Shown: positions 1 through 64,000 of the stretch, piece by piece | How the letters are laid out: each line of letters begins with the position of its first letter | Position numbering within the stretch: the first letter of the stretch is position 1 | Source of the DNA: an uncultured bacterium | Lineage (GTDB): Bacteria > Babelota > Babeliae > Babelales > Babelaceae | Assembly: GCA_963848965.1 (NCBI GenBank) | Contig: CAWKFG010000004.1 | Span: 608,001-672,000, forward strand | Direction: 5' to 3' | Length of the DNA stretch: 64,000 bases | Translations under genes and position numbers: made by a program | Notes under the pieces: generated by a model | Told to the model about the DNA's origin: nothing | The model's database searches: none | The model's input: the letters and a program-made list of their open reading frames with translations, nothing else

Positions 1-20
1 ATATTCTAGAAGTTTTTCTC

Positions 21-98
21 AAAAAGTAACAGTTGCTGTTATAAATTATAACAGTTGTTGTTATAATTTACAAGAAATACCATTAATCACGTGTGTAG
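21..98 (-). promoter_or_regulatory. Promoter/operator module, copy A (22-bp tandem palindromic repeats over a sigma70-like promoter firing leftward, out of the window)
   Basis: Tandem 22-mers at 27-48 and 49-70 (taacagttgYtgttataaWtta). The minus strand reads TTGTAA-N17-TATAAT. Near-identical inverted copy at 60903-60980. Confidence 0.6.
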
Positions 99-295
99 TA
101 CCTCAGGATCATAACAGGTTTTCTACTTCTTTTAATCAAAATTCATAGATCTTGGACAAAATTTACCATTTTTTATGCTCTTATACACCTTATAGTTAGC
201 CGTTTTCTTCAACTGTTATCAAGAGAACAGACCTAGATTTATCATACTCAACATACTATACTACTTTTGGTACTTTCTAAAGGGGCTCTATAGTT

Positions 296-1033
296 ATGGC
301 AGACAAAGTGACAATTTTCGTTCATGGTACACTCTTTCCTCTACTCAGACAGCTTGTACAAGCTTTTGACTGCCCTCTTGGCCTTATTCCTGCCGATACA
401 CGTCCTAATAGGTATCTCTTAAGCCGTATTCCTTATATAATAAGTGAAGCAGCTCCGCAAAACTACCCCTTAAGCTCCTTTTATCTCTTTGGCTGGTCAG
501 GAAAATTACGGGTACAAGCACGCATAAAAGCAGCTGAAGATCTGTATCTAAAAATTCGAGATCTTAAGGGTTCTCTTACTATCATAGGACACAGTCATGG
601 AGCTACTGTTGCATTACTCCTTGCTTATATAGCACAAAAATATAATGATAAAAACTTTAAAGTTGATAAGCTTATTTTGCTTGCATGCCCTGTCCAAGAA
701 GCAACTGCACTATATAGTACTTACCCAGTATTCAAAAAGATTTTTTCACTGTATTCTTCTACAGATCTTGTACAAATTGCTGATCCACAAGGCTTGTATA
801 CTCCCCATACCTTATCCTTTTTTTCTCGAAGAACATTTAACCCTGCACCTCAACTTATACAAGCACGGGTTCTTATTAATGGACATAATCCTTATCATAT
901 AACTTTTATGTTACAAAGATTTCTTAAAAAATTACCTGCTGTTATAGCACTTCTTGAAAAAATAAAAAACACACAGAAATTATATACTGTTAATATACCA
1001 ACTTCTGAAGAAAAACCATCAATGGTAGAGTAA
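296..1033 (+). CDS. Alpha/beta-hydrolase (lipase/esterase-like)
   Basis: FVHGT oxyanion motif, GHSHG nucleophile elbow, LILLACP strand, later Asp and His candidates. Confidence 0.75.
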   Translation: MADKVTIFVHGTLFPLLRQLVQAFDCPLGLIPADTRPNRYLLSRIPYIISEAAPQNYPLSSFYLFGWSGKLRVQARIKAAEDLYLKIRDLKGSLTIIGHSHGATVALLLAYIAQKYNDKNFKVDKLILLACPVQEATALYSTYPVFKKIFSLYSSTDLVQIADPQGLYTPHTLSFFSRRTFNPAPQLIQARVLINGHNPYHITFMLQRFLKKLPAVIALLEKIKNTQKLYTVNIPTSEEKPSMVE

Positions 1034-1142
1034 TCTATACATCTATAAAAATGACTTTATGTACACCTTTTGCTCACTCTTGTATTACTGTTTTCAAATA
1101 CGATATGATAAAAGAGAGGGAGAGAAAAGACGAGGCATGAGC

Positions 1143-2090
1143 ATGATAAAAGAGATACCGTTTATTCATATACTAGTACTACTTATTCTTGTAGTGGCAC
1201 CTATCCGTGCAGATAAAAGAAATACCTGGCACTATAGAAAGCGACCAGAGATTAAAAATGCTTTTTTTATTGGTCCTTTACCACAGGGGCCACTTACTGT
1301 GTTTGTTCATGGCACTAAAGAATCGCTTATCTCTCGACTCGTTCATCGTGTTAACTATCCTTGGGGTATTGTTCCTGCATCTTTGCAAGGAAAACATTCA
1401 ATACTAGGATGTATTCCTTCTATACTCCATCAAGCATGTCCAGAACAATTTCATATAAATTCATTTTATCTATATGGGTGGCATGGGCGTTTATGCTTTA
1501 AAGCACGTAAAAAAGCTGCATTAGTATTGTATAAAATACTCAAAGATCATCAAGGACCTATCACACTTATGGCTCATAGTCATGGATGCAATGTCGCTCT
1601 CAATATAGCACAGGTAGCAGAGCTTTATAAAGATAGGAATTTTAAAATAGACCGCTTAATACTGCTTGCCTGTCCTGTACAAGCAGTTACTGCATGTTAT
1701 GCAAAGTCACCAGTATTTAAGCGAGTATACTCGTTCTATTCAACGGGAGACCTTTTACAGATAGCAGATCCACAAAGAGTTTATCTTGAATCGAGGCTTC
1801 TTTGTAGAATCTTAAGGGCCCCCCTTCCTTTGTTTTCAGAACGACTCTTTCCTCCTTCACCCAATCTTATCCAAATACGTATATTACTTGATAAAAAGAG
1901 TCCAGGACATATTAACTTTTTGTTAAGTCGTTTTTTAAGAAAGCTTCCTGCAGTAATCTCATTAGTTGAAGGCGCTCATGCAACTACACAGCAAAGTCAC
2001 TTTATCGTAAATATACCTCGTTTTAATGGTATACCGCATCTTATAGACCGTAGTCAAATATGGTATATCCCACGTACTATTTGGCGCTAA
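1143..2090 (+). CDS. Alpha/beta-hydrolase, tandem paralog with signal peptide (start probably 1137 or 1143)
   Basis: FVHGT, AHSHG, LILLACPVQ and QIADPQ shared with 296..1033; hydrophobic N-terminus. Confidence 0.75.
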   Translation: MIKEIPFIHILVLLILVVAPIRADKRNTWHYRKRPEIKNAFFIGPLPQGPLTVFVHGTKESLISRLVHRVNYPWGIVPASLQGKHSILGCIPSILHQACPEQFHINSFYLYGWHGRLCFKARKKAALVLYKILKDHQGPITLMAHSHGCNVALNIAQVAELYKDRNFKIDRLILLACPVQAVTACYAKSPVFKRVYSFYSTGDLLQIADPQRVYLESRLLCRILRAPLPLFSERLFPPSPNLIQIRILLDKKSPGHINFLLSRFLRKLPAVISLVEGAHATTQQSHFIVNIPRFNGIPHLIDRSQIWYIPRTIWR

Positions 2091-2093
2091 AGC

Positions 2094-3815
2094 TTATACA
2101 AGAAATTGCATACAATGTGAGCATAAATAACTTGATTGATAAGCAAGAGCTTCTTTACGGGTAAGAGAACGAGAGCACAAGGTACATTGTACTTGCTCTT
2201 CATCCGCTTGCTTAGAAGCAGCCTGTTCACATCCTAAGTCTAACATTGAATTATCACCAAAGATAGGTGATGAGGGAAGAGAAAGTAGTGGTTCAGAAGG
2301 AATGAAACCGAGAAGTTGCTCAAGACTCATATCTTTTGCCCACTCTGCTATACCATTTTTTGATTCACCAAGGCCTTTTTTATCAGACAACTCTTTTTCA
2401 TCTATGTTCTCACCTAAAAGCTGTAGTAATTCAATAAATGCAGACTCTTTTAAATTAATACTGTTATGAGCAGAATTAGAGACAACATAAAAACGTTCTT
2501 CTTGGTTTTTATTTATCACCACTGTTATCCAATGAAATGTAGTAAACAAGCAAACACAATATACACCTTTTGAATGGGGATCCTTCATCAATTCTTGCAA
2601 CTTGCTTAAGTTTTCGTTGAGCCCCTGTTCTACTTGCTCTTTGAGCGCCCCATAGGTAAGACGGTCTGCAAAAACAATAAAAAGATCTTTAAAGAGAGCA
2701 TCCGGTTCTACCTGAGTAAAATGGTGTACCAAAGAAGCTATCTCATCACTTGTAAGCAAATTTCCAACTTGACGTTCTTTTATTTTGTTCCATTCACTAT
2801 CTTCAAGCTCTACAGATCCTTTATCTCTTACTGTATGATCGTTTATTGCATTAGCTTCTCCACTTAAAAGGATCGATGTATTGCTTGATAGTTCTGCAAC
2901 TGAGTAAGGAGTAATAATAAAGCGCATCGCAGCTAATTGAGGAAAGTAAGCATTTATAGCATCGTCTGTAGAGAGTTGCTTATAATCAAACTTAGCTTCA
3001 TCTTCCGTTCCAGCATTACGCTTAACCTTATTTTCTATCACCTTCTTTAATATAAGGCGAATTTCATGCTCTGCCAATTGTACAGATTGAGCTTTTAACA
3101 AGCCATTACAAATACTATGATCAAGAAAGAACACTTCATTAAATTCCTTAAAAATAGAATCAAATTTCAAACGTTCTCTTACTCCATCGCTTATACATTC
3201 TGCTAAATAAGATTTCACGTTACCTATAACATGACGAAACGCCTCTATTACAGGATCTTGGTTTTCAAAAGCAACTGCACCCTCGTTAAAAGCAAGAGTA
3301 TATCCTCTCTCTACTTTTTGAGCACCCTTCAAACTCAGCAAAAGGCGATTACACACAAAATTTGCCAGCATTTTTCTTTTTCTAGCTTTAGCGATAATGT
3401 TTCTCCAAGCAGCTCTTCTGTCTAAACACATAACCTTTATTAAAGGCACGTTTGTTAACATAGTAGCAAGCGTAGAGCATGACTGTTGCCCTTTTAAAAA
3501 ATTGGCAATCGAAACACCATTTAACAGTGCTGTATAACCACAGCTTAAATCCTCTTGAGAAGCGGTAAATTGATCTGTAACTCTTATCTGTACCGCATTG
3601 TTATGCTGATCAAGAAAAAGATTGTTTCTCTTAAATTCTTCTACCGCAGCTGCCAGAGATAAGTGCACTGTACCAGCAGGTTCTTCATGAGATGATTTCT
3701 GCGGCTCTATTTCAATAACTTCTTCTATTTTACGCTTACGAGACTCCTTTTCAACTTCCATACCATACACAGGAAGAGTTAAAAAGAGTATACCGAGTAT
3801 CTTATTTACATTCAT
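2094..3815 (-). CDS. Secreted putative papain-like cysteine protease with C-terminal zinc finger
   Basis: Signal peptide then GME; QEDLSCGY, HWITVV and VVSNS motifs; CTLC..CSHC at the C-terminus; AGGAG upstream of ATG 3815. Confidence 0.5.
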   Translation of the reverse strand: MNVNKILGILFLTLPVYGMEVEKESRKRKIEEVIEIEPQKSSHEEPAGTVHLSLAAAVEEFKRNNLFLDQHNNAVQIRVTDQFTASQEDLSCGYTALLNGVSIANFLKGQQSCSTLATMLTNVPLIKVMCLDRRAAWRNIIAKARKRKMLANFVCNRLLLSLKGAQKVERGYTLAFNEGAVAFENQDPVIEAFRHVIGNVKSYLAECISDGVRERLKFDSIFKEFNEVFFLDHSICNGLLKAQSVQLAEHEIRLILKKVIENKVKRNAGTEDEAKFDYKQLSTDDAINAYFPQLAAMRFIITPYSVAELSSNTSILLSGEANAINDHTVRDKGSVELEDSEWNKIKERQVGNLLTSDEIASLVHHFTQVEPDALFKDLFIVFADRLTYGALKEQVEQGLNENLSKLQELMKDPHSKGVYCVCLFTTFHWITVVINKNQEERFYVVSNSAHNSINLKESAFIELLQLLGENIDEKELSDKKGLGESKNGIAEWAKDMSLEQLLGFIPSEPLLSLPSSPIFGDNSMLDLGCEQAASKQADEEQVQCTLCSRSLTRKEALAYQSSYLCSHCMQFLV

Positions 3816-3941
3816 TGACAAACTCCTATAATCTACTTCACCAGCGGCAAAGTACTCAGAAAGCAAATTTAACATGTATAATAGTATTATCTAATAAGGC
3901 AAAATTGTCAAGAAGGCCACTTAGTCAAAGTATATGATTTA

Positions 3942-4613
3942 CTAATTTGCAAACTTCTGCGAGTCCACGTTTGCACACGTGCCCTCCTGTTGCACTTCTA
4001 ATGGGTTACGCATTACCGCTTGCGACTGTTGAGGAACACATACTGAAAGGCGATTAATAATAGCCTCAATCGCAAGTGCTTTATTATGCTTTAAAATACG
4101 GTCATAGCGAGTTAAACTAGCATAAAGATCTTTTATACCTGAACAACAGGTAACTGCTCCAATACTTGCTAAAAGCCATTTTACTATGAGAGAACCATAC
4201 GTATGGTTCTCTAAAATAGTTACAGTCGTAGGAGCTGTAGATTCTGCTCCTTCTGCTGCCGGAACTTCGGAAGAGACCGTATGAGCAACAGAAAAGGTAC
4301 CTGCTTTAAAAAACTGGCGGCTCATGAGTGCAGCAGCCGCTCCTAACACAAGCTTAAAACTTCCTTTCAGCAAACGAACACTGTCAGAAAGGGTAAACTG
4401 CTTTTGCATCTCTCCATAAGTCTTATTGGTATTATCACATGCAAGCTTTACATATTTGGACTTATCATCTAAGCACAAAATAAAGTGCGGGATAAACAAT
4501 CTTTGCAATTTAGATGGCTCTCCATCATTAATTGCCTCTTCAATAGGATCATAAATACCTACTATTCGCACACTATATGCTATTATTAATCCCACTAATA
4601 CGATTCTTTTCAT
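3942..4613 (-). CDS. Exported hypothetical protein with hydrophobic hairpin (paralog family A)
   Basis: Signal peptide; IEEAI..EPSKL, KSKYVKLA, two hydrophobic segments, KALAIE. Confidence 0.7.
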   Translation of the reverse strand: MKRIVLVGLIIAYSVRIVGIYDPIEEAINDGEPSKLQRLFIPHFILCLDDKSKYVKLACDNTNKTYGEMQKQFTLSDSVRLLKGSFKLVLGAAAALMSRQFFKAGTFSVAHTVSSEVPAAEGAESTAPTTVTILENHTYGSLIVKWLLASIGAVTCCSGIKDLYASLTRYDRILKHNKALAIEAIINRLSVCVPQQSQAVMRNPLEVQQEGTCANVDSQKFAN

Positions 4614-4705
4614 CGGTTGCTTCCTTCTCATATACTCAAAGGTATAGAATGCCCTACCTCTTTAATGTACACCTGAAACCTCTTAGAAAGCAACCATGAA
4701 CACAT

Positions 4706-4732
4706 AAAAAAAGCCCCTGCTTATGCAGGGGC
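4706..4732 (-). terminator. Rho-independent terminator of the Nudix gene
   Basis: gcccctgc-ttat-gcaggggc stem followed by a T run on the minus strand. Confidence 0.8.
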
Positions 4733-4742
4733 ATCTTTACTT

Positions 4743-5468
4743 TTAATATGGATAAAAGCGTATTTTAGGACTTTTACCAAGTGTATAATTATGAGTTCCT
4801 TTAAAGAAGGATTGCATACTGCTTACAAATACAGGCCGTAATGGAATATATGCTTTATGCTTTTTACCATTAGGCTCTACTACTTGTGCAGCTACATATA
4901 TAGGCGCAATAATTCTATTGTTACTATCACGACGAGCATTTGCTACCGTATGCTCAAGATCAGTCCAACGGACCCAAGCAAGTTTATCTTTTTCTTTACT
5001 TGACCATTTACGTGCCTTACTACGCGCTGAATAAAATCGCTTTGTTAATGTTTCTAAGCTTCTTGGATGAAACTTAGTCACATACACAGCAAAACGCTTA
5101 TTCACCTGTGCAACAACGGTATGAGTATTTCCACTATTTACATCAATATGCTTTTTAAGCTGATGCGGGCTACCTAATACAAATGCGCTCTCTTCTGCAC
5201 ATTCTCTACTTGCTGTTTCAACAGGATGATTCTCTCCTGGGTCTCTGCTGCCACCAAATGCATCGTAGGTCCCTTTGTCTCTTCCTCCAGCTTCCCGTGA
5301 TAAAAGGAAGTATGCTTGACCTTTAGGCTTTGCTTGCCATCGAGTATACGGCAATACCGAAGCACCCATAAAATTAAATGAACTCAAAGCCGGTGCTGCT
5401 TCTACTGCAGATACCATAATACCTGCTATAAGCGCAAGCACATTGAGCTTACTATACCATAATTTCAT
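4743..5468 (-). CDS. Secreted Nudix hydrolase
   Basis: Signal peptide ending AVEA; Nudix-box-like GGSRDPGENHPVETASRECAEES. Confidence 0.75.
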   Translation of the reverse strand: MKLWYSKLNVLALIAGIMVSAVEAAPALSSFNFMGASVLPYTRWQAKPKGQAYFLLSREAGGRDKGTYDAFGGSRDPGENHPVETASRECAEESAFVLGSPHQLKKHIDVNSGNTHTVVAQVNKRFAVYVTKFHPRSLETLTKRFYSARSKARKWSSKEKDKLAWVRWTDLEHTVANARRDSNNRIIAPIYVAAQVVEPNGKKHKAYIPLRPVFVSSMQSFFKGTHNYTLGKSPKIRFYPY

Positions 5469-5652
5469 TATTAACCTTTCTATGTGCGTGATATTTAGCG
5501 ATAATTATATATTTAATAATATAGAATATATAGTATAATTGCCAAATAATCAATAGCAATAGAGGGAGGGTTATTTCAGTGCCCACTTTTATTTAAGTGG
5601 CGCTTCTTCGCCTTAAAGAGATGGTTCTTAATTTCTCTATTTTGTTTCCGGA

Positions 5653-7050
5653 GTGACTTTCTCTCTCCAATGAATTGAAGAGCATCAATGAAGATGCAGG
5701 TGAGATTCGTAGATCATATGCCAATCAAGGTTAAAAGACTTTGATTGCAAGACTACAGGGCTAGCCACATGCCCACTACTCTCATTACTAAGAGATACAT
5801 ACTTCTTGAGTATATTTAACGCTCCATTACAATCTGCCTGCATTTGCCATCCACACGTACACTTATACCATCCTCTTCCTTTTCTTTGGCTCTTGGACAC
5901 CTTACCGCAAGCGTAACAAGTTTTAGAAGTATAAGCTTCATTTACAGTTATCACTTTTATGCCTAAGCAAGCGGCTTTATACGTAATCATATGCTTTATC
6001 TTTGCATAAGCCCATGCATGTAAACGCTGATTAAGGCGATGGCCCCAATCGATACGTTCTCTTATACCGGTAACGTCTCCTACTACTATAGTATCAACAC
6101 TTGAATTATAGCACTGCATAACAAAATGCTTTGTAATCATATGAAGCATATGGTCTATCTGCCCCTCTTCTTTATGCGCAACTTGAGCGAACCTTTTACT
6201 CTTTCTTTTGCCTTTAGAAGGAGGTTTTAGGCTTGCTCTTACTTTTTGCCAATACCTACGGATAGACTTTACGAACATGCCTTTATAGAGCAGAGCTGTA
6301 CCATCATCAAAGACTGCTGTAATTAAATAAGTCTCACCGAGATCTACAGCTACTGTACGAGAGCCAAGAGGTTGACAAGCGTTAATGTAAACCACTAGAT
6401 GGGCACAGAGTCCATTATTTTTATCGTAAGTGAGTACTACATTAATAACTTTTGTAAACGTAATATCTTTACGCATGGCAAGCTTAAGGTCTAGATGCTT
6501 AATGCCATCATCTCGCTTTGTACCTAAGCTTATAGTAAGTACATCATCTTCTAAGGTAAAACCAAAACCATTATGGTAACGTAAAGGAGAATAAGAATTT
6601 TTAGGACGAAAGCTAGGTTGTTGATGCTGAGTATATCCTTTAGCCTTAAGAGCCATAAAACTTTTATGTGCTTGAATAACCTCATCACGAGTAGCTTGTG
6701 TAGAATGAGAATAGTAAGCCTTGCAGGCAGGCAAGAGCTTAAGACAAGCATTGAGATCTTTACGGCTAGGCTTACAATTACCTTGACGGATATGCCAAAG
6801 GAGACCATTGTATACCTTAGTAGCATACCACAGAGCTCCCTTTACTATGCACTCAGTATAAGCATTTGTTTCTATCTTTGCTACAATAGTTAATAAAGGC
6901 ATAACTTTCTCCTCAATCTTTAGTATAACTTAAGAGCGAGTTCTTGCAACTGCCTTGCGCCTGGAAGGCGCTCGCCTTGCCTGTCCGCCATAACTTTAGT
7001 GAAGGCTGGATATCTCCCCTATAAATAGAGGTGGATTACGGCAAATTCTC
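5653..7050 (-). mobile_element. Solo-tnpB IS200/IS605-group (IS1341-like) element
   Basis: tnpB without tnpA. Left-end hairpin at about 7014-7035, preceded on the minus strand by TTTA. Right end gaatctcac...gagagaaagtcac. Boundaries are inferred. Confidence 0.6.
5685..6902 (-). CDS. tnpB: RNA-guided endonuclease TnpB (rearranged RuvC-II type)
   Basis: VAVDLG, IVVGD, NEAYTSKTCYACG, CTCG zinc finger, ADCNGALNI. Confidence 0.9.
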   Translation of the reverse strand: MPLLTIVAKIETNAYTECIVKGALWYATKVYNGLLWHIRQGNCKPSRKDLNACLKLLPACKAYYSHSTQATRDEVIQAHKSFMALKAKGYTQHQQPSFRPKNSYSPLRYHNGFGFTLEDDVLTISLGTKRDDGIKHLDLKLAMRKDITFTKVINVVLTYDKNNGLCAHLVVYINACQPLGSRTVAVDLGETYLITAVFDDGTALLYKGMFVKSIRRYWQKVRASLKPPSKGKRKSKRFAQVAHKEEGQIDHMLHMITKHFVMQCYNSSVDTIVVGDVTGIRERIDWGHRLNQRLHAWAYAKIKHMITYKAACLGIKVITVNEAYTSKTCYACGKVSKSQRKGRGWYKCTCGWQMQADCNGALNILKKYVSLSNESSGHVASPVVLQSKSFNLDWHMIYESHLHLH

Positions 7051-7156
7051 TAAAGCGAACATGTTTACCTTTACCTTGAACTTCAGATTCTGCTCTGAAA
7101 GGTAAGAGCTCTCCTAGCCAGCACTTCTTATCTTTGCTAAAGCTAGGAGAGGCAGC

Positions 7157-7655
7157 TTAAGTTTCTTTTGTTGGCATACGTTCAAGCAAATGCTCAAGAG
7201 CTATGGCTTTGTAGTATGCAGTAAAGCGGAAATGCTTTGTGAACACTTTGTACAGTTCTCGTATACCGAGCACAGTAAGTGTAACACCGCCCAAGCTTAT
7301 GCAAAAGCTGACGCGTTCTTCATGTAGAGTAGAATAAGAGTTTTTTATAAGGTACGCCATTGCTAGCGAAAGAAGACCGGAAGTCGTAAGAGCAAGGCCT
7401 CGCAAGCAGGGTATAAGTTCTTGTTTAGTAAATGGGCCAGTGTAAGTTAAGAGAAAGAGTGTTTACGAGTATATGTGCTTGTTCAAGATAGCGCTTTTTT
7501 TCTTTGGCAGAGAGTATTCCTTTTTGCGAAAGATAGGCAAAAAGTTTTTCTGGTTGGTTCTTGTGTAATGCCTCTTCTAGAGGATGAGCATAAAAACCAA
7601 AATTTAAAAAATGAGAGGATAAAGCGAGTATGAGAAAGAAAAATCGATAATTCAT
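7157..7655 (-). pseudogene. Frameshifted member of paralog family A
   Basis: 7425..7655 carries the N-terminal motifs (LEEAL..QPEKL, EKKRYLEQA). A shifted frame continues TGPFTKQELIPCLRG...YYKAIALEHLLERMP. Shift near 7440-7460. Confidence 0.7.
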
Positions 7656-7673
7656 AGTATTTTCCCTTATAGG

Positions 7674-8243
7674 TTATGATGTTTGCGCGGGCACCTCTTC
7701 AAGTATTTTTAGTACAGCACATGCTCTCATATAAATAAGATCTTGAGGAGTATATTCTCTACGCTTCATTATAAACTTTGTTAAATTGGCCAAAACTTGT
7801 GCAGCACCAATCCCAGCAACTAAAGGCCAATCATGCAGCACATTTTTGCCACGCACTACAATTATGTTAAGATCTTTTGATAATTTTTGCATATGCATGC
7901 CTATTAAAATAAGAAGACTACCGCATATAATACCAAAAGGTGGAAATAAACAGAGTTTAGCACCAATAACAAGAGGATGCTCCTTTTCATCAAGAGCTTT
8001 CTTTACAAAACAGTAAGCAGAAAGATCTCTATTTGCCGGATATTTGGCACTTTCTACGAGCTCTTTTGCAAGTTTTATATAGCGTTCTTTGTCCATTGTA
8101 GGAAGAACTTGTTTTTCGGCAACACAATCTCTAACCTTTTTTGGATCTATCTCTTGTATTGCTTGTTCTAGTAAGTAGTCACAGGAAGTAAAGGTTCCTT
8201 GTAAAAAAACTACCATAGCTAAAACACTTTTTAACCTTACCAT
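7674..8243 (-). CDS. Exported hypothetical protein (paralog family A)
   Basis: Signal peptide; LEQAI..DPKKV, DKERYIKLA, two TM-like segments, YMRACAVLKILEEVP. Confidence 0.7.
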   Translation of the reverse strand: MVRLKSVLAMVVFLQGTFTSCDYLLEQAIQEIDPKKVRDCVAEKQVLPTMDKERYIKLAKELVESAKYPANRDLSAYCFVKKALDEKEHPLVIGAKLCLFPPFGIICGSLLILIGMHMQKLSKDLNIIVVRGKNVLHDWPLVAGIGAAQVLANLTKFIMKRREYTPQDLIYMRACAVLKILEEVPAQTS

Positions 8244-8523
8244 TTTACAGCCTTCTTTGAAGTATCTTTAAAATTACCACAAGTATATTTTATTTTTATT
8301 TTTTGTCTATAAAGCATTACTGCAGTTAAGAAAAATGTGCAACTTGCCGAGGTCCCTTCACATGGTAAAAGTATTTTTCAATACAATTAGGCTTCAAATG
8401 GTATTTTAGCTTATCAATCATTAGCAAATGAAGTACTAATTTTTATTAGTATATCAAATTACTAATAAATAACTCAATAACAAGAAAGGCTAGGTTTCAT
8501 GTCTGGAGAGAGTTAGTTATGCT

Positions 8524-8913
8524 TTATCTTTTGGAAATCGATATAGCTTCGGATTGACTGTTTTCAGGAGGAAGAACTCCTTTGCTTTTTGGTGAAAGAG
8601 TAATTGTAGCCTTACAGTCTTTAATATCTGGACTTACGGTTATTACAATATACTGGCCAAGTAAATTTAATAATTTAAATAACCTATCAATTGAGAATCC
8701 AGCAAGTTTCCCTGTACTTAATGCTGATACTTTAGGTTGGCTAATACCTAATAGTTTAGCTGCTTGGGATTGATTTAAGCCTCTTTCAGCTATAGCCCTA
8801 TTAACTTCACTAGCAAGTTGAGCTTTTGCTAATCTTTCTTCAGGATTTGGCAACCCTAGGTCTGCAAACACGTTACCAGAGCTTATTTCGTATTCTATTT
8901 TTTTATTTTTCAT
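8524..8913 (-). CDS. XRE-family HTH antitoxin (HigA-like)
   Basis: SSGNVFADLG N-terminus; HTH LNQSQAAKLLGISQPKVSAL..GKLAGFSIDRL. Confidence 0.88.
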   Translation of the reverse strand: MKNKKIEYEISSGNVFADLGLPNPEERLAKAQLASEVNRAIAERGLNQSQAAKLLGISQPKVSALSTGKLAGFSIDRLFKLLNLLGQYIVITVSPDIKDCKATITLSPKSKGVLPPENSQSEAISISKR

Positions 8914-9274
8914 GTTTTATATCCTTGTAAATTTTCTCTGCCTCTTTAAGCCTTTGGCGAATTAAATCTATATCTTGTTTAGGTGTTTCTATTGCCTTTT
9001 TAGATTTCTTTTGAAAAACATGTAGTACAAATACAATATCGGCAAAGTTAACAGTATAAACTCCTCTATAAGTTCCACCTCTATCATGAGTAATAATCTC
9101 AAGTACTCCAGCACTCCCAAAGCCTTTTAGTACATAAGCGTTAGAAGCCTGTCTGCCAGATTGAGCTTCGCCGAGGCCATAACCTATAATGTCCTGGACA
9201 TCTTCTGATAGAGCAATTAAATCTTTTTTAGAAGAACCAAGCCAAATCAATGGCTTTCTTGTTTTTCTGTTCAT
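8903..9274 (-). CDS. RelE/HigB-like (Gp49-type) toxin
   Basis: WLGSSKKDL, LKGFGSAGVLEI, TYRGVYTV, VLHVFQKKSK, TPKQDIDLI; overlaps the antitoxin gene. Confidence 0.88.
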   Translation of the reverse strand: MNRKTRKPLIWLGSSKKDLIALSEDVQDIIGYGLGEAQSGRQASNAYVLKGFGSAGVLEIITHDRGGTYRGVYTVNFADIVFVLHVFQKKSKKAIETPKQDIDLIRQRLKEAEKIYKDIKHEK

Positions 9275-9282
9275 ATATTATA

Positions 9283-9310
9283 TTATCCCATATTTGGGAT
9301 AAATTTGCAA
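9283..9310 (-). promoter_or_regulatory. TA promoter with operator palindrome (probably leaderless transcript)
   Basis: ttatccca-tatt-tgggataa at 9283-9302 lies within minus-strand TTGCAA-N17-GATAAT, 7 nt before the ATG. Confidence 0.65.
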
Positions 9311-9486
9311 TAGATGTTAGGTATGAATCGAATTGTGAAATCGTTTTTTCTCTGTGGTCGCCAAAAAGCCCTTACTTATAGTGTTTTTCATATATCAAGG
9401 GTTGAGGGAATTTAGCAGATAGAGATATTTATTGTTCAACAGTGAACACAATTTATAGAAAGCAATACAAAAAAATAGTTAAATTC

Positions 9487-9573
9487 TCATTCAAAGGAAA
9501 TACACAATTTTTTTCCGAGAGCTTGAGCAACCTTATCGAGAGTATTTGCTGTGATTTCGCTTAACTGGAGAAC
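9487..9573 (-). pseudogene. Remnant C-terminus of an HTH antitoxin
   Basis: Startless frame ...EITANTLDKVAQALGKKLCISFE* resembles the ends of XRE antitoxins. Confidence 0.5.
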
Positions 9574-9617
9574 TTATTCATGAAATTGATAGAAATTGTC
9601 CGAACTTCAGAGTACTA

Positions 9618-10226
9618 CTATTGACGTACCCGCTCTCCAGGAGTGTTCTTAAAAAATGAAAGCCATCGTTGAAGGTTACTTTCAACAGCAAGAGCCTTGT
9701 AGTATTGCATAAAACGATCATGCTTGGTAATCCCTTTATGCACATTACAGGCACCCATAGTTGTTAAAAGGCTTCCAACAACTGCTCCTACGAGCGTACA
9801 AAGGCCATTCATATCAGTAAAGCTAAACTTTTTAATTTCAGCTGGTACTGCTGTAGGTGCTTCTTCTCCTTCAACCACTGGTAATGCATTAATAGTTGCA
9901 GGTTGTTGCATATATGGTTTTATATGCTGAGTATACATAACATAAAGAGCAGATAAACCGAGAGCTAACATACTACCACCGTAGAGTAACCGTGCAGAGT
10001 CTTTTATATCAAAGCGAGCACGTAATGCTTCCCATGCTCTATCTGAGCTTTCTTTTGCTTTGGTAATATAGTCATTTTTATTTTCTACTAATTGCGCTAA
10101 TTCAACTGCACCGAGCTTGAGCAATCGTTCTGGCTGATGATAGGCTATAGCTTTTTCTATTTCTCCTGTATTTGCTATAAGAGCATAAGGAGCTGCTATA
10201 AGCAAGAATAATACTAATCTTTTCAT
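9618..10226 (-). CDS. Exported hypothetical protein (paralog family A)
   Basis: Signal peptide; IEKAI..QPERL, NKNDYITKA, two TM-like segments, YYKALAVE. Confidence 0.7.
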   Translation of the reverse strand: MKRLVLFLLIAAPYALIANTGEIEKAIAYHQPERLLKLGAVELAQLVENKNDYITKAKESSDRAWEALRARFDIKDSARLLYGGSMLALGLSALYVMYTQHIKPYMQQPATINALPVVEGEEAPTAVPAEIKKFSFTDMNGLCTLVGAVVGSLLTTMGACNVHKGITKHDRFMQYYKALAVESNLQRWLSFFKNTPGERVRQ

Positions 10227-10329
10227 GAAACCTCCTGCTTTACCTCTTTAATTACATCTCTTTTCTAGTGTACTCATTTTAAAGAGACCAGCAAATGGTT
10301 AGCGATCTTTCTTTTTAGAGAATCTTTTC

Positions 10330-10905
10330 TTATGTTCGTTGGCCAAATTTACCTTCAAAAGCAATTTCTTCAACCTTTTTACGATCTGAAGGCACCTCAC
10401 GCTCACGCAATTTATCAGAAAGTACGCTTGTAGGACCTCGTTTTCCTACCACATACATTGCTTCAACATCATATCCTTCAGGGACACCGAGTTCTACACG
10501 AGCACGATCATAATCAAATCCTTCAAGTCCATGCACTACAAGGCCCATAGCATATCCTTGAAGAGAAAGATTTTCTACAGCAGATCCTGTATCAAAAGAA
10601 TGCGTACGTGAAGTATAGCCATTGTACTCAAAATATCTGTGCGATAGTACTAAAATAAGAGCTGCTGCATTTTTAGCCCACTCTTGATTGGCAGGAACAA
10701 GCAGATTAAAAAATGTTTGCCAATAAGGAGTGTTTCTTAACGCATAAACAAAACGCCATGGTTGATTATTATACGATGATGGAGCCCACCGAGCAGCTTC
10801 AAAGAGCGACATTAATTCTTCATGAGAAATTTCTTCTCCCGACATTGCTCGTGGTGACCATCTATTTATTATAAGATCTAAGACTTTATGATCTGCTTTA
10901 CGCAT
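10330..10905 (-). CDS. Nitroreductase family protein
   Basis: RWSPRAM, AARWAPSSYNNQPWRF, FDTGSA, GFD. Confidence 0.92.
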   Translation of the reverse strand: MRKADHKVLDLIINRWSPRAMSGEEISHEELMSLFEAARWAPSSYNNQPWRFVYALRNTPYWQTFFNLLVPANQEWAKNAAALILVLSHRYFEYNGYTSRTHSFDTGSAVENLSLQGYAMGLVVHGLEGFDYDRARVELGVPEGYDVEAMYVVGKRGPTSVLSDKLREREVPSDRKKVEEIAFEGKFGQRT

Positions 10906-11113
10906 AATTTCCCCACCTTTTCATAATTATAAAGTAGTTATTCTCCCAAGCAGAGTGTGCCACAACAGATAAATATTTAACAAGATTTAACAATAATTTT
11001 TCTAGCTATTACTCTGCTCATAAGCATAAACAAGCTACAAAAATCTTGCATTTTCTTTTTCTCTTCTTGTAGGGTTGAAAAAACATATTTTAACTTTACT
11101 TAAAAGAGATACC

Positions 11114-11995
11114 ATGAAATTTTACAATGCTCTCTTTTTCATTATGTATGTAAGCTCTCTACACTGCGGTATTTTTGATTGGTTTAAAAAGACACCGGAG
11201 AAAATAGAAAGGACTTTTGAAGACTTTAAGAAATCGCAGCTACCCCGTGATTCTGCACCCTTCTCAGAGAAAGTACAAGCACCACCGAGAGTCTCTACAC
11301 AACAAGAAGCTTCACAAGCAAAAAAGCCAGAAGTTTCTGCTCAAACTATGCCTTCAGCACCGAGCTTTGTAAATGTAAGTATTGTAAATACTCAAGATAA
11401 TAGTACACAAGAAACACCTGTAGACCAAATTCCAGAACCAAAACAAGAAGTACTAGAAACTCCTGCTCAAGATATACCAGCTTCACCTCATGTCTCACCA
11501 CAAACATATTCTACAAGCAAACCAGCACAAGCAAAAGTTGAACTTCCAAAAGTAGATCCAGTTTCTAATATGCACTCTCAATACAATTTTAGTAAGCTTA
11601 AAACAATAGGTTGTACTATTGCAACTGTATATGCATGCCTCCAAGGATACTTGTGGTACTTATCTCACACACTTGCCAAAGCTTCAAGTTGGTCTCTCTG
11701 GTGCTTTCATACCTTTCCAGAAGGCGTACGAAGTGTATCGCAAGCAGATATTAAAGCAAAGCTCTCTGAAGCACTTACAGGTACTTCTTCTAATCCCCTT
11801 CAACTGCGATTTGATATAGAAAAGGAAGAAGAACGCTTAAAACGGTATCAAACTCTTGTACAAGTACTACAAAAAATCTATGTAGGAAAATTGTTTTCAT
11901 ATAATGCTGTTCTGCTACAAGAGATACCTCGCAGACTGTATAGATTAGAGAGGCTTAAAAATGCTTATGCTCAAACATATGCAGAATTAGGTTAA
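11114..11995 (+). CDS. Hypothetical exported/membrane protein with P/Q/S/T-rich linker
   Basis: Long ORF; signal-like N-terminus; internal hydrophobic segment. Confidence 0.6.
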   Translation: MKFYNALFFIMYVSSLHCGIFDWFKKTPEKIERTFEDFKKSQLPRDSAPFSEKVQAPPRVSTQQEASQAKKPEVSAQTMPSAPSFVNVSIVNTQDNSTQETPVDQIPEPKQEVLETPAQDIPASPHVSPQTYSTSKPAQAKVELPKVDPVSNMHSQYNFSKLKTIGCTIATVYACLQGYLWYLSHTLAKASSWSLWCFHTFPEGVRSVSQADIKAKLSEALTGTSSNPLQLRFDIEKEEERLKRYQTLVQVLQKIYVGKLFSYNAVLLQEIPRRLYRLERLKNAYAQTYAELG

Positions 11996-12347
11996 CTGCA
12001 TTTTGTATATTAAAATACATAAGCTCTTTCTGGTAAAGAAAAGTACTTCTTATTAACCTAAGATAGTCTATAGAAAACAGTCGAGAAAAAGGCAAAGCCA
12101 AGCACCTCTTGCAAGGTTCTTAGGTCTAGAGCAATCAAATTAGACTTTGACACAAACCAGCCGTCCTGATAGAATATAATTATCATGCATTAAACAATAA
12201 TAGTTTTTATCATAAATTTCTAACGAGCCTTATTCATATGCCACCTCCTGGCATAAGCTATAAGTATTGTAGGCTTATTCATGCATGTAATGGTTATAGT
12301 TATAATTATTTAACCAGCGCATCCTCTGCGCTTACTGGAATTTTACA

Positions 12348-15026
12348 ATGAAAAAATATTTTTTACTTATAAGTATACTCTCCATTGCATGCCACTCTTT
12401 ACTCTTTGGAATGGAAAAAACAGCTCAACGTCAAGAAAAAAAGATATATAATGGAACTGAAGAAGAGTATATTGATAAAGTAGAATCATATCATAAGAGA
12501 CTATCTTTAGATACGTTACAAAGAAGTATTCCCTTATTCAATGCCATTTATGCCCATAATATCAGCTTTTTAGAACAAAGGTTACAAAAAGACTCGATTA
12601 ACAACTTTATACTCATGGACTTTGGTGGTTTTACTCCTTTAATGCTTGCTTGTTTAGCAGGAGATCTTGAAATAGTAGATTTTCTTTTAACACAAGATGC
12701 TGATGTTAATAAACACAACAGTCGTGGTTGGACACCACTAATGTTTGCTGCAAAAAAAGGTGCGACTGCCATAGTAAAACAACTTCTTGAAAAAAAAGCT
12801 TCTCTTAATGTTACAGTAGTAAACTCTGGTTGGACAGCACTAAATCTTGCCGCAAAAAATGGTCATAAAGATATAGTAGAACTACTAGTTGATAATGGCG
12901 CTGACGTTACTTTAAGATCACAGGATAGAAAAAGCGTTTTAGCACTCGCAGTAGTGTATAAACATAAAGATGTAGTAGCTCTACTTCTTAAAAAAAAGGT
13001 ACCTTTAGAAACTAAAGATGAACAATGGAAAAGTCCACTCTTATTAGCTGTAGAAAGTGGTGATGAGGAAATAGTTTCCTTACTACTTGATAATGGTGCT
13101 GCTATCGACAGTGGCTGTCTTATTAATGATAGACCTGGAAATACTGCGTTAATGCTTGCAGTAAGAGCAGGTAATCAAACAATGATCGATTTACTGCTCA
13201 AACGTGGAGCATTTATAAATGATTGTAACTCACAAGGTCAAACGGCTGCTACGTGGGCAGGACTAGCCGGTGACGAAAAAATAGTACAGCAGCTTATAAA
13301 CGTTGGTACTTCAACGGGGGAGATTAAAGCACAAGCTCTTTTAGGAGCAGCTTTTAAAGGACATACAACGTTAGTAAATACATTACTTAAGCAAGGAACT
13401 TCTGCACATACAAAGGCTTCTGTTAATATCAGAGCAATGAGCGAAGATGTTCTTGATAAAGTAGTAAGCTCTCAATCAGACTATAGAGCAGAAGAAAGCG
13501 CTTTAACCCTTGCAGTACATAATGGCCACACAGAAGTAGTAAAATTATTGCTTGATAATGGTGCTGATATCAACTATAAAAATGAGCGCGGCGCTACCGC
13601 ATTAGTAATAGCTATAGAAAAAGAGAATACAGAGCTCGTAACATTCTTATTAAATCATGGTGCATCTCTAACTATATCTGATAATTACAACCAAACTCCT
13701 TTTAGCCTCGTAGGAAAAATAGGTAACGAAGCTATACTATCTCTGCTCCTAGAACGATGTGAAGATAAACAGACAGCTAAAGTACAAGCCCTCTTTGGAG
13801 CCATTACTTCCCATAATATAAAATGTGTAAGGATCTTATTAGCTATGAAAGTAGATGTTAACACCAAGAATCAAGGCAATACTCCTTTAATATATAGCAT
13901 CAAAAGAGGATGTCCTCAAGAATTAGTAGCTTTACTTCTTGCAGCAGGAGCACATGTTAATGATGAAGATAACAATAGCTGTACTGCATTAATACTGGCA
14001 GTAAATAAAGGATACACAGAACTTGTAGAATTATTGCTTAAAAACCGTGCAGATACTAATACTTGCACCAGCAAAGGTGATACTGCTCTCATACTAGCTG
14101 CTCGCAAGCATTATTACGAGATAGTAAAAATGCTTGTTGCTGCAGGTGCAAACGTTAACGCTCAAAATAGTGATGGTAATACAGCCTTTCTAGAGACCTT
14201 AGAACAGTGGAGCAAGATGGATCGCTCTTTTAGCATGCATCCTAAAGCAATAGTTACCTTACTTTTAGCGCATGGAGCAGAAACAGCCACCCCCAAAAAG
14301 AGCGTTCATTCGTTTATAGGCCAGGTCATGAGCAAAAATTGGCATGAAATTATTTCATTTTTTATAGCAAATGACATAAATATAGGTTCTTTTACCATAT
14401 CAAATTGGCCTTCTGTTAAGACTACACAGCGTTTGTCTTCTCTTATGACACCTGAACTTATGTGTGGTATGATACTCGTTAAGTTGGTCTGGGATTACAA
14501 AATACAACATTATTTAGCAGATGCTTCTCGTTACTCTACAAATAAAGAATGGCTAAAAAATCTGGATCTCATGTACCGTAGCCCAAAAGGACAGACTCTT
14601 CTTATGGTAGCATGTATGGTAGGTCATACTGAAATAGTTAAAGGCCTTAAAAGTTACATAAACGAAGGGTATCTTAATGTTGTAGATGACTATGGATACT
14701 CTGCTCTTGATTATGCCATGATTCTTGGTCAAGTAGAATGTGCTACTGCGCTTATAGATACCTATGGTCATGCGCTTAATATAATCAAAACAAAATCTTC
14801 TGAGTTGCTCGATCAAGCTATAAAGAGAGAGAGCTTACAATTAGTTACGGCCCTCTTAAAAGTTGGTGTTAAACCTACTATTGAGCATGTAAAAAGCGCA
14901 GCAGATCAAGGAAAGCTCTTTATTATGTTTAAACTACTTGCAACTTTTTCCAAGGATAATGCTGATTTTGTTAAAAACCTACCTATAAAAAAAACTTTAA
15001 AAGGAGCTTCAGCACTTTTTAATTAA
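12348..15026 (+). CDS. Secreted ankyrin-repeat protein
   Basis: Signal peptide then GME; many GxTPLxxA...LL..GADVN repeats. Confidence 0.92.
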   Translation: MKKYFLLISILSIACHSLLFGMEKTAQRQEKKIYNGTEEEYIDKVESYHKRLSLDTLQRSIPLFNAIYAHNISFLEQRLQKDSINNFILMDFGGFTPLMLACLAGDLEIVDFLLTQDADVNKHNSRGWTPLMFAAKKGATAIVKQLLEKKASLNVTVVNSGWTALNLAAKNGHKDIVELLVDNGADVTLRSQDRKSVLALAVVYKHKDVVALLLKKKVPLETKDEQWKSPLLLAVESGDEEIVSLLLDNGAAIDSGCLINDRPGNTALMLAVRAGNQTMIDLLLKRGAFINDCNSQGQTAATWAGLAGDEKIVQQLINVGTSTGEIKAQALLGAAFKGHTTLVNTLLKQGTSAHTKASVNIRAMSEDVLDKVVSSQSDYRAEESALTLAVHNGHTEVVKLLLDNGADINYKNERGATALVIAIEKENTELVTFLLNHGASLTISDNYNQTPFSLVGKIGNEAILSLLLERCEDKQTAKVQALFGAITSHNIKCVRILLAMKVDVNTKNQGNTPLIYSIKRGCPQELVALLLAAGAHVNDEDNNSCTALILAVNKGYTELVELLLKNRADTNTCTSKGDTALILAARKHYYEIVKMLVAAGANVNAQNSDGNTAFLETLEQWSKMDRSFSMHPKAIVTLLLAHGAETATPKKSVHSFIGQVMSKNWHEIISFFIANDINIGSFTISNWPSVKTTQRLSSLMTPELMCGMILVKLVWDYKIQHYLADASRYSTNKEWLKNLDLMYRSPKGQTLLMVACMVGHTEIVKGLKSYINEGYLNVVDDYGYSALDYAMILGQVECATALIDTYGHALNIIKTKSSELLDQAIKRESLQLVTALLKVGVKPTIEHVKSAADQGKLFIMFKLLATFSKDNADFVKNLPIKKTLKGASALFN

Positions 15027-15154
15027 TAAGAACTCTGCTTCTCAATAACAAAGATACTTTTGTTAGCATTAGCTAAACGATTCCAGTTCAACCGCTTAGG
15101 AATAAAATAGTGTATCTCTGGAATAATAGGACCTGCTATACAAAATGTTTTCAT
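15023..15154 (-). pseudogene. N-terminal remnant of an AAA-like ATPase gene
   Basis: 43-aa frame MKTFCIAGPIIPEIHYFIPKRL resembles the MxxFNxAGPxxPxxHY start of AAA-like ATPases; no Walker A follows. Confidence 0.45.
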
Positions 15155-15285
15155 GGTATTTTTCGCATTTATGACTCTACTATAGCTTTAATATAGCTTA
15201 TAACGAATAACAAAAAACATACAGTAGTTATGCTCGCTTAAGCAAAGACGTCTTAGGACCTTGCATTTATTTTTCCTTACATATG

Positions 15286-16665
15286 CTAATAACAAAGACG
15301 CTTCAAATCACAATCATTAAAGTACACACCTGCGCCAACAAAGCCACTTTTATTATGCTTACTAATAAAGTCTTCTGCACCAAAAGTAAGATATAACGAC
15401 GGAGTTATAAAGAGCCTGTTAAGCCATTTTAAATGAGGGCGAGTATCAGTACCTATACGTCTATTACCTCTGAAATCAAATGCTTCGAACGTTGTAATCC
15501 ATTGCCATTGACTAAGCGGAATGCGCCAATCAATACCAAAACCAACAGAGCTTTCAAAAAGTCCTAAACGTACTGCAAACGAATCATTAAACACTTTACC
15601 AACTTGAAAGTTAACACCTACAGAAGTACGTTTTTCTTTGAGACTCGTTTTGCTTTTACCTGTTTTACAATCGATTGTTGTAGTAATTGTCTTTTTTGCA
15701 AAGCCCTTATCAGAAAGAGCAACTCCTCCTAAAATAAAGGCACTTGGTATAGGATAGAAATACAGGTCAAAATAACCTTTAATACGCGGCTTTGTAGGAC
15801 AATCTAAACCGATGAGTGGCTCTACATAGCTATCTACCGCAAATGACCACTGCGAAATTCTGTTAAGTGAATTACAGACACTCTTTACCGAACACTTTAA
15901 ATCTCGATACATCTCATCTTCGTTAATAAGCTTACCAATAACTCCTTGACCTTGATTTAATTTACGTACTACTTCAGCACCATCTTTGAGCGTAGCATCA
16001 GTACGTTTAATACGTTCATCAAAATGAGTTGTTGTCTTTTTAATAGAATCAAATGTTGATTCAAAGCATGTAACAACACGATCAACACTAGAGCTAAGTT
16101 GCGATTTCATATCTCGTACTGAATCTGCAAAGGGTGCTATATTGCCTTTTAAATGAGCAGCTATATCTCTTACTTCTTGTGCAGTATCTTTTAAAGAAAC
16201 TGCAAGCTCTTGGACACTCTGAGAAACTTTGGCAAAGCTATAAAGAATTTCGTCCATTGACATAAATTGTCGTGCTTGATAAGAAATCGTATCACCCATA
16301 TTCAGCGGCTGCTCAAGAGGATCGCCAGTCACAAGCTCGAGAAACTTAAGGCCAAGCATCCCTTCTTGCCGTACAATTGCATAAGCGTTTTTATACAAAG
16401 TATAGTCACGTAGGATCATGAGTTTTGCCTTTACCGTTTTGCCATCAGGTTCAAGCACTACATCATCTACCCATCCGACTTTTACTCCTGCAATTTTAAC
16501 ATCAGCTTTCTTTGCAAGTCCTGCTACATCTTTAAAAAGAGCATAATAGGGTGCATACTTAGAAGTATCAAATCTAAAAGCGCCCAGTTGGACTGACATA
16601 TACAAAAAAGAGCTGATAGCAGTTACGATAAAGATACCTATTATTGCTTCTGTTTTAAGATTCAA
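15286..16665 (-). CDS. MCE/MlaD-domain protein with coiled coil and C-terminal beta-strand-rich domain
   Basis: N-terminal TM; F.DVAGL...ADVKIAGVKVG.V and GMLGLKFLEL MCE motifs; amphipathic beta-strands at the C-terminus. Confidence 0.85.
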   Translation of the reverse strand: MNLKTEAIIGIFIVTAISSFLYMSVQLGAFRFDTSKYAPYYALFKDVAGLAKKADVKIAGVKVGWVDDVVLEPDGKTVKAKLMILRDYTLYKNAYAIVRQEGMLGLKFLELVTGDPLEQPLNMGDTISYQARQFMSMDEILYSFAKVSQSVQELAVSLKDTAQEVRDIAAHLKGNIAPFADSVRDMKSQLSSSVDRVVTCFESTFDSIKKTTTHFDERIKRTDATLKDGAEVVRKLNQGQGVIGKLINEDEMYRDLKCSVKSVCNSLNRISQWSFAVDSYVEPLIGLDCPTKPRIKGYFDLYFYPIPSAFILGGVALSDKGFAKKTITTTIDCKTGKSKTSLKEKRTSVGVNFQVGKVFNDSFAVRLGLFESSVGFGIDWRIPLSQWQWITTFEAFDFRGNRRIGTDTRPHLKWLNRLFITPSLYLTFGAEDFISKHNKSGFVGAGVYFNDCDLKRLCY

Positions 16666-16675
16666 GATCTATTCC

Positions 16676-17833
16676 TTACAGCCAATAAAGTTTTGAGACT
16701 TTAAATATAATACTTTTTGGTGAAAGATAAGCAGGAGGTTCTGTAACTTCTAAAAGAGCAGCTACTTTTTGTGTAACACCCCCTACCTGAGCATAGGATA
16801 CCACAAAAAATGCAGTTGCTTCAAATTGTGCTCCAAAAAGCGCTCGTATTTCTTGCGGTATATTTGCAAACTTTTTACCATAGAATGGTGCAAGTATTTT
16901 GTCCCATTCAGTTTGCCAGTTCATTGTTGGTTTTAAATCTTTCACAAACTCTTTATTAATTTTAACCTCTTTATTCTCCTTAAATCCAAGAATAGCCTTA
17001 AGGCTATTTGATAAAAGCCATGGATTTAATGTACCAGAACTAGAAGCTGTGGTAAAAAGGTCTGTTACAAAAAGTTGCTGCTTCCCTCTCTGTTGCTGTG
17101 CAGTAGGACGAGTTACAAAAAGCTTATCCTTAAGCGGCGTAAATGATTTTAGCGGTACAAGTTCACTAAAGTCTTCAAGTGGTCGCTTATACTTTCCTTG
17201 TGCTTCTTTAAGAACTTGTCTTATGCTTACTTCCATCTCTTTTTTAATAAGCTCATCAAACACAGTTAATAGATTCTTTGTCTGTCCAGGTTGCTGAGCA
17301 TTTGACTGCTGTCCATTTTGTGGTGGTGCTTGCTGCTGAGCCGCTTGTGCTGCTTGTTGTTTCTGCTTACTTTCAGATTCTAAAAGCGTACTAAGATGCT
17401 CAAGACTTATTTTACCTTGCTCAGAAGAGATATAAAACGATAGAGTACCAGTAATACCCTCCTTCTCTGTAAGCTCAATTGTTTGCCACTTGTTGAGCAC
17501 AGGAAGAATTTGTAAAAGCCACTGCTGCATGGGAGGTGGTTTTTGCCACCCTTCTTTCTTTTGAGCTTCTTCCTTTTGTTGGGCCTGTGCAGGTGCTGCT
17601 TGAGCAGCTTGCTCTTTTTCTTGAGGTGCTCCTTTAGGAACAACAAGACAAATTTTGCTTAATGCTATCTCTAAAGAACTTAAAGCAAGATTCCGCGCTT
17701 GCTCTCGGTCAAGCATAAGACGAGCCTGACGCTGATAACTCATTGCCCGCTGAATAACAGAGGTCACAAGTATTACTGCCATTGAAATAATCATCAATGT
17801 CAGTGGTAATATATACCCTTGGTTTTTTTTCAT
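16676..17833 (-). CDS. gspK: T2SS minor pseudopilin GspK-like
   Basis: G|YILPLTL prepilin site lacking E5; SSEQGKI motif; last pilin of the operon. Confidence 0.65.
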   Translation of the reverse strand: MKKNQGYILPLTLMIISMAVILVTSVIQRAMSYQRQARLMLDREQARNLALSSLEIALSKICLVVPKGAPQEKEQAAQAAPAQAQQKEEAQKKEGWQKPPPMQQWLLQILPVLNKWQTIELTEKEGITGTLSFYISSEQGKISLEHLSTLLESESKQKQQAAQAAQQQAPPQNGQQSNAQQPGQTKNLLTVFDELIKKEMEVSIRQVLKEAQGKYKRPLEDFSELVPLKSFTPLKDKLFVTRPTAQQQRGKQQLFVTDLFTTASSSGTLNPWLLSNSLKAILGFKENKEVKINKEFVKDLKPTMNWQTEWDKILAPFYGKKFANIPQEIRALFGAQFEATAFFVVSYAQVGGVTQKVAALLEVTEPPAYLSPKSIIFKVSKLYWL

Positions 17834-17841
17834 ACTTTACC

Positions 17842-18831
17842 TTATTCTAGAGCATTCGCTGCATTTGCCTGAGCTTGTGGCTGTGATCCATTTTTAAGGA
17901 GCTCTGCTCCTCGCTTTTTCATCCAGTCTTCTAAATCTTTTATAGGACCTCCAGATGCCGGCGTTTGTTGTGGTGCTGGTGGCTTTGGTTTATATTGATC
18001 ATAGGCATAGACTTTAAACACAAATTCAAAGGGATATTCAACAGTACCAGCCGGATTTACACGGCTTCCTCTTATAGTTACATAAGCAGGAATAAGCGAT
18101 TTATACTTTTCCCACACTTCAGACTCTTTCCATTCTTTAAGCGCTGCAGGAGGTGTTTTGCTCTCTGCTGGTTTCTGCTCTTGTTGAGCAGTATCCTTTT
18201 TCTCTTCTGGAGCTTCATACACCGTAAGTTCTACAGAGAAATTTTTTATGCCAGAAGCAATCTCATACGATGGAGAAAACTGCGGGGCTCGTAATGACTT
18301 TACATCAGTACGATCAGCTTCGTACCGATACATTAAACGCAAAGCAGCTGGGTTGTTAGGATCCTTTTCTAAGAGATAAGCAACTCGTCTTACATACGGA
18401 ACAACTACCAATTTGCCATCTTTATCAAGCGTTTGTAAGCCACCAGTTGTAATAAATGTCCAAAAAAGGTCAGTACCTTTTTGTTCTATTATGAGTACAG
18501 AATCTTCAGGAGCCTTTTTTTCTTGTTGAGCACCTTGTGCTGGAGATTGCTGAGTTGCTTGTTGTGCAGCTTGCTGTTTTGCTTGCGCTTGCTTTTTCTT
18601 CATCTCTTTTTCCACATAGGGCTTAAGAGCTTTTTGAGGAGCAAACATACCAGTTACATCTTTTTCAAGCTGGGTATACAATGCCATTAAGGGAACATCA
18701 ACATCCATAATATCGGTTATACGAGCAACTCCACGACGAGTTTGTGATAACATTTGATATAAGCTTATCACCATCAAGGAAGATATAAGCAGAGCAAGCA
18801 TAAGCTCTATAAGCGTAAAACCAGATCTCAT
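17842..18831 (-). CDS. gspJ: T2SS pseudopilin GspJ-like
   Basis: G|FTLIELMLAL; LEKDV; RVAY; gene order. Confidence 0.7.
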   Translation of the reverse strand: MRSGFTLIELMLALLISSLMVISLYQMLSQTRRGVARITDIMDVDVPLMALYTQLEKDVTGMFAPQKALKPYVEKEMKKKQAQAKQQAAQQATQQSPAQGAQQEKKAPEDSVLIIEQKGTDLFWTFITTGGLQTLDKDGKLVVVPYVRRVAYLLEKDPNNPAALRLMYRYEADRTDVKSLRAPQFSPSYEIASGIKNFSVELTVYEAPEEKKDTAQQEQKPAESKTPPAALKEWKESEVWEKYKSLIPAYVTIRGSRVNPAGTVEYPFEFVFKVYAYDQYKPKPPAPQQTPASGGPIKDLEDWMKKRGAELLKNGSQPQAQANAANALE

Positions 18832-19253
18832 GACTCAGTACGCTCCTTTTCCTTTGGATAAAAACGAAACATAGTAAACGTTTCTTTTTGGTCACCAAGT
18901 AGTCCTGGCCACTGTGCTTCTACGTGTTCAATAACAAGATGTGGATACGCTTTAAACTTTTGAGCATCGGTAGGAGCTGCAACTGAATATCGTAAGGTTG
19001 TAACAGGATCCTCAATTTTTCTCTCTTGTATTCCTTCTTTTTCATACAATTTATCGCGATCTGCCTGGACAAACATACTTTTTATATAAGGAATACGGTC
19101 AATAATTCCATGTGCGCCAAAAACAGCACGTGATAGTACCCCTTGAAGGCTTAAAAGAGAGGTCACAGAGATTCCTACAATTAAAATAGCAATCATTGCC
19201 TCCAGTAAGCTTAGGCCCTTCTTATGTACAAAAAATATTTTTATTATATACAT
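18828..19253 (-). CDS. gspI: T2SS pseudopilin GspI-like
   Basis: G|LSLLEAMIAI; gene order. Confidence 0.65.
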   Translation of the reverse strand: MYIIKIFFVHKKGLSLLEAMIAILIVGISVTSLLSLQGVLSRAVFGAHGIIDRIPYIKSMFVQADRDKLYEKEGIQERKIEDPVTTLRYSVAAPTDAQKFKAYPHLVIEHVEAQWPGLLGDQKETFTMFRFYPKEKERTES

Positions 19254-19735
19254 TAGCGTAATCTAAAAACTCCTGTAAAAGGGTTTAAATAGAATTCATA
19301 GTTCCCTGCTCGCTGATTTTGAGCACGCACACGATGATCAATAAGTGTCATAGTTACTTCTTGACTGATACCATCTGGATTTAAAAGAAAGTAGACAGTA
19401 CGTTTCTCGCCAGCGGCAGTAAATTGGCTTTTTCCATTAATGAGTACATCACCTATTTCAACTACATCAGGTATAGCAATAGAGCGCTTAACCTTATTAT
19501 CATTTACTCCCTGTAGCTCAACTTTTTTAGCCATTATATTAAAAAGCACTTTTTGAGACTCTTGGGTCTGTAGGGCCAATTGCGCGCCATCCTGCACTAA
19601 AGCATTAAGGCGCGCAATAAACTGTTCACTTTGTGTCAGTGTTCCTCTGGTAAATCGAGGAATACCCAAGGTCGCCACTATTCCAATGATAAGAATAACG
19701 ATCATTAGCTCAATAAGTGAAAACCCTTGTTTCAC
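19253..19735 (-). CDS. gspH: T2SS pseudopilin GspH-like
   Basis: G|FSLIELMIVI; NPDG; NPFTG at the C-terminus. Confidence 0.72.
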   Translation of the reverse strand: MKQGFSLIELMIVILIIGIVATLGIPRFTRGTLTQSEQFIARLNALVQDGAQLALQTQESQKVLFNIMAKKVELQGVNDNKVKRSIAIPDVVEIGDVLINGKSQFTAAGEKRTVYFLLNPDGISQEVTMTLIDHRVRAQNQRAGNYEFYLNPFTGVFRLR

Positions 19736-19741
19736 TGTGCT

Positions 19742-20191
19742 TTATCCTTCACGTGATACTGGTGAACGGATTTGAGCGTTTCCTGTCGAACCGATAGAGT
19801 AGAGTTCATATGGTGGACGAGTCCCTTTCGGATTCACTTGATATACAAACTCCTGGCTCCAGCCATCTTTAAGATCATTTTCATTTGCAAGTGGTTCGCC
19901 CCATTTTCTTTGGAGTTTTGCATCAGAAGGACCTTCTACAAGCTCTCTGAGTTCGGTAGGATATTGCCCCAAACGTAAGTTATATGATTCTAAAGCACTA
20001 TCGAGTGTAGCAAGTTTTGAATCTGTAGCAGTTGCCTTAGCACGTTGTAAAAATGCAAAGCCTCCAAAAGCAACAGCTGCTAATACACCGATAATTAAAA
20101 TCACAATCATAATTTCAATTAAACTGAAACCATTTTTGTGATTTCTTCTTTTCTGTAAGCGTTCTTGTGAACACGTAAGAGAAATAGCCAT
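19742..20191 (-). CDS. gspG: T2SS major pseudopilin GspG
   Basis: G|FSLIEIMIVI; ALESYNL..GQYP; KDGW..EFVY; YELYSIG. Confidence 0.85.
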   Translation of the reverse strand: MAISLTCSQERLQKRRNHKNGFSLIEIMIVILIIGVLAAVAFGGFAFLQRAKATATDSKLATLDSALESYNLRLGQYPTELRELVEGPSDAKLQRKWGEPLANENDLKDGWSQEFVYQVNPKGTRPPYELYSIGSTGNAQIRSPVSREG

Positions 20192-20218
20192 GAAATTCCT
20201 TTCTTAAATAAATGGTAT

Positions 20219-21442
20219 CTACTTCAATTTGTCTACCATACTTGTAAGATTTTGTATAGGAAGCATTACTGCAGCTATAACAAATCCTACAACAACAAAC
20301 ATAATAACGAGCATTACAGGGCCTAATAAAGATGAAAGCGTATCTGCAGTTTCTCGTAAATCATCTTCAAAGTACCGTGCTACTGTTAAAAGCATTTTAT
20401 CTAATTGACCACTCTGTTCTCCTGTATTAATGAGGTAGGTTGCAACAGGAGGAAATAATCCTGTCTCTTTCAAGTAGTGAGCAATCTTACCTTGTTTAAT
20501 AATATTTTCACGTGCCTTTTCAAGAGAATTGGTAAGCACTTTATTATCTACAATTTTTACTACAATACCTAACGCTTCTGCTAAATTTACACCACCTTCT
20601 ATAAGCATACCAAGAGTACTACTAAATTGCACAATAGCATTGGTACGAGCAAAATAACCAATAAGCGGTAACCGTAATTTAATTTTATCAAGAGTATAAG
20701 CGCCTGAAGGAGTAGACTTCCAAAAACGGAACGCTAGTATAAGCGTAATAATAATGAGCCCTAAAGCAATATAATGATTCAATATAAAGTTAGAAACAGC
20801 AAGTAATGCTCTGGTTACAAAAGGCAGAGCGATATTTTGCCCTTCAAACACCGTTGCAATTTGAGGAACTACAAATGTAAGAAGCCCTACCACGACAAGA
20901 AGAATAACTCCCAGCTGGAAAAGAGGGTACCGCAATGCTCCTCGTACTTTCTTACGAATTTCTTCTGTTCGCTCTAAAAAGTCAGTAAGACGTTCTAAAA
21001 TAACTTCTAGCCTCCCAGTTGCTTCACCCGCTCGTACTAATTGCACATAAATAGTATCAAATACATGAGGATACTTTTGCAAACCATCAGCAAGAGAACG
21101 CCCCTCACGAAGATTATCGCGCAATACTATAACAATATTTTTTAATGTTCCTTCTGTCTGTTCAATTAAAAGCTCAAGAGCTTGCACAAGTGGTATCCCT
21201 GACCGTAGTAGTACTCCTAATTGTTTGGTAAAGAATACTTTATCCTTAAGACTTACACCACGTTGAAAAATACGTTTATAAAAAGGAACAGAGGTCGCTT
21301 GAGTGTGCGAAAGTTCTATTTTAGTAGGAAATATACCCATACGAGAAAGCTGTTCACGCGCCCCTTGAGTGGTTGAAGCATCAACATATCCTGTTACTCG
21401 TTTTCCTTCACGTGAAATTGCTTGGTAAAAATATAATGCCAT
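20219..21442 (-). CDS. gspF: T2SS inner-membrane platform protein GspF/PilC
   Basis: FFTKQLGVLLRSGIPL, GEATGRL, ALRYP, GEQSGQLDKML. Confidence 0.92.
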   Translation of the reverse strand: MALYFYQAISREGKRVTGYVDASTTQGAREQLSRMGIFPTKIELSHTQATSVPFYKRIFQRGVSLKDKVFFTKQLGVLLRSGIPLVQALELLIEQTEGTLKNIVIVLRDNLREGRSLADGLQKYPHVFDTIYVQLVRAGEATGRLEVILERLTDFLERTEEIRKKVRGALRYPLFQLGVILLVVVGLLTFVVPQIATVFEGQNIALPFVTRALLAVSNFILNHYIALGLIIITLILAFRFWKSTPSGAYTLDKIKLRLPLIGYFARTNAIVQFSSTLGMLIEGGVNLAEALGIVVKIVDNKVLTNSLEKARENIIKQGKIAHYLKETGLFPPVATYLINTGEQSGQLDKMLLTVARYFEDDLRETADTLSSLLGPVMLVIMFVVVGFVIAAVMLPIQNLTSMVDKLK

Positions 21443-21528
21443 TTAATACCCTTTAAGTCACACTTGAATAACTTTAAGCTCCATGCTACCCTGAATCCCA
21501 ACAAGGGAATTTTATAGAAAGGAGCTTT

Positions 21529-22533
21529 ATGAAACTACGCTATATATCATTTATTGTATGCGTTTGTTCCATTTTTTTAGCAAGCCATTTTACCTTTTCA
21601 TTTTCTAAAGATAGCGAAAAGAAAGGGGATAATCAATATATGCATACATTAGACGATAGCCTTCCAGAGATATTCTTTGCTCCTCTTGAATATACTCGAG
21701 CAAGCATCGAACAATTTCTTGAGCATACGTATAATCATCCTCTTTATGGCCCAAAGTTTTTTGCCTTAAATCTCTTTCATGTAGCTGAATTTCTTAAACA
21801 CGCACATAAAACAAGACAGCCAAGACGTTACATTTCAAAAGCTTTACAGCGTTTTATTCATAAGGAACATAGCCTTATCTATATTAATTCTACAGCATTT
21901 TTTGAACTTTTAGAACAACTACCTGAATTTTTAAAGCCTTATTTTGATAAAAGTAAAGAAAAAAAAGAAATACTTTCAGACATCAAACGGTGTGCTTACA
22001 ATTTTCTAGCACAAGAATTTCATTATCTAAAATCTGACCCTGACAAAGCATTAGATAAATTTGCAGAGTCCCTATATGAATGCACAACTAACAGAAATAA
22101 AGTAAAATCATATGATATTTCTAGCACACGGTTACAACAAATTATTGTAGAATTTTTAAAAACATCTTGTAGCAAACTTATTTGGAGCGCTGTCGATCAA
22201 GAATGGTCATGGAATCTTGTAAAATCATTTTCCTGTAAATTTGTAAATCTGTATAAAGCAGGCATTATTACTCCAAAACAGCTTAATGAACTGTTATGGA
22301 TTCTTTTGTACCGCTACTGTTACTTTTTAGAGCTTGAGGGTGAAAAACTGTCTCCTGAATTTTATGCTCATGTCCGCAAAGATCTCGAAACAGAACAGGT
22401 ACCTCTATGGTCAACACCTGAACGTAATCAGTATGCTATTAAAAAACTGCATTACCTTCAGCAATCTTTGATGGAAGCTGAAATTTTTGCACAAGCATAC
22501 CATTCAGGTTTAGTAGCTAAAAGAGCAGTTTAA
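21529..22533 (+). CDS. Hypothetical exported protein
   Basis: 334-aa ORF with AAGGAG RBS and signal-like N-terminus. Confidence 0.7.
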   Translation: MKLRYISFIVCVCSIFLASHFTFSFSKDSEKKGDNQYMHTLDDSLPEIFFAPLEYTRASIEQFLEHTYNHPLYGPKFFALNLFHVAEFLKHAHKTRQPRRYISKALQRFIHKEHSLIYINSTAFFELLEQLPEFLKPYFDKSKEKKEILSDIKRCAYNFLAQEFHYLKSDPDKALDKFAESLYECTTNRNKVKSYDISSTRLQQIIVEFLKTSCSKLIWSAVDQEWSWNLVKSFSCKFVNLYKAGIITPKQLNELLWILLYRYCYFLELEGEKLSPEFYAHVRKDLETEQVPLWSTPERNQYAIKKLHYLQQSLMEAEIFAQAYHSGLVAKRAV

Positions 22534-23039
22534 CGTACAGGCTGTGTTGTAGTCACTGTCGTAGTTGCCACTGGTGTAGTACTAGCTCCTACTGTACCTC
22601 GAATAACAGCACTTGTATCTGCTATTGTACCTGCAGTTGTTGTAGCTGCTGTCGTAGTTGCAGCTTGAGGTATAGTCGTTGTAACAGCAACGGGTGCTGC
22701 AGTAACTGTGGCTCCTCCTGCAACTACCGGAGTAAGTCCTGCAGTAGTTCCTGTAACTACGCCTGTTGCAGCAGCAGGGGTGCCGACAAGAGTTGCAACT
22801 GGTGTTGTCACTGTTGTAACAGGAAGAACGGGTGCTACTGCTACTGCACGTGCTTCACATCTGTTATGCTCTGCACAGGCTTGCGCGCATGTAGTGCGAG
22901 AATCAAAAGCTCGTACTCCACAAAAACCACTTGGAGAACAGCAAAAAAACATAGTTTTGGAAGCAGTTTGCGCTACTGTATCCTTTAAACAGAATCCTAT
23001 AAGTAAAAATAAGATAACTTTTAGTATAAAATTTTCCAT
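22530..23039 (-). CDS. Secreted protein with small Cys-rich domain and Thr/Ala/Val-rich tail
   Basis: Signal peptide; CC..C..C..C..C cluster; mucin-like low complexity. Confidence 0.6.
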   Translation of the reverse strand: MENFILKVILFLLIGFCLKDTVAQTASKTMFFCCSPSGFCGVRAFDSRTTCAQACAEHNRCEARAVAVAPVLPVTTVTTPVATLVGTPAAATGVVTGTTAGLTPVVAGGATVTAAPVAVTTTIPQAATTTAATTTAGTIADTSAVIRGTVGASTTPVATTTVTTTQPVR

Positions 23040-23337
23040 CTCTCTTCTTTCGTGTTACATTACATATACTAGCCTTTGCGCCGACTCTCACCCTTCATTC
23101 ACCATGTGGCTAGGGGACCAAGACAATTACATCTTGCCCACTATAAACATAAGAAGGTTGAGATGTATTATACCTACTTCCGACATGCAATAAGCCAAGA
23201 GGAAGAAGCTATAGCACAGGCAGAGGGCGTTTTTATTTTCCGTTATTTAGGAGTATACTAAAATAAATGTCTTATTTGCAATAATATGATATTTAAAATA
23301 ATTTTAGCTTTATTTTAAGCATAATGAGGAGTCTTCG

Positions 23338-23940
23338 ATGTCAAGAAGGGCAGTAAAAGGTAAACTTGAAGTCGTGTGTGGTTCAATGTTTTCAGGCAAA
23401 ACAGAAGAACTTATTCGTCGTTTAAGACGAGCAGAGCTTGCCCAGTTAAAGAGTTGTGTTTTTAAGCACCGGCTCGATGATCGTATGACTATAGAATATA
23501 TTTATGCGCATAGTGGTGACAAATTTAAAGCAATTGCACTTGATAACCCAAAAGATATGGCACTTTTCATTACCGATGATATTCAAGTTGTAGGCATTGA
23601 TGAGATACAGTTCTTTTCTTCAGATATTGTACCTGTTATTCTACAGCTCATTGATAGTGGCAAACGCGTTATTGCAGCAGGGCTCGATTTGGATTTTAGA
23701 GGAATTCCTTTTGGGTGCATTCCTACGTTACTTGCTATAGCAGACTGTGTAACCAAATTAAATGCTGTATGTATGGAATGTGGCAATGAAGCACATTTTA
23801 GCCAACGATTAATCAATGGTAAAGCTGCAAAATTTAATGATCCTATAATTATGATCGGAGCACAAGAATCATATCAAGCACGGTGCCGTGATTGTTATAT
23901 TATTGACCAAACTCCAAATGAGGTGATTATTACACGATGA
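23338..23940 (+). CDS. tdk: Thymidine kinase
   Basis: GSMFSGKTEEL, IDEIQFF, AGLDLDFRG.PFG, zinc-binding CxxC, YQARCR. Confidence 0.95.
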   Translation: MSRRAVKGKLEVVCGSMFSGKTEELIRRLRRAELAQLKSCVFKHRLDDRMTIEYIYAHSGDKFKAIALDNPKDMALFITDDIQVVGIDEIQFFSSDIVPVILQLIDSGKRVIAAGLDLDFRGIPFGCIPTLLAIADCVTKLNAVCMECGNEAHFSQRLINGKAAKFNDPIIMIGAQESYQARCRDCYIIDQTPNEVIITR

Positions 23941-25271
23941 GTAAACAAAAAACTGCCTATAACTGTGGAAACTGTAGCTATCAGACAATAAAATGGCTTG
24001 GTTGTTGTCCTGAATGTAAAGCATGGAACACCTTTGAGCCAGTAACTGTTGCGCGAGAGTATAAAACAGCTCTTAAAGCTTCTGTTCCTTTAGTGGACCT
24101 TACTACTGTAACGACGCGGCCTATGCAGCGTATGCTCTCAGGAGTCAAAGAGTGGGACAGAGTTACAGGAGGCGGTATTGTTCCCGGTGGATTTTTGATA
24201 GTAACAGGAGACCCGGGTATTGGTAAATCTACATTACTTCTTCAGATTGCCTACCGCTTGGCTCAACATCATAAAGTATTTTATTTTTCTTCAGAAGAAT
24301 CTCTTGAGCAGGTAAAATTACGTGCAGAGCGGCTTACTTGTATCTCATCAAGCCTCTTGTTTTCAGATCAAGCAAATCTTGATGAGATTATCATAACTGC
24401 CCAAACTCATAAACCTGATATTATCATTCTTGACTCTATTCAAAATTGTTATATCCAAGACCAACAAACAGTACCTGGCAGTATTGGGCAACTCAAAGAA
24501 GCTGCATTTAAACTTATGCGCCTTGCAAAAGAGCATAACATTGCTGTTATTGCAAGCGGGCATATAACAAAAGAAGGTGTCATTGCAGGACCTAAAATGC
24601 TTGAACATATGGTTGATGCAGTATTCTATTTACAAGGTGAAGATAGATGGCAAACTCGCGTGTTACGATCAGTAAAAAATAGATTTGGAACAATCAATGA
24701 ACTTGGATTCTTTGAAATGCAAGAACAAGGACTTCAAGAAGTTCCTAACATCAACCAATACTTACTTGAAGAAGTTTCACATTCTCCTGGTTCAGTACTT
24801 ATTAGCTTTATGGAAGGCTCTCGCCCACTTCTTATTGAACTTCAAGCACTTGTGCTCTCATCAAAGTATGGGATGCCACAACGTGTTGTATCTGGTATTG
24901 ATCAAACACAGGTTGTACTTATTGCAGCAATTTTAGAAAAGTATTTACAAGTAAAACTGAGCGCACATGATATCTTCTTTAAAATCAGTGGTGGCTTTAA
25001 AATTAAAAGTAATGCTGCAGATCTTGGCATTGCACTTGCACTACTTTCAAGCTATTTTCAAAAACCACTGCCAGAAAAAGCTCTTGCTTTAGGTGAAATA
25101 AGTCTTACAGGCCAAATTAAACCTATTAACTCTATTAATCTTCATGTAGGAGAAGCAGAAAAGTTTGGTATTGAGCGCCTTATGCTTGCAAGAAATCAAA
25201 AGGTAGAAACTGGCGCCAAAACTATGAAGTTTTATAATGTATATGAACTTTTATCCCTCTTTGGAGACTAA
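23937..25271 (+). CDS. radA: DNA repair protein RadA/Sms
   Basis: C4 zinc finger, GDPGIGKSTLLLQ, KNRFG, Lon-like C-terminus. Confidence 0.96.
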   Translation: MSKQKTAYNCGNCSYQTIKWLGCCPECKAWNTFEPVTVAREYKTALKASVPLVDLTTVTTRPMQRMLSGVKEWDRVTGGGIVPGGFLIVTGDPGIGKSTLLLQIAYRLAQHHKVFYFSSEESLEQVKLRAERLTCISSSLLFSDQANLDEIIITAQTHKPDIIILDSIQNCYIQDQQTVPGSIGQLKEAAFKLMRLAKEHNIAVIASGHITKEGVIAGPKMLEHMVDAVFYLQGEDRWQTRVLRSVKNRFGTINELGFFEMQEQGLQEVPNINQYLLEEVSHSPGSVLISFMEGSRPLLIELQALVLSSKYGMPQRVVSGIDQTQVVLIAAILEKYLQVKLSAHDIFFKISGGFKIKSNAADLGIALALLSSYFQKPLPEKALALGEISLTGQIKPINSINLHVGEAEKFGIERLMLARNQKVETGAKTMKFYNVYELLSLFGD

Positions 25272-25328
25272 AAAAATATTTAGGTTCTTTTAAAAACAAG
25301 CTATGGGTTATCATTTTTATAAACGAAG

Positions 25329-25460
25329 GTGAAACTCCCTAAAAAAATTGAACGTAAAAACTACTTTAAAGCTTTTAAAGTCAATACAGAAGAATTAGAG
25401 TTTGATAGAGAAGAAGCTAATCAACGTTATATTCTAATATTAGAATATAATGAAAATTAA
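25329..25460 (+). pseudogene. Remnant of an antitoxin-like small gene
   Basis: Frame ...FKVNTEELEFDREEANQR resembles the FxFDREEANxR ends of VapB/AbrB-type antitoxins; no toxin gene follows. Confidence 0.4.
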
Positions 25461-25480
25461 GGGCTGTTTCTTCAGCCCTT
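25459..25480. terminator. Hairpin between convergent genes
   Basis: aagggctg-tttctt-cagccctt. Confidence 0.55.
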
Positions 25481-25493
25481 GAAAAGTGAAATT

Positions 25494-26246
25494 TTACCGT
25501 AATGCCTTAATAATTTCCTGATAGTTTTGTGCTTGTACTTTAGCACCTTTAGATTGTACAGCCTTTAATTGCTTCTCTGCTAGACTTAAAGCAGTATTAC
25601 CATTTTTATCTCTCAAATCTTTTCGAGCTCCATGATTAAGTAAAAATTTTACTGTATCTACATCTGCCTCAAATGCAGCACTCATTAACGGAGTAGTTTC
25701 ATCGTATTCAACAGCACCATTAACATCGACACCCGCTTTAAGAAGATTTTCTAAAGTTTTATACAAAAGAGAGTTAAGCACTTGCCTCTCTTGCTCTTTC
25801 GATTTTGATTCATATTCTTCTGGATGTCGCATACGCCTATTTGCACTTTCTCCTAATTGAGTTACAATTTTAAAAAATTGAGATTGCGCTTTTCTTCTTA
25901 TTGCTTCATCTTCACTTATTTGTTTTGTGAGCCACTCTGTAACCTCTGGTATATCTAAAGATGCTGCAATCTGAGAAGCTTCTTCCTTACTAACCTCTGA
26001 TGCAGTAGAAATAACTGCCCCAATATTCTTTAAAAAATCAGGGTGACTTCTATAACTTCTCAATGGATCTAAAATTGTATAGTTAAGATTTAACAAACGT
26101 GCACCTGGTTGATCTACTCTTGCTTGAGGATACTTTTGCATCTCAGCCTTAAGCTTTTCTGAAAGTAAGTTTAAAAAGCTTTTTTGCTCCATACCCTGAA
26201 GCCCCGTACAACCTAAAAAAATAAAAAAGCCTATCTTTATATACAT
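25494..26246 (-). CDS. Secreted ankyrin protein, family B (degenerate F-box-like N-terminus)
   Basis: Signal peptide then GME; FLNLLSEKL; C-terminal TPLMSAA and TALSLA repeats. Confidence 0.8.
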   Translation of the reverse strand: MYIKIGFFIFLGCTGLQGMEQKSFLNLLSEKLKAEMQKYPQARVDQPGARLLNLNYTILDPLRSYRSHPDFLKNIGAVISTASEVSKEEASQIAASLDIPEVTEWLTKQISEDEAIRRKAQSQFFKIVTQLGESANRRMRHPEEYESKSKEQERQVLNSLLYKTLENLLKAGVDVNGAVEYDETTPLMSAAFEADVDTVKFLLNHGARKDLRDKNGNTALSLAEKQLKAVQSKGAKVQAQNYQEIIKALR

Positions 26247-26465
26247 ACCCCTCTCCTTCATTTAATTTTTGTCATTATATCTAATATTAAGTATATATTA
26301 TTTTTAATTGAAAAATAAATTATTGAGACAAATAAAATTAAAAATTCTTGGATTTTATCTTAAATAGAAATGATACAAAAACTTAAAAAGTGTAATAAGT
26401 CTCCAAGCAGTAGTAGAGATGCAGGTATAACCTTTATGTAAAAGAAGATTCAAAGCTCTTATTGT

Positions 26466-27428
26466 CTAAACATCTTTTTTGAGAAGCTCGATAATCTTTT
26501 GATATTTCTTTATTACCGCCATAAAATCTAGATTTTCAGCTGGTATTGCAGGAAGGACAGCAGCCATAAGCTGAGCTTCTTTAAGACGCAGCTCTGCTAT
26601 ATCTAAAGCAGTATGATCACTATTATTTTTCAAATCTTTTCGAGCTCCATATTTGAGCAAAAATCGTACAGTAGTAGAATCGCAATACCCTGTCGCTCTT
26701 ATTAAAGAAGTTACCCTCGTAGCCATTGTACGATCATCTTCTTGCGAGTTAATGTCAACACCAGACTTAAGAAGATTTTCTAAAGTTGTATATAAAAGTT
26801 TCTCAAGAGCAAATCTCTTTTGTTTTTCATCAGCTGTCTCTTGCTCGTGCGCTCTAATTTTGTTCCACGTATGTGAGTATTTACTTTGCCCTAAATTATC
26901 GCCTACAATGCAATAAAACTCGTAGTTGGCGTCTCTCCTCGTGACTATGTTTTCAATAATTATCTGTTTTTTAAGCCACTCAGTAACCGCAGGTATATCT
27001 AAGGCCGCCGCAATTCGAGGAATAAACATACTTTCACCTTGAGATAGTATACAAATAACAACCTCAATACTCTTTAAGAAAATTGGCAAATCAAAATAAA
27101 GCCTTAAGGGACTTAAAATAAATTCTTCTAGTCGCATGAAAGATGGTAGAACATCAGAGACTTTGAATATGGAAGCTGATAAAATGTCATACTCTTTCTC
27201 TTGACTAAACTTAGATTGCTTTTCCAATTGAATAAGACTTTTCACAATAAAAAAGATCAATTCTTTTTGAATATTTGGAGGAAGCTGGTCTAAACGAGTA
27301 GGCGCATATTTTTTTAATTCAATCACCAAATCTTGAGGCAAAAGATCCAAAAAGCTTTCTGCTTTCTTTTGCATTCCCTGAAGCCATGTATAGCTTAAAA
27401 GAGTAAGTAACACTAACTTTATATGCAT
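26466..27428 (-). CDS. Secreted ankyrin protein, family B (tandem F-box-like motifs)
   Basis: Signal peptide then GMQ; FLDLLPQDL and LDQLPPNI; C-terminal ankyrin; paralog of its neighbour. Confidence 0.8.
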   Translation of the reverse strand: MHIKLVLLTLLSYTWLQGMQKKAESFLDLLPQDLVIELKKYAPTRLDQLPPNIQKELIFFIVKSLIQLEKQSKFSQEKEYDILSASIFKVSDVLPSFMRLEEFILSPLRLYFDLPIFLKSIEVVICILSQGESMFIPRIAAALDIPAVTEWLKKQIIIENIVTRRDANYEFYCIVGDNLGQSKYSHTWNKIRAHEQETADEKQKRFALEKLLYTTLENLLKSGVDINSQEDDRTMATRVTSLIRATGYCDSTTVRFLLKYGARKDLKNNSDHTALDIAELRLKEAQLMAAVLPAIPAENLDFMAVIKKYQKIIELLKKDV

Positions 27429-27431
27429 ATG

Positions 27432-28517
27432 TTACTTACGATTATAAAATGGCTGTATAAATCGTGAGTAAACAAATTTAATATACGGTATATGACATCG
27501 CACAGGCCAGTTTATAGAATCACACACAATCATAACGGGGTTTCTGTCACGTAGTTTTACTACTGAGATAAGTATATAGTGTGATCCATTGGTAGTCTTA
27601 TAATCCTTAGAAGGGTCTCCTACTGTCTTACTAGCCCATCCTGATATACAAGATACAAAGTGAAGAGCATACGGCACATTACGCTGTACATGATCACGGA
27701 ACGTATTTAAAAGCCGATTACACATGATAGGTCCTATATCTAATATACCAGCTCCCTCGCCACCCCTTACTAAAAGTTCCGCACCTGGACCAAACTCGTT
27801 TATCTCAAGCTGTAAACCATGCTCGCGACCTAAGTGGTATCCTAGATAATAAAGAGTTGTATCAGTTCTACCTGGAACAAATAATTGTAATGTAGGATGT
27901 TGAGCTAAAATAGTAAGATGTTCAAACGTTGGAAGGTTCTGCCTTCCTGGTGCTTGCAATCTTACCACTCCAATGCCTATTTGATGAAGGATAAATTGAT
28001 GTAACTGCCAATTAATAACTGCATCATGAACATTCGGCTGTATATGAGTGGTAATATGCTGTAGCATAGTACGCGGAGTAAGTATCGGATTGGCACCTGC
28101 TAGTATCCCCTTCATTGTAGCAGCATTAACCAGTGACCAGTAGCCACAACTCCATATATCTTGTTGAGGAAAAACTTGAAAATAATGAATACGTGTTGGA
28201 TCAATTTCAGGATCACCATACAAATCTGCTGTATCATTTAAATCAACCACAGCACCAAAAAAGAGCTTTAATTGCGCTCTCTTTATCACTTCTTGTACAC
28301 GAACGCGGGAGCAACTCTTATTATTTTGATAAAGCTCTTTAACAGCTTCTCCTAACTCAATACCTATTTGGTTAACAGCTGGAGCCGGAATGCGGGGCTC
28401 TCGTGCTACTACCTCTTGAAGAGTCCTGTCTGCAAGCTCGAAAGCCTCGGTTATATTTATTTCTTGTGAAGGTGCCAAAAATAAGATAGGCGTAAGAAAT
28501 GGTTTAAAAAGAAACAT
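27432..28517 (-). CDS. Putative papain-like cysteine protease
   Basis: QQDIWSCGYWSLVN, HYILISVV and IVCDS motifs, colinear with 2094..3815. Confidence 0.5.
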   Translation of the reverse strand: MFLFKPFLTPILFLAPSQEINITEAFELADRTLQEVVAREPRIPAPAVNQIGIELGEAVKELYQNNKSCSRVRVQEVIKRAQLKLFFGAVVDLNDTADLYGDPEIDPTRIHYFQVFPQQDIWSCGYWSLVNAATMKGILAGANPILTPRTMLQHITTHIQPNVHDAVINWQLHQFILHQIGIGVVRLQAPGRQNLPTFEHLTILAQHPTLQLFVPGRTDTTLYYLGYHLGREHGLQLEINEFGPGAELLVRGGEGAGILDIGPIMCNRLLNTFRDHVQRNVPYALHFVSCISGWASKTVGDPSKDYKTTNGSHYILISVVKLRDRNPVMIVCDSINWPVRCHIPYIKFVYSRFIQPFYNRK

Positions 28518-28608
28518 AAATTGAATCCTTGGATATTTAAATTAAACATTTACTAATTGTAATGTTTATTGACTAGTGTTTTTCTTCTTTCCCTTCACGC
28601 ATCTATAA

Positions 28609-29040
28609 CTACCGTGCAAGCGCTTGCTTGAAATAGGCAAAAGCACGAGGAAGAATATACCTGTAGTTTGTATATAATACTCCTGCTCCTGCAGCATATG
28701 CTGAACCAAAAATAACTCTTCTTTTAAGTGTATTAGCAGAAGAATCTACTTTTGAATGAGGAGGAATGCTTATAAAAGATTTTCTTCCATTTTTTCTCTC
28801 TACCTCTCGTAACGCATCTTCACACTCTTGATCGGTGAGAGGAGCTGCTTGTTTAGCTCTATCTATCCAATAGTAGGCCCCTAAAAGTGAACCTAGGCCC
28901 ACACAGGTTGTACCTAATCCTTTAGCAAAGAGAATACAGCGATCATACACTGTTTTATGATACTCTACATTAACAGTGGGAGTAACACTGTATAAAGAAG
29001 TAAAGCCTATCAGCAGTAAAAATAAAATTCTTTTATTCAT
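28609..29040 (-). CDS. Small exported membrane protein
   Basis: Signal peptide, AKGLG then hydrophobic segments; translationally coupled to the upstream gene. Confidence 0.6.
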   Translation of the reverse strand: MNKRILFLLLIGFTSLYSVTPTVNVEYHKTVYDRCILFAKGLGTTCVGLGSLLGAYYWIDRAKQAAPLTDQECEDALREVERKNGRKSFISIPPHSKVDSSANTLKRRVIFGSAYAAGAGVLYTNYRYILPRAFAYFKQALAR

Positions 29041-29365
29041 AAGGCACACCCCATATAGTTCTGAGATGTTCTAGGCTTTTTGTACCTAACTTATAAGCAG
29101 GTACTAACAAGCATGCTGAAGCAAGCAACTGTGATAACCGTCTCATAACGTCCTTTGTATATACTCCTTCTTTACAGCCTGTTCCTAAACCAGCTAAGCC
29201 ACAGGTCCAAAGATATGCTGATATTAAACCAAGTCCAACACCTTTTGCTGTCTGTATATATTTAGCAGAAGAAGTCAGCTCAGGCTTTACTTGGACAGTT
29301 TCTGCCCCAAAAGAAGCACACGGTATACAAAGAACAGATACCATTAATAACAACTTTTTCACCAT
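29033..29365 (-). CDS. Small exported membrane protein (likely paralog of neighbour)
   Basis: GGAGG RBS, signal peptide, AKGVG then hydrophobic segments. Confidence 0.6.
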   Translation of the reverse strand: MVKKLLLMVSVLCIPCASFGAETVQVKPELTSSAKYIQTAKGVGLGLISAYLWTCGLAGLGTGCKEGVYTKDVMRRLSQLLASACLLVPAYKLGTKSLEHLRTIWGVPYE

Positions 29366-29609
29366 GCCCCATCCTCCATGATTTATAAAAACCTCTATCA
29401 TAAACACTTTATAATTTCTTTTTTGCAAACTCAAGAAATATCTATTTTTCAACACAATATTTTATAATAATATATAACATTGACCAGTAATTGCAAAAGC
29501 ATCAAAAATATCTATGAGAATGCGCTAACACAACTATGAAATGCTTACTCTACAAACTACTAAGAGTTCATAAGTAAGCAGTGTGCTATTGGGTAAAGAT
29601 AAGTTTTAA

Positions 29610-30925
29610 CAAAAAATAAACGAGAATTCTCCTACTTCTGTAAGTAGGAGATGAATCGTAAGAAACATTAACACCCTTTGCAGTATTCTTTTCATGAGGT
29701 ATATTTATAGTTATAGAGCATTATCATAATCATTATAGGAGAGGCAATCTATAATGAAAACGTATAACAAGACCTATAAGATGAGGTTACTGCCTAACAA
29801 AGAGCAAAAAAGCTTCTTTGCTCAAACTTTTGGTTGTGTACGTTTTATTTGGAATAAACTTCTTGAACATGCTAACAATTCCTATAAAGAGCATGGTAAA
29901 GCGCACTTTATTACGCCAGCCTCTTTCAAACAAGAATTCTCTTGGCTTAAAGAAGTAGATAGCTTGGCATTAGCTAATGTTTGGCTTTTTCTTAAACAGG
30001 CATTTACTTCTTACTTTGAAGGTATTACCCAGTATCCTCGCTTTAAAAGAAAAGATACTGCAAAACAAAGCTATACAACAAATAATCAAGAAGCATCACA
30101 AGCTATTCGTATTGAAGGTACCTTTATCCGACTGCCAAAAGTAGGCTTTGTTAAGATAATTATGCATAGGCAGATAAAGCCTCATGAAAAGATAAAAAGA
30201 TGTACGGTAACACAAACAGCATCTGGTAATTATTATATAAGCATCACTGTTGAAGGTATATCTTACCAAGAGGTACTACCAATAGCTTTAGATAAAGTAC
30301 TAGGATTAGATTATTCAATGACTTCTTTATACGTAAGTAGTGAGGGTGAGAGAGCCAATTACCCAAGATACTACCGTAAAGCAGAAGAGAAACTTGTAAA
30401 GCTGTGCCAATCTCTTTCTCGTAAAGTAAAAGGAAGTAAAAACTGGCATAAAGCACGCCGTAAGTTAGCCATATTTTATGAGTATATAGCTTTTCTCCGC
30501 CATGATTTCTTGCATAAGTTAAGCTTTATGTTAGCCAAAAAGTATGATGCTATCATTATAGAAGACTTAGATATGCATGCTATGAGTCAAGCATTAAACT
30601 TTGGTAAATCGGTAGGGGACAACGGCTGGGGTAAGTTTGTTACACTGTTAGGCTATAAGCTTGCAGAAAGAGGCAAACAGCTTATAAAGATAGACAAATG
30701 GTTTCCTTCATCAAAGATGTGTTCTTCATGCGGTAGTATAAAAGAAAGTCTAGCGTTATCAGAAAGATGGTATAATTGCCAGCATTGCGGGTACTCTCAA
30801 GACAGAGATATCAATGCTGCTAGAAATATTAGAACCGTGGGGATCACGGGGATAGCCTAATCAATATCCTGAGGTTGCTTAGGAGTTCTTAGGAAGCCAC
30901 CACCTCTTAGGTGGAGGTAGTTCAC
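29610..30925 (+). mobile_element. Solo-tnpB IS200/IS605-group element
   Basis: Left-end hairpin tctcctactt-ctgt-aagtaggaga (29628-29651) after TTTAA; right-end hairpin ccacct-ctt-aggtgg ending in TTCAC at 30925; no tnpA. Confidence 0.8.
29754..30860 (+). CDS. tnpB: RNA-guided endonuclease TnpB (canonical D-E-D RuvC)
   Basis: HTH_OrfB-like N-terminus (TFGCVRFIWN), GLDY, IIEDL, FPSSKMCSSCG, CQHCG, DRDINAA. Confidence 0.95.
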   Translation: MKTYNKTYKMRLLPNKEQKSFFAQTFGCVRFIWNKLLEHANNSYKEHGKAHFITPASFKQEFSWLKEVDSLALANVWLFLKQAFTSYFEGITQYPRFKRKDTAKQSYTTNNQEASQAIRIEGTFIRLPKVGFVKIIMHRQIKPHEKIKRCTVTQTASGNYYISITVEGISYQEVLPIALDKVLGLDYSMTSLYVSSEGERANYPRYYRKAEEKLVKLCQSLSRKVKGSKNWHKARRKLAIFYEYIAFLRHDFLHKLSFMLAKKYDAIIIEDLDMHAMSQALNFGKSVGDNGWGKFVTLLGYKLAERGKQLIKIDKWFPSSKMCSSCGSIKESLALSERWYNCQHCGYSQDRDINAARNIRTVGITGIA

Positions 30926-30945
30926 ACAGACTTGTGTGCAAGTTG
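30780..30945 (+). ncRNA. Predicted TnpB omegaRNA/reRNA (scaffold to TTCAC; guide from 30926)
   Basis: Established IS200/IS605 biology: the RNA overlaps the tnpB 3' end and right end. The 5' boundary is a guess. Confidence 0.5.
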
Positions 30946-31050
30946 TAGAAATTTTGATTCTGGATCTTTATCTGCCTGAGCAATTTTAAGAGTAAGTAAG
31001 CTATCAGCAGCAACCAAAATCAAAAAAATAATAGTTATTTTAAGCTTCAT
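30922..31050 (-). CDS. Small putative exported peptide (42 aa) abutting the IS right end
   Basis: AGGA RBS; MKLKITIIFLILVAADS...HKSV*. Confidence 0.35.
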   Translation of the reverse strand: MKLKITIIFLILVAADSLLTLKIAQADKDPESKFLQLAHKSV

Positions 31051-31554
31051 ACTATTTCCTTGATTTTTTGTAATAATTTCTTATCTAAAAGACTTATATA
31101 TCTAAGATACAAAAAATAATAGTTTTTCTGCAATATTTTTTACCACTTTTTCTTCATAAAGCATATTCTTCCAAGAAAAAGCCTTTTAAGAGCTATAATT
31201 GTGGTATTTTCTTTATCTTTAGAATATAACATCCTACTTTTACTAGTGCTCTTATGAAAACTGATGCTATACACAAAAGCAGTAACATTGCAGACACAGT
31301 TGAGCTGAAAGAAGAACCCATTTATTGATCGTAGAACTTTCCAGGTATGCCCATTATAGCAAAAGACCATAAAGATTAGAAAATTTCCTGGTTATTGAAG
31401 CTCTCTTTGTAAACTAAGAGCAAAGTGAGGTGATACCATAAACAATAATTGTTCTTGCAAACATTTGTTCATATGGCAATTGTAGCTTGAACTCGAACGC
31501 CTACATAAGGAGTTACTGGGCTTAACCGTTTTTACGTTGTTAAGCCCTTAAATT

Positions 31555-32340
31555 TTACTCGTTATCTTCACGCTCTAAGGCACTAAAAGAGATAAACTTT
31601 AAAGCTTCTTTTTGTATTTCGTTTGGCACTTTAGACCAATAGGATGCTGGATCTTCCTTTAAGGCTTTTAGCAGTTTTGAAATTTCCATTAACTTTTTTA
31701 CATCATTAATTGGTACTGCGTAAGACATATTTTGACAAGCATGAAAACCACCGACTGAGATAAACTGCGTTACAAACATGTTAACTCCTATTACTCTTCT
31801 CCATGCATCAATAAGTGGCCCACCACCATTACCAGGAAAAATGTGTGCTGTACTTGATATATACTCATTCCCATTAATAAACTCTCGGCCTGCTATTACT
31901 CCTGGTATACTATGCACACTCCGTAATCCAAGTGCGTATCCTAGAGCCGTTACATTTTGAGCACGAGTAATTTGATCAGAGTCTCCAAGCTCTAAATGAG
32001 GGACTTGCCCCATTTGCACTCGAATATACTGAAGGCTTGCATCTGTAAGCTTTAAAAGTGCTATATCTAAGCTTGGATAAATATCCACCACAGTAACATC
32101 AAGAGGGTAACCATCGATATACGCTATATTAACAGAGAGTCGAGCATCTGGTGGTAATGGAGCACCCTGTAGCAGCTGATGGCAGCTTGTAAGAATGTGT
32201 CCTTCTTGATTAATAATAAAGCCAGTCCATCGTTGTTTTCTATCTTTTATGGAAGCTGTTATCTCTACTACAGCATTATGAGAAAATAAAGAAGTAGCAC
32301 ATCCAAGAGCTATAAAAAGACTTAGTATATATATTTTCAT
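31555..32340 (-). CDS. Secreted trypsin-like (S1C) pseudo-protease with C-terminal F-box-like tail
   Basis: TGFII..GHILT..H and DIALLK present; GNGGGPL instead of GNSGGPL; tail SYWSKVPNEIQKE. Confidence 0.8.
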   Translation of the reverse strand: MKIYILSLFIALGCATSLFSHNAVVEITASIKDRKQRWTGFIINQEGHILTSCHQLLQGAPLPPDARLSVNIAYIDGYPLDVTVVDIYPSLDIALLKLTDASLQYIRVQMGQVPHLELGDSDQITRAQNVTALGYALGLRSVHSIPGVIAGREFINGNEYISSTAHIFPGNGGGPLIDAWRRVIGVNMFVTQFISVGGFHACQNMSYAVPINDVKKLMEISKLLKALKEDPASYWSKVPNEIQKEALKFISFSALEREDNE

Positions 32341-32506
32341 AGAATCCTTTATTATTAAGCATCTTTATTACTTTGTTCATTATTTCATTATAGTAATAAA
32401 TAGAATATGGGCAAGTACCTCATGCCTTAGGGTAGCACATAAGATAAATCTCATTGGTACTTTTGACCACTAGGATGTTGGATCTTCCTGCAACGCTTTG
32501 GCTTCC

Positions 32507-35230
32507 TTATTTAGAGAGAAAAGATGCGAATACTTTATAGGCTTTCGTCATTTCTTCGCGAAGCTCTAAACTTATAGGTTGACTCATAAGGAACTTAAAA
32601 ATAGAACGCTTCGCATCATAGAGCGCTCTATGTAACGGAGTCAAACCACAAGCATCTTGTTCTTCTAGTGAAGCACCACATTTGACAAGATACTTTACTA
32701 TCTTCTTTTTACCTGTACCTACTGCTTCATGTAAAGGGGTACTCCCCTTACTATTTTTATAATTTACATCTGCGCCAAGCATAATTATACGCTGTACTAA
32801 GGATATGTCTACGATACTACATATTAAAAGCGTGTCTCCATAGCAGTCTTCACTATTAATAAACTGAAAAAACAAAGACCCAAAAAAGCTTGTAAGTGAA
32901 TCTGTATCTTTCATAAGTAACTTTAATCTTGCAGAAACAGGCAAATAAAAAATAAGGAGATTAAATAGACTCTGATGGTCCTCCTGTGTTTGCTTGCTCA
33001 GCATTTCTACTGCTTTAATGAGTTTGTCTGTCTCTAAAGTAAGACAATATATTTTTTCACCAAGTCCTGTTACTCTTTCTTCAACGTTACCTTGTGCTTT
33101 TTCAATCAACAAATATGCTAAACGTTCATGTACTTTTGGTATAGCTAACCTTAAACTGCCTTTTTGTCTTTTATATTGTACTACTTCAGAACTTTTTTCA
33201 TTAAAGATCTTAAGTAAATCCTCATCGTTCTGTGCAAGCTCAAGGGCGGTATAACCTCTGTTATTGCATATATTTGCTGTAGCACCAGCTTCGAGCAGAA
33301 GTCTTATTATATTTTTATTTTTTAAATAAACTGCATAATGTAGAGGTGTATCACTACTCAGTTTATTAACACTATTTACAGAAGCATTGTATTGCAACAA
33401 AAGCCTTACCATATCTTCATTATCACGAACAATCGCTTCTCCGATAGGATAATCAGATTTTCCAGAGAACCCATCAGCAGAAGCCCCTTTTTCTAAAAGG
33501 AGCTTTACTATCGGTATACTACCCTTTGAAACAGCCATACCAAAAAATGGAAAAGAGCTTTCTTTCATTATAGCTATCCCTTTCATCTCACTTAATAAAA
33601 ATTGGAGCAAAGACACGTCATTCTTGACAATCGTTTGCTGAAGCATCTGTTCAACTAATTGTTTACACTCTGCCAGATCTGCTCCATACTCTATAAGTAA
33701 CTGTATAATAGTTTTATTGCCTGCGCGTAACGCATAAGAAAGAGGTGAATATCCTTCTCTGCTTTGTACATTAACCTGTGCACCAGAAGCCAAGAAAAGC
33801 TTTACTAAAAACTCATTACCACTAATAACTGCATGACATAAAGGATTTTCTTCATTTTCACTTAATCCTTGAGTAAGTGCCCCTTTTTCAAGCAATAATT
33901 GGCTAAGCTTGTTATTTTCGTAAGCAATTGCAGAAAGAAGAGGAGAATAACCATCTTCATCAAGTACATTTGGGGTTGCTCCGCTCTCAAGTAACAAATG
34001 TGCTATCTCCTCTTGATTAAATTCTATTGCTCTATGAAGTACACTACGGCCACCGACAGTGCGAGCTTCTATATCTTCTCCATGTCGTATAAGCCATTGA
34101 ATAGCTTCTTTATTGCCAAACTGAGCAGCTATATGAAGAGCTGTGATATTACCCAGTTTTTGAGCATTCTCATCATCACTTACAAGAAAATTTTTAAATG
34201 TAGGATCAAAGAGCGTATAAAAATAAGAATCATGAGCAGCAATAGCTAAGTAAAACTTTATGATTGGTAAAAACTTATCATACCATCTACACGTTTTAAG
34301 AAATGTAATAAAAACAGTAATTTGCGCAAGATTCAGAGAACTGGACGAAAGAATTTTTACTGCAATTTTTTGTGCCACAGAAAATTCTTTAATATGCTCA
34401 GTAAAAAAATTAAATTCCAGATTTGAGTTTTTAAAAAAACTATCATGCTCAAGAGCCACCTCTAATACAGTTGCTCCCTTGTTATTGATATTTGTTACAC
34501 GTGTTTCTTGAGCAATAAGAACTTTCATTACCTCCCAGGAGCCAGCAAGCGCTGCATAATGCAAAGGAGATGATCCTTGAGCATCAGAAGTCATGGTAGT
34601 TCTCTTAAATGACAAAAGAAATTGCGTTAACTCTTTATTGTTAAGGTAAGCCGCTATATGTAAAAGCGTTATATCTTCGTTTGAATATCCTATTTCATTA
34701 GTTACCCTTCTAAACGCACCCCTTAGCTCAACTGAATCAACATGCTCAAAGAATACTTTACTTTTTATTCGTGTAGTGGGCCCTTTTATATCTTGATAAG
34801 ACAACACCTGATTACACATAAGAGAAATAAATTTCAGATGTTTTAGAGAAACGCTTGTTTCTTTTTCAGTTGTAAGTAAGCAATTTCGAAGAACCTGACT
34901 TTTATCATGAGCAGATAGCTTACTAAAAATAATATACAAAGCAATCATCACAAAAACATCATCTTTTATTTCGATAGGTAATCTTTCTAAATGTTCGAAA
35001 CTTTTGTCAAATTCTACAGAGGGTATACCAGAAACTTTTAATGCGTTTTCTTTCAAAAAAGGTGTGGTATATGTCTGTGCAAGAGCATGTATAAGATACG
35101 TTCTTAAAGAAGTCCTGTTGTGTTCAAAGTGAATAAGTTCTTCAGGAGATTCATTTTGTAAAGGAACTGATACTTCCATAGCCCAGAGAGAACTTCCTAA
35201 AAATATAAAAAATACTTTTATGTTTAACAT
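32507..35230 (-). CDS. Secreted ankyrin-repeat protein
   Basis: Signal peptide then AME; LERLPIEI F-box-like segment; many ankyrin repeats. Confidence 0.9.
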   Translation of the reverse strand: MLNIKVFFIFLGSSLWAMEVSVPLQNESPEELIHFEHNRTSLRTYLIHALAQTYTTPFLKENALKVSGIPSVEFDKSFEHLERLPIEIKDDVFVMIALYIIFSKLSAHDKSQVLRNCLLTTEKETSVSLKHLKFISLMCNQVLSYQDIKGPTTRIKSKVFFEHVDSVELRGAFRRVTNEIGYSNEDITLLHIAAYLNNKELTQFLLSFKRTTMTSDAQGSSPLHYAALAGSWEVMKVLIAQETRVTNINNKGATVLEVALEHDSFFKNSNLEFNFFTEHIKEFSVAQKIAVKILSSSSLNLAQITVFITFLKTCRWYDKFLPIIKFYLAIAAHDSYFYTLFDPTFKNFLVSDDENAQKLGNITALHIAAQFGNKEAIQWLIRHGEDIEARTVGGRSVLHRAIEFNQEEIAHLLLESGATPNVLDEDGYSPLLSAIAYENNKLSQLLLEKGALTQGLSENEENPLCHAVISGNEFLVKLFLASGAQVNVQSREGYSPLSYALRAGNKTIIQLLIEYGADLAECKQLVEQMLQQTIVKNDVSLLQFLLSEMKGIAIMKESSFPFFGMAVSKGSIPIVKLLLEKGASADGFSGKSDYPIGEAIVRDNEDMVRLLLQYNASVNSVNKLSSDTPLHYAVYLKNKNIIRLLLEAGATANICNNRGYTALELAQNDEDLLKIFNEKSSEVVQYKRQKGSLRLAIPKVHERLAYLLIEKAQGNVEERVTGLGEKIYCLTLETDKLIKAVEMLSKQTQEDHQSLFNLLIFYLPVSARLKLLMKDTDSLTSFFGSLFFQFINSEDCYGDTLLICSIVDISLVQRIIMLGADVNYKNSKGSTPLHEAVGTGKKKIVKYLVKCGASLEEQDACGLTPLHRALYDAKRSIFKFLMSQPISLELREEMTKAYKVFASFLSK

Positions 35231-37308
35231 TGTGCCCTTTCAAGCACCTGTTGTGCTTCTGTCAAAAAGACGTCAGAGAAGCCTTCTTCTTGTAAGATTT
35301 TAAAGGTAATAATTTGATTGGATATCCCTTTTTCTAGCTTATACGGATAGTGGATCTTTTGCCCTTGTACGTCATCGACAGCTACTCTGTAATTAGCAAA
35401 GGTATCAGTCTCTTGTTCAAGCTTTGTAATAAGAGGAAAGTGAGTAGCAGTCACACAGATATTTTGTGGGCTTGTCCCTAACATTTTAAGCAACGTATAA
35501 GCAGCTGCTTGACCTTCTTGGTATGTTGTTCCATTAAACACCTCATCAACTGCTGTAAAAGCAAATTCATTTTCATTTAGTTTTTCAACTCGAGTGAATA
35601 ATTCTCGCGCCCGTAATACTCCTGCTTTAAAAAGAGAAAGATTCGCAGTAATATCATCGGTAATATTAAGATACGTAGTGATAGCAGTGAAAGGAGTAAA
35701 AGCAAGCTTTTGTGCTGGAGCAATACCAATACTTTGAGCCAGAATAATACTCATAATAATACCCTTGAGTACCGTAGATTTGCCTCCTGCATTTGGCCCT
35801 GTAATCACAGCATTATGCCGCTGCCCGTGCACTCCAAGTGCCAACGAACTTGGAATAACTTTTGTTGGTTCAATAAGAGGATTCCAAAAATTCTCTATCT
35901 CAAGCGAAGGATACGATACCTCTGTACGGTATTCGGGAAAGCAATAACATACTCGCTGGCGTTCAAATTCTTTGTAAAGTCGTGCTATAGACATATACAT
36001 ATCAAGTTCACCTACAGCAACAAGCAGGTCAATGAGCCCATCTTTATACTTATGTAAAAGTTTATAGGTAACTAATATTTTGCCAACGAATGAGAAAAAT
36101 GATGGTTCTCCCTTAAATGTGCTACTATCTAAAAGCTTTAATAACCGCTCTATTTCAGGAGCTAAAGGGTGCCCAGATAGAGCAGTTATATGTGGCAAAA
36201 GATTTTTGAGCGTTTGGTGAGAGTTGATAAGAGAAAATATCTTTTTTAACGTAGAAAAATAGGTAGCAACATATATTAACTTTTTTTGTAAGCACCTATT
36301 GAAAACAACATCAATATGAAGGCTCTGTTTAACCTTTGCAGCAACGAGACCTCCTGAAAGTCCTGCTGTAATATTTTCTCCTGCTTGAGTATATTTGTTA
36401 TCGTACAAAGAATTGATAATAAAATAAATAAACCCTGAGATACTTACCATACTTAAAGCACCTTTGATACCCAGCCAACTATTAACGTTTTTTACTACAA
36501 ATTTTTTCTCTTTTAACCAGGGATACTTACTTTCTAAAATAAGAGAGAGACCATACAGCGGTAATGTTACCGATCCTATAGTCATTAATATTCCTCGCGC
36601 TGCAGTTATAATAAAATCAAGTCTTTCTCGAGCATCACTAAAGAATTCATTAGTATCTAAAGCTGTCGCAAGATCTCTTAGAAATTTTATTCTTTCTTGA
36701 AATGGCATAGTAAAAAGATCTCGATCCAGACTGTGTTTAAATTTATCTTTTTCATCCCAAAAAGAAAAAAGAGCGTTTTCTGGTAGCGGTAACTCTTTTA
36801 AAAGCACATCAAGCTGCTCGAAAAGCACATCGTTTGCTACAAATTCTTTTACTACTTCTTGCTGCTTTAAGAGCTTTTCAGTAGTACTACATGGTTGAAT
36901 AATTTTTCGAAACAAGGTCAAGCGCCCTATCTCAGTTGAAGTTCTATCTACTTTTGCAGCTAAATAAAGCTGAGGATGAGAATGAGGGCCACAGAGCATT
37001 TCTAAGTCAAGCCAGGAACGCTCATCAAGAACAGACTCTATTGTAAGATTATGTTTTCTTTCATAATGCGATAACAAAGTAAATGCAAGGCGACGTTTTA
37101 CTTCACTCTTTGGATGTATATGCTCCTGTACCATATGCAGTAGCGTCTCATAAAATGCACTACTTTCTTCCTGTACCTTCTCTTCCTCTACAGTAATAAG
37201 CGATCTAAGATTTTCCTGCGCTATCTTGCTATAGAGAGTTTCTCCGCCATCATAGCCAAAAAGCGGGGTACATGCTACAAAACAAATGCTATATAGTAAG
37301 GTGTTCAT
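35224..37308 (-). CDS. Stand-alone MutS-like ATPase (domains III/V) with signal peptide and TM segments
   Basis: TGPNAGGKST, SLFKAG, DEVFNGT, ATHF-like; no mismatch-recognition domain I. Confidence 0.85.
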   Translation of the reverse strand: MNTLLYSICFVACTPLFGYDGGETLYSKIAQENLRSLITVEEEKVQEESSAFYETLLHMVQEHIHPKSEVKRRLAFTLLSHYERKHNLTIESVLDERSWLDLEMLCGPHSHPQLYLAAKVDRTSTEIGRLTLFRKIIQPCSTTEKLLKQQEVVKEFVANDVLFEQLDVLLKELPLPENALFSFWDEKDKFKHSLDRDLFTMPFQERIKFLRDLATALDTNEFFSDARERLDFIITAARGILMTIGSVTLPLYGLSLILESKYPWLKEKKFVVKNVNSWLGIKGALSMVSISGFIYFIINSLYDNKYTQAGENITAGLSGGLVAAKVKQSLHIDVVFNRCLQKKLIYVATYFSTLKKIFSLINSHQTLKNLLPHITALSGHPLAPEIERLLKLLDSSTFKGEPSFFSFVGKILVTYKLLHKYKDGLIDLLVAVGELDMYMSIARLYKEFERQRVCYCFPEYRTEVSYPSLEIENFWNPLIEPTKVIPSSLALGVHGQRHNAVITGPNAGGKSTVLKGIIMSIILAQSIGIAPAQKLAFTPFTAITTYLNITDDITANLSLFKAGVLRARELFTRVEKLNENEFAFTAVDEVFNGTTYQEGQAAAYTLLKMLGTSPQNICVTATHFPLITKLEQETDTFANYRVAVDDVQGQKIHYPYKLEKGISNQIITFKILQEEGFSDVFLTEAQQVLERAQC

Positions 37309-37350
37309 TACTCTCTCCTCATGCTTCTTGTGTACTACATGCCTATGTTA

Positions 37351-38628
37351 TCAAAAACTCACCGTGAATGTAACACCAAGCGTATTAGCAAGGAGTGCTC
37401 GCTTACCATTAAAGCCCCACTTAAACCAGCCAAGAATTGAAGGAATAAGAGGACTTTTTGGTATATCACGAGCAAAATCATAACTAAGCCCTACAATAAA
37501 GCTATGTGCTGTCCAATCTTGAAGACTTTCAGCACCGTTAGCAATAAACGAGTCAACGCGATCATTACAGATAAAAAGTCTGTCTTCATTACGCTTGAGA
37601 TACTGATAATTAAGTTTTAACCGAGCTCCTCTGAAAAAATTACATGTTTCAAGAAAGATATTATATTGCTGACTAAAACCAAATTCTTTAAATGCTGTAG
37701 CTTTTGTTAAAAATAAAAGGTCTGTTTGATGACAATCAACTCGAATACGCCTATTTCTTGTATTACCAAAAAGGTACAAGAATTCTACATCAATACCGCC
37801 ACGCAAATAATGACAGAATGTTAAGTTTAGCCCTCCTGCAAACTGTAAGCCCCATGAACCATCATTTCCAAAAGGTAATGCTAAAATTTTATCTTCATCT
37901 GCTTTCTCACCAGTAGGAGCGCTTACTCCAAAGCGCAACTGAGTTTGAACATTAGTAAGCAAAGGCCGCGCTTGAGGAAAATCTTTTGTCCATGAAATTT
38001 GAGCAAGAAAATCTCCTATCCCTGTTCGTCTCCAACCTCGAACGCTTAATCCAGAAAGATCACAAACAAGCTGCGTAAAATCATCCTCTAGTCTATTTTC
38101 AAACACTTTATTATTCGACTTTTCTTTCCATCGTACATTAGTAAGCTCCATGGTATAAACAGGAAGAAAAAGACCACAAGTAATACCATGAGGAAAGTTA
38201 TAACGAGCAGCAAACATAAGATTGAGCGGTACCTTAAAGCAGCCTTTTGGAATAAAGAGACCTTGCGTACCATTTTCATCATGAATGTTAAAAAGTTGTG
38301 CTAACTGTCCTTGCCTTGATTGAATATCACATCCCTTGAATGCTGCAAGCACGTTCTGCTTATTTTGATAAATCTGAAGAACATTCACTTCTTTATCTTT
38401 GTCAGTTGAACATGTTCCTAATTGATCACATTCTTCATGGTCATCTTGAAAACCACGAATACTAAGAGCTCCTTCATATCCTACAGTAAATTGAAATGGA
38501 TGGCATGGATCTCTATCTGGAATTAAAAAAGGGTCTGAAGGTCTAAACAAGTTAATCGGTGGCAATGCGCTGCTTGCTATACTATAAAGTATGCTCAGCA
38601 GTATACTATATCGAACTAAACGTATCAT
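37351..38628 (-). CDS. Putative outer-membrane beta-barrel protein
   Basis: Signal peptide, alternating amphipathic strands, GIGD motif, terminal ...LGVTFTVSF. Confidence 0.6.
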   Translation of the reverse strand: MIRLVRYSILLSILYSIASSALPPINLFRPSDPFLIPDRDPCHPFQFTVGYEGALSIRGFQDDHEECDQLGTCSTDKDKEVNVLQIYQNKQNVLAAFKGCDIQSRQGQLAQLFNIHDENGTQGLFIPKGCFKVPLNLMFAARYNFPHGITCGLFLPVYTMELTNVRWKEKSNNKVFENRLEDDFTQLVCDLSGLSVRGWRRTGIGDFLAQISWTKDFPQARPLLTNVQTQLRFGVSAPTGEKADEDKILALPFGNDGSWGLQFAGGLNLTFCHYLRGGIDVEFLYLFGNTRNRRIRVDCHQTDLLFLTKATAFKEFGFSQQYNIFLETCNFFRGARLKLNYQYLKRNEDRLFICNDRVDSFIANGAESLQDWTAHSFIVGLSYDFARDIPKSPLIPSILGWFKWGFNGKRALLANTLGVTFTVSF

Positions 38629-38631
38629 GCT

Positions 38632-41562
38632 TTATCCTTGTATTCTTATACCAAAGTCACCTGACAGTAGCCAGCATCCGGTACCAGAGCAGTGTACCAG
38701 TTGACCTATAGAACGCGACTGATCTTCTTTTTCTAAAAATCTTATTCTTAATCCTCTTGCTGTACCGAGTATATGGCCACTACGTAAACGAGGCGCTAAT
38801 AATTCAAAAATAGGTTGTGTTTGACCATATGCACTGCGAGATACTGCAGTAAGTGCACCGTCAGTAACGATATAATTACGATAATCACTAAAATCAGCAA
38901 AAAATGTTTTTATATCCTTTATAAAGAAATCAGGATAAAGACAAACTGATGAATCTGTTACTTCTTCAGCATTAACATGTAAAGCTAAGCGGTATACTTG
39001 TGCTTGTGAAGTTCCTACATGAGCATTAAGAGCCCATACAGTTCCTCCTTGTGCAACAGTTTTTTCTGTATTATAAGGACTTATAGCAAATAACCTGCTT
39101 ATAGGACCTTCTTGGACGTTTGATCCAGCAGATTCTGGTAAAGGTACTAAGGTCCACCCAATATCAGTCTTGTCTTTTCTTATATCAACACCATTTCCCG
39201 AACGAAATAATCCATTACTTGTTGCAAGCAATGCCAATGGTCCAGAAATAATCATATCAGAAAACGAAGTTACTCCGCTCATTAGCTCTTTTGCAGCATG
39301 AGCAAGTACTACTCGTTCTAAAGTACTATTCTTTATCCCCTCTTGAGTAAGCATTACACGTTCAAGCGTTGTAGAGGTCAATACATATAAATAGTTACCT
39401 TGACTTACAAGCTTACGTACATTTTTATAAGTGCAGCACTTTTTAAATGCCATAAAAGGAGTAAGTCCTTCAAAGCCGTTCTTAAGAGTATCCCATCCAG
39501 AACCATCTATAGAAGCCTGTACCGCAATTCCTTCTGAACCCCCTACTACAAACCAACCTTGTGTTCCATCAAAGACAGTATTAACACAGGTTATGGGCCC
39601 AAGCTCTTGTAAAGCACCTCCTGAAAGTACCAATGTTTGTGCACCTGGCCTAAATAACGCTAAAGTGCCATCAATTGAACGATAGACATTCTTTTTATTA
39701 AACTCACAGGGCCCAAAACTCATATCTTTATCGCAACCTGTTTGCATAAGTACTACTTTTTGAAAGCCGGTGTATGCTGTCAGTGCAATACGCAATCCTT
39801 TAAAATTTGTAAATCCGTCACTTGTGTAAGGAAAATCAAAGATGCCCTGAACACCTCCTGCACTGCGCTTAAATTCTTTTGCAATAAACTTTTCAAGGGG
39901 CTGCACTATCTGGCCAGTACTCCACACTGTTCTTTCTACAGTACGCCCACCATGCACTATATAGGTAAAAACTCCTATATAAGGATCATAAGCAAATCCT
40001 TGTATTTTTTGTGCAGTATGAGCAGCACGTCGCCATGTAGTCCAGCCGCTAATCTTGCCTGTTTCATCAAATAAAGCCTGTGAATGAAAAATACCTGCCT
40101 GCATGTCCCCATCTTCAGCAACTGAGACGAAAATTGCATCATCAGAAACAGCGATATCTGTGATATCTCCTGGAAGTTCACTAAAAGCACCTACACGAGC
40201 TTCTGGTGAATGTGTAGTATAAAGGTCATCCGGCTGCTGTGCAAAATCTATAAATGCACGAGCTTCAAATACCTGTGGCTCTTGAGAGCTAAAGATAGTA
40301 ACCGGTTGCTTATTTTTAGAAGCTACTGTTCCATGGAACGCCGATTTAATATTATCTACTAAAGGAAGAGCAAAAACTTCACGTTTTGATGCCGTTCCCC
40401 CTACCACTATAAGATATCTTAAATGTGTTCTTGTTTGCATAGTACGTACTTTATGAATAGCACTACGGCTGTAAGCACCACGAGTACCTATAATTTTATC
40501 GAGTCCTTCTAAAGCACTATCAGGAACAATAGGAGTAAACACTAGTTTACCTTGTACAACTTGTCCTACTACAAGAGAACGTGCCCCATCATGAGCATGA
40601 GCTCCTGCTTGTACATCAAGACCAATATAAAGTCTTCCTAGACTTCTATCGTAAAACATATCTACAGCTGAACCAATTGCAGACACATCATGTTCAATTT
40701 TAACAGCGCTCGTTGTTTTATCTAGCGGAGCAGCTCTATTTCCTTGAAATGAGAACGTTCTTTCAATTTCAGGCTTCTTTGTGCCCCCTTGTGGCCCTGG
40801 TCTGCGATGATGCTGTTTTTTCTTAGGTTCTTCCTGCTGTTCTAGCTGATTTGGTGCTTTAACGATATATTCAGAAGTTCCCTTTTGAGCATCAAAAATA
40901 TCCCAAAAAAAGCGATTTTTTTTGTCTTTTATTTCCGATTTAAAGAATGCAAGAGCAATACCAGAACCATTACCATCGAAACCTCCCTGCTTATTTGCAA
41001 GAGCAACGAAAGCAGCCATCTCTTGTTGAGCTCCTCCCTCCATAGGCTCTACAGGCGCAGGCGCACTTGTAGTAACAGCAAGTACACGACCATTGGTATT
41101 TCTACGAGCATCTGCAAGAGGAAGAGAAGCTGTTACAACCACACGATTTACTTGAGGATTACTTTCATACATAAAATGATCAACACAATAAAGTGATGAG
41201 TCACCCTTTTTTACAACGATAGGCCGCATACCTAACATCGCTATATGAGCAATCGCAGCGCCATAGAGAGGATTATGCTGTCTCTTCTTATTATTAAGCA
41301 CTACATACCGCGGAGTAATACCAGTAAGCAATGGTATAGTTTTTCCTCTCTCTGTTACGGTAATTGCATAGGCATTATCTTTTATAGCCTCTTGAGCTCC
41401 AAAATAGCTGCGCCCATCAGGAATATAAAATGCATGCGATCCATTAGCATAAGAGAAGGTTTCTTCTGTATGTGTAGGATCAGTAAACAATTTTTCTGTT
41501 GCATAACTTATGGTACCTAATGAGTATATAAAAATAAAGGAAATAAGATGAATATATATCAT
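38632..41562 (-). CDS. Large secreted beta-rich (possibly propeller) protein
   Basis: 976-aa ORF with signal peptide; LLATSNGLFRS and WFVVGG blade-like motifs. Confidence 0.6.
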   Translation of the reverse strand: MIYIHLISFIFIYSLGTISYATEKLFTDPTHTEETFSYANGSHAFYIPDGRSYFGAQEAIKDNAYAITVTERGKTIPLLTGITPRYVVLNNKKRQHNPLYGAAIAHIAMLGMRPIVVKKGDSSLYCVDHFMYESNPQVNRVVVTASLPLADARRNTNGRVLAVTTSAPAPVEPMEGGAQQEMAAFVALANKQGGFDGNGSGIALAFFKSEIKDKKNRFFWDIFDAQKGTSEYIVKAPNQLEQQEEPKKKQHHRRPGPQGGTKKPEIERTFSFQGNRAAPLDKTTSAVKIEHDVSAIGSAVDMFYDRSLGRLYIGLDVQAGAHAHDGARSLVVGQVVQGKLVFTPIVPDSALEGLDKIIGTRGAYSRSAIHKVRTMQTRTHLRYLIVVGGTASKREVFALPLVDNIKSAFHGTVASKNKQPVTIFSSQEPQVFEARAFIDFAQQPDDLYTTHSPEARVGAFSELPGDITDIAVSDDAIFVSVAEDGDMQAGIFHSQALFDETGKISGWTTWRRAAHTAQKIQGFAYDPYIGVFTYIVHGGRTVERTVWSTGQIVQPLEKFIAKEFKRSAGGVQGIFDFPYTSDGFTNFKGLRIALTAYTGFQKVVLMQTGCDKDMSFGPCEFNKKNVYRSIDGTLALFRPGAQTLVLSGGALQELGPITCVNTVFDGTQGWFVVGGSEGIAVQASIDGSGWDTLKNGFEGLTPFMAFKKCCTYKNVRKLVSQGNYLYVLTSTTLERVMLTQEGIKNSTLERVVLAHAAKELMSGVTSFSDMIISGPLALLATSNGLFRSGNGVDIRKDKTDIGWTLVPLPESAGSNVQEGPISRLFAISPYNTEKTVAQGGTVWALNAHVGTSQAQVYRLALHVNAEEVTDSSVCLYPDFFIKDIKTFFADFSDYRNYIVTDGALTAVSRSAYGQTQPIFELLAPRLRSGHILGTARGLRIRFLEKEDQSRSIGQLVHCSGTGCWLLSGDFGIRIQG

Positions 41563-41730
41563 GAGCTGGCCCCTAGCGTAACCCGTAATTTTGTACGCTC
41601 AAAGTCTACACCAAAAAGAGAACTTTCACCAGGTCGAAAAGCATAAAAGAGCACCAGTTTTTTAAATATTAAAAATATGGTAATATTTAATTAAATAGAA
41701 AACGCTCTTTTTGCAAAAAGAGATTTTTAT

Positions 41731-43263
41731 ATGCATACTAAAATTTTTTCCGCTACTACTATTGGAGTACATACACATACCGTTGAGGTAGAAGTTGACC
41801 TTACGTATGGATTACTCCAATTTTTTATTGTAGGTCTTCCAGATACTGCTATTAAAGAAAGCAGGCAACGAGTACAAACAGCTTTAAAGAATTGCGACCT
41901 TAAACTCCCTGAACGTAAAATTACTGTCAATCTAGCACCTGCAGATCTTAAAAAAGAAGGTACTACCTTCGATCTTGCAATCGCGCTTGGTATTCTTCAT
42001 GCTGCTGGCACGGTTGCTATTGATCTGCTGTTTCTACAAGAAACGTTTTTTTTAGGTGAACTTTCACTCGATGGTACCATAAAACCAATTAAAGGAGCAT
42101 TACCTATTGCGTATGATGCACCTGCACTTGGCAAAAAGCGTGTTATACTCCCTCTACAAAATGCGCAAGAAGCAGCGTTACCAGGACATATAGAGGTTAT
42201 TGGAGTTCAAACATTACAGGAACTTCTTGGGTATTTACGCAAAGAGATTGTTCTTACTCCTACTCAAGCTGCTTGTCCTTCACAATTGACAAGAGAGATA
42301 AACAAAGATTTTCAGCAAGTAAAAGGACAAACCGTTGCAAAACGTGCATTACAAATTGCAGCTGCAGGACGCCATAATATTCTTTTTATAGGATCTCCAG
42401 GTTCTGGTAAAACAATGCTTGCAGAGCGTCTTTCTAGTATTATGCCACCGATGACGTTTGATGAAATTCTGCAAACAAGCAAAGTATATTCAATAAGCGG
42501 CAAACTTGATAAAAAACCACTTGTTACAGAACGGCCCTTTAGAAATCCACATCATACTATTTCACAAGCAGGATTAGTAGGAGGAGGTACCTACCCACAG
42601 CCAGGAGAAATCAGCTTAGCACACAATGGTATCCTCTTTTTAGACGAGCTTACAGAATTTAAGCGAGAAGTACTCGAAGTATTACGACAACCACTAGAAG
42701 AACAGACCGTATGTATTGCCAGAGCTCAACAAACAATACGCTTTCCTGCATCATTTATGCTTGTAGCAGCATTAAATCCTTGTCCCTGTGGATTTTTAGG
42801 AGACAAACGCAAACAATGTATATGTACTCAACAACAAGTTAAGCGATATGTCGCAAAAATTTCAGGACCTCTGCTTGATCGTATAGATCTTCAGGTACCT
42901 GTACCTTCAATTGATTATGATACAATTGTAGATACTACAGTACCACACACAAGTTCGCAAGAGCTGTATACCGCTGTCGAACAAGCAGTTGAGATACAAA
43001 GAACAAGAAACGAAGGCCTATGGAATGTACATTTACCTGCACAGATGATTGAAGTCCACTGCGCTCTATCACCATCGTGTAAAAGCTTAGTAAAAAAAGC
43101 ATTTGATAAATTGCATTTGACTATGCGCGGCTATCATAAGCTATTACGTATAACGCGCACTATTGCAGATCTAGAAAAAAGTGAAACCATTCAAGAACAT
43201 CACTTAAAAGAAGCCCTTTCTTATCGGTCTTTAGATCACTCATTAGAAAGAGAGACGCTATGA
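41731..43263 (+). CDS. comM: YifB/ComM Mg-chelatase-like AAA ATPase
   Basis: VGLPD..IKES, NLAPADLKKEG, GSPGSGKTMLA, RPFRNPHH, PGEISLAHNG. Confidence 0.93.
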   Translation: MHTKIFSATTIGVHTHTVEVEVDLTYGLLQFFIVGLPDTAIKESRQRVQTALKNCDLKLPERKITVNLAPADLKKEGTTFDLAIALGILHAAGTVAIDLLFLQETFFLGELSLDGTIKPIKGALPIAYDAPALGKKRVILPLQNAQEAALPGHIEVIGVQTLQELLGYLRKEIVLTPTQAACPSQLTREINKDFQQVKGQTVAKRALQIAAAGRHNILFIGSPGSGKTMLAERLSSIMPPMTFDEILQTSKVYSISGKLDKKPLVTERPFRNPHHTISQAGLVGGGTYPQPGEISLAHNGILFLDELTEFKREVLEVLRQPLEEQTVCIARAQQTIRFPASFMLVAALNPCPCGFLGDKRKQCICTQQQVKRYVAKISGPLLDRIDLQVPVPSIDYDTIVDTTVPHTSSQELYTAVEQAVEIQRTRNEGLWNVHLPAQMIEVHCALSPSCKSLVKKAFDKLHLTMRGYHKLLRITRTIADLEKSETIQEHHLKEALSYRSLDHSLERETL

Positions 43264-43631
43264 TAAGTGTTGGCATTGATGCAGTAGAAATAGAACGGTT
43301 TAAAGATTGGCATACTTATTCAGTAAAAAAGTTGCATCGCCTCTTTACAGAAAAAGAAATTGCCTATTGTATAAGTATTCCAGAAAAAGCTGCTGAACGT
43401 TTTGCTGTACGTTTTGCTGCTAAAGAAGCCTTTTACAAAGCTCTGAGCTCTCTTCATGAGACACCTTTGTCTTTTCTTAAAGTTTGTAAATACACTGAAG
43501 TACAAAAGAAACTACATGGAGCAGCTTTTCTTTCTGTTGATTGGAAAGCTTTAAGATTGGCTCCTTATGCTTTATCTTGTTCTCTTTCACATACAAATAC
43601 CACAGCTCTAGCAGTTGTCATTATGTCCTAA
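43260..43631 (+). CDS. acpS: Holo-ACP synthase
   Basis: VGIDAVEIERF, FT.KEIAYC, RFAAKEAFYKA, SLSH. Confidence 0.92.
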   Translation: MISVGIDAVEIERFKDWHTYSVKKLHRLFTEKEIAYCISIPEKAAERFAVRFAAKEAFYKALSSLHETPLSFLKVCKYTEVQKKLHGAAFLSVDWKALRLAPYALSCSLSHTNTTALAVVIMS

Positions 43632-43742
43632 AACTCTCTATTAAAAAATAAATAGACTCATCTGCCAATAAATTATTGCTATTTTTTTATAATTTTTTGT
43701 ATTATAGAGTGTAGTTTAAATAATTTAATTAAGGAGCTATGT

Positions 43743-44636
43743 ATGTACTATATATTACTTTTTTTTACTCTTTTGGCACATATGGCACTTCAAGGCATGG
43801 AGCAGGAGCAAGGAATCAAAGGCTTTTTGAGTTTATTGTCTCCAGATTTAAAATCTGAACTTACAAAATACGCTGATACCAAGGTAGACCTTTTACCTAA
43901 AGAGCTTCAAGCAGAACTTGTTCAGTTCCTTGTGGGACGGGCTGCCCAACCATTTGTTAAGCTGGATTGGCAAGAGCTTATAGAACTTGCGCGTAATCTT
44001 AAACCCATTTTCTTGCAAGCAACAGATGCAAAGAAGATTGATCAGATTTTTTCCCAAGCGGGTTTTGGAATGCCTGAGAAAGGTAAAATCGCTGGTTCAG
44101 TAAAGTATGATATATATGGTGCTTATTTGATCGCTTCTGTTTTAAATATACCTGCAGTAACTGCGTGGTTAAAAGATCAATTGAAAAAGAGTGCAGAATG
44201 GACATGGAACGCGCAAAGCGTACTCGTAGATATCGTACGTGAACTGGGCAAGTTAAAGCAGGAAGGAGTAAAGGGGACAGTTCTTTCAGAAAAACAAAAA
44301 GAGCTTGTATCAACTTTAGAAAATAGTATAAAAACCCTCCTTGCACTAGGCGTCAATGTTAATAGTTATCATTCTCCACTGTACCCAGTTTCTCCCTTGG
44401 CAGCGGCAGCAGGTACTGCTGACTTTGAAACCGTACGTCTTTTAGTAAATCACGGTGCAAATGTAAATTATCATTATATACGAGAATCTGGGGTATCAAG
44501 ATATGACAGAGGACCTACTCCCTTAGAAACAGCCTTAATGGGTCAGCATGATGCAAGACAAAATCATCAAGAAGAGCTTGTAAAAAAGTTTGACGAAATC
44601 ATTAAGTACTTAAAGAGTAAAGGGGCTGTCGAATAA
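43743..44636 (+). CDS. Secreted ankyrin protein, family B (tandem F-box-like motifs)
   Basis: Signal peptide then GME; FLSLLSPDL and VDLLPKEL; IPAVTAWL shared with the 25494 and 26466 proteins. Confidence 0.8.
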   Translation: MYYILLFFTLLAHMALQGMEQEQGIKGFLSLLSPDLKSELTKYADTKVDLLPKELQAELVQFLVGRAAQPFVKLDWQELIELARNLKPIFLQATDAKKIDQIFSQAGFGMPEKGKIAGSVKYDIYGAYLIASVLNIPAVTAWLKDQLKKSAEWTWNAQSVLVDIVRELGKLKQEGVKGTVLSEKQKELVSTLENSIKTLLALGVNVNSYHSPLYPVSPLAAAAGTADFETVRLLVNHGANVNYHYIRESGVSRYDRGPTPLETALMGQHDARQNHQEELVKKFDEIIKYLKSKGAVE

Positions 44637-44782
44637 AGCACATTGTTTAGGCCAAATTTCAAGGTATTACCGTAAGATTTGGCCATACTTTATTCCAATC
44701 TTCTAATTTTTTCATATATTTCGTAGAGCTACTTAAAAGTACAGCGCAAAATGACGACAATTTGTATACCCTTTTCTCTACC

Positions 44783-46558
44783 TTAGGCTGTTTTCTCTTT
44801 ACTTACAATAAAGCCTTTAACTATAAGCTGCAATAGAATAGCATTATCGTCTGTTTGTGCAATCTTTTTAATAAGGTCTATGCCTGGCCGCGCTCCTGCT
44901 TGTATAAGTCTATGAGCTAGTTCCTTATTTTCTTTCTTTAAAGCATAAGCAAGTGCTGATTTACCTTCTGCATCACAAATATTGATTGCTCTTTCTGCCT
45001 TTTCTAATTCTTGTTTAAGAGCAGCTTGTTTTACAGGATTTGTCTCTTGCTTTAAGAGAGTACTTATATCTTTTATTTTTCTTTCATAGGCTTGAGCAAG
45101 AAGTTGTACAGCATCTTTATGACCATACATAATAGCATATATTAACGCTGTACGACCCTGAGGATCTTGAGCATTAAGATACCATAATGGTATATCTACT
45201 CTTAGCAGCTGTTCTAATGCTTCTTTATGTCCAAGCATACTCGCCCACATTAGTACTGTCATATGAAAGCAGTGCGTATGATCACCCGTTTCTTTTTGTA
45301 GCAAATAGTGTGTTGAAGGGTTAACCTGACACAATCTGATGTATTTACTCTTTTCAAAACAATGCTCTCTATGCCATTGTGCATAAGATACCGGTTCACT
45401 TCTATAAAGATCTAGTACCGGTAGACTATAACAAGCGTTTAAAAGTAGTCGACTTTCTGCTGGAAGAGCACCAAAGCGCGGTACTCTATTCATATCATCA
45501 CGTGTAAACTTTGCTGAGTGCTTAAGAAGTAAAGCTACAACCTCTGGATCTGATGCTTGCATTAAAGCAGTTTCCATAGAAGCAGAATTGTCGCGCATAT
45601 TAACATCAGCTCCTGCCTCTATAAGCATTTCTGCCATTTGTCTAGATCCTTTACTTGCAGCAACCATTAAAGCACTTCTACCATTCTTATCCTGAATATC
45701 AACACGAGCACCACGAGTTATAAGTATCTTAGCTACTTGCTGATGACCATGTCTTACTGCCAGCTCTAAAGCACTAGTTCCAAATTCATCTTGAGCATTA
45801 ACATTTGCTCCTGCAGCTATTAGTAGCTCTGCGAGCTCTTCAAATCCCTTATCTCCTCCTTTTAGAATATCATGCTCTTTAAGACTATAACTTGCTGCTT
45901 CCATTAATGCAGGATCACCCTTACTACTTTGAGCATTAACATCAGCACCATGAGCTAGGAGTAATTTTACCACTTTTTTAAATCCATACCTTGTAGCAAT
46001 TCTTAAAGGTGATTCGCCATTACGATCTTCCACATTAACAAGGGCACCTGCCTTAAGAAGTATCTTTGTTATTTCTTCATCACCATCCCACATTGCAAAT
46101 AGTACAGCAGTTTGCCCATCACTATGAGCTTGTATGTTAACGTCTGCCTTTTGCTCTATCAATATATTTATTACTTCTTTATAGACACCCTTAGCACAAT
46201 ATTTCACCATAGATCTTACGGCATATATCAAAGCGGTCCAGCCATAAGTATCTTGAGCATTAACATGAGCACCGTGGGCTATAAGGAGCCTTACCAGCTC
46301 TTTGTGCCCCTTTTTTGCAGCTAGCAGAAGAGCAGTGCGTCCTTTATCATCAGATACCTCAATAGCAGCTCCTTTTTCTAAAAGCCTTAGAACTTCAATG
46401 CAATCTCCCCTTTGAGCAGTTTCTAATAAAGCTTTATCACTGCTATTTTCTCTTTTAACTCTCTTAGCTTGTATCTTTTCATCTTCGTACTCTCTTTTCA
46501 TTGCCTCTGTAGAGAGAAAGACACTTATACAACACAATGCAAAAAACACTTTATACAT
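44783..46558 (-). CDS. Secreted ankyrin-repeat protein
   Basis: Signal peptide then AMK; basic KRVKR; many ankyrin repeats; TVLMWASM block. Confidence 0.92.
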   Translation of the reverse strand: MYKVFFALCCISVFLSTEAMKREYEDEKIQAKRVKRENSSDKALLETAQRGDCIEVLRLLEKGAAIEVSDDKGRTALLLAAKKGHKELVRLLIAHGAHVNAQDTYGWTALIYAVRSMVKYCAKGVYKEVINILIEQKADVNIQAHSDGQTAVLFAMWDGDEEITKILLKAGALVNVEDRNGESPLRIATRYGFKKVVKLLLAHGADVNAQSSKGDPALMEAASYSLKEHDILKGGDKGFEELAELLIAAGANVNAQDEFGTSALELAVRHGHQQVAKILITRGARVDIQDKNGRSALMVAASKGSRQMAEMLIEAGADVNMRDNSASMETALMQASDPEVVALLLKHSAKFTRDDMNRVPRFGALPAESRLLLNACYSLPVLDLYRSEPVSYAQWHREHCFEKSKYIRLCQVNPSTHYLLQKETGDHTHCFHMTVLMWASMLGHKEALEQLLRVDIPLWYLNAQDPQGRTALIYAIMYGHKDAVQLLAQAYERKIKDISTLLKQETNPVKQAALKQELEKAERAINICDAEGKSALAYALKKENKELAHRLIQAGARPGIDLIKKIAQTDDNAILLQLIVKGFIVSKEKTA

Positions 46559-46804
46559 AATTTACCTTTTAATAAAATTAAATCTTATTAACCAATTATA
46601 ATAAATTTTCAAAAATAGTATATTCATAAAATATAAGAAAGCCCTCTCAAGAGCTTATTTTTTCCCCTTTTGCAAAAAGGCAAAACAGCTCTTATTCTAA
46701 AACGCTCAATATGTCGATATACAGCAAAAAATTTGACAAATCATAAAAATCATTTAAACTTAGTAATGTATAGGTAATACACCTAGAAAATTCAAAAGAT
46801 TCAT

Positions 46805-46881
<77 letters not shown>

Positions 46882-46918
46882 ATTTCTCTTCCTTAATGAT
46901 ACATCTTTAGGAATTACA

Positions 46919-47488
46919 GTGAAAAACTCACTTCTTTTTGTTACTACAAATACTGGTAAATTTGAAGAAGTTACACGCTGGATCAATCAACTAAATCCAA
47001 CTATTATACTTGAACAAGCTTCTTTAGATATCTCAGAACCCCAAAGTCTTGATATCCATACAGTTGCCCTTGCAAAAGCGCAAGAGGCCTGGAAACTCCT
47101 AAAAAAACCACTTCTTATAGATGATGGTGGTATCTACATTGAAAAGTATAATAACTTTCCGGGAACGCTTGCTAAATATGTGTTTGAAGGGATAGGACTT
47201 GAAGGTATATGGACACTGGCTAAAGAAGATCCACGTACCTACTTTTTAAGCTGTCTTACCTATCTTGAACATCCATGCTCTTACCAATTTTTTGAAGGAA
47301 GATGTTATGGAAAGCTCATTGAGCCTCAACATGAAGTAAAAAGTAAGCACTTGCCTTATACTGAGATTTTTATACCTGATGGTAGTACAAAAACACTTTC
47401 AGAGCTTCGTGGTACAGAAGAAGAAAAAGCATTTCACCACAGGTTTAAAGCACTACAAGTACTTCTTTCTTGGCTTAAACATCATTAA
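46919..47488 (+). CDS. rdgB: Non-canonical purine NTP pyrophosphatase (RdgB/HAM1)
   Basis: FVTTNTGKF.E, KA..A, DDGG...FPG, F.PDG.TKT, HHRFKAL. Confidence 0.85.
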   Translation: MKNSLLFVTTNTGKFEEVTRWINQLNPTIILEQASLDISEPQSLDIHTVALAKAQEAWKLLKKPLLIDDGGIYIEKYNNFPGTLAKYVFEGIGLEGIWTLAKEDPRTYFLSCLTYLEHPCSYQFFEGRCYGKLIEPQHEVKSKHLPYTEIFIPDGSTKTLSELRGTEEEKAFHHRFKALQVLLSWLKHH

Positions 47489-47919
47489 CTACGATGAAGA
47501 GATAAAAATTTATCAGCCATTCGTAATATTTGTTGAGCATTCGTATAGGTTAACTGCTTAACTGCTTCACGAAGAGGAAGCCACTTAAAATATAAGTGTT
47601 CTGACGAAAGAGTTACCTCTTTTGTAGAAGCTTTTCCTACAAAGTAAGTTACTGTTTTATATACAAGCTCATTAGTATGATCTTTAAAAATGTAGGATAA
47701 TTTTTGCTCAAAGCCTGGATGTACTTCTACCGTTAATCCAGTTTCTTCACGAAGTTCCCTTACTGCAGCTTCTTCATTGGTTTCTGAACTTTCTAACTTC
47801 CCTTTAGGAAGATCCCAATAGCCTCGTCGTGAATGTAAAATAAGATAATTACGCTGAATCTGGTCATTAACTATCTCATTATAATAGGTAATAATACCTG
47901 CTGAATATTCGTTTTTCAT
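47485..47919 (-). CDS. Nudix hydrolase (Ap4A hydrolase-like)
   Basis: EYSAG, WDLPKGKLE..ET..EAAVRELREETGL, LSSEH. Confidence 0.88.
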   Translation of the reverse strand: MKNEYSAGIITYYNEIVNDQIQRNYLILHSRRGYWDLPKGKLESSETNEEAAVRELREETGLTVEVHPGFEQKLSYIFKDHTNELVYKTVTYFVGKASTKEVTLSSEHLYFKWLPLREAVKQLTYTNAQQILRMADKFLSLHRS

Positions 47920-48003
47920 GATTGTCCGCTGTAATCAAAAGTTTATGACATTGAGTAGTTAGTATACCAATGCAAAACAGAGTGATCAACAGCTCTATTG
48001 TTT

Positions 48004-48426
48004 TTATACAGCATGTTGCTCTAAAAACTGGTCTGCTTTACTTACAGCCTCTCTATCTTTTTCATACGTCAAATGTATAACAGCATCATGAAGAGCAAGC
48101 CACTTAAAATCTTCATGTTCATCAGACAGCACAACATCAGTACTCAAAGCCCGTCCTACAAAGAAGGTAACCTCTTTGCGTATAAGCTGCCGAGATTTAT
48201 CTCTAAAAATATAGGAATGAGATTCTTCAAACCCAGAGCGGACTTGAGCTTCAAGTCCAGTTTCCTCTTTAAGCTCACGATGAGCTGCCTGTATCTTTGT
48301 TTCACCATGTTCTACTCTTCCTTTAGGAAGTCCCCAATATTGTGGATGGTAACACAAGATAAGATACTTTCGTATCCCATCAATTTCGTGATACACAATA
48401 ATGCCAGCTGAATACTCTTGTTTCAT
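48004..48426 (-). CDS. Nudix hydrolase (Ap4A hydrolase-like), tandem paralog
   Basis: EYSAG, WGLPKGRVE.GET..QAAHRELKEETGL, LSDEH. Confidence 0.88.
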   Translation of the reverse strand: MKQEYSAGIIVYHEIDGIRKYLILCYHPQYWGLPKGRVEHGETKIQAAHRELKEETGLEAQVRSGFEESHSYIFRDKSRQLIRKEVTFFVGRALSTDVVLSDEHEDFKWLALHDAVIHLTYEKDREAVSKADQFLEQHAV

Positions 48427-48445
48427 GTTTAAACCTTAATTATTA

Positions 48446-50619
48446 TTATGTTAGCAAAGCAGTAGTAATATAGCTCCCATCCTCAGATGGTATCATCATA
48501 CGAATAACGTTTGCTAGCATTTTCCATTGCCCAAGCTTTCGTGCTAACCATAAAGTTCTAGCAGGTACCTTTATAGGGTTGTTTGCCTCTCTTGGGAGCA
48601 TATGAAGCATATCATTAAAGATTCCTAAATTTTCAGATCGTAGAGCATGATCAAGCGCACAATCTTCACTATCATCTTTAAGATAGAGCCCATTACCACT
48701 TTTAGGTATAAGGAGACGCGCTATATCAAAATTTTTGCATAACAGTGCATACATAAGCGCTGTATAACCGTATTTATCTTGTGCATTCACAAACCATTGA
48801 GGGCATGTATCAACAATTGCTTGCACTACATCTCCATCTCCCATAATACTTGCCCACATAAGCACCGTTTGTTTACAACTCGTTCTTTCATACATTCCTT
48901 GAATACAGCTGTTAATTACATCATTTGATGTTTTATAGTTCTTAAACTCAGGAGATTGAAAGACATTAACAAGATAACACACAAAGGGATATTGATGCAA
49001 AGAAGATTGAATCTGGTTACAACTATCAAACGATGAACAGTCTAAGCCGTATGAGACAAGATAAGCAAGTATATCAATCTTCTGATAAGCTATAATATTA
49101 GTAAACCAATCAACAGGAACCGTATTAAGATCAATTTTTACATACTTAAGAAGAATAGCAAGAGGCTCTAGTCTACCAAAGAGAAGTGATTTGATAAATA
49201 TATGCCACATAGCAGCGTCAGACGTAATTTTTAACTTAATCACCTTTTCAAGAGTATCATTATTTGCATATAAAAGAAGCTCTTCTACTGCTCGCTCAGA
49301 AAGAGGCACCCCTAGGTCTATAAGAAAGCAGACAAAACCTTCTCTTTTTTTCAATACAGCCTCTTCTAATACTTGAGTTAAATCTCTGGAGAAGCATTAC
49401 AAGCTTTTGACTGTAAAAGAAGTTGCATAATTTGCGATGTACTATTTCCCAATACTTCTAATGCTTCTCGGATATCAGATCTAATAACTTCAGCGGCTCG
49501 ACGAGTATGAGTAGGAGGTACCAAAGAAATTTTTGCACCTGCTTGTATCAATCTTTGAATTATTCTCTTATCTCTTATCTTTACTGCTTCTATAAGAGCA
49601 TCTCCCTGTTTTACGTTTACTTGTGCTCCCGCTTTTATAAGCTCATCAACAACGTACAAATGCCCGCCTTTTATTGCAGCACACAAAACATATCCTTCAT
49701 GCACTTTGCCAACATAATTAATATCTGCGCCAGCTGTAATAAGCAGCTTTACTGCATTTATATGTCCTCGAGAAGCTGCATGCGTAACAGCACTTATATA
49801 ATCGTGTGAGATCCCATTCGGATTTGCTCCATAATCAAGTAATTTTTGTATAACTTCAACGGAACCTCCACGTGCTGCATATGCAAGAGCTTGGTTATGC
49901 GAGTCTCTAACATCAACACCCTTTTTAATAAGCCTTTCTACAAGGTCAACATCACCTAGTAAAGCAGCATAATTAAGAAACGTTTCTTCTTCGTCTTGTG
50001 GAATCTCTTTAATACGATCCATAAATAGTTTTACAAGCTCCTTATATCCTTTAAAGGCAGCTCTACCAATAGCAGTCCAATGCTCTGTATCTGTAACATT
50101 AAGTAAAGCACCTGCTTCTAAAAGAGCCAAAGCTGTCTCTAAATATCCATATTGAGCAGCTTCTATAAGAGCAAGCGAAAGTTCTCTTTTATTAACTTGT
50201 TTTCCATATGCTTGTATAAGCATTAAAACAATTTCAGTATATCCACGAGCAGCTGCATAGAGCAAAGCAGTAAACCTATTATTTTTAGCATCTATGGTAG
50301 CATGTCGTTCTAAAAGCAAAGAAACAAGGGCCTTATGTCCATAGCGTGCAGCAACCATTAAAGGTGTATCGTTATCACTATTAAGACTATCAACAGATAT
50401 ACCGGTATCAAGCATTTTCTGCACTTCTTCAACATTGCCCTGCACAATTCTTTTAAATAGTTTATCTTGAAGAGCTATATACCGTTGATAGTATACAGAG
50501 CGTACTCTATCATAATCCGAATCTTCACCTGAATCTTCATCGCTTGAATACTCCATACAAATACTAGAGAAACAAATAGTTATTACTAATAAAAAAGCAA
50601 GAAATTGTTTTGAATTCAT
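48446..50619 (-). pseudogene. Secreted ankyrin-repeat gene split by a frameshift (ORFs 49378..50619 and 48446..49354)
   Basis: Near 49383 the reading SPEI* continues in a shifted frame as DLTQVLEEAVLKKREG into the second ORF; the joined architecture matches the 12348 and 44783 proteins. Confidence 0.72.
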
Positions 50620-50749
50620 ACACCAACCTATTGCGATATAAAGTTATAGATGTATCTTACGATAAAGCAAACAAAAAATATAGATAAAGACTCACAAAAT
50701 CTTTTAAAGATTCCGTATGACGAGTTCTATATACAATCTTTAGTATAAG

Positions 50750-52366
50750 TTACTCTAAAAAATGCAGCGCTATCTTAAACTGCCGCCGTAAGAGGTATAA
50801 AGCTCCAAAGAATGCAAGGGACAAAGGTCCTATCCACAGCCAAAGCCCTATGCTATGCAAAAGAAATTCACTATACTGCGGGACAAGAAATTCAATACCT
50901 TTTACTATTACTTTATATGTAAGATAAAAAGGAAGAGAAACCACTGCCAGTTGTCCCAAATACCTCAAAATAAAGAGAAGGAAATTATTGGTATATAAAG
51001 CAAAATTAAATTTATAGCGCAAAACAAGAATAAAAAGAATTGACTGAACTACTGCAGAAAGCGGTGTAGCAATAGCAATACCAAGTGCTCCTAAATAAGG
51101 AACAAACAGACGATTTAAGAGAAAGTTAATAAGCGCTCCTATAAATGTAATAAACGTAGGAAGTAACGTTTCATGCATCGAATAGTAGATACTTAAAATT
51201 ACTTTGTTTAAAGAGAAAAAGAAAAGACCTAGTAAAAAAGCCTGCAATAGAAGTCCTGCTTCTTGTGCTTGTTCTAAAGAAAAATTTCCTGCAATCTTAT
51301 AAAAGATAGTATAGAAAATATCATAAGAAAAAAAGCTCATTAAAAGCATTACTGGAGCAGTTACCCATAAAATAAATTTAGCAGATTCTAATAAATAAAA
51401 ACTTAATCGCTTAGGTGCATACGTAGTTATACGTGAAAAATGGGGAAGCAAAATAGAAGAAAATGCTACAGCAAATGCACCAAGAGCTATTGTCATAAAA
51501 CGTGAAGATAAATTAAGCAATGTTACAGAGCCTGCTGGCAAATCTGAAGCAAATCGAGCGTCAATTAAGAGATTAATTTCTACAGCACTCACACTTATAA
51601 GTGCAGGAAAGAATTTTACCATTACTTCTTTAAAATACTGCCAGGCAATAGCATCAGGCCACAAAAAGCGAAATTTAAGCTTTAGATAAACAATTAAGTA
51701 GACAAGTAATTGTATGAGTGCCCCAAACAGAAGAAAGTAAGCAAAATATTCTACTGGTAATCCATATCTAATTGCTATTATAAGGCCCCCTATATACACA
51801 ACGTTCAATAATGCAGGGCCCCAGGAAGGCACTGTAAAATGATGCTTTGCTTGCATAGCCCCAGCAAGTAATGCTCCACTAAAAATAAATAAAATAAAAA
51901 AGATAAGAATACGAATAAGATTGATTGCAGTTACTAATTCAACTGTTTTATGCATAAAACCAGGAGCAAAGAGCAAAATAACAAGGTGCGGAAAAAAAAG
52001 TACAATGATGCACAACAGTATAATTACTGAGCCTATTACCATATGAGTAAGTGTTAAAAGCTTACTTGCTTCATCTTCATTCTCATTTCTCATTATTTTA
52101 ACAAGTGTAGGAACAAAAGCTGCGCTTAACGCACCTTCTGCAAATATTTTGCGCAACACATTAGGAATCTTAAACGCTATATTAAAGGCATCAGACAAAG
52201 CACCTACTCCAAGATATTTCACTTGCAGCACTTCACGTGCTATACCTAAAAACTTACTTAAAAGAAGTGAACTTCCTACCTGTACTGTTTTTTTTAGAAT
52301 AGATTTTTTGTGTAACCGTGTTTGCATAAACCCTAAAAACCCGTATATCTTTTTATTTTTAAGCAT
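50750..52366 (-). CDS. murJ: Lipid II flippase MurJ (MviN)
   Basis: SKFLGIARE, DAFNIAFKIPN..R.IFAEGALSAAFVP; many TM helices. Confidence 0.94.
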   Translation of the reverse strand: MLKNKKIYGFLGFMQTRLHKKSILKKTVQVGSSLLLSKFLGIAREVLQVKYLGVGALSDAFNIAFKIPNVLRKIFAEGALSAAFVPTLVKIMRNENEDEASKLLTLTHMVIGSVIILLCIIVLFFPHLVILLFAPGFMHKTVELVTAINLIRILIFFILFIFSGALLAGAMQAKHHFTVPSWGPALLNVVYIGGLIIAIRYGLPVEYFAYFLLFGALIQLLVYLIVYLKLKFRFLWPDAIAWQYFKEVMVKFFPALISVSAVEINLLIDARFASDLPAGSVTLLNLSSRFMTIALGAFAVAFSSILLPHFSRITTYAPKRLSFYLLESAKFILWVTAPVMLLMSFFSYDIFYTIFYKIAGNFSLEQAQEAGLLLQAFLLGLFFFSLNKVILSIYYSMHETLLPTFITFIGALINFLLNRLFVPYLGALGIAIATPLSAVVQSILFILVLRYKFNFALYTNNFLLFILRYLGQLAVVSLPFYLTYKVIVKGIEFLVPQYSEFLLHSIGLWLWIGPLSLAFFGALYLLRRQFKIALHFLE

Positions 52367-52465
52367 AGCAAAATACCTATATTTGTAAAAAAGGCGTTAT
52401 TTTATTGCTTTTTGAATTTTTTAATATTTATACTAAAGATAAAGGAGACCGTAGCAAGGATTGTC

Positions 52466-55400
52466 ATGCGTTTTAAAAGTGCCATCTTACTAATAAGCAT
52501 AAGCTTTACACTATCGGTGTTACCGTATGATGTAACATTAGTAGGATCTTTGCAATTTGGTGATGGTCTTGGCAGATTAGCAATAGGACTTATTGAACAT
52601 TTACATAAGAAAGCATCTATTAACTTTATTCCTTCACGTGGTAACGTTAACCTTCTAGATGTTCCTGACGTTGTTAAAAACATTATCGAAAATGAAGATA
52701 GAAATCCTGGCAATGTAGCACTGCTCCTCGATCCTTTATGGCATCTTTCATACACAGCAGCCTATTTTGTACCGCGCTCACCTATAAAGATTGCTTATTC
52801 AATGCTTGAATCTACTGCAATTCCTGAACGCTGGGTTGAACTTCTTAATAATGAGTTTGACGCAGTCGTTGTTCCTGACAAGTTTTATGTTAACGTGTAT
52901 GAGAATTCGGGTGTTAAGATACCTATTTTTGTTCTTCCTACAGGTCTTTATTTAGAAGAATTTTTAGAACAACCGCTCAAAACATGTGCAGGAAAACCAT
53001 TTACCTTTGGTATGTCTGCAGGCTTTTGGCCGCATAAAAACCACCAGCTTCTTCTAGAAGCATTTATTCAAGAGTTTGGCAATTGTCCTGAAGTACAGCT
53101 TAAACTGCATGGCCGCTTTGGTGACCCTGCTATACAAAATGCACTTATACAAAGAATACAAAAGTCAGGTAACACCAATATCTCTTTTCAAACAAAATTA
53201 TTTTCACGTAAAGAGTATTTAGACTTTGTAAAATCATTTGATTGCTATGCTTTTCTTTCACGAGGTGAAGGGTTCTCTAATACCCCTCGTGAAGCAATGG
53301 CACTCGGTATTCCATGTATTTTAAGCAATAACACTGCTCATACAACTATTTGTAACACAGGTCTTGTATACAGTGTACCTGCATCTATTCGAACTCCTGC
53401 AGATTATCGTCCCTTTTTTGGAAGCTTTTGTGGAGAGCAGTTTCAGTGTTCACTCACCGATGTACGTAAAGCATTACGCGATGTGTATGAACATTATCAA
53501 AAGCATTTACAAAAAGCAGCACAAGCTCGTGCTTGGGTAAAGCAGTATTTATACCCTCAGCTTGCAGATAAATATCTTTCTCTTTTAAAGCCCAAGAAAG
53601 TCCTTTTAGGTACTACTAACACTATTACCGACTGGGGGTTAATCACCACCTCAAAAAAACTTTACAATAAATACCAAGCTCTTATTAGAAAGTCTTTACC
53701 TCTACAAAAGACAAATCTTTCATTGTGTGCCATAAAAACACCGCATGATTCTTCTCTATCTTCTTATTTCTTGAATCTGCTACAGTCTCTTTCTTGCGCA
53801 TTTACTTTACTAGAATCACAAACATTTTTAGGAACAGCTGCAGAATTCTTTAAACATGAGCTGAAAGCACTTGAACAAGGAAAGAAAAAAGATTCTCTTA
53901 TACTCATTAATAATATACGTCTTTGTGATGATAAGCTTTCACCGCTTAAGCATCCTACACTCGGTGGGTATCCATCACTCCAAGAGATCAAACAGCTGCT
54001 TAAAGCTATTAATCCTTGCTATAAGGTAATTACCATAGGCGACACTTTAATTGCCTATCCTCCAACAGCAAACTTACAACCATCATGTATCGCTCAAGCA
54101 TGTACCATTAGTCGATTTTACGATGGTATAACTATTCCTATAAGCACTGTCTTGAAAGCAGAAAAATGTATTGCTCATGCACGAGGAGCTGAGCGCTTTT
54201 TTCTTCAAAAGCTTTTTGCAACTTGCTGCACCTATGAAGAAACTGTTAAATATGGTGTGGGGCGTCATTATATTTTGTGGTATGGTCTTATGGCATTCCA
54301 TGAAAGACGGTACAGTGACGCGTATATCCTCTTTACCAATGCATATAATCATGGCCTTACTCATTGGCGTATCGCATGGTATTTAGCACAAGCAGCTTAT
54401 AAAGCTGGATTTTTAAATAATGCACAGTATCATATACAAGAAGCATTAAAGCAAGCTCCTGACTATAAAGAACTTAAAGAGCTTCGCAATACAATTATAC
54501 AAGCTCAACACGAACGTTCAAAATGCGCAAGATATTCTCCCTATGACCTTACAATACTTGGTGTTATCCGCTATGCAGACGGGTTAGGTCGATTACCCAT
54601 TGGTATGATTGATATGCTGTATGATAAACTAAAAATAAACTTTATAAATTCAAGAATTAATAAGTTTGCATGTTTTGATGATGTTTCAGAAGCCGTAAAG
54701 GCTGTTGCCAAAGACATACAAAGGCGACCAGGCAAAGTAGCTCTCTTTTGTGACCTTCTTTGGGTAAATTATGATAAACCATATCTTTTTATACCGTCAA
54801 GCACCATTAAAATAGCATATACTATGGTTGAATCATCTGCAGTACTAGTTCAATGGGTAGAGATACTTAATAGTTATTTTGATGCAGCAGTTGTTCCTGA
54901 TGAATCGCTTGTTGAAGTATATAAGCAATCTGGAGTAAAAATACCCGTTTTTGTCTTACCATGTCCTTTGTACCTTGAAGAATTTTTAGCAAAAGAGCCA
55001 AAAAAGCAACAGAGTAAGCCCTTTGTATTTGGCATTTCTGCCGGCTTCTGGCCACGTAAAAATCAAAAAATGGTCATAAAAGCATTTATCAAAGAGTTTG
55101 GTAATCGACACGATGTACAGCTTAAGCTTCACGGCAGGTTTGGCGAAGAGCCTCCTAAAAAAGAGCTCTTGGATCTCATTAAAAAACATACAGTAACAAA
55201 CATTGAGTTTATTGAAAAAAGCTTTACAAGAGCAGAGTATCTTTCTTTTATGGCTTCACTTGATTGCTACGTTTTTCTCTCTAAAGGAGAAGGTTTTTCT
55301 ATTACTCCTCGTGAAGCTCTAGCACTAGGAATTCCGTGCATTGTTTCTTATAATACAGCACAAAAAACTATTTGTGCTACAGGCTATGTACGCAGTGTGC

Positions 55401-55714
55401 CCTCTTGTATAAAAGAGCCTTCATATTATTCTCATGTTGGAACGCATGTAGGATACGAATTTAACTGTACGTTAAATGATGCACGAAAAGCATTGCGCGA
55501 TGTATATGATAACTATAAGCTTTATCTTCAAAAAGCTCGACAAGGAAGAGAATGGGTCAAACAATACCATTATACCAATCTTAAGCAAAAATTCCTTTCT
55601 TTAGTAAGGCCTCAATCTGTTCTACTTTCAGATCGTAATAGCATTGAAGATACGTATATCGCTACTACTTCAAGGGAACTTTACGAAAAGTATATTTTTT
55701 TAGGTATTCCTTAA
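52466..55714 (+). CDS. Double GT4-like glycosyltransferase with central degenerate domain and TPR-like helices
   Basis: Two copies of DGLGRL..G, KIAY.M.ES, PF.FG.SAGFWP.KN, S.GEGFS.TPREA.ALGIPCI; signal-like N-terminus. Confidence 0.85.
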   Translation: MRFKSAILLISISFTLSVLPYDVTLVGSLQFGDGLGRLAIGLIEHLHKKASINFIPSRGNVNLLDVPDVVKNIIENEDRNPGNVALLLDPLWHLSYTAAYFVPRSPIKIAYSMLESTAIPERWVELLNNEFDAVVVPDKFYVNVYENSGVKIPIFVLPTGLYLEEFLEQPLKTCAGKPFTFGMSAGFWPHKNHQLLLEAFIQEFGNCPEVQLKLHGRFGDPAIQNALIQRIQKSGNTNISFQTKLFSRKEYLDFVKSFDCYAFLSRGEGFSNTPREAMALGIPCILSNNTAHTTICNTGLVYSVPASIRTPADYRPFFGSFCGEQFQCSLTDVRKALRDVYEHYQKHLQKAAQARAWVKQYLYPQLADKYLSLLKPKKVLLGTTNTITDWGLITTSKKLYNKYQALIRKSLPLQKTNLSLCAIKTPHDSSLSSYFLNLLQSLSCAFTLLESQTFLGTAAEFFKHELKALEQGKKKDSLILINNIRLCDDKLSPLKHPTLGGYPSLQEIKQLLKAINPCYKVITIGDTLIAYPPTANLQPSCIAQACTISRFYDGITIPISTVLKAEKCIAHARGAERFFLQKLFATCCTYEETVKYGVGRHYILWYGLMAFHERRYSDAYILFTNAYNHGLTHWRIAWYLAQAAYKAGFLNNAQYHIQEALKQAPDYKELKELRNTIIQAQHERSKCARYSPYDLTILGVIRYADGLGRLPIGMIDMLYDKLKINFINSRINKFACFDDVSEAVKAVAKDIQRRPGKVALFCDLLWVNYDKPYLFIPSSTIKIAYTMVESSAVLVQWVEILNSYFDAAVVPDESLVEVYKQSGVKIPVFVLPCPLYLEEFLAKEPKKQQSKPFVFGISAGFWPRKNQKMVIKAFIKEFGNRHDVQLKLHGRFGEEPPKKELLDLIKKHTVTNIEFIEKSFTRAEYLSFMASLDCYVFLSKGEGFSITPREALALGIPCIVSYNTAQKTICATGYVRSVPSCIKEPSYYSHVGTHVGYEFNCTLNDARKALRDVYDNYKLYLQKARQGREWVKQYHYTNLKQKFLSLVRPQSVLLSDRNSIEDTYIATTSRELYEKYIFLGIP

Positions 55715-55832
55715 GGAAAATTCTTCTTTTTCCTTATAAATCAAGAGAAATTATTGACTTATTAAGTTTTATATTTGTATTTTCAATATAAGAAAATATA
55801 AAGTATATAATATTTAAAGGAAAGGAAAAGTC

Positions 55833-56255
55833 ATGACAAAACTTACATTAGCATTACTTTTTAGCGTTACAGCATATGTTGCGGTACAAGCTATGAACAA
55901 TGACAATAATACAAGCGGAACAACTAGCACAGAGATGACCGGTACTACATCTGGAACAACTGGTACAGCAGATGCAGGTATGACATCAACTATAGGCGCA
56001 CATGGTACAACTGGTACAGAAATGACCGGTGCTTATGGTATGACAGGCGTTGGTGCTACAGGAAGTTATGGAACAACCGGAACAACAGCCGCTGGTATGA
56101 CAGGCGCAGATGTAACAGCAACTACGGGCACAGCTACTACAGCAGATGATACAACAGGATCAACAGCTACTGGTACAGCTGCCGATACAGGTACAACAGA
56201 AACAACAACTGGTACAGGTCAAACTGCTGGTGGTACAGGATCTGGGGCAGCATAA
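55833..56255 (+). CDS. Secreted Thr/Gly-rich low-complexity protein
   Basis: AAGGA RBS; signal peptide ending VQA then MN; TG/GMTG repeats. Confidence 0.7.
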   Translation: MTKLTLALLFSVTAYVAVQAMNNDNNTSGTTSTEMTGTTSGTTGTADAGMTSTIGAHGTTGTEMTGAYGMTGVGATGSYGTTGTTAAGMTGADVTATTGTATTADDTTGSTATGTAADTGTTETTTGTGQTAGGTGSGAA

Positions 56256-56333
56256 GCTCTAAAAACTTTTAATGCCCATTATATCAAGCCTCTTCTTGTT
56301 TATTGGGCATTATTTCAATAAAAAAGGAAGACT

Positions 56334-56522
56334 ATGAAAAAAGTTATTTTGTCACTAGTATGCAGTATAACAGCCTCTTTAGCACTACAAGCTATGGAAC
56401 CAGCTCATAGAGGAGCATATGGTACAGTTCCCCCTGCAACGGGAGTTTATGGAGCAACAGGTGGTGAAGTACGCGGTACTCAGATGAGCAAAGATTTTTG
56501 GACCAATTGGTTTGAGTCTTAA
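56334..56522 (+). CDS. Small secreted Gly-rich peptide
   Basis: AAGGA RBS; signal peptide ending LQA then ME; GAYG and YGATG similar to the upstream gene. Confidence 0.6.
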   Translation: MKKVILSLVCSITASLALQAMEPAHRGAYGTVPPATGVYGATGGEVRGTQMSKDFWTNWFES

Positions 56523-56541
56523 TACTAGATTTTCCAAGTTC

Positions 56542-56572
56542 AAAGGTCTCATGTAAGCATGAGGCCTTTTTT
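56542..56572 (+). terminator. Rho-independent terminator
   Basis: aggtctcatg-taag-catgaggcct followed by a T run. Confidence 0.7.
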
Positions 56573-57257
56573 ATGACTGTATAAGCACCCCATTATGCAA
56601 TTTAAGCACTTTATCTTTCGCAGCTATAATCAAAGAATCATGAGAAGCAATGATAAGCCCCATCTGCCATTCTTTTTGACATGTTCGTAATAGCTCTACA
56701 ATTTCTTTCCCTGTATGCTCATCAAGATGAGCTGTCGGCTCATCTGCTAATAGAAATAGTGGTTTATTAAAAAGCGCTCGCGCAATAGCAACTCGTTGTT
56801 GTTCTCCTCCAGAAAGAGTAGTTGGCACTCGAGAAGCTTTTGAATCAAGTCCTACGCACGATAGTAAATATAAAGCCCTCTGTTGAGCTTGTTTATATGA
56901 CTGGCCTTCAATGAGGCCCTTAAGCATAACATTTTCAATAACTGAAAGTTCATCAATAAGATACGGAGACTGGAATATAAATCCAATAGAACGATTAAGA
57001 AACTCTTGTTTTTGCTTTTTACTAAGCTCTGTAATATCACAGCCATTAAAGTAAATAGAACCTTGTGTAGGTACATCTAAACCAGCAAGAAGATGTAAGA
57101 GGGTAGATTTTCCTGTTCCTGATATGCCAGTTACTATATAGGTCTCATTTTGTTCAAATAGTATAGTAATATTCTGCAATATTGGTACAAGAGCGGTACC
57201 TTGTTTAAACGATTTAGATAGCCCTTTAAGCTCTAAGCTGTATGGTCTATAATCCAT
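56571..57257 (-). CDS. ABC transporter ATP-binding protein (LolD-like)
   Basis: GISGTGKSTLLH, GFIFQ, LSGGEQQRVAIARAL, LADEPT, SHD. Confidence 0.88.
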   Translation of the reverse strand: MDYRPYSLELKGLSKSFKQGTALVPILQNITILFEQNETYIVTGISGTGKSTLLHLLAGLDVPTQGSIYFNGCDITELSKKQKQEFLNRSIGFIFQSPYLIDELSVIENVMLKGLIEGQSYKQAQQRALYLLSCVGLDSKASRVPTTLSGGEQQRVAIARALFNKPLFLLADEPTAHLDEHTGKEIVELLRTCQKEWQMGLIIASHDSLIIAAKDKVLKLHNGVLIQS

Positions 57258-57396
57258 AATAAGCCCTAAAATAAAAGAGTTTTTCGCCTCTCTTTAATGT
57301 ACCCTGAAATGTTACAATTGGAAAGTGTTGTGTTTAGTCTTTGACCTCAGCTAGAATCAAGATAAGGGAACAAATAACCACTGAAGGGGGAGTGTA

Positions 57397-59772
57397 ATGA
57401 AGCCACTAACTAAATCACTTTACGATACAATACCAGACATGCTCCCAGTTGTGCCAACGATGGATGTCGTGGTATTTCCTAATCAGATTGTACCACTTTT
57501 AGTCCTTGATGAGCGTATTATAAACGGGATTAATAAAGCTTTACAAGAAGAATCTAAGTTGGTACTCTTGCTTGCTTCTAAAAAGCAGTCTGATACACAC
57601 CAGGGAGCAATTGGTACAAAGGACTTGTACAAGGTAGGAACTGTTGCATCGGTTATGCGACTTATCAAGATACCTGAAGGAGGCATAAAAATTCTCGTGC
57701 AAGGAATTGCTAAAGCTTCAGTTGCTGATATTGTTGCAGAAAACGATATACTACAGGCTGATGTAGAGCCAGTTATATTTGAAGATTCTGCACAAAGTTC
57801 TGAAGTAATCGCTCAACTTAAAAACATAAAAGATGTAGCTGAGCGTATTTCAAGTGCAGGACATGCATTAAGTCCAGATTTCCACATTATCCTTACAAAG
57901 ATGCATGATCCAGAAAAAATAGCTGACTTTATTTTGTCTCATCTAAACTTACGTGTAGACCAAGCACAAGAGCTTCTTGAAGCACGTACACACAAAGATT
58001 TTCTTGAAGGGCTCTATAAGCAACTGTCTAAAGAGCTTGAAGTAAGTGAGATTCAAGAAAACATTAAAAATCGTGCTCGTGACTCTATGAATAAATCTCA
58101 GAAAGAGTTTTATTTACGAGAGCAATTACGGGCTATTAAAAAAGAGCTTGGTGAAGACGAATCTGATGATGTTGACCGTATGCGCAGCAAAGCAGCAGAG
58201 TTACCATTACCAGATGATGTGCGTACTGAAGTGCAAAGACAGCTTAATCGCCTTGAAAAAACATCTCCTGATTCTATGGAAGCTGCAGTTACTAGGAGCC
58301 ATCTTGAATGGATTTTAGCATTACCGTGGGGCAAAGAAACTACAGATAACTTAGATATTGCACGTGCAAAAACGATCTTAGATGAAGATCATTATGGCCT
58401 CAAGGAAATTAAAGAGCGCATTTTAGACTTTATCTCTATTCGGCAACTCAAAGGAGATAGTTATTCACCTATTCTTTGTTTTGCAGGACCTCCAGGAACA
58501 GGTAAGACATCACTTGGCAAATCGATTGCTCGAAGCCTTGGAAGAAAATTCTTCAGAGTTTCATTAGGTGGCGTAAAAGATGAAGCTGAAATACGAGGAC
58601 ATAGAAGAACGTATGTTGGCGCTATGCCTGGCCGCTTTATCCAGGGTATTAGAAAATCTGGGTCATATAATCCTGTCATTATCATAGATGAGCTTGACAA
58701 AATAGGTGCGGATTTTAGAGGAGATCCATCAGCTGCGATGCTTGAAGTACTTGATCCGCAACAGAACAAGAGCTTTTATGATAACTATTTAGGGATACCT
58801 TTTGATCTTTCTAAAGTGCTCTTTATTGCAACTGCAAATAACATAGAGACTCTGTCAGAGCCATTAAAAGATAGAATGGAAATTATTAATCTTGCCGGCT
58901 ATACTCTAGAAGAAAAGCTTGAGATAGCACAGCGCTATTTAATAAAAAAAGCGAAGGAAGAATCTGGACTTCAAGATCAGCCTCTTACCTTTACTCCTGA
59001 TACGCTTACTGATATCATTACTAATTATACGCGAGAAGCAGGTGTTCGCGAATTAGAACGACTTATTAAAAAGTTATGTTCTAAAGCAGCACGTGCTCTT
59101 GTAGAAAAAGGTGAAACCCTTTCATTTACTTCTGATACGATTGAACTCTATCTCGGGCCACGCAAGTTTGGACAAATAGATGCCTATAATGAAAATCATG
59201 TAGGTATAACAAATGGTCTTGCATGGACAGCATACGGCGGAGAGATTATTCGTATCGAAGCAGTAGTAATGCCAGGAAAAGGAAAACTTATACTTACAGG
59301 ATCTCTTGGTAATGTTATGAAAGAATCTGCAGAAGCAGCTCGGAGTTATGCTCGTGCACATGCACAAGAGTTTAACATTGATCCAAAAATGTTTACGCAG
59401 TATGATCTTCATATTCATGTACCTGGTGGCGGAATACCAAAAGATGGTCCATCTGCTGGAGTAACATTACTCTCTTCCATTTTATCTGCACTTACTGGCC
59501 GTCCTATAGACGCTCGGTATGCAATGACTGGAGAGCTTAACCTGCGAGGAAACATTATGCCTATTGGTGGCGTAAAAGAAAAGATTCTTGCAGCAAAAAG
59601 GAACCAAGTTCCTCATGTAATATTACCGCATAAGAACAAAAGCGATCTTGTCGGTGCAGAAGATATTACAATAGGAATTGAAGTTATTTGGGTAAATCAT
59701 GCAGATGAAGTATTAAGTAAAGTACTTTTGCCACTTGAAGGAGATACCAAAAAGGATTTAGGTCGACATTAA
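57397..59772 (+). CDS. lon: ATP-dependent Lon protease
   Basis: Lon N-domain, GPPGTGKTS, IRGHRRTYVGAMPG, PKDGPSAG, GGVKEK. Confidence 0.97.
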   Translation: MKPLTKSLYDTIPDMLPVVPTMDVVVFPNQIVPLLVLDERIINGINKALQEESKLVLLLASKKQSDTHQGAIGTKDLYKVGTVASVMRLIKIPEGGIKILVQGIAKASVADIVAENDILQADVEPVIFEDSAQSSEVIAQLKNIKDVAERISSAGHALSPDFHIILTKMHDPEKIADFILSHLNLRVDQAQELLEARTHKDFLEGLYKQLSKELEVSEIQENIKNRARDSMNKSQKEFYLREQLRAIKKELGEDESDDVDRMRSKAAELPLPDDVRTEVQRQLNRLEKTSPDSMEAAVTRSHLEWILALPWGKETTDNLDIARAKTILDEDHYGLKEIKERILDFISIRQLKGDSYSPILCFAGPPGTGKTSLGKSIARSLGRKFFRVSLGGVKDEAEIRGHRRTYVGAMPGRFIQGIRKSGSYNPVIIIDELDKIGADFRGDPSAAMLEVLDPQQNKSFYDNYLGIPFDLSKVLFIATANNIETLSEPLKDRMEIINLAGYTLEEKLEIAQRYLIKKAKEESGLQDQPLTFTPDTLTDIITNYTREAGVRELERLIKKLCSKAARALVEKGETLSFTSDTIELYLGPRKFGQIDAYNENHVGITNGLAWTAYGGEIIRIEAVVMPGKGKLILTGSLGNVMKESAEAARSYARAHAQEFNIDPKMFTQYDLHIHVPGGGIPKDGPSAGVTLLSSILSALTGRPIDARYAMTGELNLRGNIMPIGGVKEKILAAKRNQVPHVILPHKNKSDLVGAEDITIGIEVIWVNHADEVLSKVLLPLEGDTKKDLGRH

Positions 59773-60860
59773 TGCATAAGATACTTGTACTTGGAAGTGC
59801 AACACAAGATATTTTTATTATGTATGAAGGTGCAGAAACTCTGCACCTTCAATCAAAAAAGGGCTCTCGCTCTTTTTTGATTTTAGAAGCTGGCATCAAA
59901 GCTAATGTGGAACAGCTTTTTTATGCAACCGGAGGAGGAGCTACAAATACTGCTGTCTCTTTTAAACGGCTTGGCTTACAAGCTATTCCTTGCTTTAAAC
60001 TAGGAACTGACACTGCAGGTACTTTTATTGTAGAATCGCTTAAAAAAGAAAATCTTGATCTTTCTCATATTAGTACCTCATCTACTGTTGATACTGCACG
60101 CTCCTTTATTATTCCTACACCTGAAAAGAATCATGCAGCACTCTGTTACCGAGGAGCCCAGACAGGACTTACTCACCACGATATACCATTTGAAAGTTTA
60201 CATACCTATCGCTGCCTCTACATCTCATCACTTTCTGGAAGTTCTTTACAGCTTTTACCAACTATTGCTCAAAAGGCCAAAAAGCTTGGTATTCTTGTTG
60301 CTACTAATCCAGGAGTTCAACAAATTACAAGTGAACATGCTGAGCTTTTTAGAGCACTTTCTTCTCTTGATATTCTTATTTTGAATGCTCATGAAGCACG
60401 ACTTTTTATGGAAGCACTCCTTAATCAGGTAACCATACAAGGAACTTCTTCTACAGACGCTTCATTACCCCCTCTTTTGCACTTTTTTATTGAATATAAA
60501 AGTGTTCGCTATTCACTTTTTGATTATTTTAAAGTACTTATATCGCGAGGGGTAGGTACAGTAATAGTAACTGATGGAGTTCGCGGAGTATATGTAGGAA
60601 CAGCGTCCGCTGTTTATTTTCATCCAAGTATTCCTACTTCTGTTCTTACTGCAGTAGGAGCAGGAGATGCTTTTGGTTCTAGCTTTGTAGGATCACTCAT
60701 TGTAGGAAAATCCCTTGAAGAAGCATTAGTATCTGGGGTAATTAATGCATCATCTGTTATAAGCTATGTAGATACAAAAACAGGATTACTTTCTTTGAAA
60801 GAGCTTGAAACTCGAGTAAGAGAGCTAGGATTTACACAACTCCAAAAATTTGCATTATAA
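59772..60860 (+). CDS. PfkB-family carbohydrate kinase
   Basis: GGGATN.AV...RLG, LG.D.AG, VTDG..G, VGAGDAFGS. Confidence 0.88.
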   Translation: MHKILVLGSATQDIFIMYEGAETLHLQSKKGSRSFLILEAGIKANVEQLFYATGGGATNTAVSFKRLGLQAIPCFKLGTDTAGTFIVESLKKENLDLSHISTSSTVDTARSFIIPTPEKNHAALCYRGAQTGLTHHDIPFESLHTYRCLYISSLSGSSLQLLPTIAQKAKKLGILVATNPGVQQITSEHAELFRALSSLDILILNAHEARLFMEALLNQVTIQGTSSTDASLPPLLHFFIEYKSVRYSLFDYFKVLISRGVGTVIVTDGVRGVYVGTASAVYFHPSIPTSVLTAVGAGDAFGSSFVGSLIVGKSLEEALVSGVINASSVISYVDTKTGLLSLKELETRVRELGFTQLQKFAL

Positions 60861-60902
60861 ACCTGAAGTACTTAAAGAAAAGATTCGCTGTAGAACTCTT
60901 TT

Positions 60903-60980
60903 ATACACTTAGTTACTGGTATTTTCTTGTAAATTATAACACTTACTGTTATAAATTATAACAGTAAGTGTTACTTTTTT
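60903..60980 (+). repeat. Promoter/operator module, copy B (inverted relative to 21-98)
   Basis: Perfect 18-bp arms at 60937-60954 and 60956-60973; TTGTAA-N17-TATAAA; aligns to copy A. Confidence 0.7.
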
Positions 60981-60997
60981 AAACGTGCCTCTTTCTT

Positions 60998-62998
60998 TTA
61001 CATCACTGATGTAAGCCACTCAATATATCTTTCTCGTTTTTGTGGATCTCCGAACCACCAGTCATTTTTACCTTTAACAAGTTTGAAGGTGCGATGGAAT
61101 GTATGATCATCTTGTTCAATGAGGCCTACATGATAGTTGGTAAATTCACCATTGGTTTCTTCTTCTAAGTGTGCTGGTCGTTCAAAGTGAGTAGCAATAA
61201 TACACATACTTTCTGGTATATGTGCTATAGCTTTACCAAATCTATGAAGACGAACAGAGCCTTCTGCTTCCATAGTACCCTTAAATACTTCATCCATAAC
61301 AGTAAAGCTCAGTTGCCCTTCCTTAAGTCCTGTAAGTACAGCAAGTGTTTCGTCAACACGCTTTTTCTCAGCCATAAAGGTAGATTGACCTACAGCAAGA
61401 TCTTCTTTAATGTTAGCATAGCTATTAAGCTTGTTAAAGATTGTTATACGAGCTTTACGTGCAGGAGCTATGCCAAACGTCTGTGCTAGAATCATTGAAT
61501 ATGCTACGGATTTCATGAAGGTAGATTTACCGCCACCATGAGGGCCTGTAAGCATAATGTTATGAGCATGTTCTGGTTTGCCAAAGGTGATAGTCTCTGT
61601 AACTGCTAACTTGCTATCAAGCAACGGATTCCATACATTAACAAGCTCTACATACGGAGTTTTATTGTCTACAAACTCTACAAAAGAAAACTCTACTCTC
61701 TTATCTTTATGCTCTTTTATGACATGAGCAACAGATAGATATGCTTCTAACTCACCCGCAGCTTCAAGTATATCAACAAAGAGATCTTTAACTTCATGAA
61801 GTAGCGTGTGAGCGGCAAGTACTTTTCCTAAATTAGAGTACCATTGTGCTTTATGTTCAAATACAGGATCATTCAGTAACGTTATAAGCTTGTCTAAATC
61901 ACCTGAAAGACGATACGGATTCTCTATAAATATCTCTAACTTCTTAAATGCTTTAATACCTGCAATAAGACCTTTGTGCGGAGAGACTACTTCATATATC
62001 TTTGTTAAAGCACCTATAATCTCTCTTATACTCCGCATACGTTCATGAAGAGTATACGTTATGTAGTTAGTAAGTTTAACTTCATCATGCAATTTCTTCA
62101 GCATAAAAATGCCTAATGCATCAGCAATGCCTCCGACACCCAAAGAAAAGAGAGTTGCACCAAGAGGAGAAAAAGCTTTCACAGACCTCTCTCTAAAAGT
62201 GTAATTAGCTGCATCGTACGTAGTTTCTGTACGTCTTGCGAAAAATGGATAAACGTGCAAGAAAGCCATACCTGCTAAGAATTCTACAGTAGCTAAGCCA
62301 GCTCCTACTAAATTAAGTGTTCTTACTGTTTGTAAGGCGCCTGGCTTTGTGTTAAATCGGGAAAACCAGCCTTTAGGAAAATAAACGCGCATAGTAAGCA
62401 TAGGATCTAACTGAGCAGAAGGGCCCCACAGATGGAGAAGGTTGCTTTCATGTTCTCCTATAAGTTTGAAAGCATTATTCAAAGATTCTGCAGTATGTTT
62501 ATTGTCTATGAGTGTTTTCACCATGTTTTGCCGTTGGGTTAATAGAGCCTTATCTACTTGAGGTTCTGCAATCATACGAGCGAGAACTGCTGAACCAAAA
62601 GTAGTTTGAGTTTTATTAACTTGAGAGAATAAGTTGAGCTTCTTGCTATTTTCGGATCCGCAAATAACGTTCAACTCATGTAATACATATGGCTCAATAA
62701 CATTTACTGTTTTTTGTAATTGTCCTTGACGTGCAAGCAAATTGAATACAATTTCTTTCTTATGATTAGAGCTTAGAGGCTTGATCATCTCACTGACCTT
62801 CTCTTTATCACTCTTTTCTTCTTTCTTTTCACCTTGCGTAGTAAGTACTGGCTTTACTACATGATCTTCTGCTTCTAGGACCAAATTACCAACGGTGATA
62901 TACAACGATTCAGGCTTTGAGCTTTCTTCATTTTCACAAAAACTAATAGCGCTCCACAAGAGAGTCGTCCATACTACACTTTGTAATCTCTGTAACAT
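60998..62998 (-). CDS. Second stand-alone MutS-like ATPase with signal peptide and TM segments
   Basis: GGAGG RBS before ATG 62998; NKTQTTFG, TGPHGGGKST, STFMAE, DEVFKGT, ATHF. Confidence 0.85.
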   Translation of the reverse strand: MLQRLQSVVWTTLLWSAISFCENEESSKPESLYITVGNLVLEAEDHVVKPVLTTQGEKKEEKSDKEKVSEMIKPLSSNHKKEIVFNLLARQGQLQKTVNVIEPYVLHELNVICGSENSKKLNLFSQVNKTQTTFGSAVLARMIAEPQVDKALLTQRQNMVKTLIDNKHTAESLNNAFKLIGEHESNLLHLWGPSAQLDPMLTMRVYFPKGWFSRFNTKPGALQTVRTLNLVGAGLATVEFLAGMAFLHVYPFFARRTETTYDAANYTFRERSVKAFSPLGATLFSLGVGGIADALGIFMLKKLHDEVKLTNYITYTLHERMRSIREIIGALTKIYEVVSPHKGLIAGIKAFKKLEIFIENPYRLSGDLDKLITLLNDPVFEHKAQWYSNLGKVLAAHTLLHEVKDLFVDILEAAGELEAYLSVAHVIKEHKDKRVEFSFVEFVDNKTPYVELVNVWNPLLDSKLAVTETITFGKPEHAHNIMLTGPHGGGKSTFMKSVAYSMILAQTFGIAPARKARITIFNKLNSYANIKEDLAVGQSTFMAEKKRVDETLAVLTGLKEGQLSFTVMDEVFKGTMEAEGSVRLHRFGKAIAHIPESMCIIATHFERPAHLEEETNGEFTNYHVGLIEQDDHTFHRTFKLVKGKNDWWFGDPQKRERYIEWLTSVM

Positions 62999-63064
62999 TC
63001 TGTCCTCCACAGTCTTAATCCATTGTCTTTCTTCTAGAATATCCAAAAGCACATTTTATGCAAA

Positions 63065-63548
63065 AGCTACGCATCTCTGCATTCACACAAGCTGCTTATT
63101 AGGGGCTTTGCCCCTCTAACCCCAGCAAGGGCACACCCTTGCAACCAGCTCTCTTTGCTCAGAGCTTCCGCTCTTCGCTGGTTCTTTTAAAGCAAAAAAT
63201 CGGTGCGATTTTTTGCAGTTGCACGCCGCTACGCGAGTCTCCATCCCAGGTGGAACGCACCTGGTCTGACGACACTCTGTTTACAGAGATATCATTGATA
63301 TGAAATTACCAAAGGGTAAAACGTGAGTCGGTGACAGGCAACCAGGGAGTTCCCCTGGTTGCTTAAATCGCGTAGCGACTGCTATTGTTAAAAAACGCTG
63401 TGCGTTTTTTAACGCAGAAAGAAAACAAAAAGAAGTAAAAGGGTCCAGGGGTAAGCCCCTGGCAGGGTTAAAGGGACAGAGTCCCTTACAGTTGGAGCCC
63501 CCGGTGAGTGCAAGGCTCCTAGAGATCGCTTGCAATAGATGCGAAGGC
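63065..63548. other. Highly structured, dyad-symmetric non-coding element (ncRNA or MITE-like)
   Basis: More than 10 hairpins arranged as two inverted, diverged units with long-range complementary segments; GC-richer than the flanks. Confidence 0.7.
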
Positions 63549-63608
63549 TCATTATACTGGGTTGTGAAATGTTTAGAGAAAGAACTACAAAAAATAGCTA
63601 GGTATAGT

Positions 63609-64000
63609 ATGTTATCAGAAACTTCATCACGGAATAGCTCTCAAGAGATGAATCAGGCTACTGGAACCATCTTGCAGGTGAGTGGCACCGTTCTTGACGT
63701 TCAGTTTCCGCGTGATGCAGTTCCCAATATATTTAATGAGTTAAAAGTTCTTATTCCACAAGAGCATGATGATACATATAAGACAGCGAGCATCGAAGTA
63801 GAGCAGCAGCTGGGTGACGGTGTTGTACGGTGCATTGCACTTGAGAGCATTTTTGGTATATGTCGTGGCCTTAAGGTGGTTGATACGGGTGGTCCTATTG
63901 AAGTGCCGGTAGGCAATGAAGTGCTAGGACGCGTATTTGATGTACTTGGCAGAACAATTGATGGTAAACCTTCGATTGATGTTAGTAAGCGTATGCCTAT
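63609..64000 (+). CDS. atpD: F1 ATP synthase beta subunit (5' part, runs off the window)
   Basis: GTILQVSGTVLDVQF, EVEQQLGDGVVRCIAL, RGLKVVDTGGPIEVPVG.EVLGRVFDVLG. Confidence 0.93.
   Translation, partial: MLSETSSRNSSQEMNQATGTILQVSGTVLDVQFPRDAVPNIFNELKVLIPQEHDDTYKTASIEVEQQLGDGVVRCIALESIFGICRGLKVVDTGGPIEVPVGNEVLGRVFDVLGRTIDGKPSIDVSKRMP

Follow-up and report, generated by a model that had tools for sequence, protein, structure and literature searches.

A methionine-led N-terminal signature at predicted signal peptide cleavage sites of eukaryote-like proteins in a Babelota genome

Under the Q-rule of Bacteroidetes, many unrelated proteins share a lineage-specific +1 residue after cleavage by signal peptidase I (PMC5837995, PMC10653852), as those described below are predicted to do. 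According to these papers, a sorting role was at first suggested for the Q-rule but did not hold up (PMC5837995), and it works via stability (PMC10653852). In Plasmodium, PEXEL cleavage exposes an x-Glu/Gln terminus on a poorly conserved spacer, and mature xE/Q/D termini are described as carrying the specificity of PTEX-dependent export (PMC10653839). Substrates of type II secretion systems (T2SS) follow a two-step route, Sec and then a secretin; their known signals are reported as folded surface patches, serving ∼20 substrates per species (PMC7949064, PMC12369372), and as composite, without a common linear sequence (PMC7949064). Many signal-peptide-bearing ankyrin and other eukaryote-like proteins, together with a T2SS, have already been described from Dependentiae (PMC4378268, PMC6561590, PMC4776705), and in Babela massiliensis the T2SS is the sole secretion system found (PMC4378268). 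The word "methionine" is absent from the main texts of these three papers, and no description of a Met-first rule was found in the literature searched.

The signature in our Babelota genome differs from the Q-rule in having Met rather than Gln at +1, in its confinement to host-type cargo (the Q-rule covers most exported proteins), in its preference at +2 and in its patchy distribution within the phylum; no modifying enzyme was identified with the one exported GNAT searched. The likeness to Plasmodium probably extends to the exposed terminus and its spacer, hundreds of effectors, a vacuole-dwelling parasite and a split between exported and resident proteins (PMC10653839). Unlike the Plasmodium signal, it is bacterial, has neither an RxL motif nor a plasmepsin, and has a +1 position nearly fixed as Met in the studied genome; a translocon and acetylation are features of the Plasmodium system. 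As a T2SS signal it would be linear, N-terminal and common to more than 200 proteins, unlike those described.

A methionine at the predicted cleavage site

The window analyzed here, a stretch of 64,000 nucleotides (positions 608,001–672,000 of contig CAWKFG010000004.1), belongs to a MAG of the Babelota (Dependentiae), a group that lives inside protists. The initial annotation had listed ten exported proteins whose predicted signal peptide is followed by Met-Glu or a related pair. All ten motifs are present in translated ORFs exactly as given; for the six minus-strand genes, the coordinate listed marks the 3′ end of the gene. All cut sites are heuristic predictions made for this analysis; one cut-site profile is blind to the +1 and +2 residues. 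This profile cuts directly before the Met at nine of the ten sites, as had been proposed, and gives no call for the tenth (55833).

On the minus strand, a signal peptide plus Met-Glu is found in a 593-codon ORF (2094–3875; feature 3756–3815, Met codon 3759–3761), an ankyrin protein (25494–26261; 26187–26246, Met 26190–26192), a 907-aa ankyrin protein (32507–35230; 35174–35230, Met 35177–35179) and a further ankyrin protein (49378–50619; 50551–50619, Met 50554–50556). In an LPxEL-motif protein that matches ankyrins weakly (26466–27428; 27369–27428, Met 27372–27374), the signal peptide is followed by Met-Gln. A 591-aa ankyrin protein (44783–46558; 46451–46558, Met 46499–46501) continues after its signal peptide with Met-Lys-Arg...Lys-Arg-Val-Lys-Arg, a basic N-terminus resembling a bipartite nuclear localisation signal. 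On the plus strand, Met-Glu is carried by an 892-aa ankyrin protein (12348–15026; 12348–12416, Met codon from 12411), a second LPxEL-motif protein with a weak ankyrin match (43743–44636; 43743–43802, Met from 43797) and a 62-aa peptide (56334–56522; 56334–56399, Met from 56394), and Met-Asn by a 140-aa Thr/Gly-rich protein (55833–56255; 55833–55898, Met from 55893).

The description of this cargo as unrelated holds in part: five of the ten are clear ankyrin proteins and two more have weak ankyrin matches. The protease counted among them is unconfirmed; ORF 2094–3875 has a possible cysteine-protease domain, with a weak ElaD/SseL-like match (E 0.006) and no match among PDB sequences. A basic cluster, RKRK, lies shortly after its Met-Glu, and the single homolog found (65%) keeps both this cluster and YG/ME, the slash marking the cut. 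The trypsin-like protease of the window (31555) begins FS/HN, without Met. An ESM Atlas search with residues 1–45 of the 12348 protein gave no usable match. The LPxEL motif was considered as an F-box and rejected, there being no F-box match for 26466 or 43743 in Pfam or PDB sequences; weak PDB matches were to HUWE1 and REV1 fragments (E 0.4–0.7).

Genome-wide, three Met-blind cut predictions place Met at +1 in 139/584, 167/420 and 244/391 signal-peptide proteins, that is, in 24–62% depending on method, the highest figure being inflated because its profile was trained on Met-class proteins. The proteome-wide Met background is 1.65%, and all three figures lie far above chance. The 244 proteins represent ∼15% of 1,589 genes; Gln occupies +1 in 16 of the same 391. 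A cross-validated Met-blind cut falls before the Met in 194 of 225 cases. These proteins fit the signal peptidase I substrate pattern, with n, h and c regions, a signal peptide mostly of 18–21 residues, a small −1 residue (Ala 36, Gly 27, Ser 25, Cys 7 and Thr 5%) and a small or aliphatic −3 residue (L/T/I/S/V/A/C). The consensus upstream of the Met is L-Y/F-A/G/S, immediately following the hydrophobic core.

Conservation and distribution of the methionine

The Met could have no function, being an alternative or relic start codon, part of a copied signal cassette or a preference of the peptidase. The identity of the residue invites this explanation, and raw counts are inflated by one cluster of 97 related proteins. 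However, a Shine-Dalgarno sequence lies upstream of the internal Met in 1/218 proteins, compared to 162/218 for the signal start, and where a single start is possible the figures are 0 and 93/123, so the Met does not serve as an alternative start. Between unrelated cargo proteins, the DNA encoding the signal shares 36.5% identity, reaching at least 70% in 3 of 28,658 pairs, and the signal is not a copied cassette. One LepB was found in the genome, and predicted signal peptidase substrates without Met begin with many different residues. The +2 Glu also survives counting one protein per cluster (84/121). A lack of function is thus largely refuted, and we consider it very improbable. Across 379 paralog pairs, identity at +1 is 0.94, compared to 0.09–0.37 at flanking positions; in the paralog comparison an internal Met is retained in 290/2,241. 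Certain paralogs begin with Ile or Phe at +1.

As anticipated in the initial annotation, the Met marks eukaryote-like proteins and spares the envelope. Of 153 eukaryote-like proteins with signal peptides, 138 have it, compared to 106 of 238 others and none of the seven envelope residents with a blind call, a small signal peptidase I control set (class split p=4e-7). Among all 25 envelope proteins, one Omp85 has an ambiguous Met and no other carries it. By rule, 123 of 164 ankyrin proteins are tagged, and a scan of 149 tagged proteins identified domains of the C2H2 (13), WD40 (8), LRR (5), TPR (3) and RING (2) types. The cargo includes a mitochondrial carrier (PF00153, E 3.5e-25), whose homologs keep the Met in six of the eight with a visible signal peptide. 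About 100 tagged proteins have no detected eukaryote-like domain. The 244 proteins fall into 121 clusters, of which 109 are singletons, making one shared folded epitope unlikely. Met is missing from one of two UCH proteins, three of four dual-specificity phosphatases and three of four DnaJ proteins, and four WD40 proteins also lack it, starting with Gly-Gly or Ser, basic clusters of nuclear type being present in three; these untagged proteins are likely host-acting. Alternative starts on cargo are mostly Gly, Ala or Ser, and certain enzymes, likely cytosolic, begin with Lys, Leu, Tyr, Asp or Glu.

In other Babelota genomes the Met rule is patchy (43/185), and certain lineages use Ala/Ser-Gln/Glu instead. 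The majority of 22 ankyrins sampled from genome G041 begin without Met, as do most of those in genome G040, where one ankyrin family varies at +1 (Ala, Phe, Met) and keeps Gln at +2. One stretch of family f13 is mostly Met-Ser/Thr, and Met-Asp is commoner in certain relatives. Small non-Babelota controls, drawn from outside the other protist-dwelling phyla, gave 1/11 and 0/5. A DNA-pattern survey found the motif pattern in 146/151 Babelota genomes, mostly above a reversed control, and was discarded as evidence because the same excess over that control was seen in Blattabacterium (12 vs 0) and in Christensenella (14 vs 2). Plasmid records were searched for ankyrins from further symbionts of protists; five were returned, none of that kind.

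The second residue and possible host-side explanations

The residue after the Met is Glu in 147 of the 244 proteins, Gln in 35, Lys in 25, Asn in 6 and Asp in 3. Glu is enriched 9-fold (16 expected) and Asp is depleted (12 expected), a bias more suggestive of a binding pocket than of avoidance alone. Judged by predicted termini, Glu, Gln or Asp stands at +2 in 185/244 Met proteins compared to 29/147 non-Met proteins. Positions +3 to +25 contain much Pro, Glu, Gln and Ser, and the Met-Glu/Gln tip is predicted to sit on a flexible stalk; Met-Lys-Arg starts look like nuclear signals. A Kozak-like consensus has G following ATG, and Met-Glu could accordingly be read as ATG-G for host ribosomes; this was rejected, since G also begins the codons for Asp, Ala, Gly and Val, which are rare at +2. 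N-terminal Val and Thr, each one base from Met, are stabilising by the classical rule and occur at +1 in 0 and 1 of 153 proteins.

The tip may instead protect effectors in the host, Met plus a large polar residue resisting methionine aminopeptidase and N-degron ligases; acetylation would not be required and the bacterium would not read it. Selection would then act only on proteins working in the host cytosol. Residues permitting Met removal occur at +2 in 16/244 and hydrophobic residues, which make Met-hydrophobic degrons, in 6/244 (rules from PMC4692089). The Gly, Ala and Ser alternatives on cargo, and the Ala/Ser or Met-Ser/Thr starts of other lineages, are ordinary eukaryotic termini, and stability likewise underlies the Q-rule. 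However, protection leaves unexplained why Val, Thr, Ala or Ser have not replaced Met, and why Glu so outnumbers Asp. A blind test for stabilising residues on non-Met cargo was negative (7/15 vs 56/132, p=0.79), several of the predicted cuts looking misplaced, and the starts of the likely cytosolic enzymes and of the Ile/Phe paralogs also disagree with protection. We regard it as the main rival to the explanation favored below, possible if doubtful.

The initial annotation pointed to host NatB, which would acetylate the tip and so stabilise or target the effector. NatB-type starts (Met-E/D/N/Q) do account for 191/244, and Met-Asp in certain relatives would fit; yet both Asp and Asn occur less often than expected. 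NatB is described as co-translational, ribosome-tethered and also accepting Met-Asp and Met-Asn (PMC11735805), whereas the tagged proteins are made on bacterial ribosomes. Human second residues are Glu 9.6, Asp 5.7, Asn 3.2 and Gln 2.3 (PMC4692089), from which the Babelota counts (Glu:Asp 147:3, Gln:Asn 35:6) depart (p=9e-32 and 3e-7). Met-Lys is common and f13 has Met-Ser/Thr. Mimicry of NatB substrates is therefore improbable. An equally improbable alternative, modelled on the Q-rule, is a bacterial enzyme, such as an exported acetyltransferase, that modifies or caps the Met after cleavage. Two GNAT acetyltransferases have signal-like N-termini, but the one searched has matches in 5/61 genomes and in 0/6 others of its own family. 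The periplasm is not known to contain acetyl-CoA.

Type II secretion and a possible export address

A T2SS cluster on the minus strand (16676–21442) contains gspF, gspG and four further pseudopilin-like genes (Pfam T2SSF, T2SSG, N_methyl); its genes at 18828 and 16676 have no Pfam matches and were assigned by position. Elsewhere in the genome are gspC, three secretins, a GspL/PilM-like gene and two T2SSE ATPases. The system is thus present as annotated, with GspC, D, E, F, G, L and minor pseudopilins, GspK, M and O being assigned by position or by eye only. The suggested link between the tagged genes and this cluster does not hold: 9/57 window genes are tagged, compared to 244/1,589 genome-wide (p=0.85), and their closeness is chance and uninformative. 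The T2SS is a candidate route.

The explanation we favor, at a probability of roughly 45%, is that the exposed Met-Glu/Gln tip is a linear address read during export of host-bound effectors. Signal peptidase I would cut directly before the conserved Met; the freed tip on its stalk would pick effectors from the periplasmic pool, and these would be exported onward, likely through the T2SS, to reach host cytosol, nucleus and mitochondria. Met-Lys-Arg would be a tolerated form, its Lys doubling as the start of a nuclear signal. The class split, the Met-specific conservation at +1 and the choice of Glu over Asp argue for an address, and the G040 family that keeps +2 Gln resembles the Plasmodium xE/Q/D termini. 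Against it stand the likely host-acting proteins without Met, the patchiness in the phylum and, by analogy, the folded nature of known T2SS signals and the finding that the Q-rule is not a sorting signal.

The GspC has an EpsC-like PDZ domain (compare PMC7949064, PMC12369372) and, with the three secretins, supplies candidate readers only. No phylum-wide reader was found in searches with one exported GNAT, with the matches given above, and with the N-terminal region of one exported AAA protein, which matches 4/41 genomes; the AAA protein was also considered as a counterpart of the AAA+ unfoldase in the Plasmodium vacuole translocon. A more elaborate version, which we put forward tentatively and think rather unlikely, is that Sec and the three-secretin T2SS form a Plasmodium-like pipeline. 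A two-residue address unmasked by signal peptidase, Met-Glu here and Ala/Ser-Gln in other lineages, would be recognized by a bacterial reader that sends unrelated proteins by the hundred through the outer membrane and the vacuole membrane to host cytosol, nucleus and mitochondria, untagged enzymes remaining in the periplasm or vacuole lumen.

Mechanism aside, the motif allows the effectors of a widespread phylum with hardly any cultured members to be predicted from sequence alone, here ∼15% of genes, including the ∼100 without a detected eukaryote-like domain. If host-side protection is correct, bacterial signal peptides would here have been shaped on the scale of a genome by the N-degron rules of the host. 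If the tip is an address, it would explain, in one system, how a T2SS recognizes substrates unrelated to one another, a long-standing question, and would represent convergence with malaria parasite export; the full pipeline, if real, would provide the first portable linear export signal of T2SS type.

Methionine at the predicted cleavage site

The genome (1.73 Mb in 5 contigs, 88.7% complete) yielded 1,532 gene calls in one run and 1,589 in the other; one LepB was found. The encoded Lon protease shares 62–80% identity with loci labelled TM6, Dependentiae or Babeliales and 40–44% with those of Clostridia and Bacteroidota, which places the genome in Babelota. All ten of the motifs described in the initial annotation, a signal peptide followed by Met, were confirmed in the window sequence. 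Cut sites were predicted with three purpose-written predictors, each of which ignores the first and second residues after the signal peptidase I cut (+1 and +2). These blind calls placed Met at +1 in 139/584, 167/420 and 244/391 signal peptides, against a background of 1.65%, bearing out the suggested enrichment. The third predictor is a profile trained on 225 proteins of the Met class (signal-peptide proteins with Met at +1), which pushes its 62% upward, and thus 24–62% is the honest range. Under five-fold cross-validation, the cut predicted by this profile fell immediately ahead of the Met for 194 of the 225 proteins. A model-free check gave a Met peak at positions 19–22 (7–10% versus 1–2%), present only with a hydrophobic N-terminus. 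The noted nearness to a type II secretion system (T2SS) is uninformative, as the window is average, with 9 of 57 genes in the Met class versus 244 of 1,589 genome-wide (p=0.85).

The consensus signal consists of 18–21 residues ending in L-Y/F-A/G/S, followed by Met. The +2 residue is Glu in 147 of 244 proteins, Gln in 35 and Lys in 25; K/P/Q/R comes next, frequently then Glu, and positions +3 to +25 are abundant in Pro, Glu, Gln and Ser, with few hydrophobic residues. The last signal residue (−1) is Pro in 5 cases, and Pro substitutes for the −1 Ala in one homolog of 81% identity. Met-Lys starts number 30, of which 19 are Met-Lys-Arg, every one on an ankyrin protein. In the Met-Lys-Arg set, positions +13 to +19, a range picked after data inspection, form a further basic patch (45/133 residues versus 194/1,540), and a purpose-built bipartite pattern matches 7 of the 19 versus 14 of 220. 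Start and patch resemble a bipartite nuclear localisation signal, which accounts for the one window site that is not of NatB type (gene 44783).

Two trivial explanations were rejected. If the internal Met were an alternative start, a Shine-Dalgarno match should precede it; such matches occur in 1/218 cases, versus 162/218 at the signal start, and in 0 versus 93/123 for genes with a single possible upstream start. Copying of a signal cassette is contradicted by signal DNA that is 36.5% identical between unrelated cargo and at least 70% identical in 3 of 28,658 pairs. The 244 Met proteins form 121 clusters (109 singletons, the largest with 97 members), and where a residue X stands between small-x-small and E/Q/K, it is Met in 167/277. 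Paralog identity by position is 0.94 at +1, 0.28 at −1 and 0.37 at +2 (379 pairs with at least one Met, from 385 non-independent pairs of 117 proteins; median identity 36%), compared with 13% retention of an internal Met. Together, the start-site, cassette and paralog results indicate, at the level of sequence, that the +1 Met is under selection.

Cargo and distribution of the signature

A Pfam scan, mostly of the first 380–420 residues, covered 149/161 non-ankyrin Met-class proteins, 150/209 remaining candidates for a signal or lipoprotein and another 138 proteins. The Met class includes 123 of 164 ankyrin proteins by rule (135 by a looser rule), 13 C2H2 zinc-finger, 8 WD40, 5 LRR, 3 TPR and 2 RING proteins, and one MYND, one UCH and one phospholipase protein; four housekeeping matches have the appearance of miscalls. 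Among 209 eukaryote-like proteins (six unconfirmed WD40 matches excluded), 153 received a blind call and 138 of these have Met, versus 0/7 for the 25 envelope proteins, where one Omp85 is ambiguous and many without a blind call look lipoprotein-like or anchored. The expected enrichment on eukaryote-like cargo relative to envelope residents is thus upheld. In the rest of the proteome Met follows 106/238 blind calls, and it is missing from the majority of exported glycosidases, proteases, oxidases and glycosyltransferases.

The window cargo had been called diverse, including a protease. It is less diverse than that, since 5/10 genes encode ankyrin proteins and two more have weak ankyrin matches; the supposed protease, gene 2094, has only a weak ElaD/SseL-like match. 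In the product of 2094–3875 (−), a Cys-Gly-Tyr lies around residue 112 and a His-Trp around residue 448, both present in the sole homolog found; the protein is an unconfirmed, putative permuted Ulp1-like peptidase of the kind described for Babela massiliensis. A helix motif, YLxxLPxELxxEL, occurs in 49 proteins, usually close to the mature N-terminus of ankyrin proteins (27228–27362 (−), 43815–43949 (+), 34865–34999 (−) and 46 further genes). We take it to resemble F-box or ubiquitin-binding UBM motifs, neither of which was confirmed. The window also encodes MutS domain III/V proteins at 35224–37308 (−), with a signal-like N-terminus, and 60998–63052 (−), IS605-type TnpB at 5685–6902 (−) and 29754–30860 (+), and a Gp49/HTH toxin-antitoxin-like pair at 8524–9274 (−).

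Elsewhere in the genome, a mitochondrial carrier family protein (L098:3518-4399 (−), G000:C1:328701-329585) has a signal peptide and Met-Glu. Its nine homologs form a signal-bearing family, with Met in 6/8 that have a visible signal (identity 31–81%), and it is a candidate effector for host mitochondria. Multi-C2H2 proteins, 17 by pattern and 14 with predicted signal peptide and Met, include secreted-type arrays at L093 (G000:C1:233097-241900) and L112, and are possible mimics of host transcription factors. A minor class, comprising three WD40 proteins, one ankyrin protein and several unknowns, starts with Gly-Gly after the signal (L109:14060-18754, L082:12147-13406 and others); these starts may serve for myristoylation by the host or as a second tag. 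Three tandem dual-specificity phosphatases at L104:17339-19807 (+) have near-identical signal ends, followed by Met-Glu in one and Lys in two, and are a natural test set. Two GNAT acetyltransferases have signal-like N-termini (L161:138-830 (+), L155:7331-7864 (−)).

Other Babelota stretches (∼1.6 Mb, part of them selected around ankyrins) gave 185 calls, 43 of them with Met at +1; it was seen in 11/18 families, with none in small samples of the remaining families. Visual inspection of the unselected stretches found Met on 26 of the 44 ankyrins with a signal. Envelope homologs in the relatives have it at the predicted cut in 0/14. Met is mostly present in genome G130; Ala or Ser predominates in G041; G040 starts with Ser-Gln, Ala-Glu or Ala/Phe/Met-Gln; one stretch of family f13 has predominantly Met-Ser/Thr; and 7/12 ankyrins of G138 lack a signal. 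The outgroup control was small, and a DNA-pattern survey across genomes failed its control and was dropped.

Secretion machinery and readings of the Met-first tip

Cultured Babelota are intracellular in protists (PMC4378268), and a protist host is probable for this genome. B. massiliensis grows in a vacuole, has signal peptides on 79/126 ankyrin proteins and has a T2SS as the sole secretion system found (PMC4378268); C. destructans bears signal peptides on 44% of its genes and on 78% of its ankyrins (PMC6561590). Of the T2SS core, known here from its genes, the window has gspF, gspG and pseudopilin genes, while C4:763-775 kb has gspC, an L-like gene and three secretins in tandem; two T2SSE ATPases are also encoded. 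The secretin cluster (G000:C4:764526-774999; L156, L157) includes one secretin of 1,142 aa; two copies are given for the phylum (PMC4776705). An MlaD/MCE gene (15286–16665 (−)) lies directly 3′ of the window's pseudopilin cluster, on the same strand after a 10-base gap. In GspC, homolog annotation, a model and a fold search identify a PDZ domain, and the PDZ domain of Vibrio EpsC picks a substrate (PMC12369372).

We tentatively propose, with a probability of about 0.45, that the Met-Glu/Gln tip is an address read for export, likely through the T2SS. Recognition is favored over avoidance because Met is not swapped for Val or Thr (0/153 and 1/153 eukaryote-like proteins with a blind call), Glu is preferred to Asp at +2 (147:3), and the tagged cargo has no common fold. 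Against an address stand the T2SS signals known so far, which are folded (PMC7949064), and likely effectors without Met (WD40 proteins starting Gly-Gly or Ser, one UCH, three phosphatases and three DnaJ proteins); no reader of the tip was found.

Protection of the tip from N-degron decay in the host is the main rival, at a lower probability. It accounts for the rarity at +2 of small (16/244) and hydrophobic (6/244) residues under published rules (PMC4692089) and for Ala/Ser/Gly alternative starts, but its direct test, stabilising residues on non-Met cargo, was negative. Mimicry of NatB substrates, the original reading, is improbable: 191/244 starts fit, but neither their residue make-up nor the co-translational action of NatB (PMC11735805) does. 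That the tip is instead the target of a bacterial enzyme seems just as improbable.

The nearest bacterial case is the Bacteroidetes Q-rule (PMC5837995, PMC10653852); neither its Gln nor its scope is found here, and thus the Met signature is not a member. Plasmodium xE/Q/D termini are most similar in working, with no relatedness (PMC10653839). In the open-access papers searched on Dependentiae/Babeliales/Babelota signal peptides, ankyrins or secretion, or on signal peptidase I mature N-termini, we found no description of a Met-first rule, and "methionine" is absent from the main-text portions of three Dependentiae genome papers (PMC4378268, PMC6561590, PMC4776705).

An export address and protection in the host are compatible, and both can hold. 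Whatever the mechanism, which we infer, the Met-first signature is real, genome-wide, selected and carried on host-type cargo.

Follow-up and report, generated by a model that had tools for sequence, protein, structure and literature searches.

The intergenic region at positions 63065-63548 of the window (the whole 64,000-nt stretch of Babelaceae DNA analyzed here) is likely to hold a copy of an old repeat of the MITE/REP-like kind, which is non-coding and non-autonomous. It belongs to a new family of a known kind, distinguished by unusually elaborate ends with two hairpins each and by a core that is both palindromic and mosaic, and it is not a new giant RNA. As a previous reading based on the sequence only had noted, the region is placed between divergent genes, one encoding a MutS-domain protein (minus strand) and the other, atpD, the F-type ATPase beta subunit (plus strand). 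The sequence-only reading had suggested two identities for a dyad-symmetric element of ~480 bp, either an undescribed large structured RNA or a non-autonomous element with ends recognized as single-stranded hairpins by an HUH/rolling-circle type enzyme. Below we discuss the data that led to the present view.

Extent, copies, and composition of the repeat unit

BLAST of the unit against its own genome (G000; 1.73 Mb in five contigs, assembly 88.7% complete) identified nine loci, the window copy and eight others. Homology among the copies begins and ends at ~63098 and ~63489, and hence the repeat unit corresponds to window positions 63098-63489 and is ~390 bp long, not 480 bp. An outer pairing between 63070-63076 and 63537-63543, which had been taken to close the element, is due to chance. 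It is located in unique flanking DNA common to no other copy, its right arm lies inside a promoter-like site for atpD, and 700 bp of sequence contain 39 such short inverted pairs in total.

Five of the nine copies are full-length and collinear with pairwise identities of 81-89%. Another two are full-length but rearranged (~72% identical), and the last two are truncated, one consisting of the left half only and the other being a fragment. The full copies are 382-407 bp long, and the GC content of the element is 48-51% vs 34-38% for the five contigs. No ORF is conserved among the copies; the longest stop-free stretches cover 38-81 amino acids and differ in strand and frame. Moreover, no two of the nine copies are identical and therefore there is no sign of recent movement in this genome, where the copies probably are immobile now.

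Plasmid and phage collections gave no BLAST match to the unit. Scans with the exact patterns of two of the hairpins returned 9 loci in genome contigs, 11 in metagenome contigs and 0 in viral contigs, and in every case the match was limited to the hairpin itself. One DNA sequencing run of small share (X1) contains a contig of 151 nt that matches 63071-63221 exactly, together with a piece of 36 nt located at 63594-63629, and no contig in this material spans the element.

Anatomy of the window copy

The unit (63098-63489) is an inverted dimer of two half-units, each ~190 bp long. To describe its ends, a covariance model (R1) was made from the end module alone (16 modules, 55 positions and 13 pairs). 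Two inverted R1 matches bound the window unit, at G000:C4:671098-671152(+) and 671435-671489(-). The left terminal module (63098-63152, plus strand; 70.1 bits), which is kept in other genera, carries hairpin 1 (63101-63115), the linker TAACCCC and hairpin 2 (63125-63142). The right terminal module is inverted (63435-63489, minus strand; 69.0 bits) and has hairpin 2′ (63445-63462), the linker GGGTTAA and hairpin 1′ (63472-63486). By repeat finding, the left and right modules form inverted arms of 46 nt with 72% complementarity (63101-63146 and 63441-63486). Seven of the nine copies have inverted R1 modules at both ends, the remaining two being truncated, and in its own genome R1 detects exactly the 16 known ends together with two weak half-matches.

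The hairpins listed in the sequence-only reading are all present where it had placed them, and repeat finding confirmed the stems of 11, 12, and 10 bp. Following the left module is a small hairpin, AGAGC-TTCC-GCTCT (63161-63174), which occurs in A-type half-units only and is absent from the right half; across the full copies 92% of its cells are paired, with no double change. Next is the left A/T-run hairpin (63192-63216) with a perfect 11-bp stem. This stem is perfect in nine of the ten A-type half-units and shows one compensated change from G:C to A:T. The left mini-hairpin CGC-TAC-GCG (63227-63235) has counterparts in other half-units, where local pairing is kept in the variants TCCC-nnn-GGGA and TCGC-TCC-GCGA. 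The inner "alpha" hairpin CCAGGTG-GAACG-CACCTGG (63246-63264) has a conserved loop, GAACG or GAACA, and stem variants among the copies (AGGGGTG, AGGGGAG, AGAGGTG, and GAGGGTG), each with a matching 3′ arm. The asymmetric centre (63275-63320) contains three weak small palindromes and is the most variable stretch of the copy alignment. Of the three central hairpins in the sequence-only reading, the outer two were counted across the copies and are weakly supported, with pairing in 85% and 94% of the cells and a single double change between them.

On the right side, the inner "beta" hairpin GCAACCAGGG-AGTTC-CCCTGGTTGC (63338-63362; 10-bp stem) is homologous to the alpha hairpin. It is followed by the right mini-hairpin TCGC-GTA-GCGA (63368-63378), as defined by the half-unit alignment, and by the right A/T-run hairpin (63387-63413), the perfect 12-bp stem of which is invariant in the five full copies. 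The exact 10-nt complement between 63227-63236 and 63368-63377 was also confirmed by repeat finding. Instead of forming a long-range pairing, each side is better read as a local mini-hairpin (TCGC-TAC-GCGA here, TCCC-nnn-GGGA elsewhere).

Half-units and mosaic copies

Splitting the copies at the centre and reverse-complementing the right part gave 16 homologous half-units. Outermost in each is hairpin 1 (AGGGRC-nnn-GYCCCT), then the linker (T)TAACCC(C) and then hairpin 2, which varies in sequence (GCAAGGG, CCAGGGG, CTAGGGCC, CTGGGGT, GCAGAGG, and others). From the outside to the inside, the interior consists of the extra small hairpin (one type only), the A/T-run hairpin of 11-12 bp, the mini-hairpin (TCGC-TAC-GCGA or TCCC-nnn-GGGA) and the inner hairpin with its conserved GAAC loop in the alpha or beta form. 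The terminal module of ~50 nt at each end can be written T-A/G-AGGGRC-nnn-GYCCCT, (T)TAACCC, and a second hairpin of variable sequence.

The copies are mosaics of these parts. Five have the build A-alpha...beta-B. In c43 and c551 the centre is inverted such that beta is found on the opposite side and adjoins the A outer part; the centre of c43 is 82% identical to that of c353 over 248 nt in reverse and 73% if aligned collinearly. Since c43 and c551 are 84% identical, the flipped-centre form has itself been copied. Yet another copy, c268, is A-alpha joined to its own reverse complement. Several ends also have outward motifs in common, namely AACTRTR, CTGCTTAGCT, GCTAGTMAG, and a GCT[ACG] located 7-27 nt outside hairpin 1. 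In this genome, these motifs yield no single boundary and no duplication.

Pairing and covariation

Folded as a single strand, the 484 nt reach -206 kcal/mol on the plus strand and -213 kcal/mol on the minus strand, corresponding to z = -9.4 and -10.8 relative to dinucleotide shuffles, of which 0/100 were as good. Together with the complementarity of the inverted arms, this shows that the reported dyad symmetry, with stems that remain paired despite sequence differences, is real.

Covariation was analyzed in two alignments. In the 16 half-units, the three shared hairpins (17 pairs) have 98.9% of their cells paired and 10 pairs with double changes, and 0/500 shuffles were as high; among the 272 cells, two are G-U and three are unpaired. 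In the five full copies, the 83 pairs of the local hairpins have 97.1% of cells paired and 8 pairs with double changes (0/500 shuffles as high by covariation score and 1/500 by count of pairs). The 49 left-right pairs of the helices predicted by RNAalifold have 92.6% of cells paired and three double-change pairs, and show no covariation in that 424/500 shuffles scored as high. Hence, the covariation expected by the sequence-only reading is present in the local stems and absent from the long-range left-right pairing. Because the local stems co-vary and the left-right helices do not, it is the local hairpins that are maintained and not a giant panhandle. Moreover, stem columns are variable about half as often as other columns (18.8% vs 34.6%), and the pairwise difference is 9.4% in stem columns vs 18.2% in the others.

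The very low folding energy and the co-varying local stems are what would be expected of a large structured RNA, as proposed before, which would here be a non-coding RNA gene in several paralogous copies. Several features argue against this, and we consider it highly improbable. The stems are strictly Watson-Crick with almost no G-U (also in the larger module set discussed below), and the two strands fold and pair equally well, and consequently the structure is not assignable to an RNA from one strand. In addition to the lack of covariation in the long-range helices, the sequence is a nine-copy repeat with isoforms: copies are truncated or centre-inverted, and occur in both orientations relative to neighboring genes. 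Two promoter-like sites were flagged (shuffle mean 0.9). One, TTGCAA-17-TATACT at 63530-63558, would serve atpD and lies outside the unit, while the other is a 9-of-12 match inside the variable centre. An Rfam scan of 62000-64000, a check that the sequence-only reading had itself put forward, gave no family at gathering score. The three best matches cover one hairpin each with 25.2, 24.3, and 18.5 bits, where the cut-offs are 38, 50, and 58, respectively.

Compensated stems had been taken as a sign of selection on structure. This is one possible cause, and replication template switching is an equally good one. In two reports, template switching in inverted repeats is described to make stems perfect, to introduce multi-base compensatory changes in one event, and to leave spacers inverted (PMC8794818; PMC8604942). 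Template switching is a non-selective route to the same compensated-stem pattern. In our copies, loops are found reverse-complemented relative to one another; in hairpin 2 this concerns AA/TT as well as TTA/TAA, and in the A/T-run hairpin it concerns TCA/TGA. The perfection of the stems might be kept by a process acting on the DNA, namely template switching or conversion within a hairpin. Alternatively, or also, it might be kept by selection for a role of the hairpins at gene ends, in termination or 3′-end protection.

The end module in related genomes

BLAST of the unit matched none of 40 relatives (0/40). Against 260 other genomes of the order, with two candidates per genome scored, one genome gave a trivial match over 33 nt. 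By contrast with BLAST, R1 (E<=0.01) found matches in 8 of 40 other genomes of the family: 47 in G007, which has a 0.9-Mb genome, five each in G054 and G022, and one or two each in G017, G052, G051, G009, and G019. In a draw of 150 genomes from the order (E<=1e-4), G096 (two matches, best E 2e-10) and G159 (one match), which represent two other families, were also identified as sporadic carriers.

In these other genera the module occurs in inverted pairs 210-340 bp apart or alone, and the cores of the elements are unrelated. The G007 matches form inverted pairs, from which 17 elements of 208-336 bp were extracted. At both ends these elements read TAAGGGC-nnn-GCCCTT-(T)AACCC followed by hairpin 2, and their cores are unlike those in the own genome of the window copy. 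The G054 elements have the same build with inner hairpins that are different again, and G096 carries a solo module. The proposal of a non-autonomous element is supported in kind: the repeat has several copies, which are non-coding and located between genes, and the inverted modules at its ends also bound elements with other contents in other genera.

For 51 modules from four genomes, 99.4% of cells are paired, 11 of 13 pairs have double changes and 2/641 cells are G-U, where the pairing figure is biased upward because the model used to select and align the matches itself favors paired positions. In hairpin 2, all seven pairs show double changes across the 51 modules. G023, a congener of G007, has no R1 match at E<=0.01; with 0 vs 47 module matches, the copy number differs sharply within the genus.

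One insertion can be followed between two genomes. The flanks of an element in G054 are 73% identical to DNA in G022, where an element is found at the same place, and the insertion is accordingly older than the split between the two. The long inner stem is ACCAGCAACAAAGG in G054 (14 bp, perfect) and TACCAGAAACACGAG in G022 (15 bp, perfect), and the A/T-run stem is perfect over 17 bp in G054 and, with another sequence, over 16 bp in G022. The stem of hairpin 2 has 8 bp in G054 and 7 bp in G022, and right hairpin 1, present in G054, is lost in G022. Thus, stems are kept perfect in place, even in a copy without two intact ends (G022).

Conceivably, the module is no relic of an ordinary DDE transposon but acts as a signal read by its structure across this order of small-genome bacteria, as the site of a hairpin-specific mobilizing enzyme or as domesticated gene-end punctuation, the palindromes of which would be actively held perfect in place. 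We regard this as rather unlikely, noting that the orthologous pair fits the idea of gene-end punctuation since all stem changes are compensated even after the loss of one end.

Location at gene ends

All nine copies are intergenic and lie beside ordinary genes, among them brnQ-like, ftsH, rplU, gltX, and ftsY as well as genes for ankyrin-repeat proteins and others. Seven of the nine lie 4-81 nt after a stop codon. In each of the six co-directional gene pairs, the distance from the element to the stop of the upstream gene (4-81 nt) is shorter than that to the start of the downstream gene (108-364 nt). A comparable location is seen in G007, where an open frame of at least 60 codons ends within 32 nt of an element end in 17/17 elements; in 3/17 the stop codon is the TAA of the terminal TAAGGGC. 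Widely spaced G007 module pairs enclose ordinary genes (rplI-dnaB-ruvC, murA, and others) and no transposase. The solo modules in G007 and G096 follow genes. For one unannotated neighbor, the protein atlas gave only hydrolase-like leads.

This location is consistent with a gene-end signal kept by the host, i.e., elements or modules retained as terminators or for 3′-end protection, which can coexist with a mobile origin. The perfect stems at the orthologous locus despite the loss of one terminal hairpin and the reduced variability of stem columns point in the same direction, as does the abundance of perfect gene-end hairpins in this genome. Contig C4 alone has 104 perfect hairpins with a stem >=10 bp vs four after shuffling, and the whole genome has 198, of which 21 are within the nine copies. 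Most of the remaining ones resemble ordinary A-tract/T-tract gene-end hairpins. However, the element hairpins are not followed by T-runs, and one weak terminator-like site was found (shuffle mean 0.8). The window copy and c551 are flanked by divergently transcribed genes, which require no transcript end between them, and the range from 0 to 47 module matches within one genus fits expansion better than host maintenance. Taken together, we consider retention by the host as possible, though the less favored reading compared with an old MITE/REP-like repeat.

Candidate mobilizing enzymes and insertion sites

For the preferred reading as a non-autonomous repeat, the terminal module would be the site once recognized by a transposase that was supplied in trans and spread the elements; the gene for this mobilizing transposase may have been lost. 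The own genome carries four copies of a resident IS5-type IS, which has ends GAGCCTATC... and TNA duplications, a further DDE_Tnp_1 gene, a DDE_3 fragment, IS110-type genes, and TnpB-only genes (eight matches, two of them within the window). No module is found near or at the ends of any of these loci. As partner, the IS5-type IS was rejected, its ends GAGCCTATC... being unrelated to the module. No related autonomous IS that shares the ends was found in the own genome, where the end motif and R1 are restricted to the nine copies. As the assembly is 88.7% complete, the partner gene could be missing from the data for this genome. The DDE_3 relic of G007 is likewise without the module. A search for rve gave one sub-threshold match, and a Y2_Tnp search gave 0 matches, with its control silent too.

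Mobilization of the HUH/rolling-circle type, the second proposal of the sequence-only reading, would correspond to a REP/REPIN-like scenario, with a Y1 HUH transposase (RAYT or IS200/IS605 TnpA) that recognizes the modules as hairpins of single-stranded DNA and spreads them as inverted doublets. Consistent with this, the end hairpins conserve structure and not sequence, as the double changes in hairpin 2 illustrate, and the modules are found solo or as inverted pairs outside genes and beside gene 3′ ends. Moreover, the TnpB genes of the own genome are of the IS200/IS605 family. Other data speak against it. No Y1 transposase (PF01797) was detected in G000 or in G007 (93% complete, with its 47 module matches) by a search that matched 6 of 14 known genomes as positive control. 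The R1 module is absent from the Y1 loci of G054, G017, and G052, apart from one match at E 0.61 in 18.5 kb. The two ends carry the linker in opposite orientation and hence are true terminal inverted repeats, which differs from IS200/IS605 with left and right ends on the same strand, and the DNA of the element resembles no other locus of its genome, the TnpB loci included. In the genomes searched, HUH-type mobilization is therefore unsupported, and we judge it improbable that the family arose in this way.

With respect to the insertion site, IS630/Tc1 type elements generate a TA target duplication, and Correia elements are also associated with a TA duplication. In G007, TA flanks 11/17 left ends and 11/17 right ends, and the direct and inverted readings account for 9/17 each. 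Since TA is its own complement, it may belong to the inverted repeat as its tip or, instead, be a duplication of 2 bp. In the own genome, TA adjoins 5 of 14 anchored ends, and some ends share extra outward homology. TA beside the ends might represent a target duplication of 2 bp as in IS630/Tc1 elements. The two comparisons made yielded no empty site. G023 shares no DNA with the G007 locus, the match being a partial protein with 35% identity, and the sequences on either side of the G054 locus are separated by 8 kb in G005.

Relation to known repeat families

Prokaryotic MITEs are characterized, in a 2024 review, as typically <500 bp long and AT-rich, with terminal inverted repeats and without a transposase gene; their flanking direct repeats wane with age, and examples are the Correia elements of Neisseria, for which inversion is reported, and QMITE1/2 of Coxiella (PMC10969869). 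Our element is <500 bp and lacks a transposase gene, its 46-nt arms constitute terminal inverted repeats, and it is present as many dispersed intergenic copies (nine here and, as judged by module matches, more in G007). Likewise, it is non-coding, has a very stable predicted fold and occurs as size-variable and truncated copies, and its centre-inverted isoforms parallel the inversion of Correia elements. In contrast to typical MITEs, it is not AT-rich but GC-rich relative to the host genome. Its ends are ~50-nt two-hairpin modules, the second hairpin of which is conserved in shape and not in sequence, its core is itself an inverted duplication, and no related IS was found.

With the REP/BIME/REPIN sequences and their RAYT (TnpA-REP) partner, the element shares the extragenic palindromes, which are found near gene 3′ ends as single units or in inverted pairs, and the mosaic combinations of unit types. 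It differs in that no RAYT/Y1 gene was found to accompany it, each unit has two hairpins joined by a conserved linker, copy numbers are low, with 16 modules in the own genome and 47 matches in G007, and the pairs enclose 150-290 bp of further hairpins. A REPIN/RAYT system is not supported, given that no Y1 was detected in G000 and G007 and that the Y1 loci of three relatives are without the module.

In IS200/IS605 elements, the hairpins of both ends lie on the same strand, terminal inverted repeats are lacking, and the transposase is a Y1 TnpA. The IS200/IS605-derived PATE resemble our element in having hairpins at both ends, and TnpB genes are present in the own genome. In our element, however, the ends are true inverted repeats, there is no Y1 TnpA, and there is no similarity to the TnpB loci. 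A non-autonomous element of the IS200/IS605 type is not supported either, since the orientation of modules and linkers is opposite at the left and right ends and the search for Y1 in the own genome gave no match.

A role at gene ends, as a terminator or in 3′-end protection, is described for REP, ERIC, and SPRITE. The 2024 review names BOX, RUP, and SPRITE of Streptococcus pneumoniae and ERIC of enterobacteria (PMC10969869), repeats at gene ends for which effects on termination or mRNA decay have been proposed. The modular, mosaic build, the strong predicted hairpins and the gene-end location are common to these repeats and our element. There is no sequence relationship between them, the stems of our element are without a terminator-type T-run, and its family occurs in several genera, in which the ends are conserved and the cores unrelated.

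Significance

The candidate "giant structured RNA" is hereby removed, a defined family of repeats taking its place. This family has a searchable signature in its end module, described by a covariance model of 55 positions; BLAST missed the unit in all 40 relatives, while the module model finds it in several genera. The results also call for caution, in that covariation in palindromic repeats is no proof of an RNA gene. In this context, the orthologous loci represent a clean natural example of long stems that stay perfectly Watson-Crick, and the family is useful for telling the repair of palindromes by template switching apart from selection that acts on RNA structure. For the bacteria that carry it, the family is a marker for genome dynamics in small, probably host-associated genomes.

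Transposase genes of the window and its genome

Two TnpB-type genes with HTH_OrfB_IS605, OrfB_IS605 and Cas12f1-like TNB domains lie in the window, at 29754-30860 (plus strand) and 5685-6902 (minus strand), and neither is adjoined by a TnpA gene. Across the window's own genome (contigs C1-C5, the window in C4), the TNB domain gave eight matches and Y1_Tnp, the HUH transposase domain of TnpA, none. Four near-identical copies of a ~0.95-kb IS with a DDE_Tnp_1 transposase are found outside the window (C1:120186-121120, C1:401493-402435, C2:5633-6591, and C4:83446-84407), with termini GAGCCTATC... and flanking 3-bp TTA/TAA repeats. This IS looks recently active, in contrast to the ~390-bp hairpin repeat. 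IS110-type (DEDD) transposase genes are located at C1:386554-386979, C1:397204-397629, C4:451186-451611, and C4:13658-14083, three of the four having identical scores; a repeated region of ~11.9 kb includes C1:385924-397839.

Hairpins, gene families, and occurrence

Genome-wide there are 198 hairpins whose 10-17-bp stems pair perfectly, and contig C4 has 104 compared with four in shuffled sequence. Outside the hairpin repeat, the majority look like A-tract/T-tract gene-end hairpins; one 17-bp perfect stem (window 60937-60973) lies shortly after an ORF ending at 60860. Ankyrin-repeat genes are numerous, C1:578-610 kb is especially repeat-dense, and several paralogous families of 1.2-1.7-kb genes have P-loop-like motifs (e.g., PRRFGKT), with members at, among others, C1:10450-11729, C4:375431-376710, C1:584043-585320, C1:590344-591622, C4:758431-760092, and C4:869373-871034.

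A low-depth, 151-nt contig from soil-metagenome DNA run X1 is identical to window 63071-63221, that is, the left flank and left part of the hairpin repeat. In G007, a 0.9-Mb genome of the same family, locus C2:53700-59300 encodes a 566-aa protein (minus-strand ORF 2562-4262 of the locus) that contains a UCH (ubiquitin C-terminal hydrolase) domain, a eukaryote-like feature consistent with life in association with a host.
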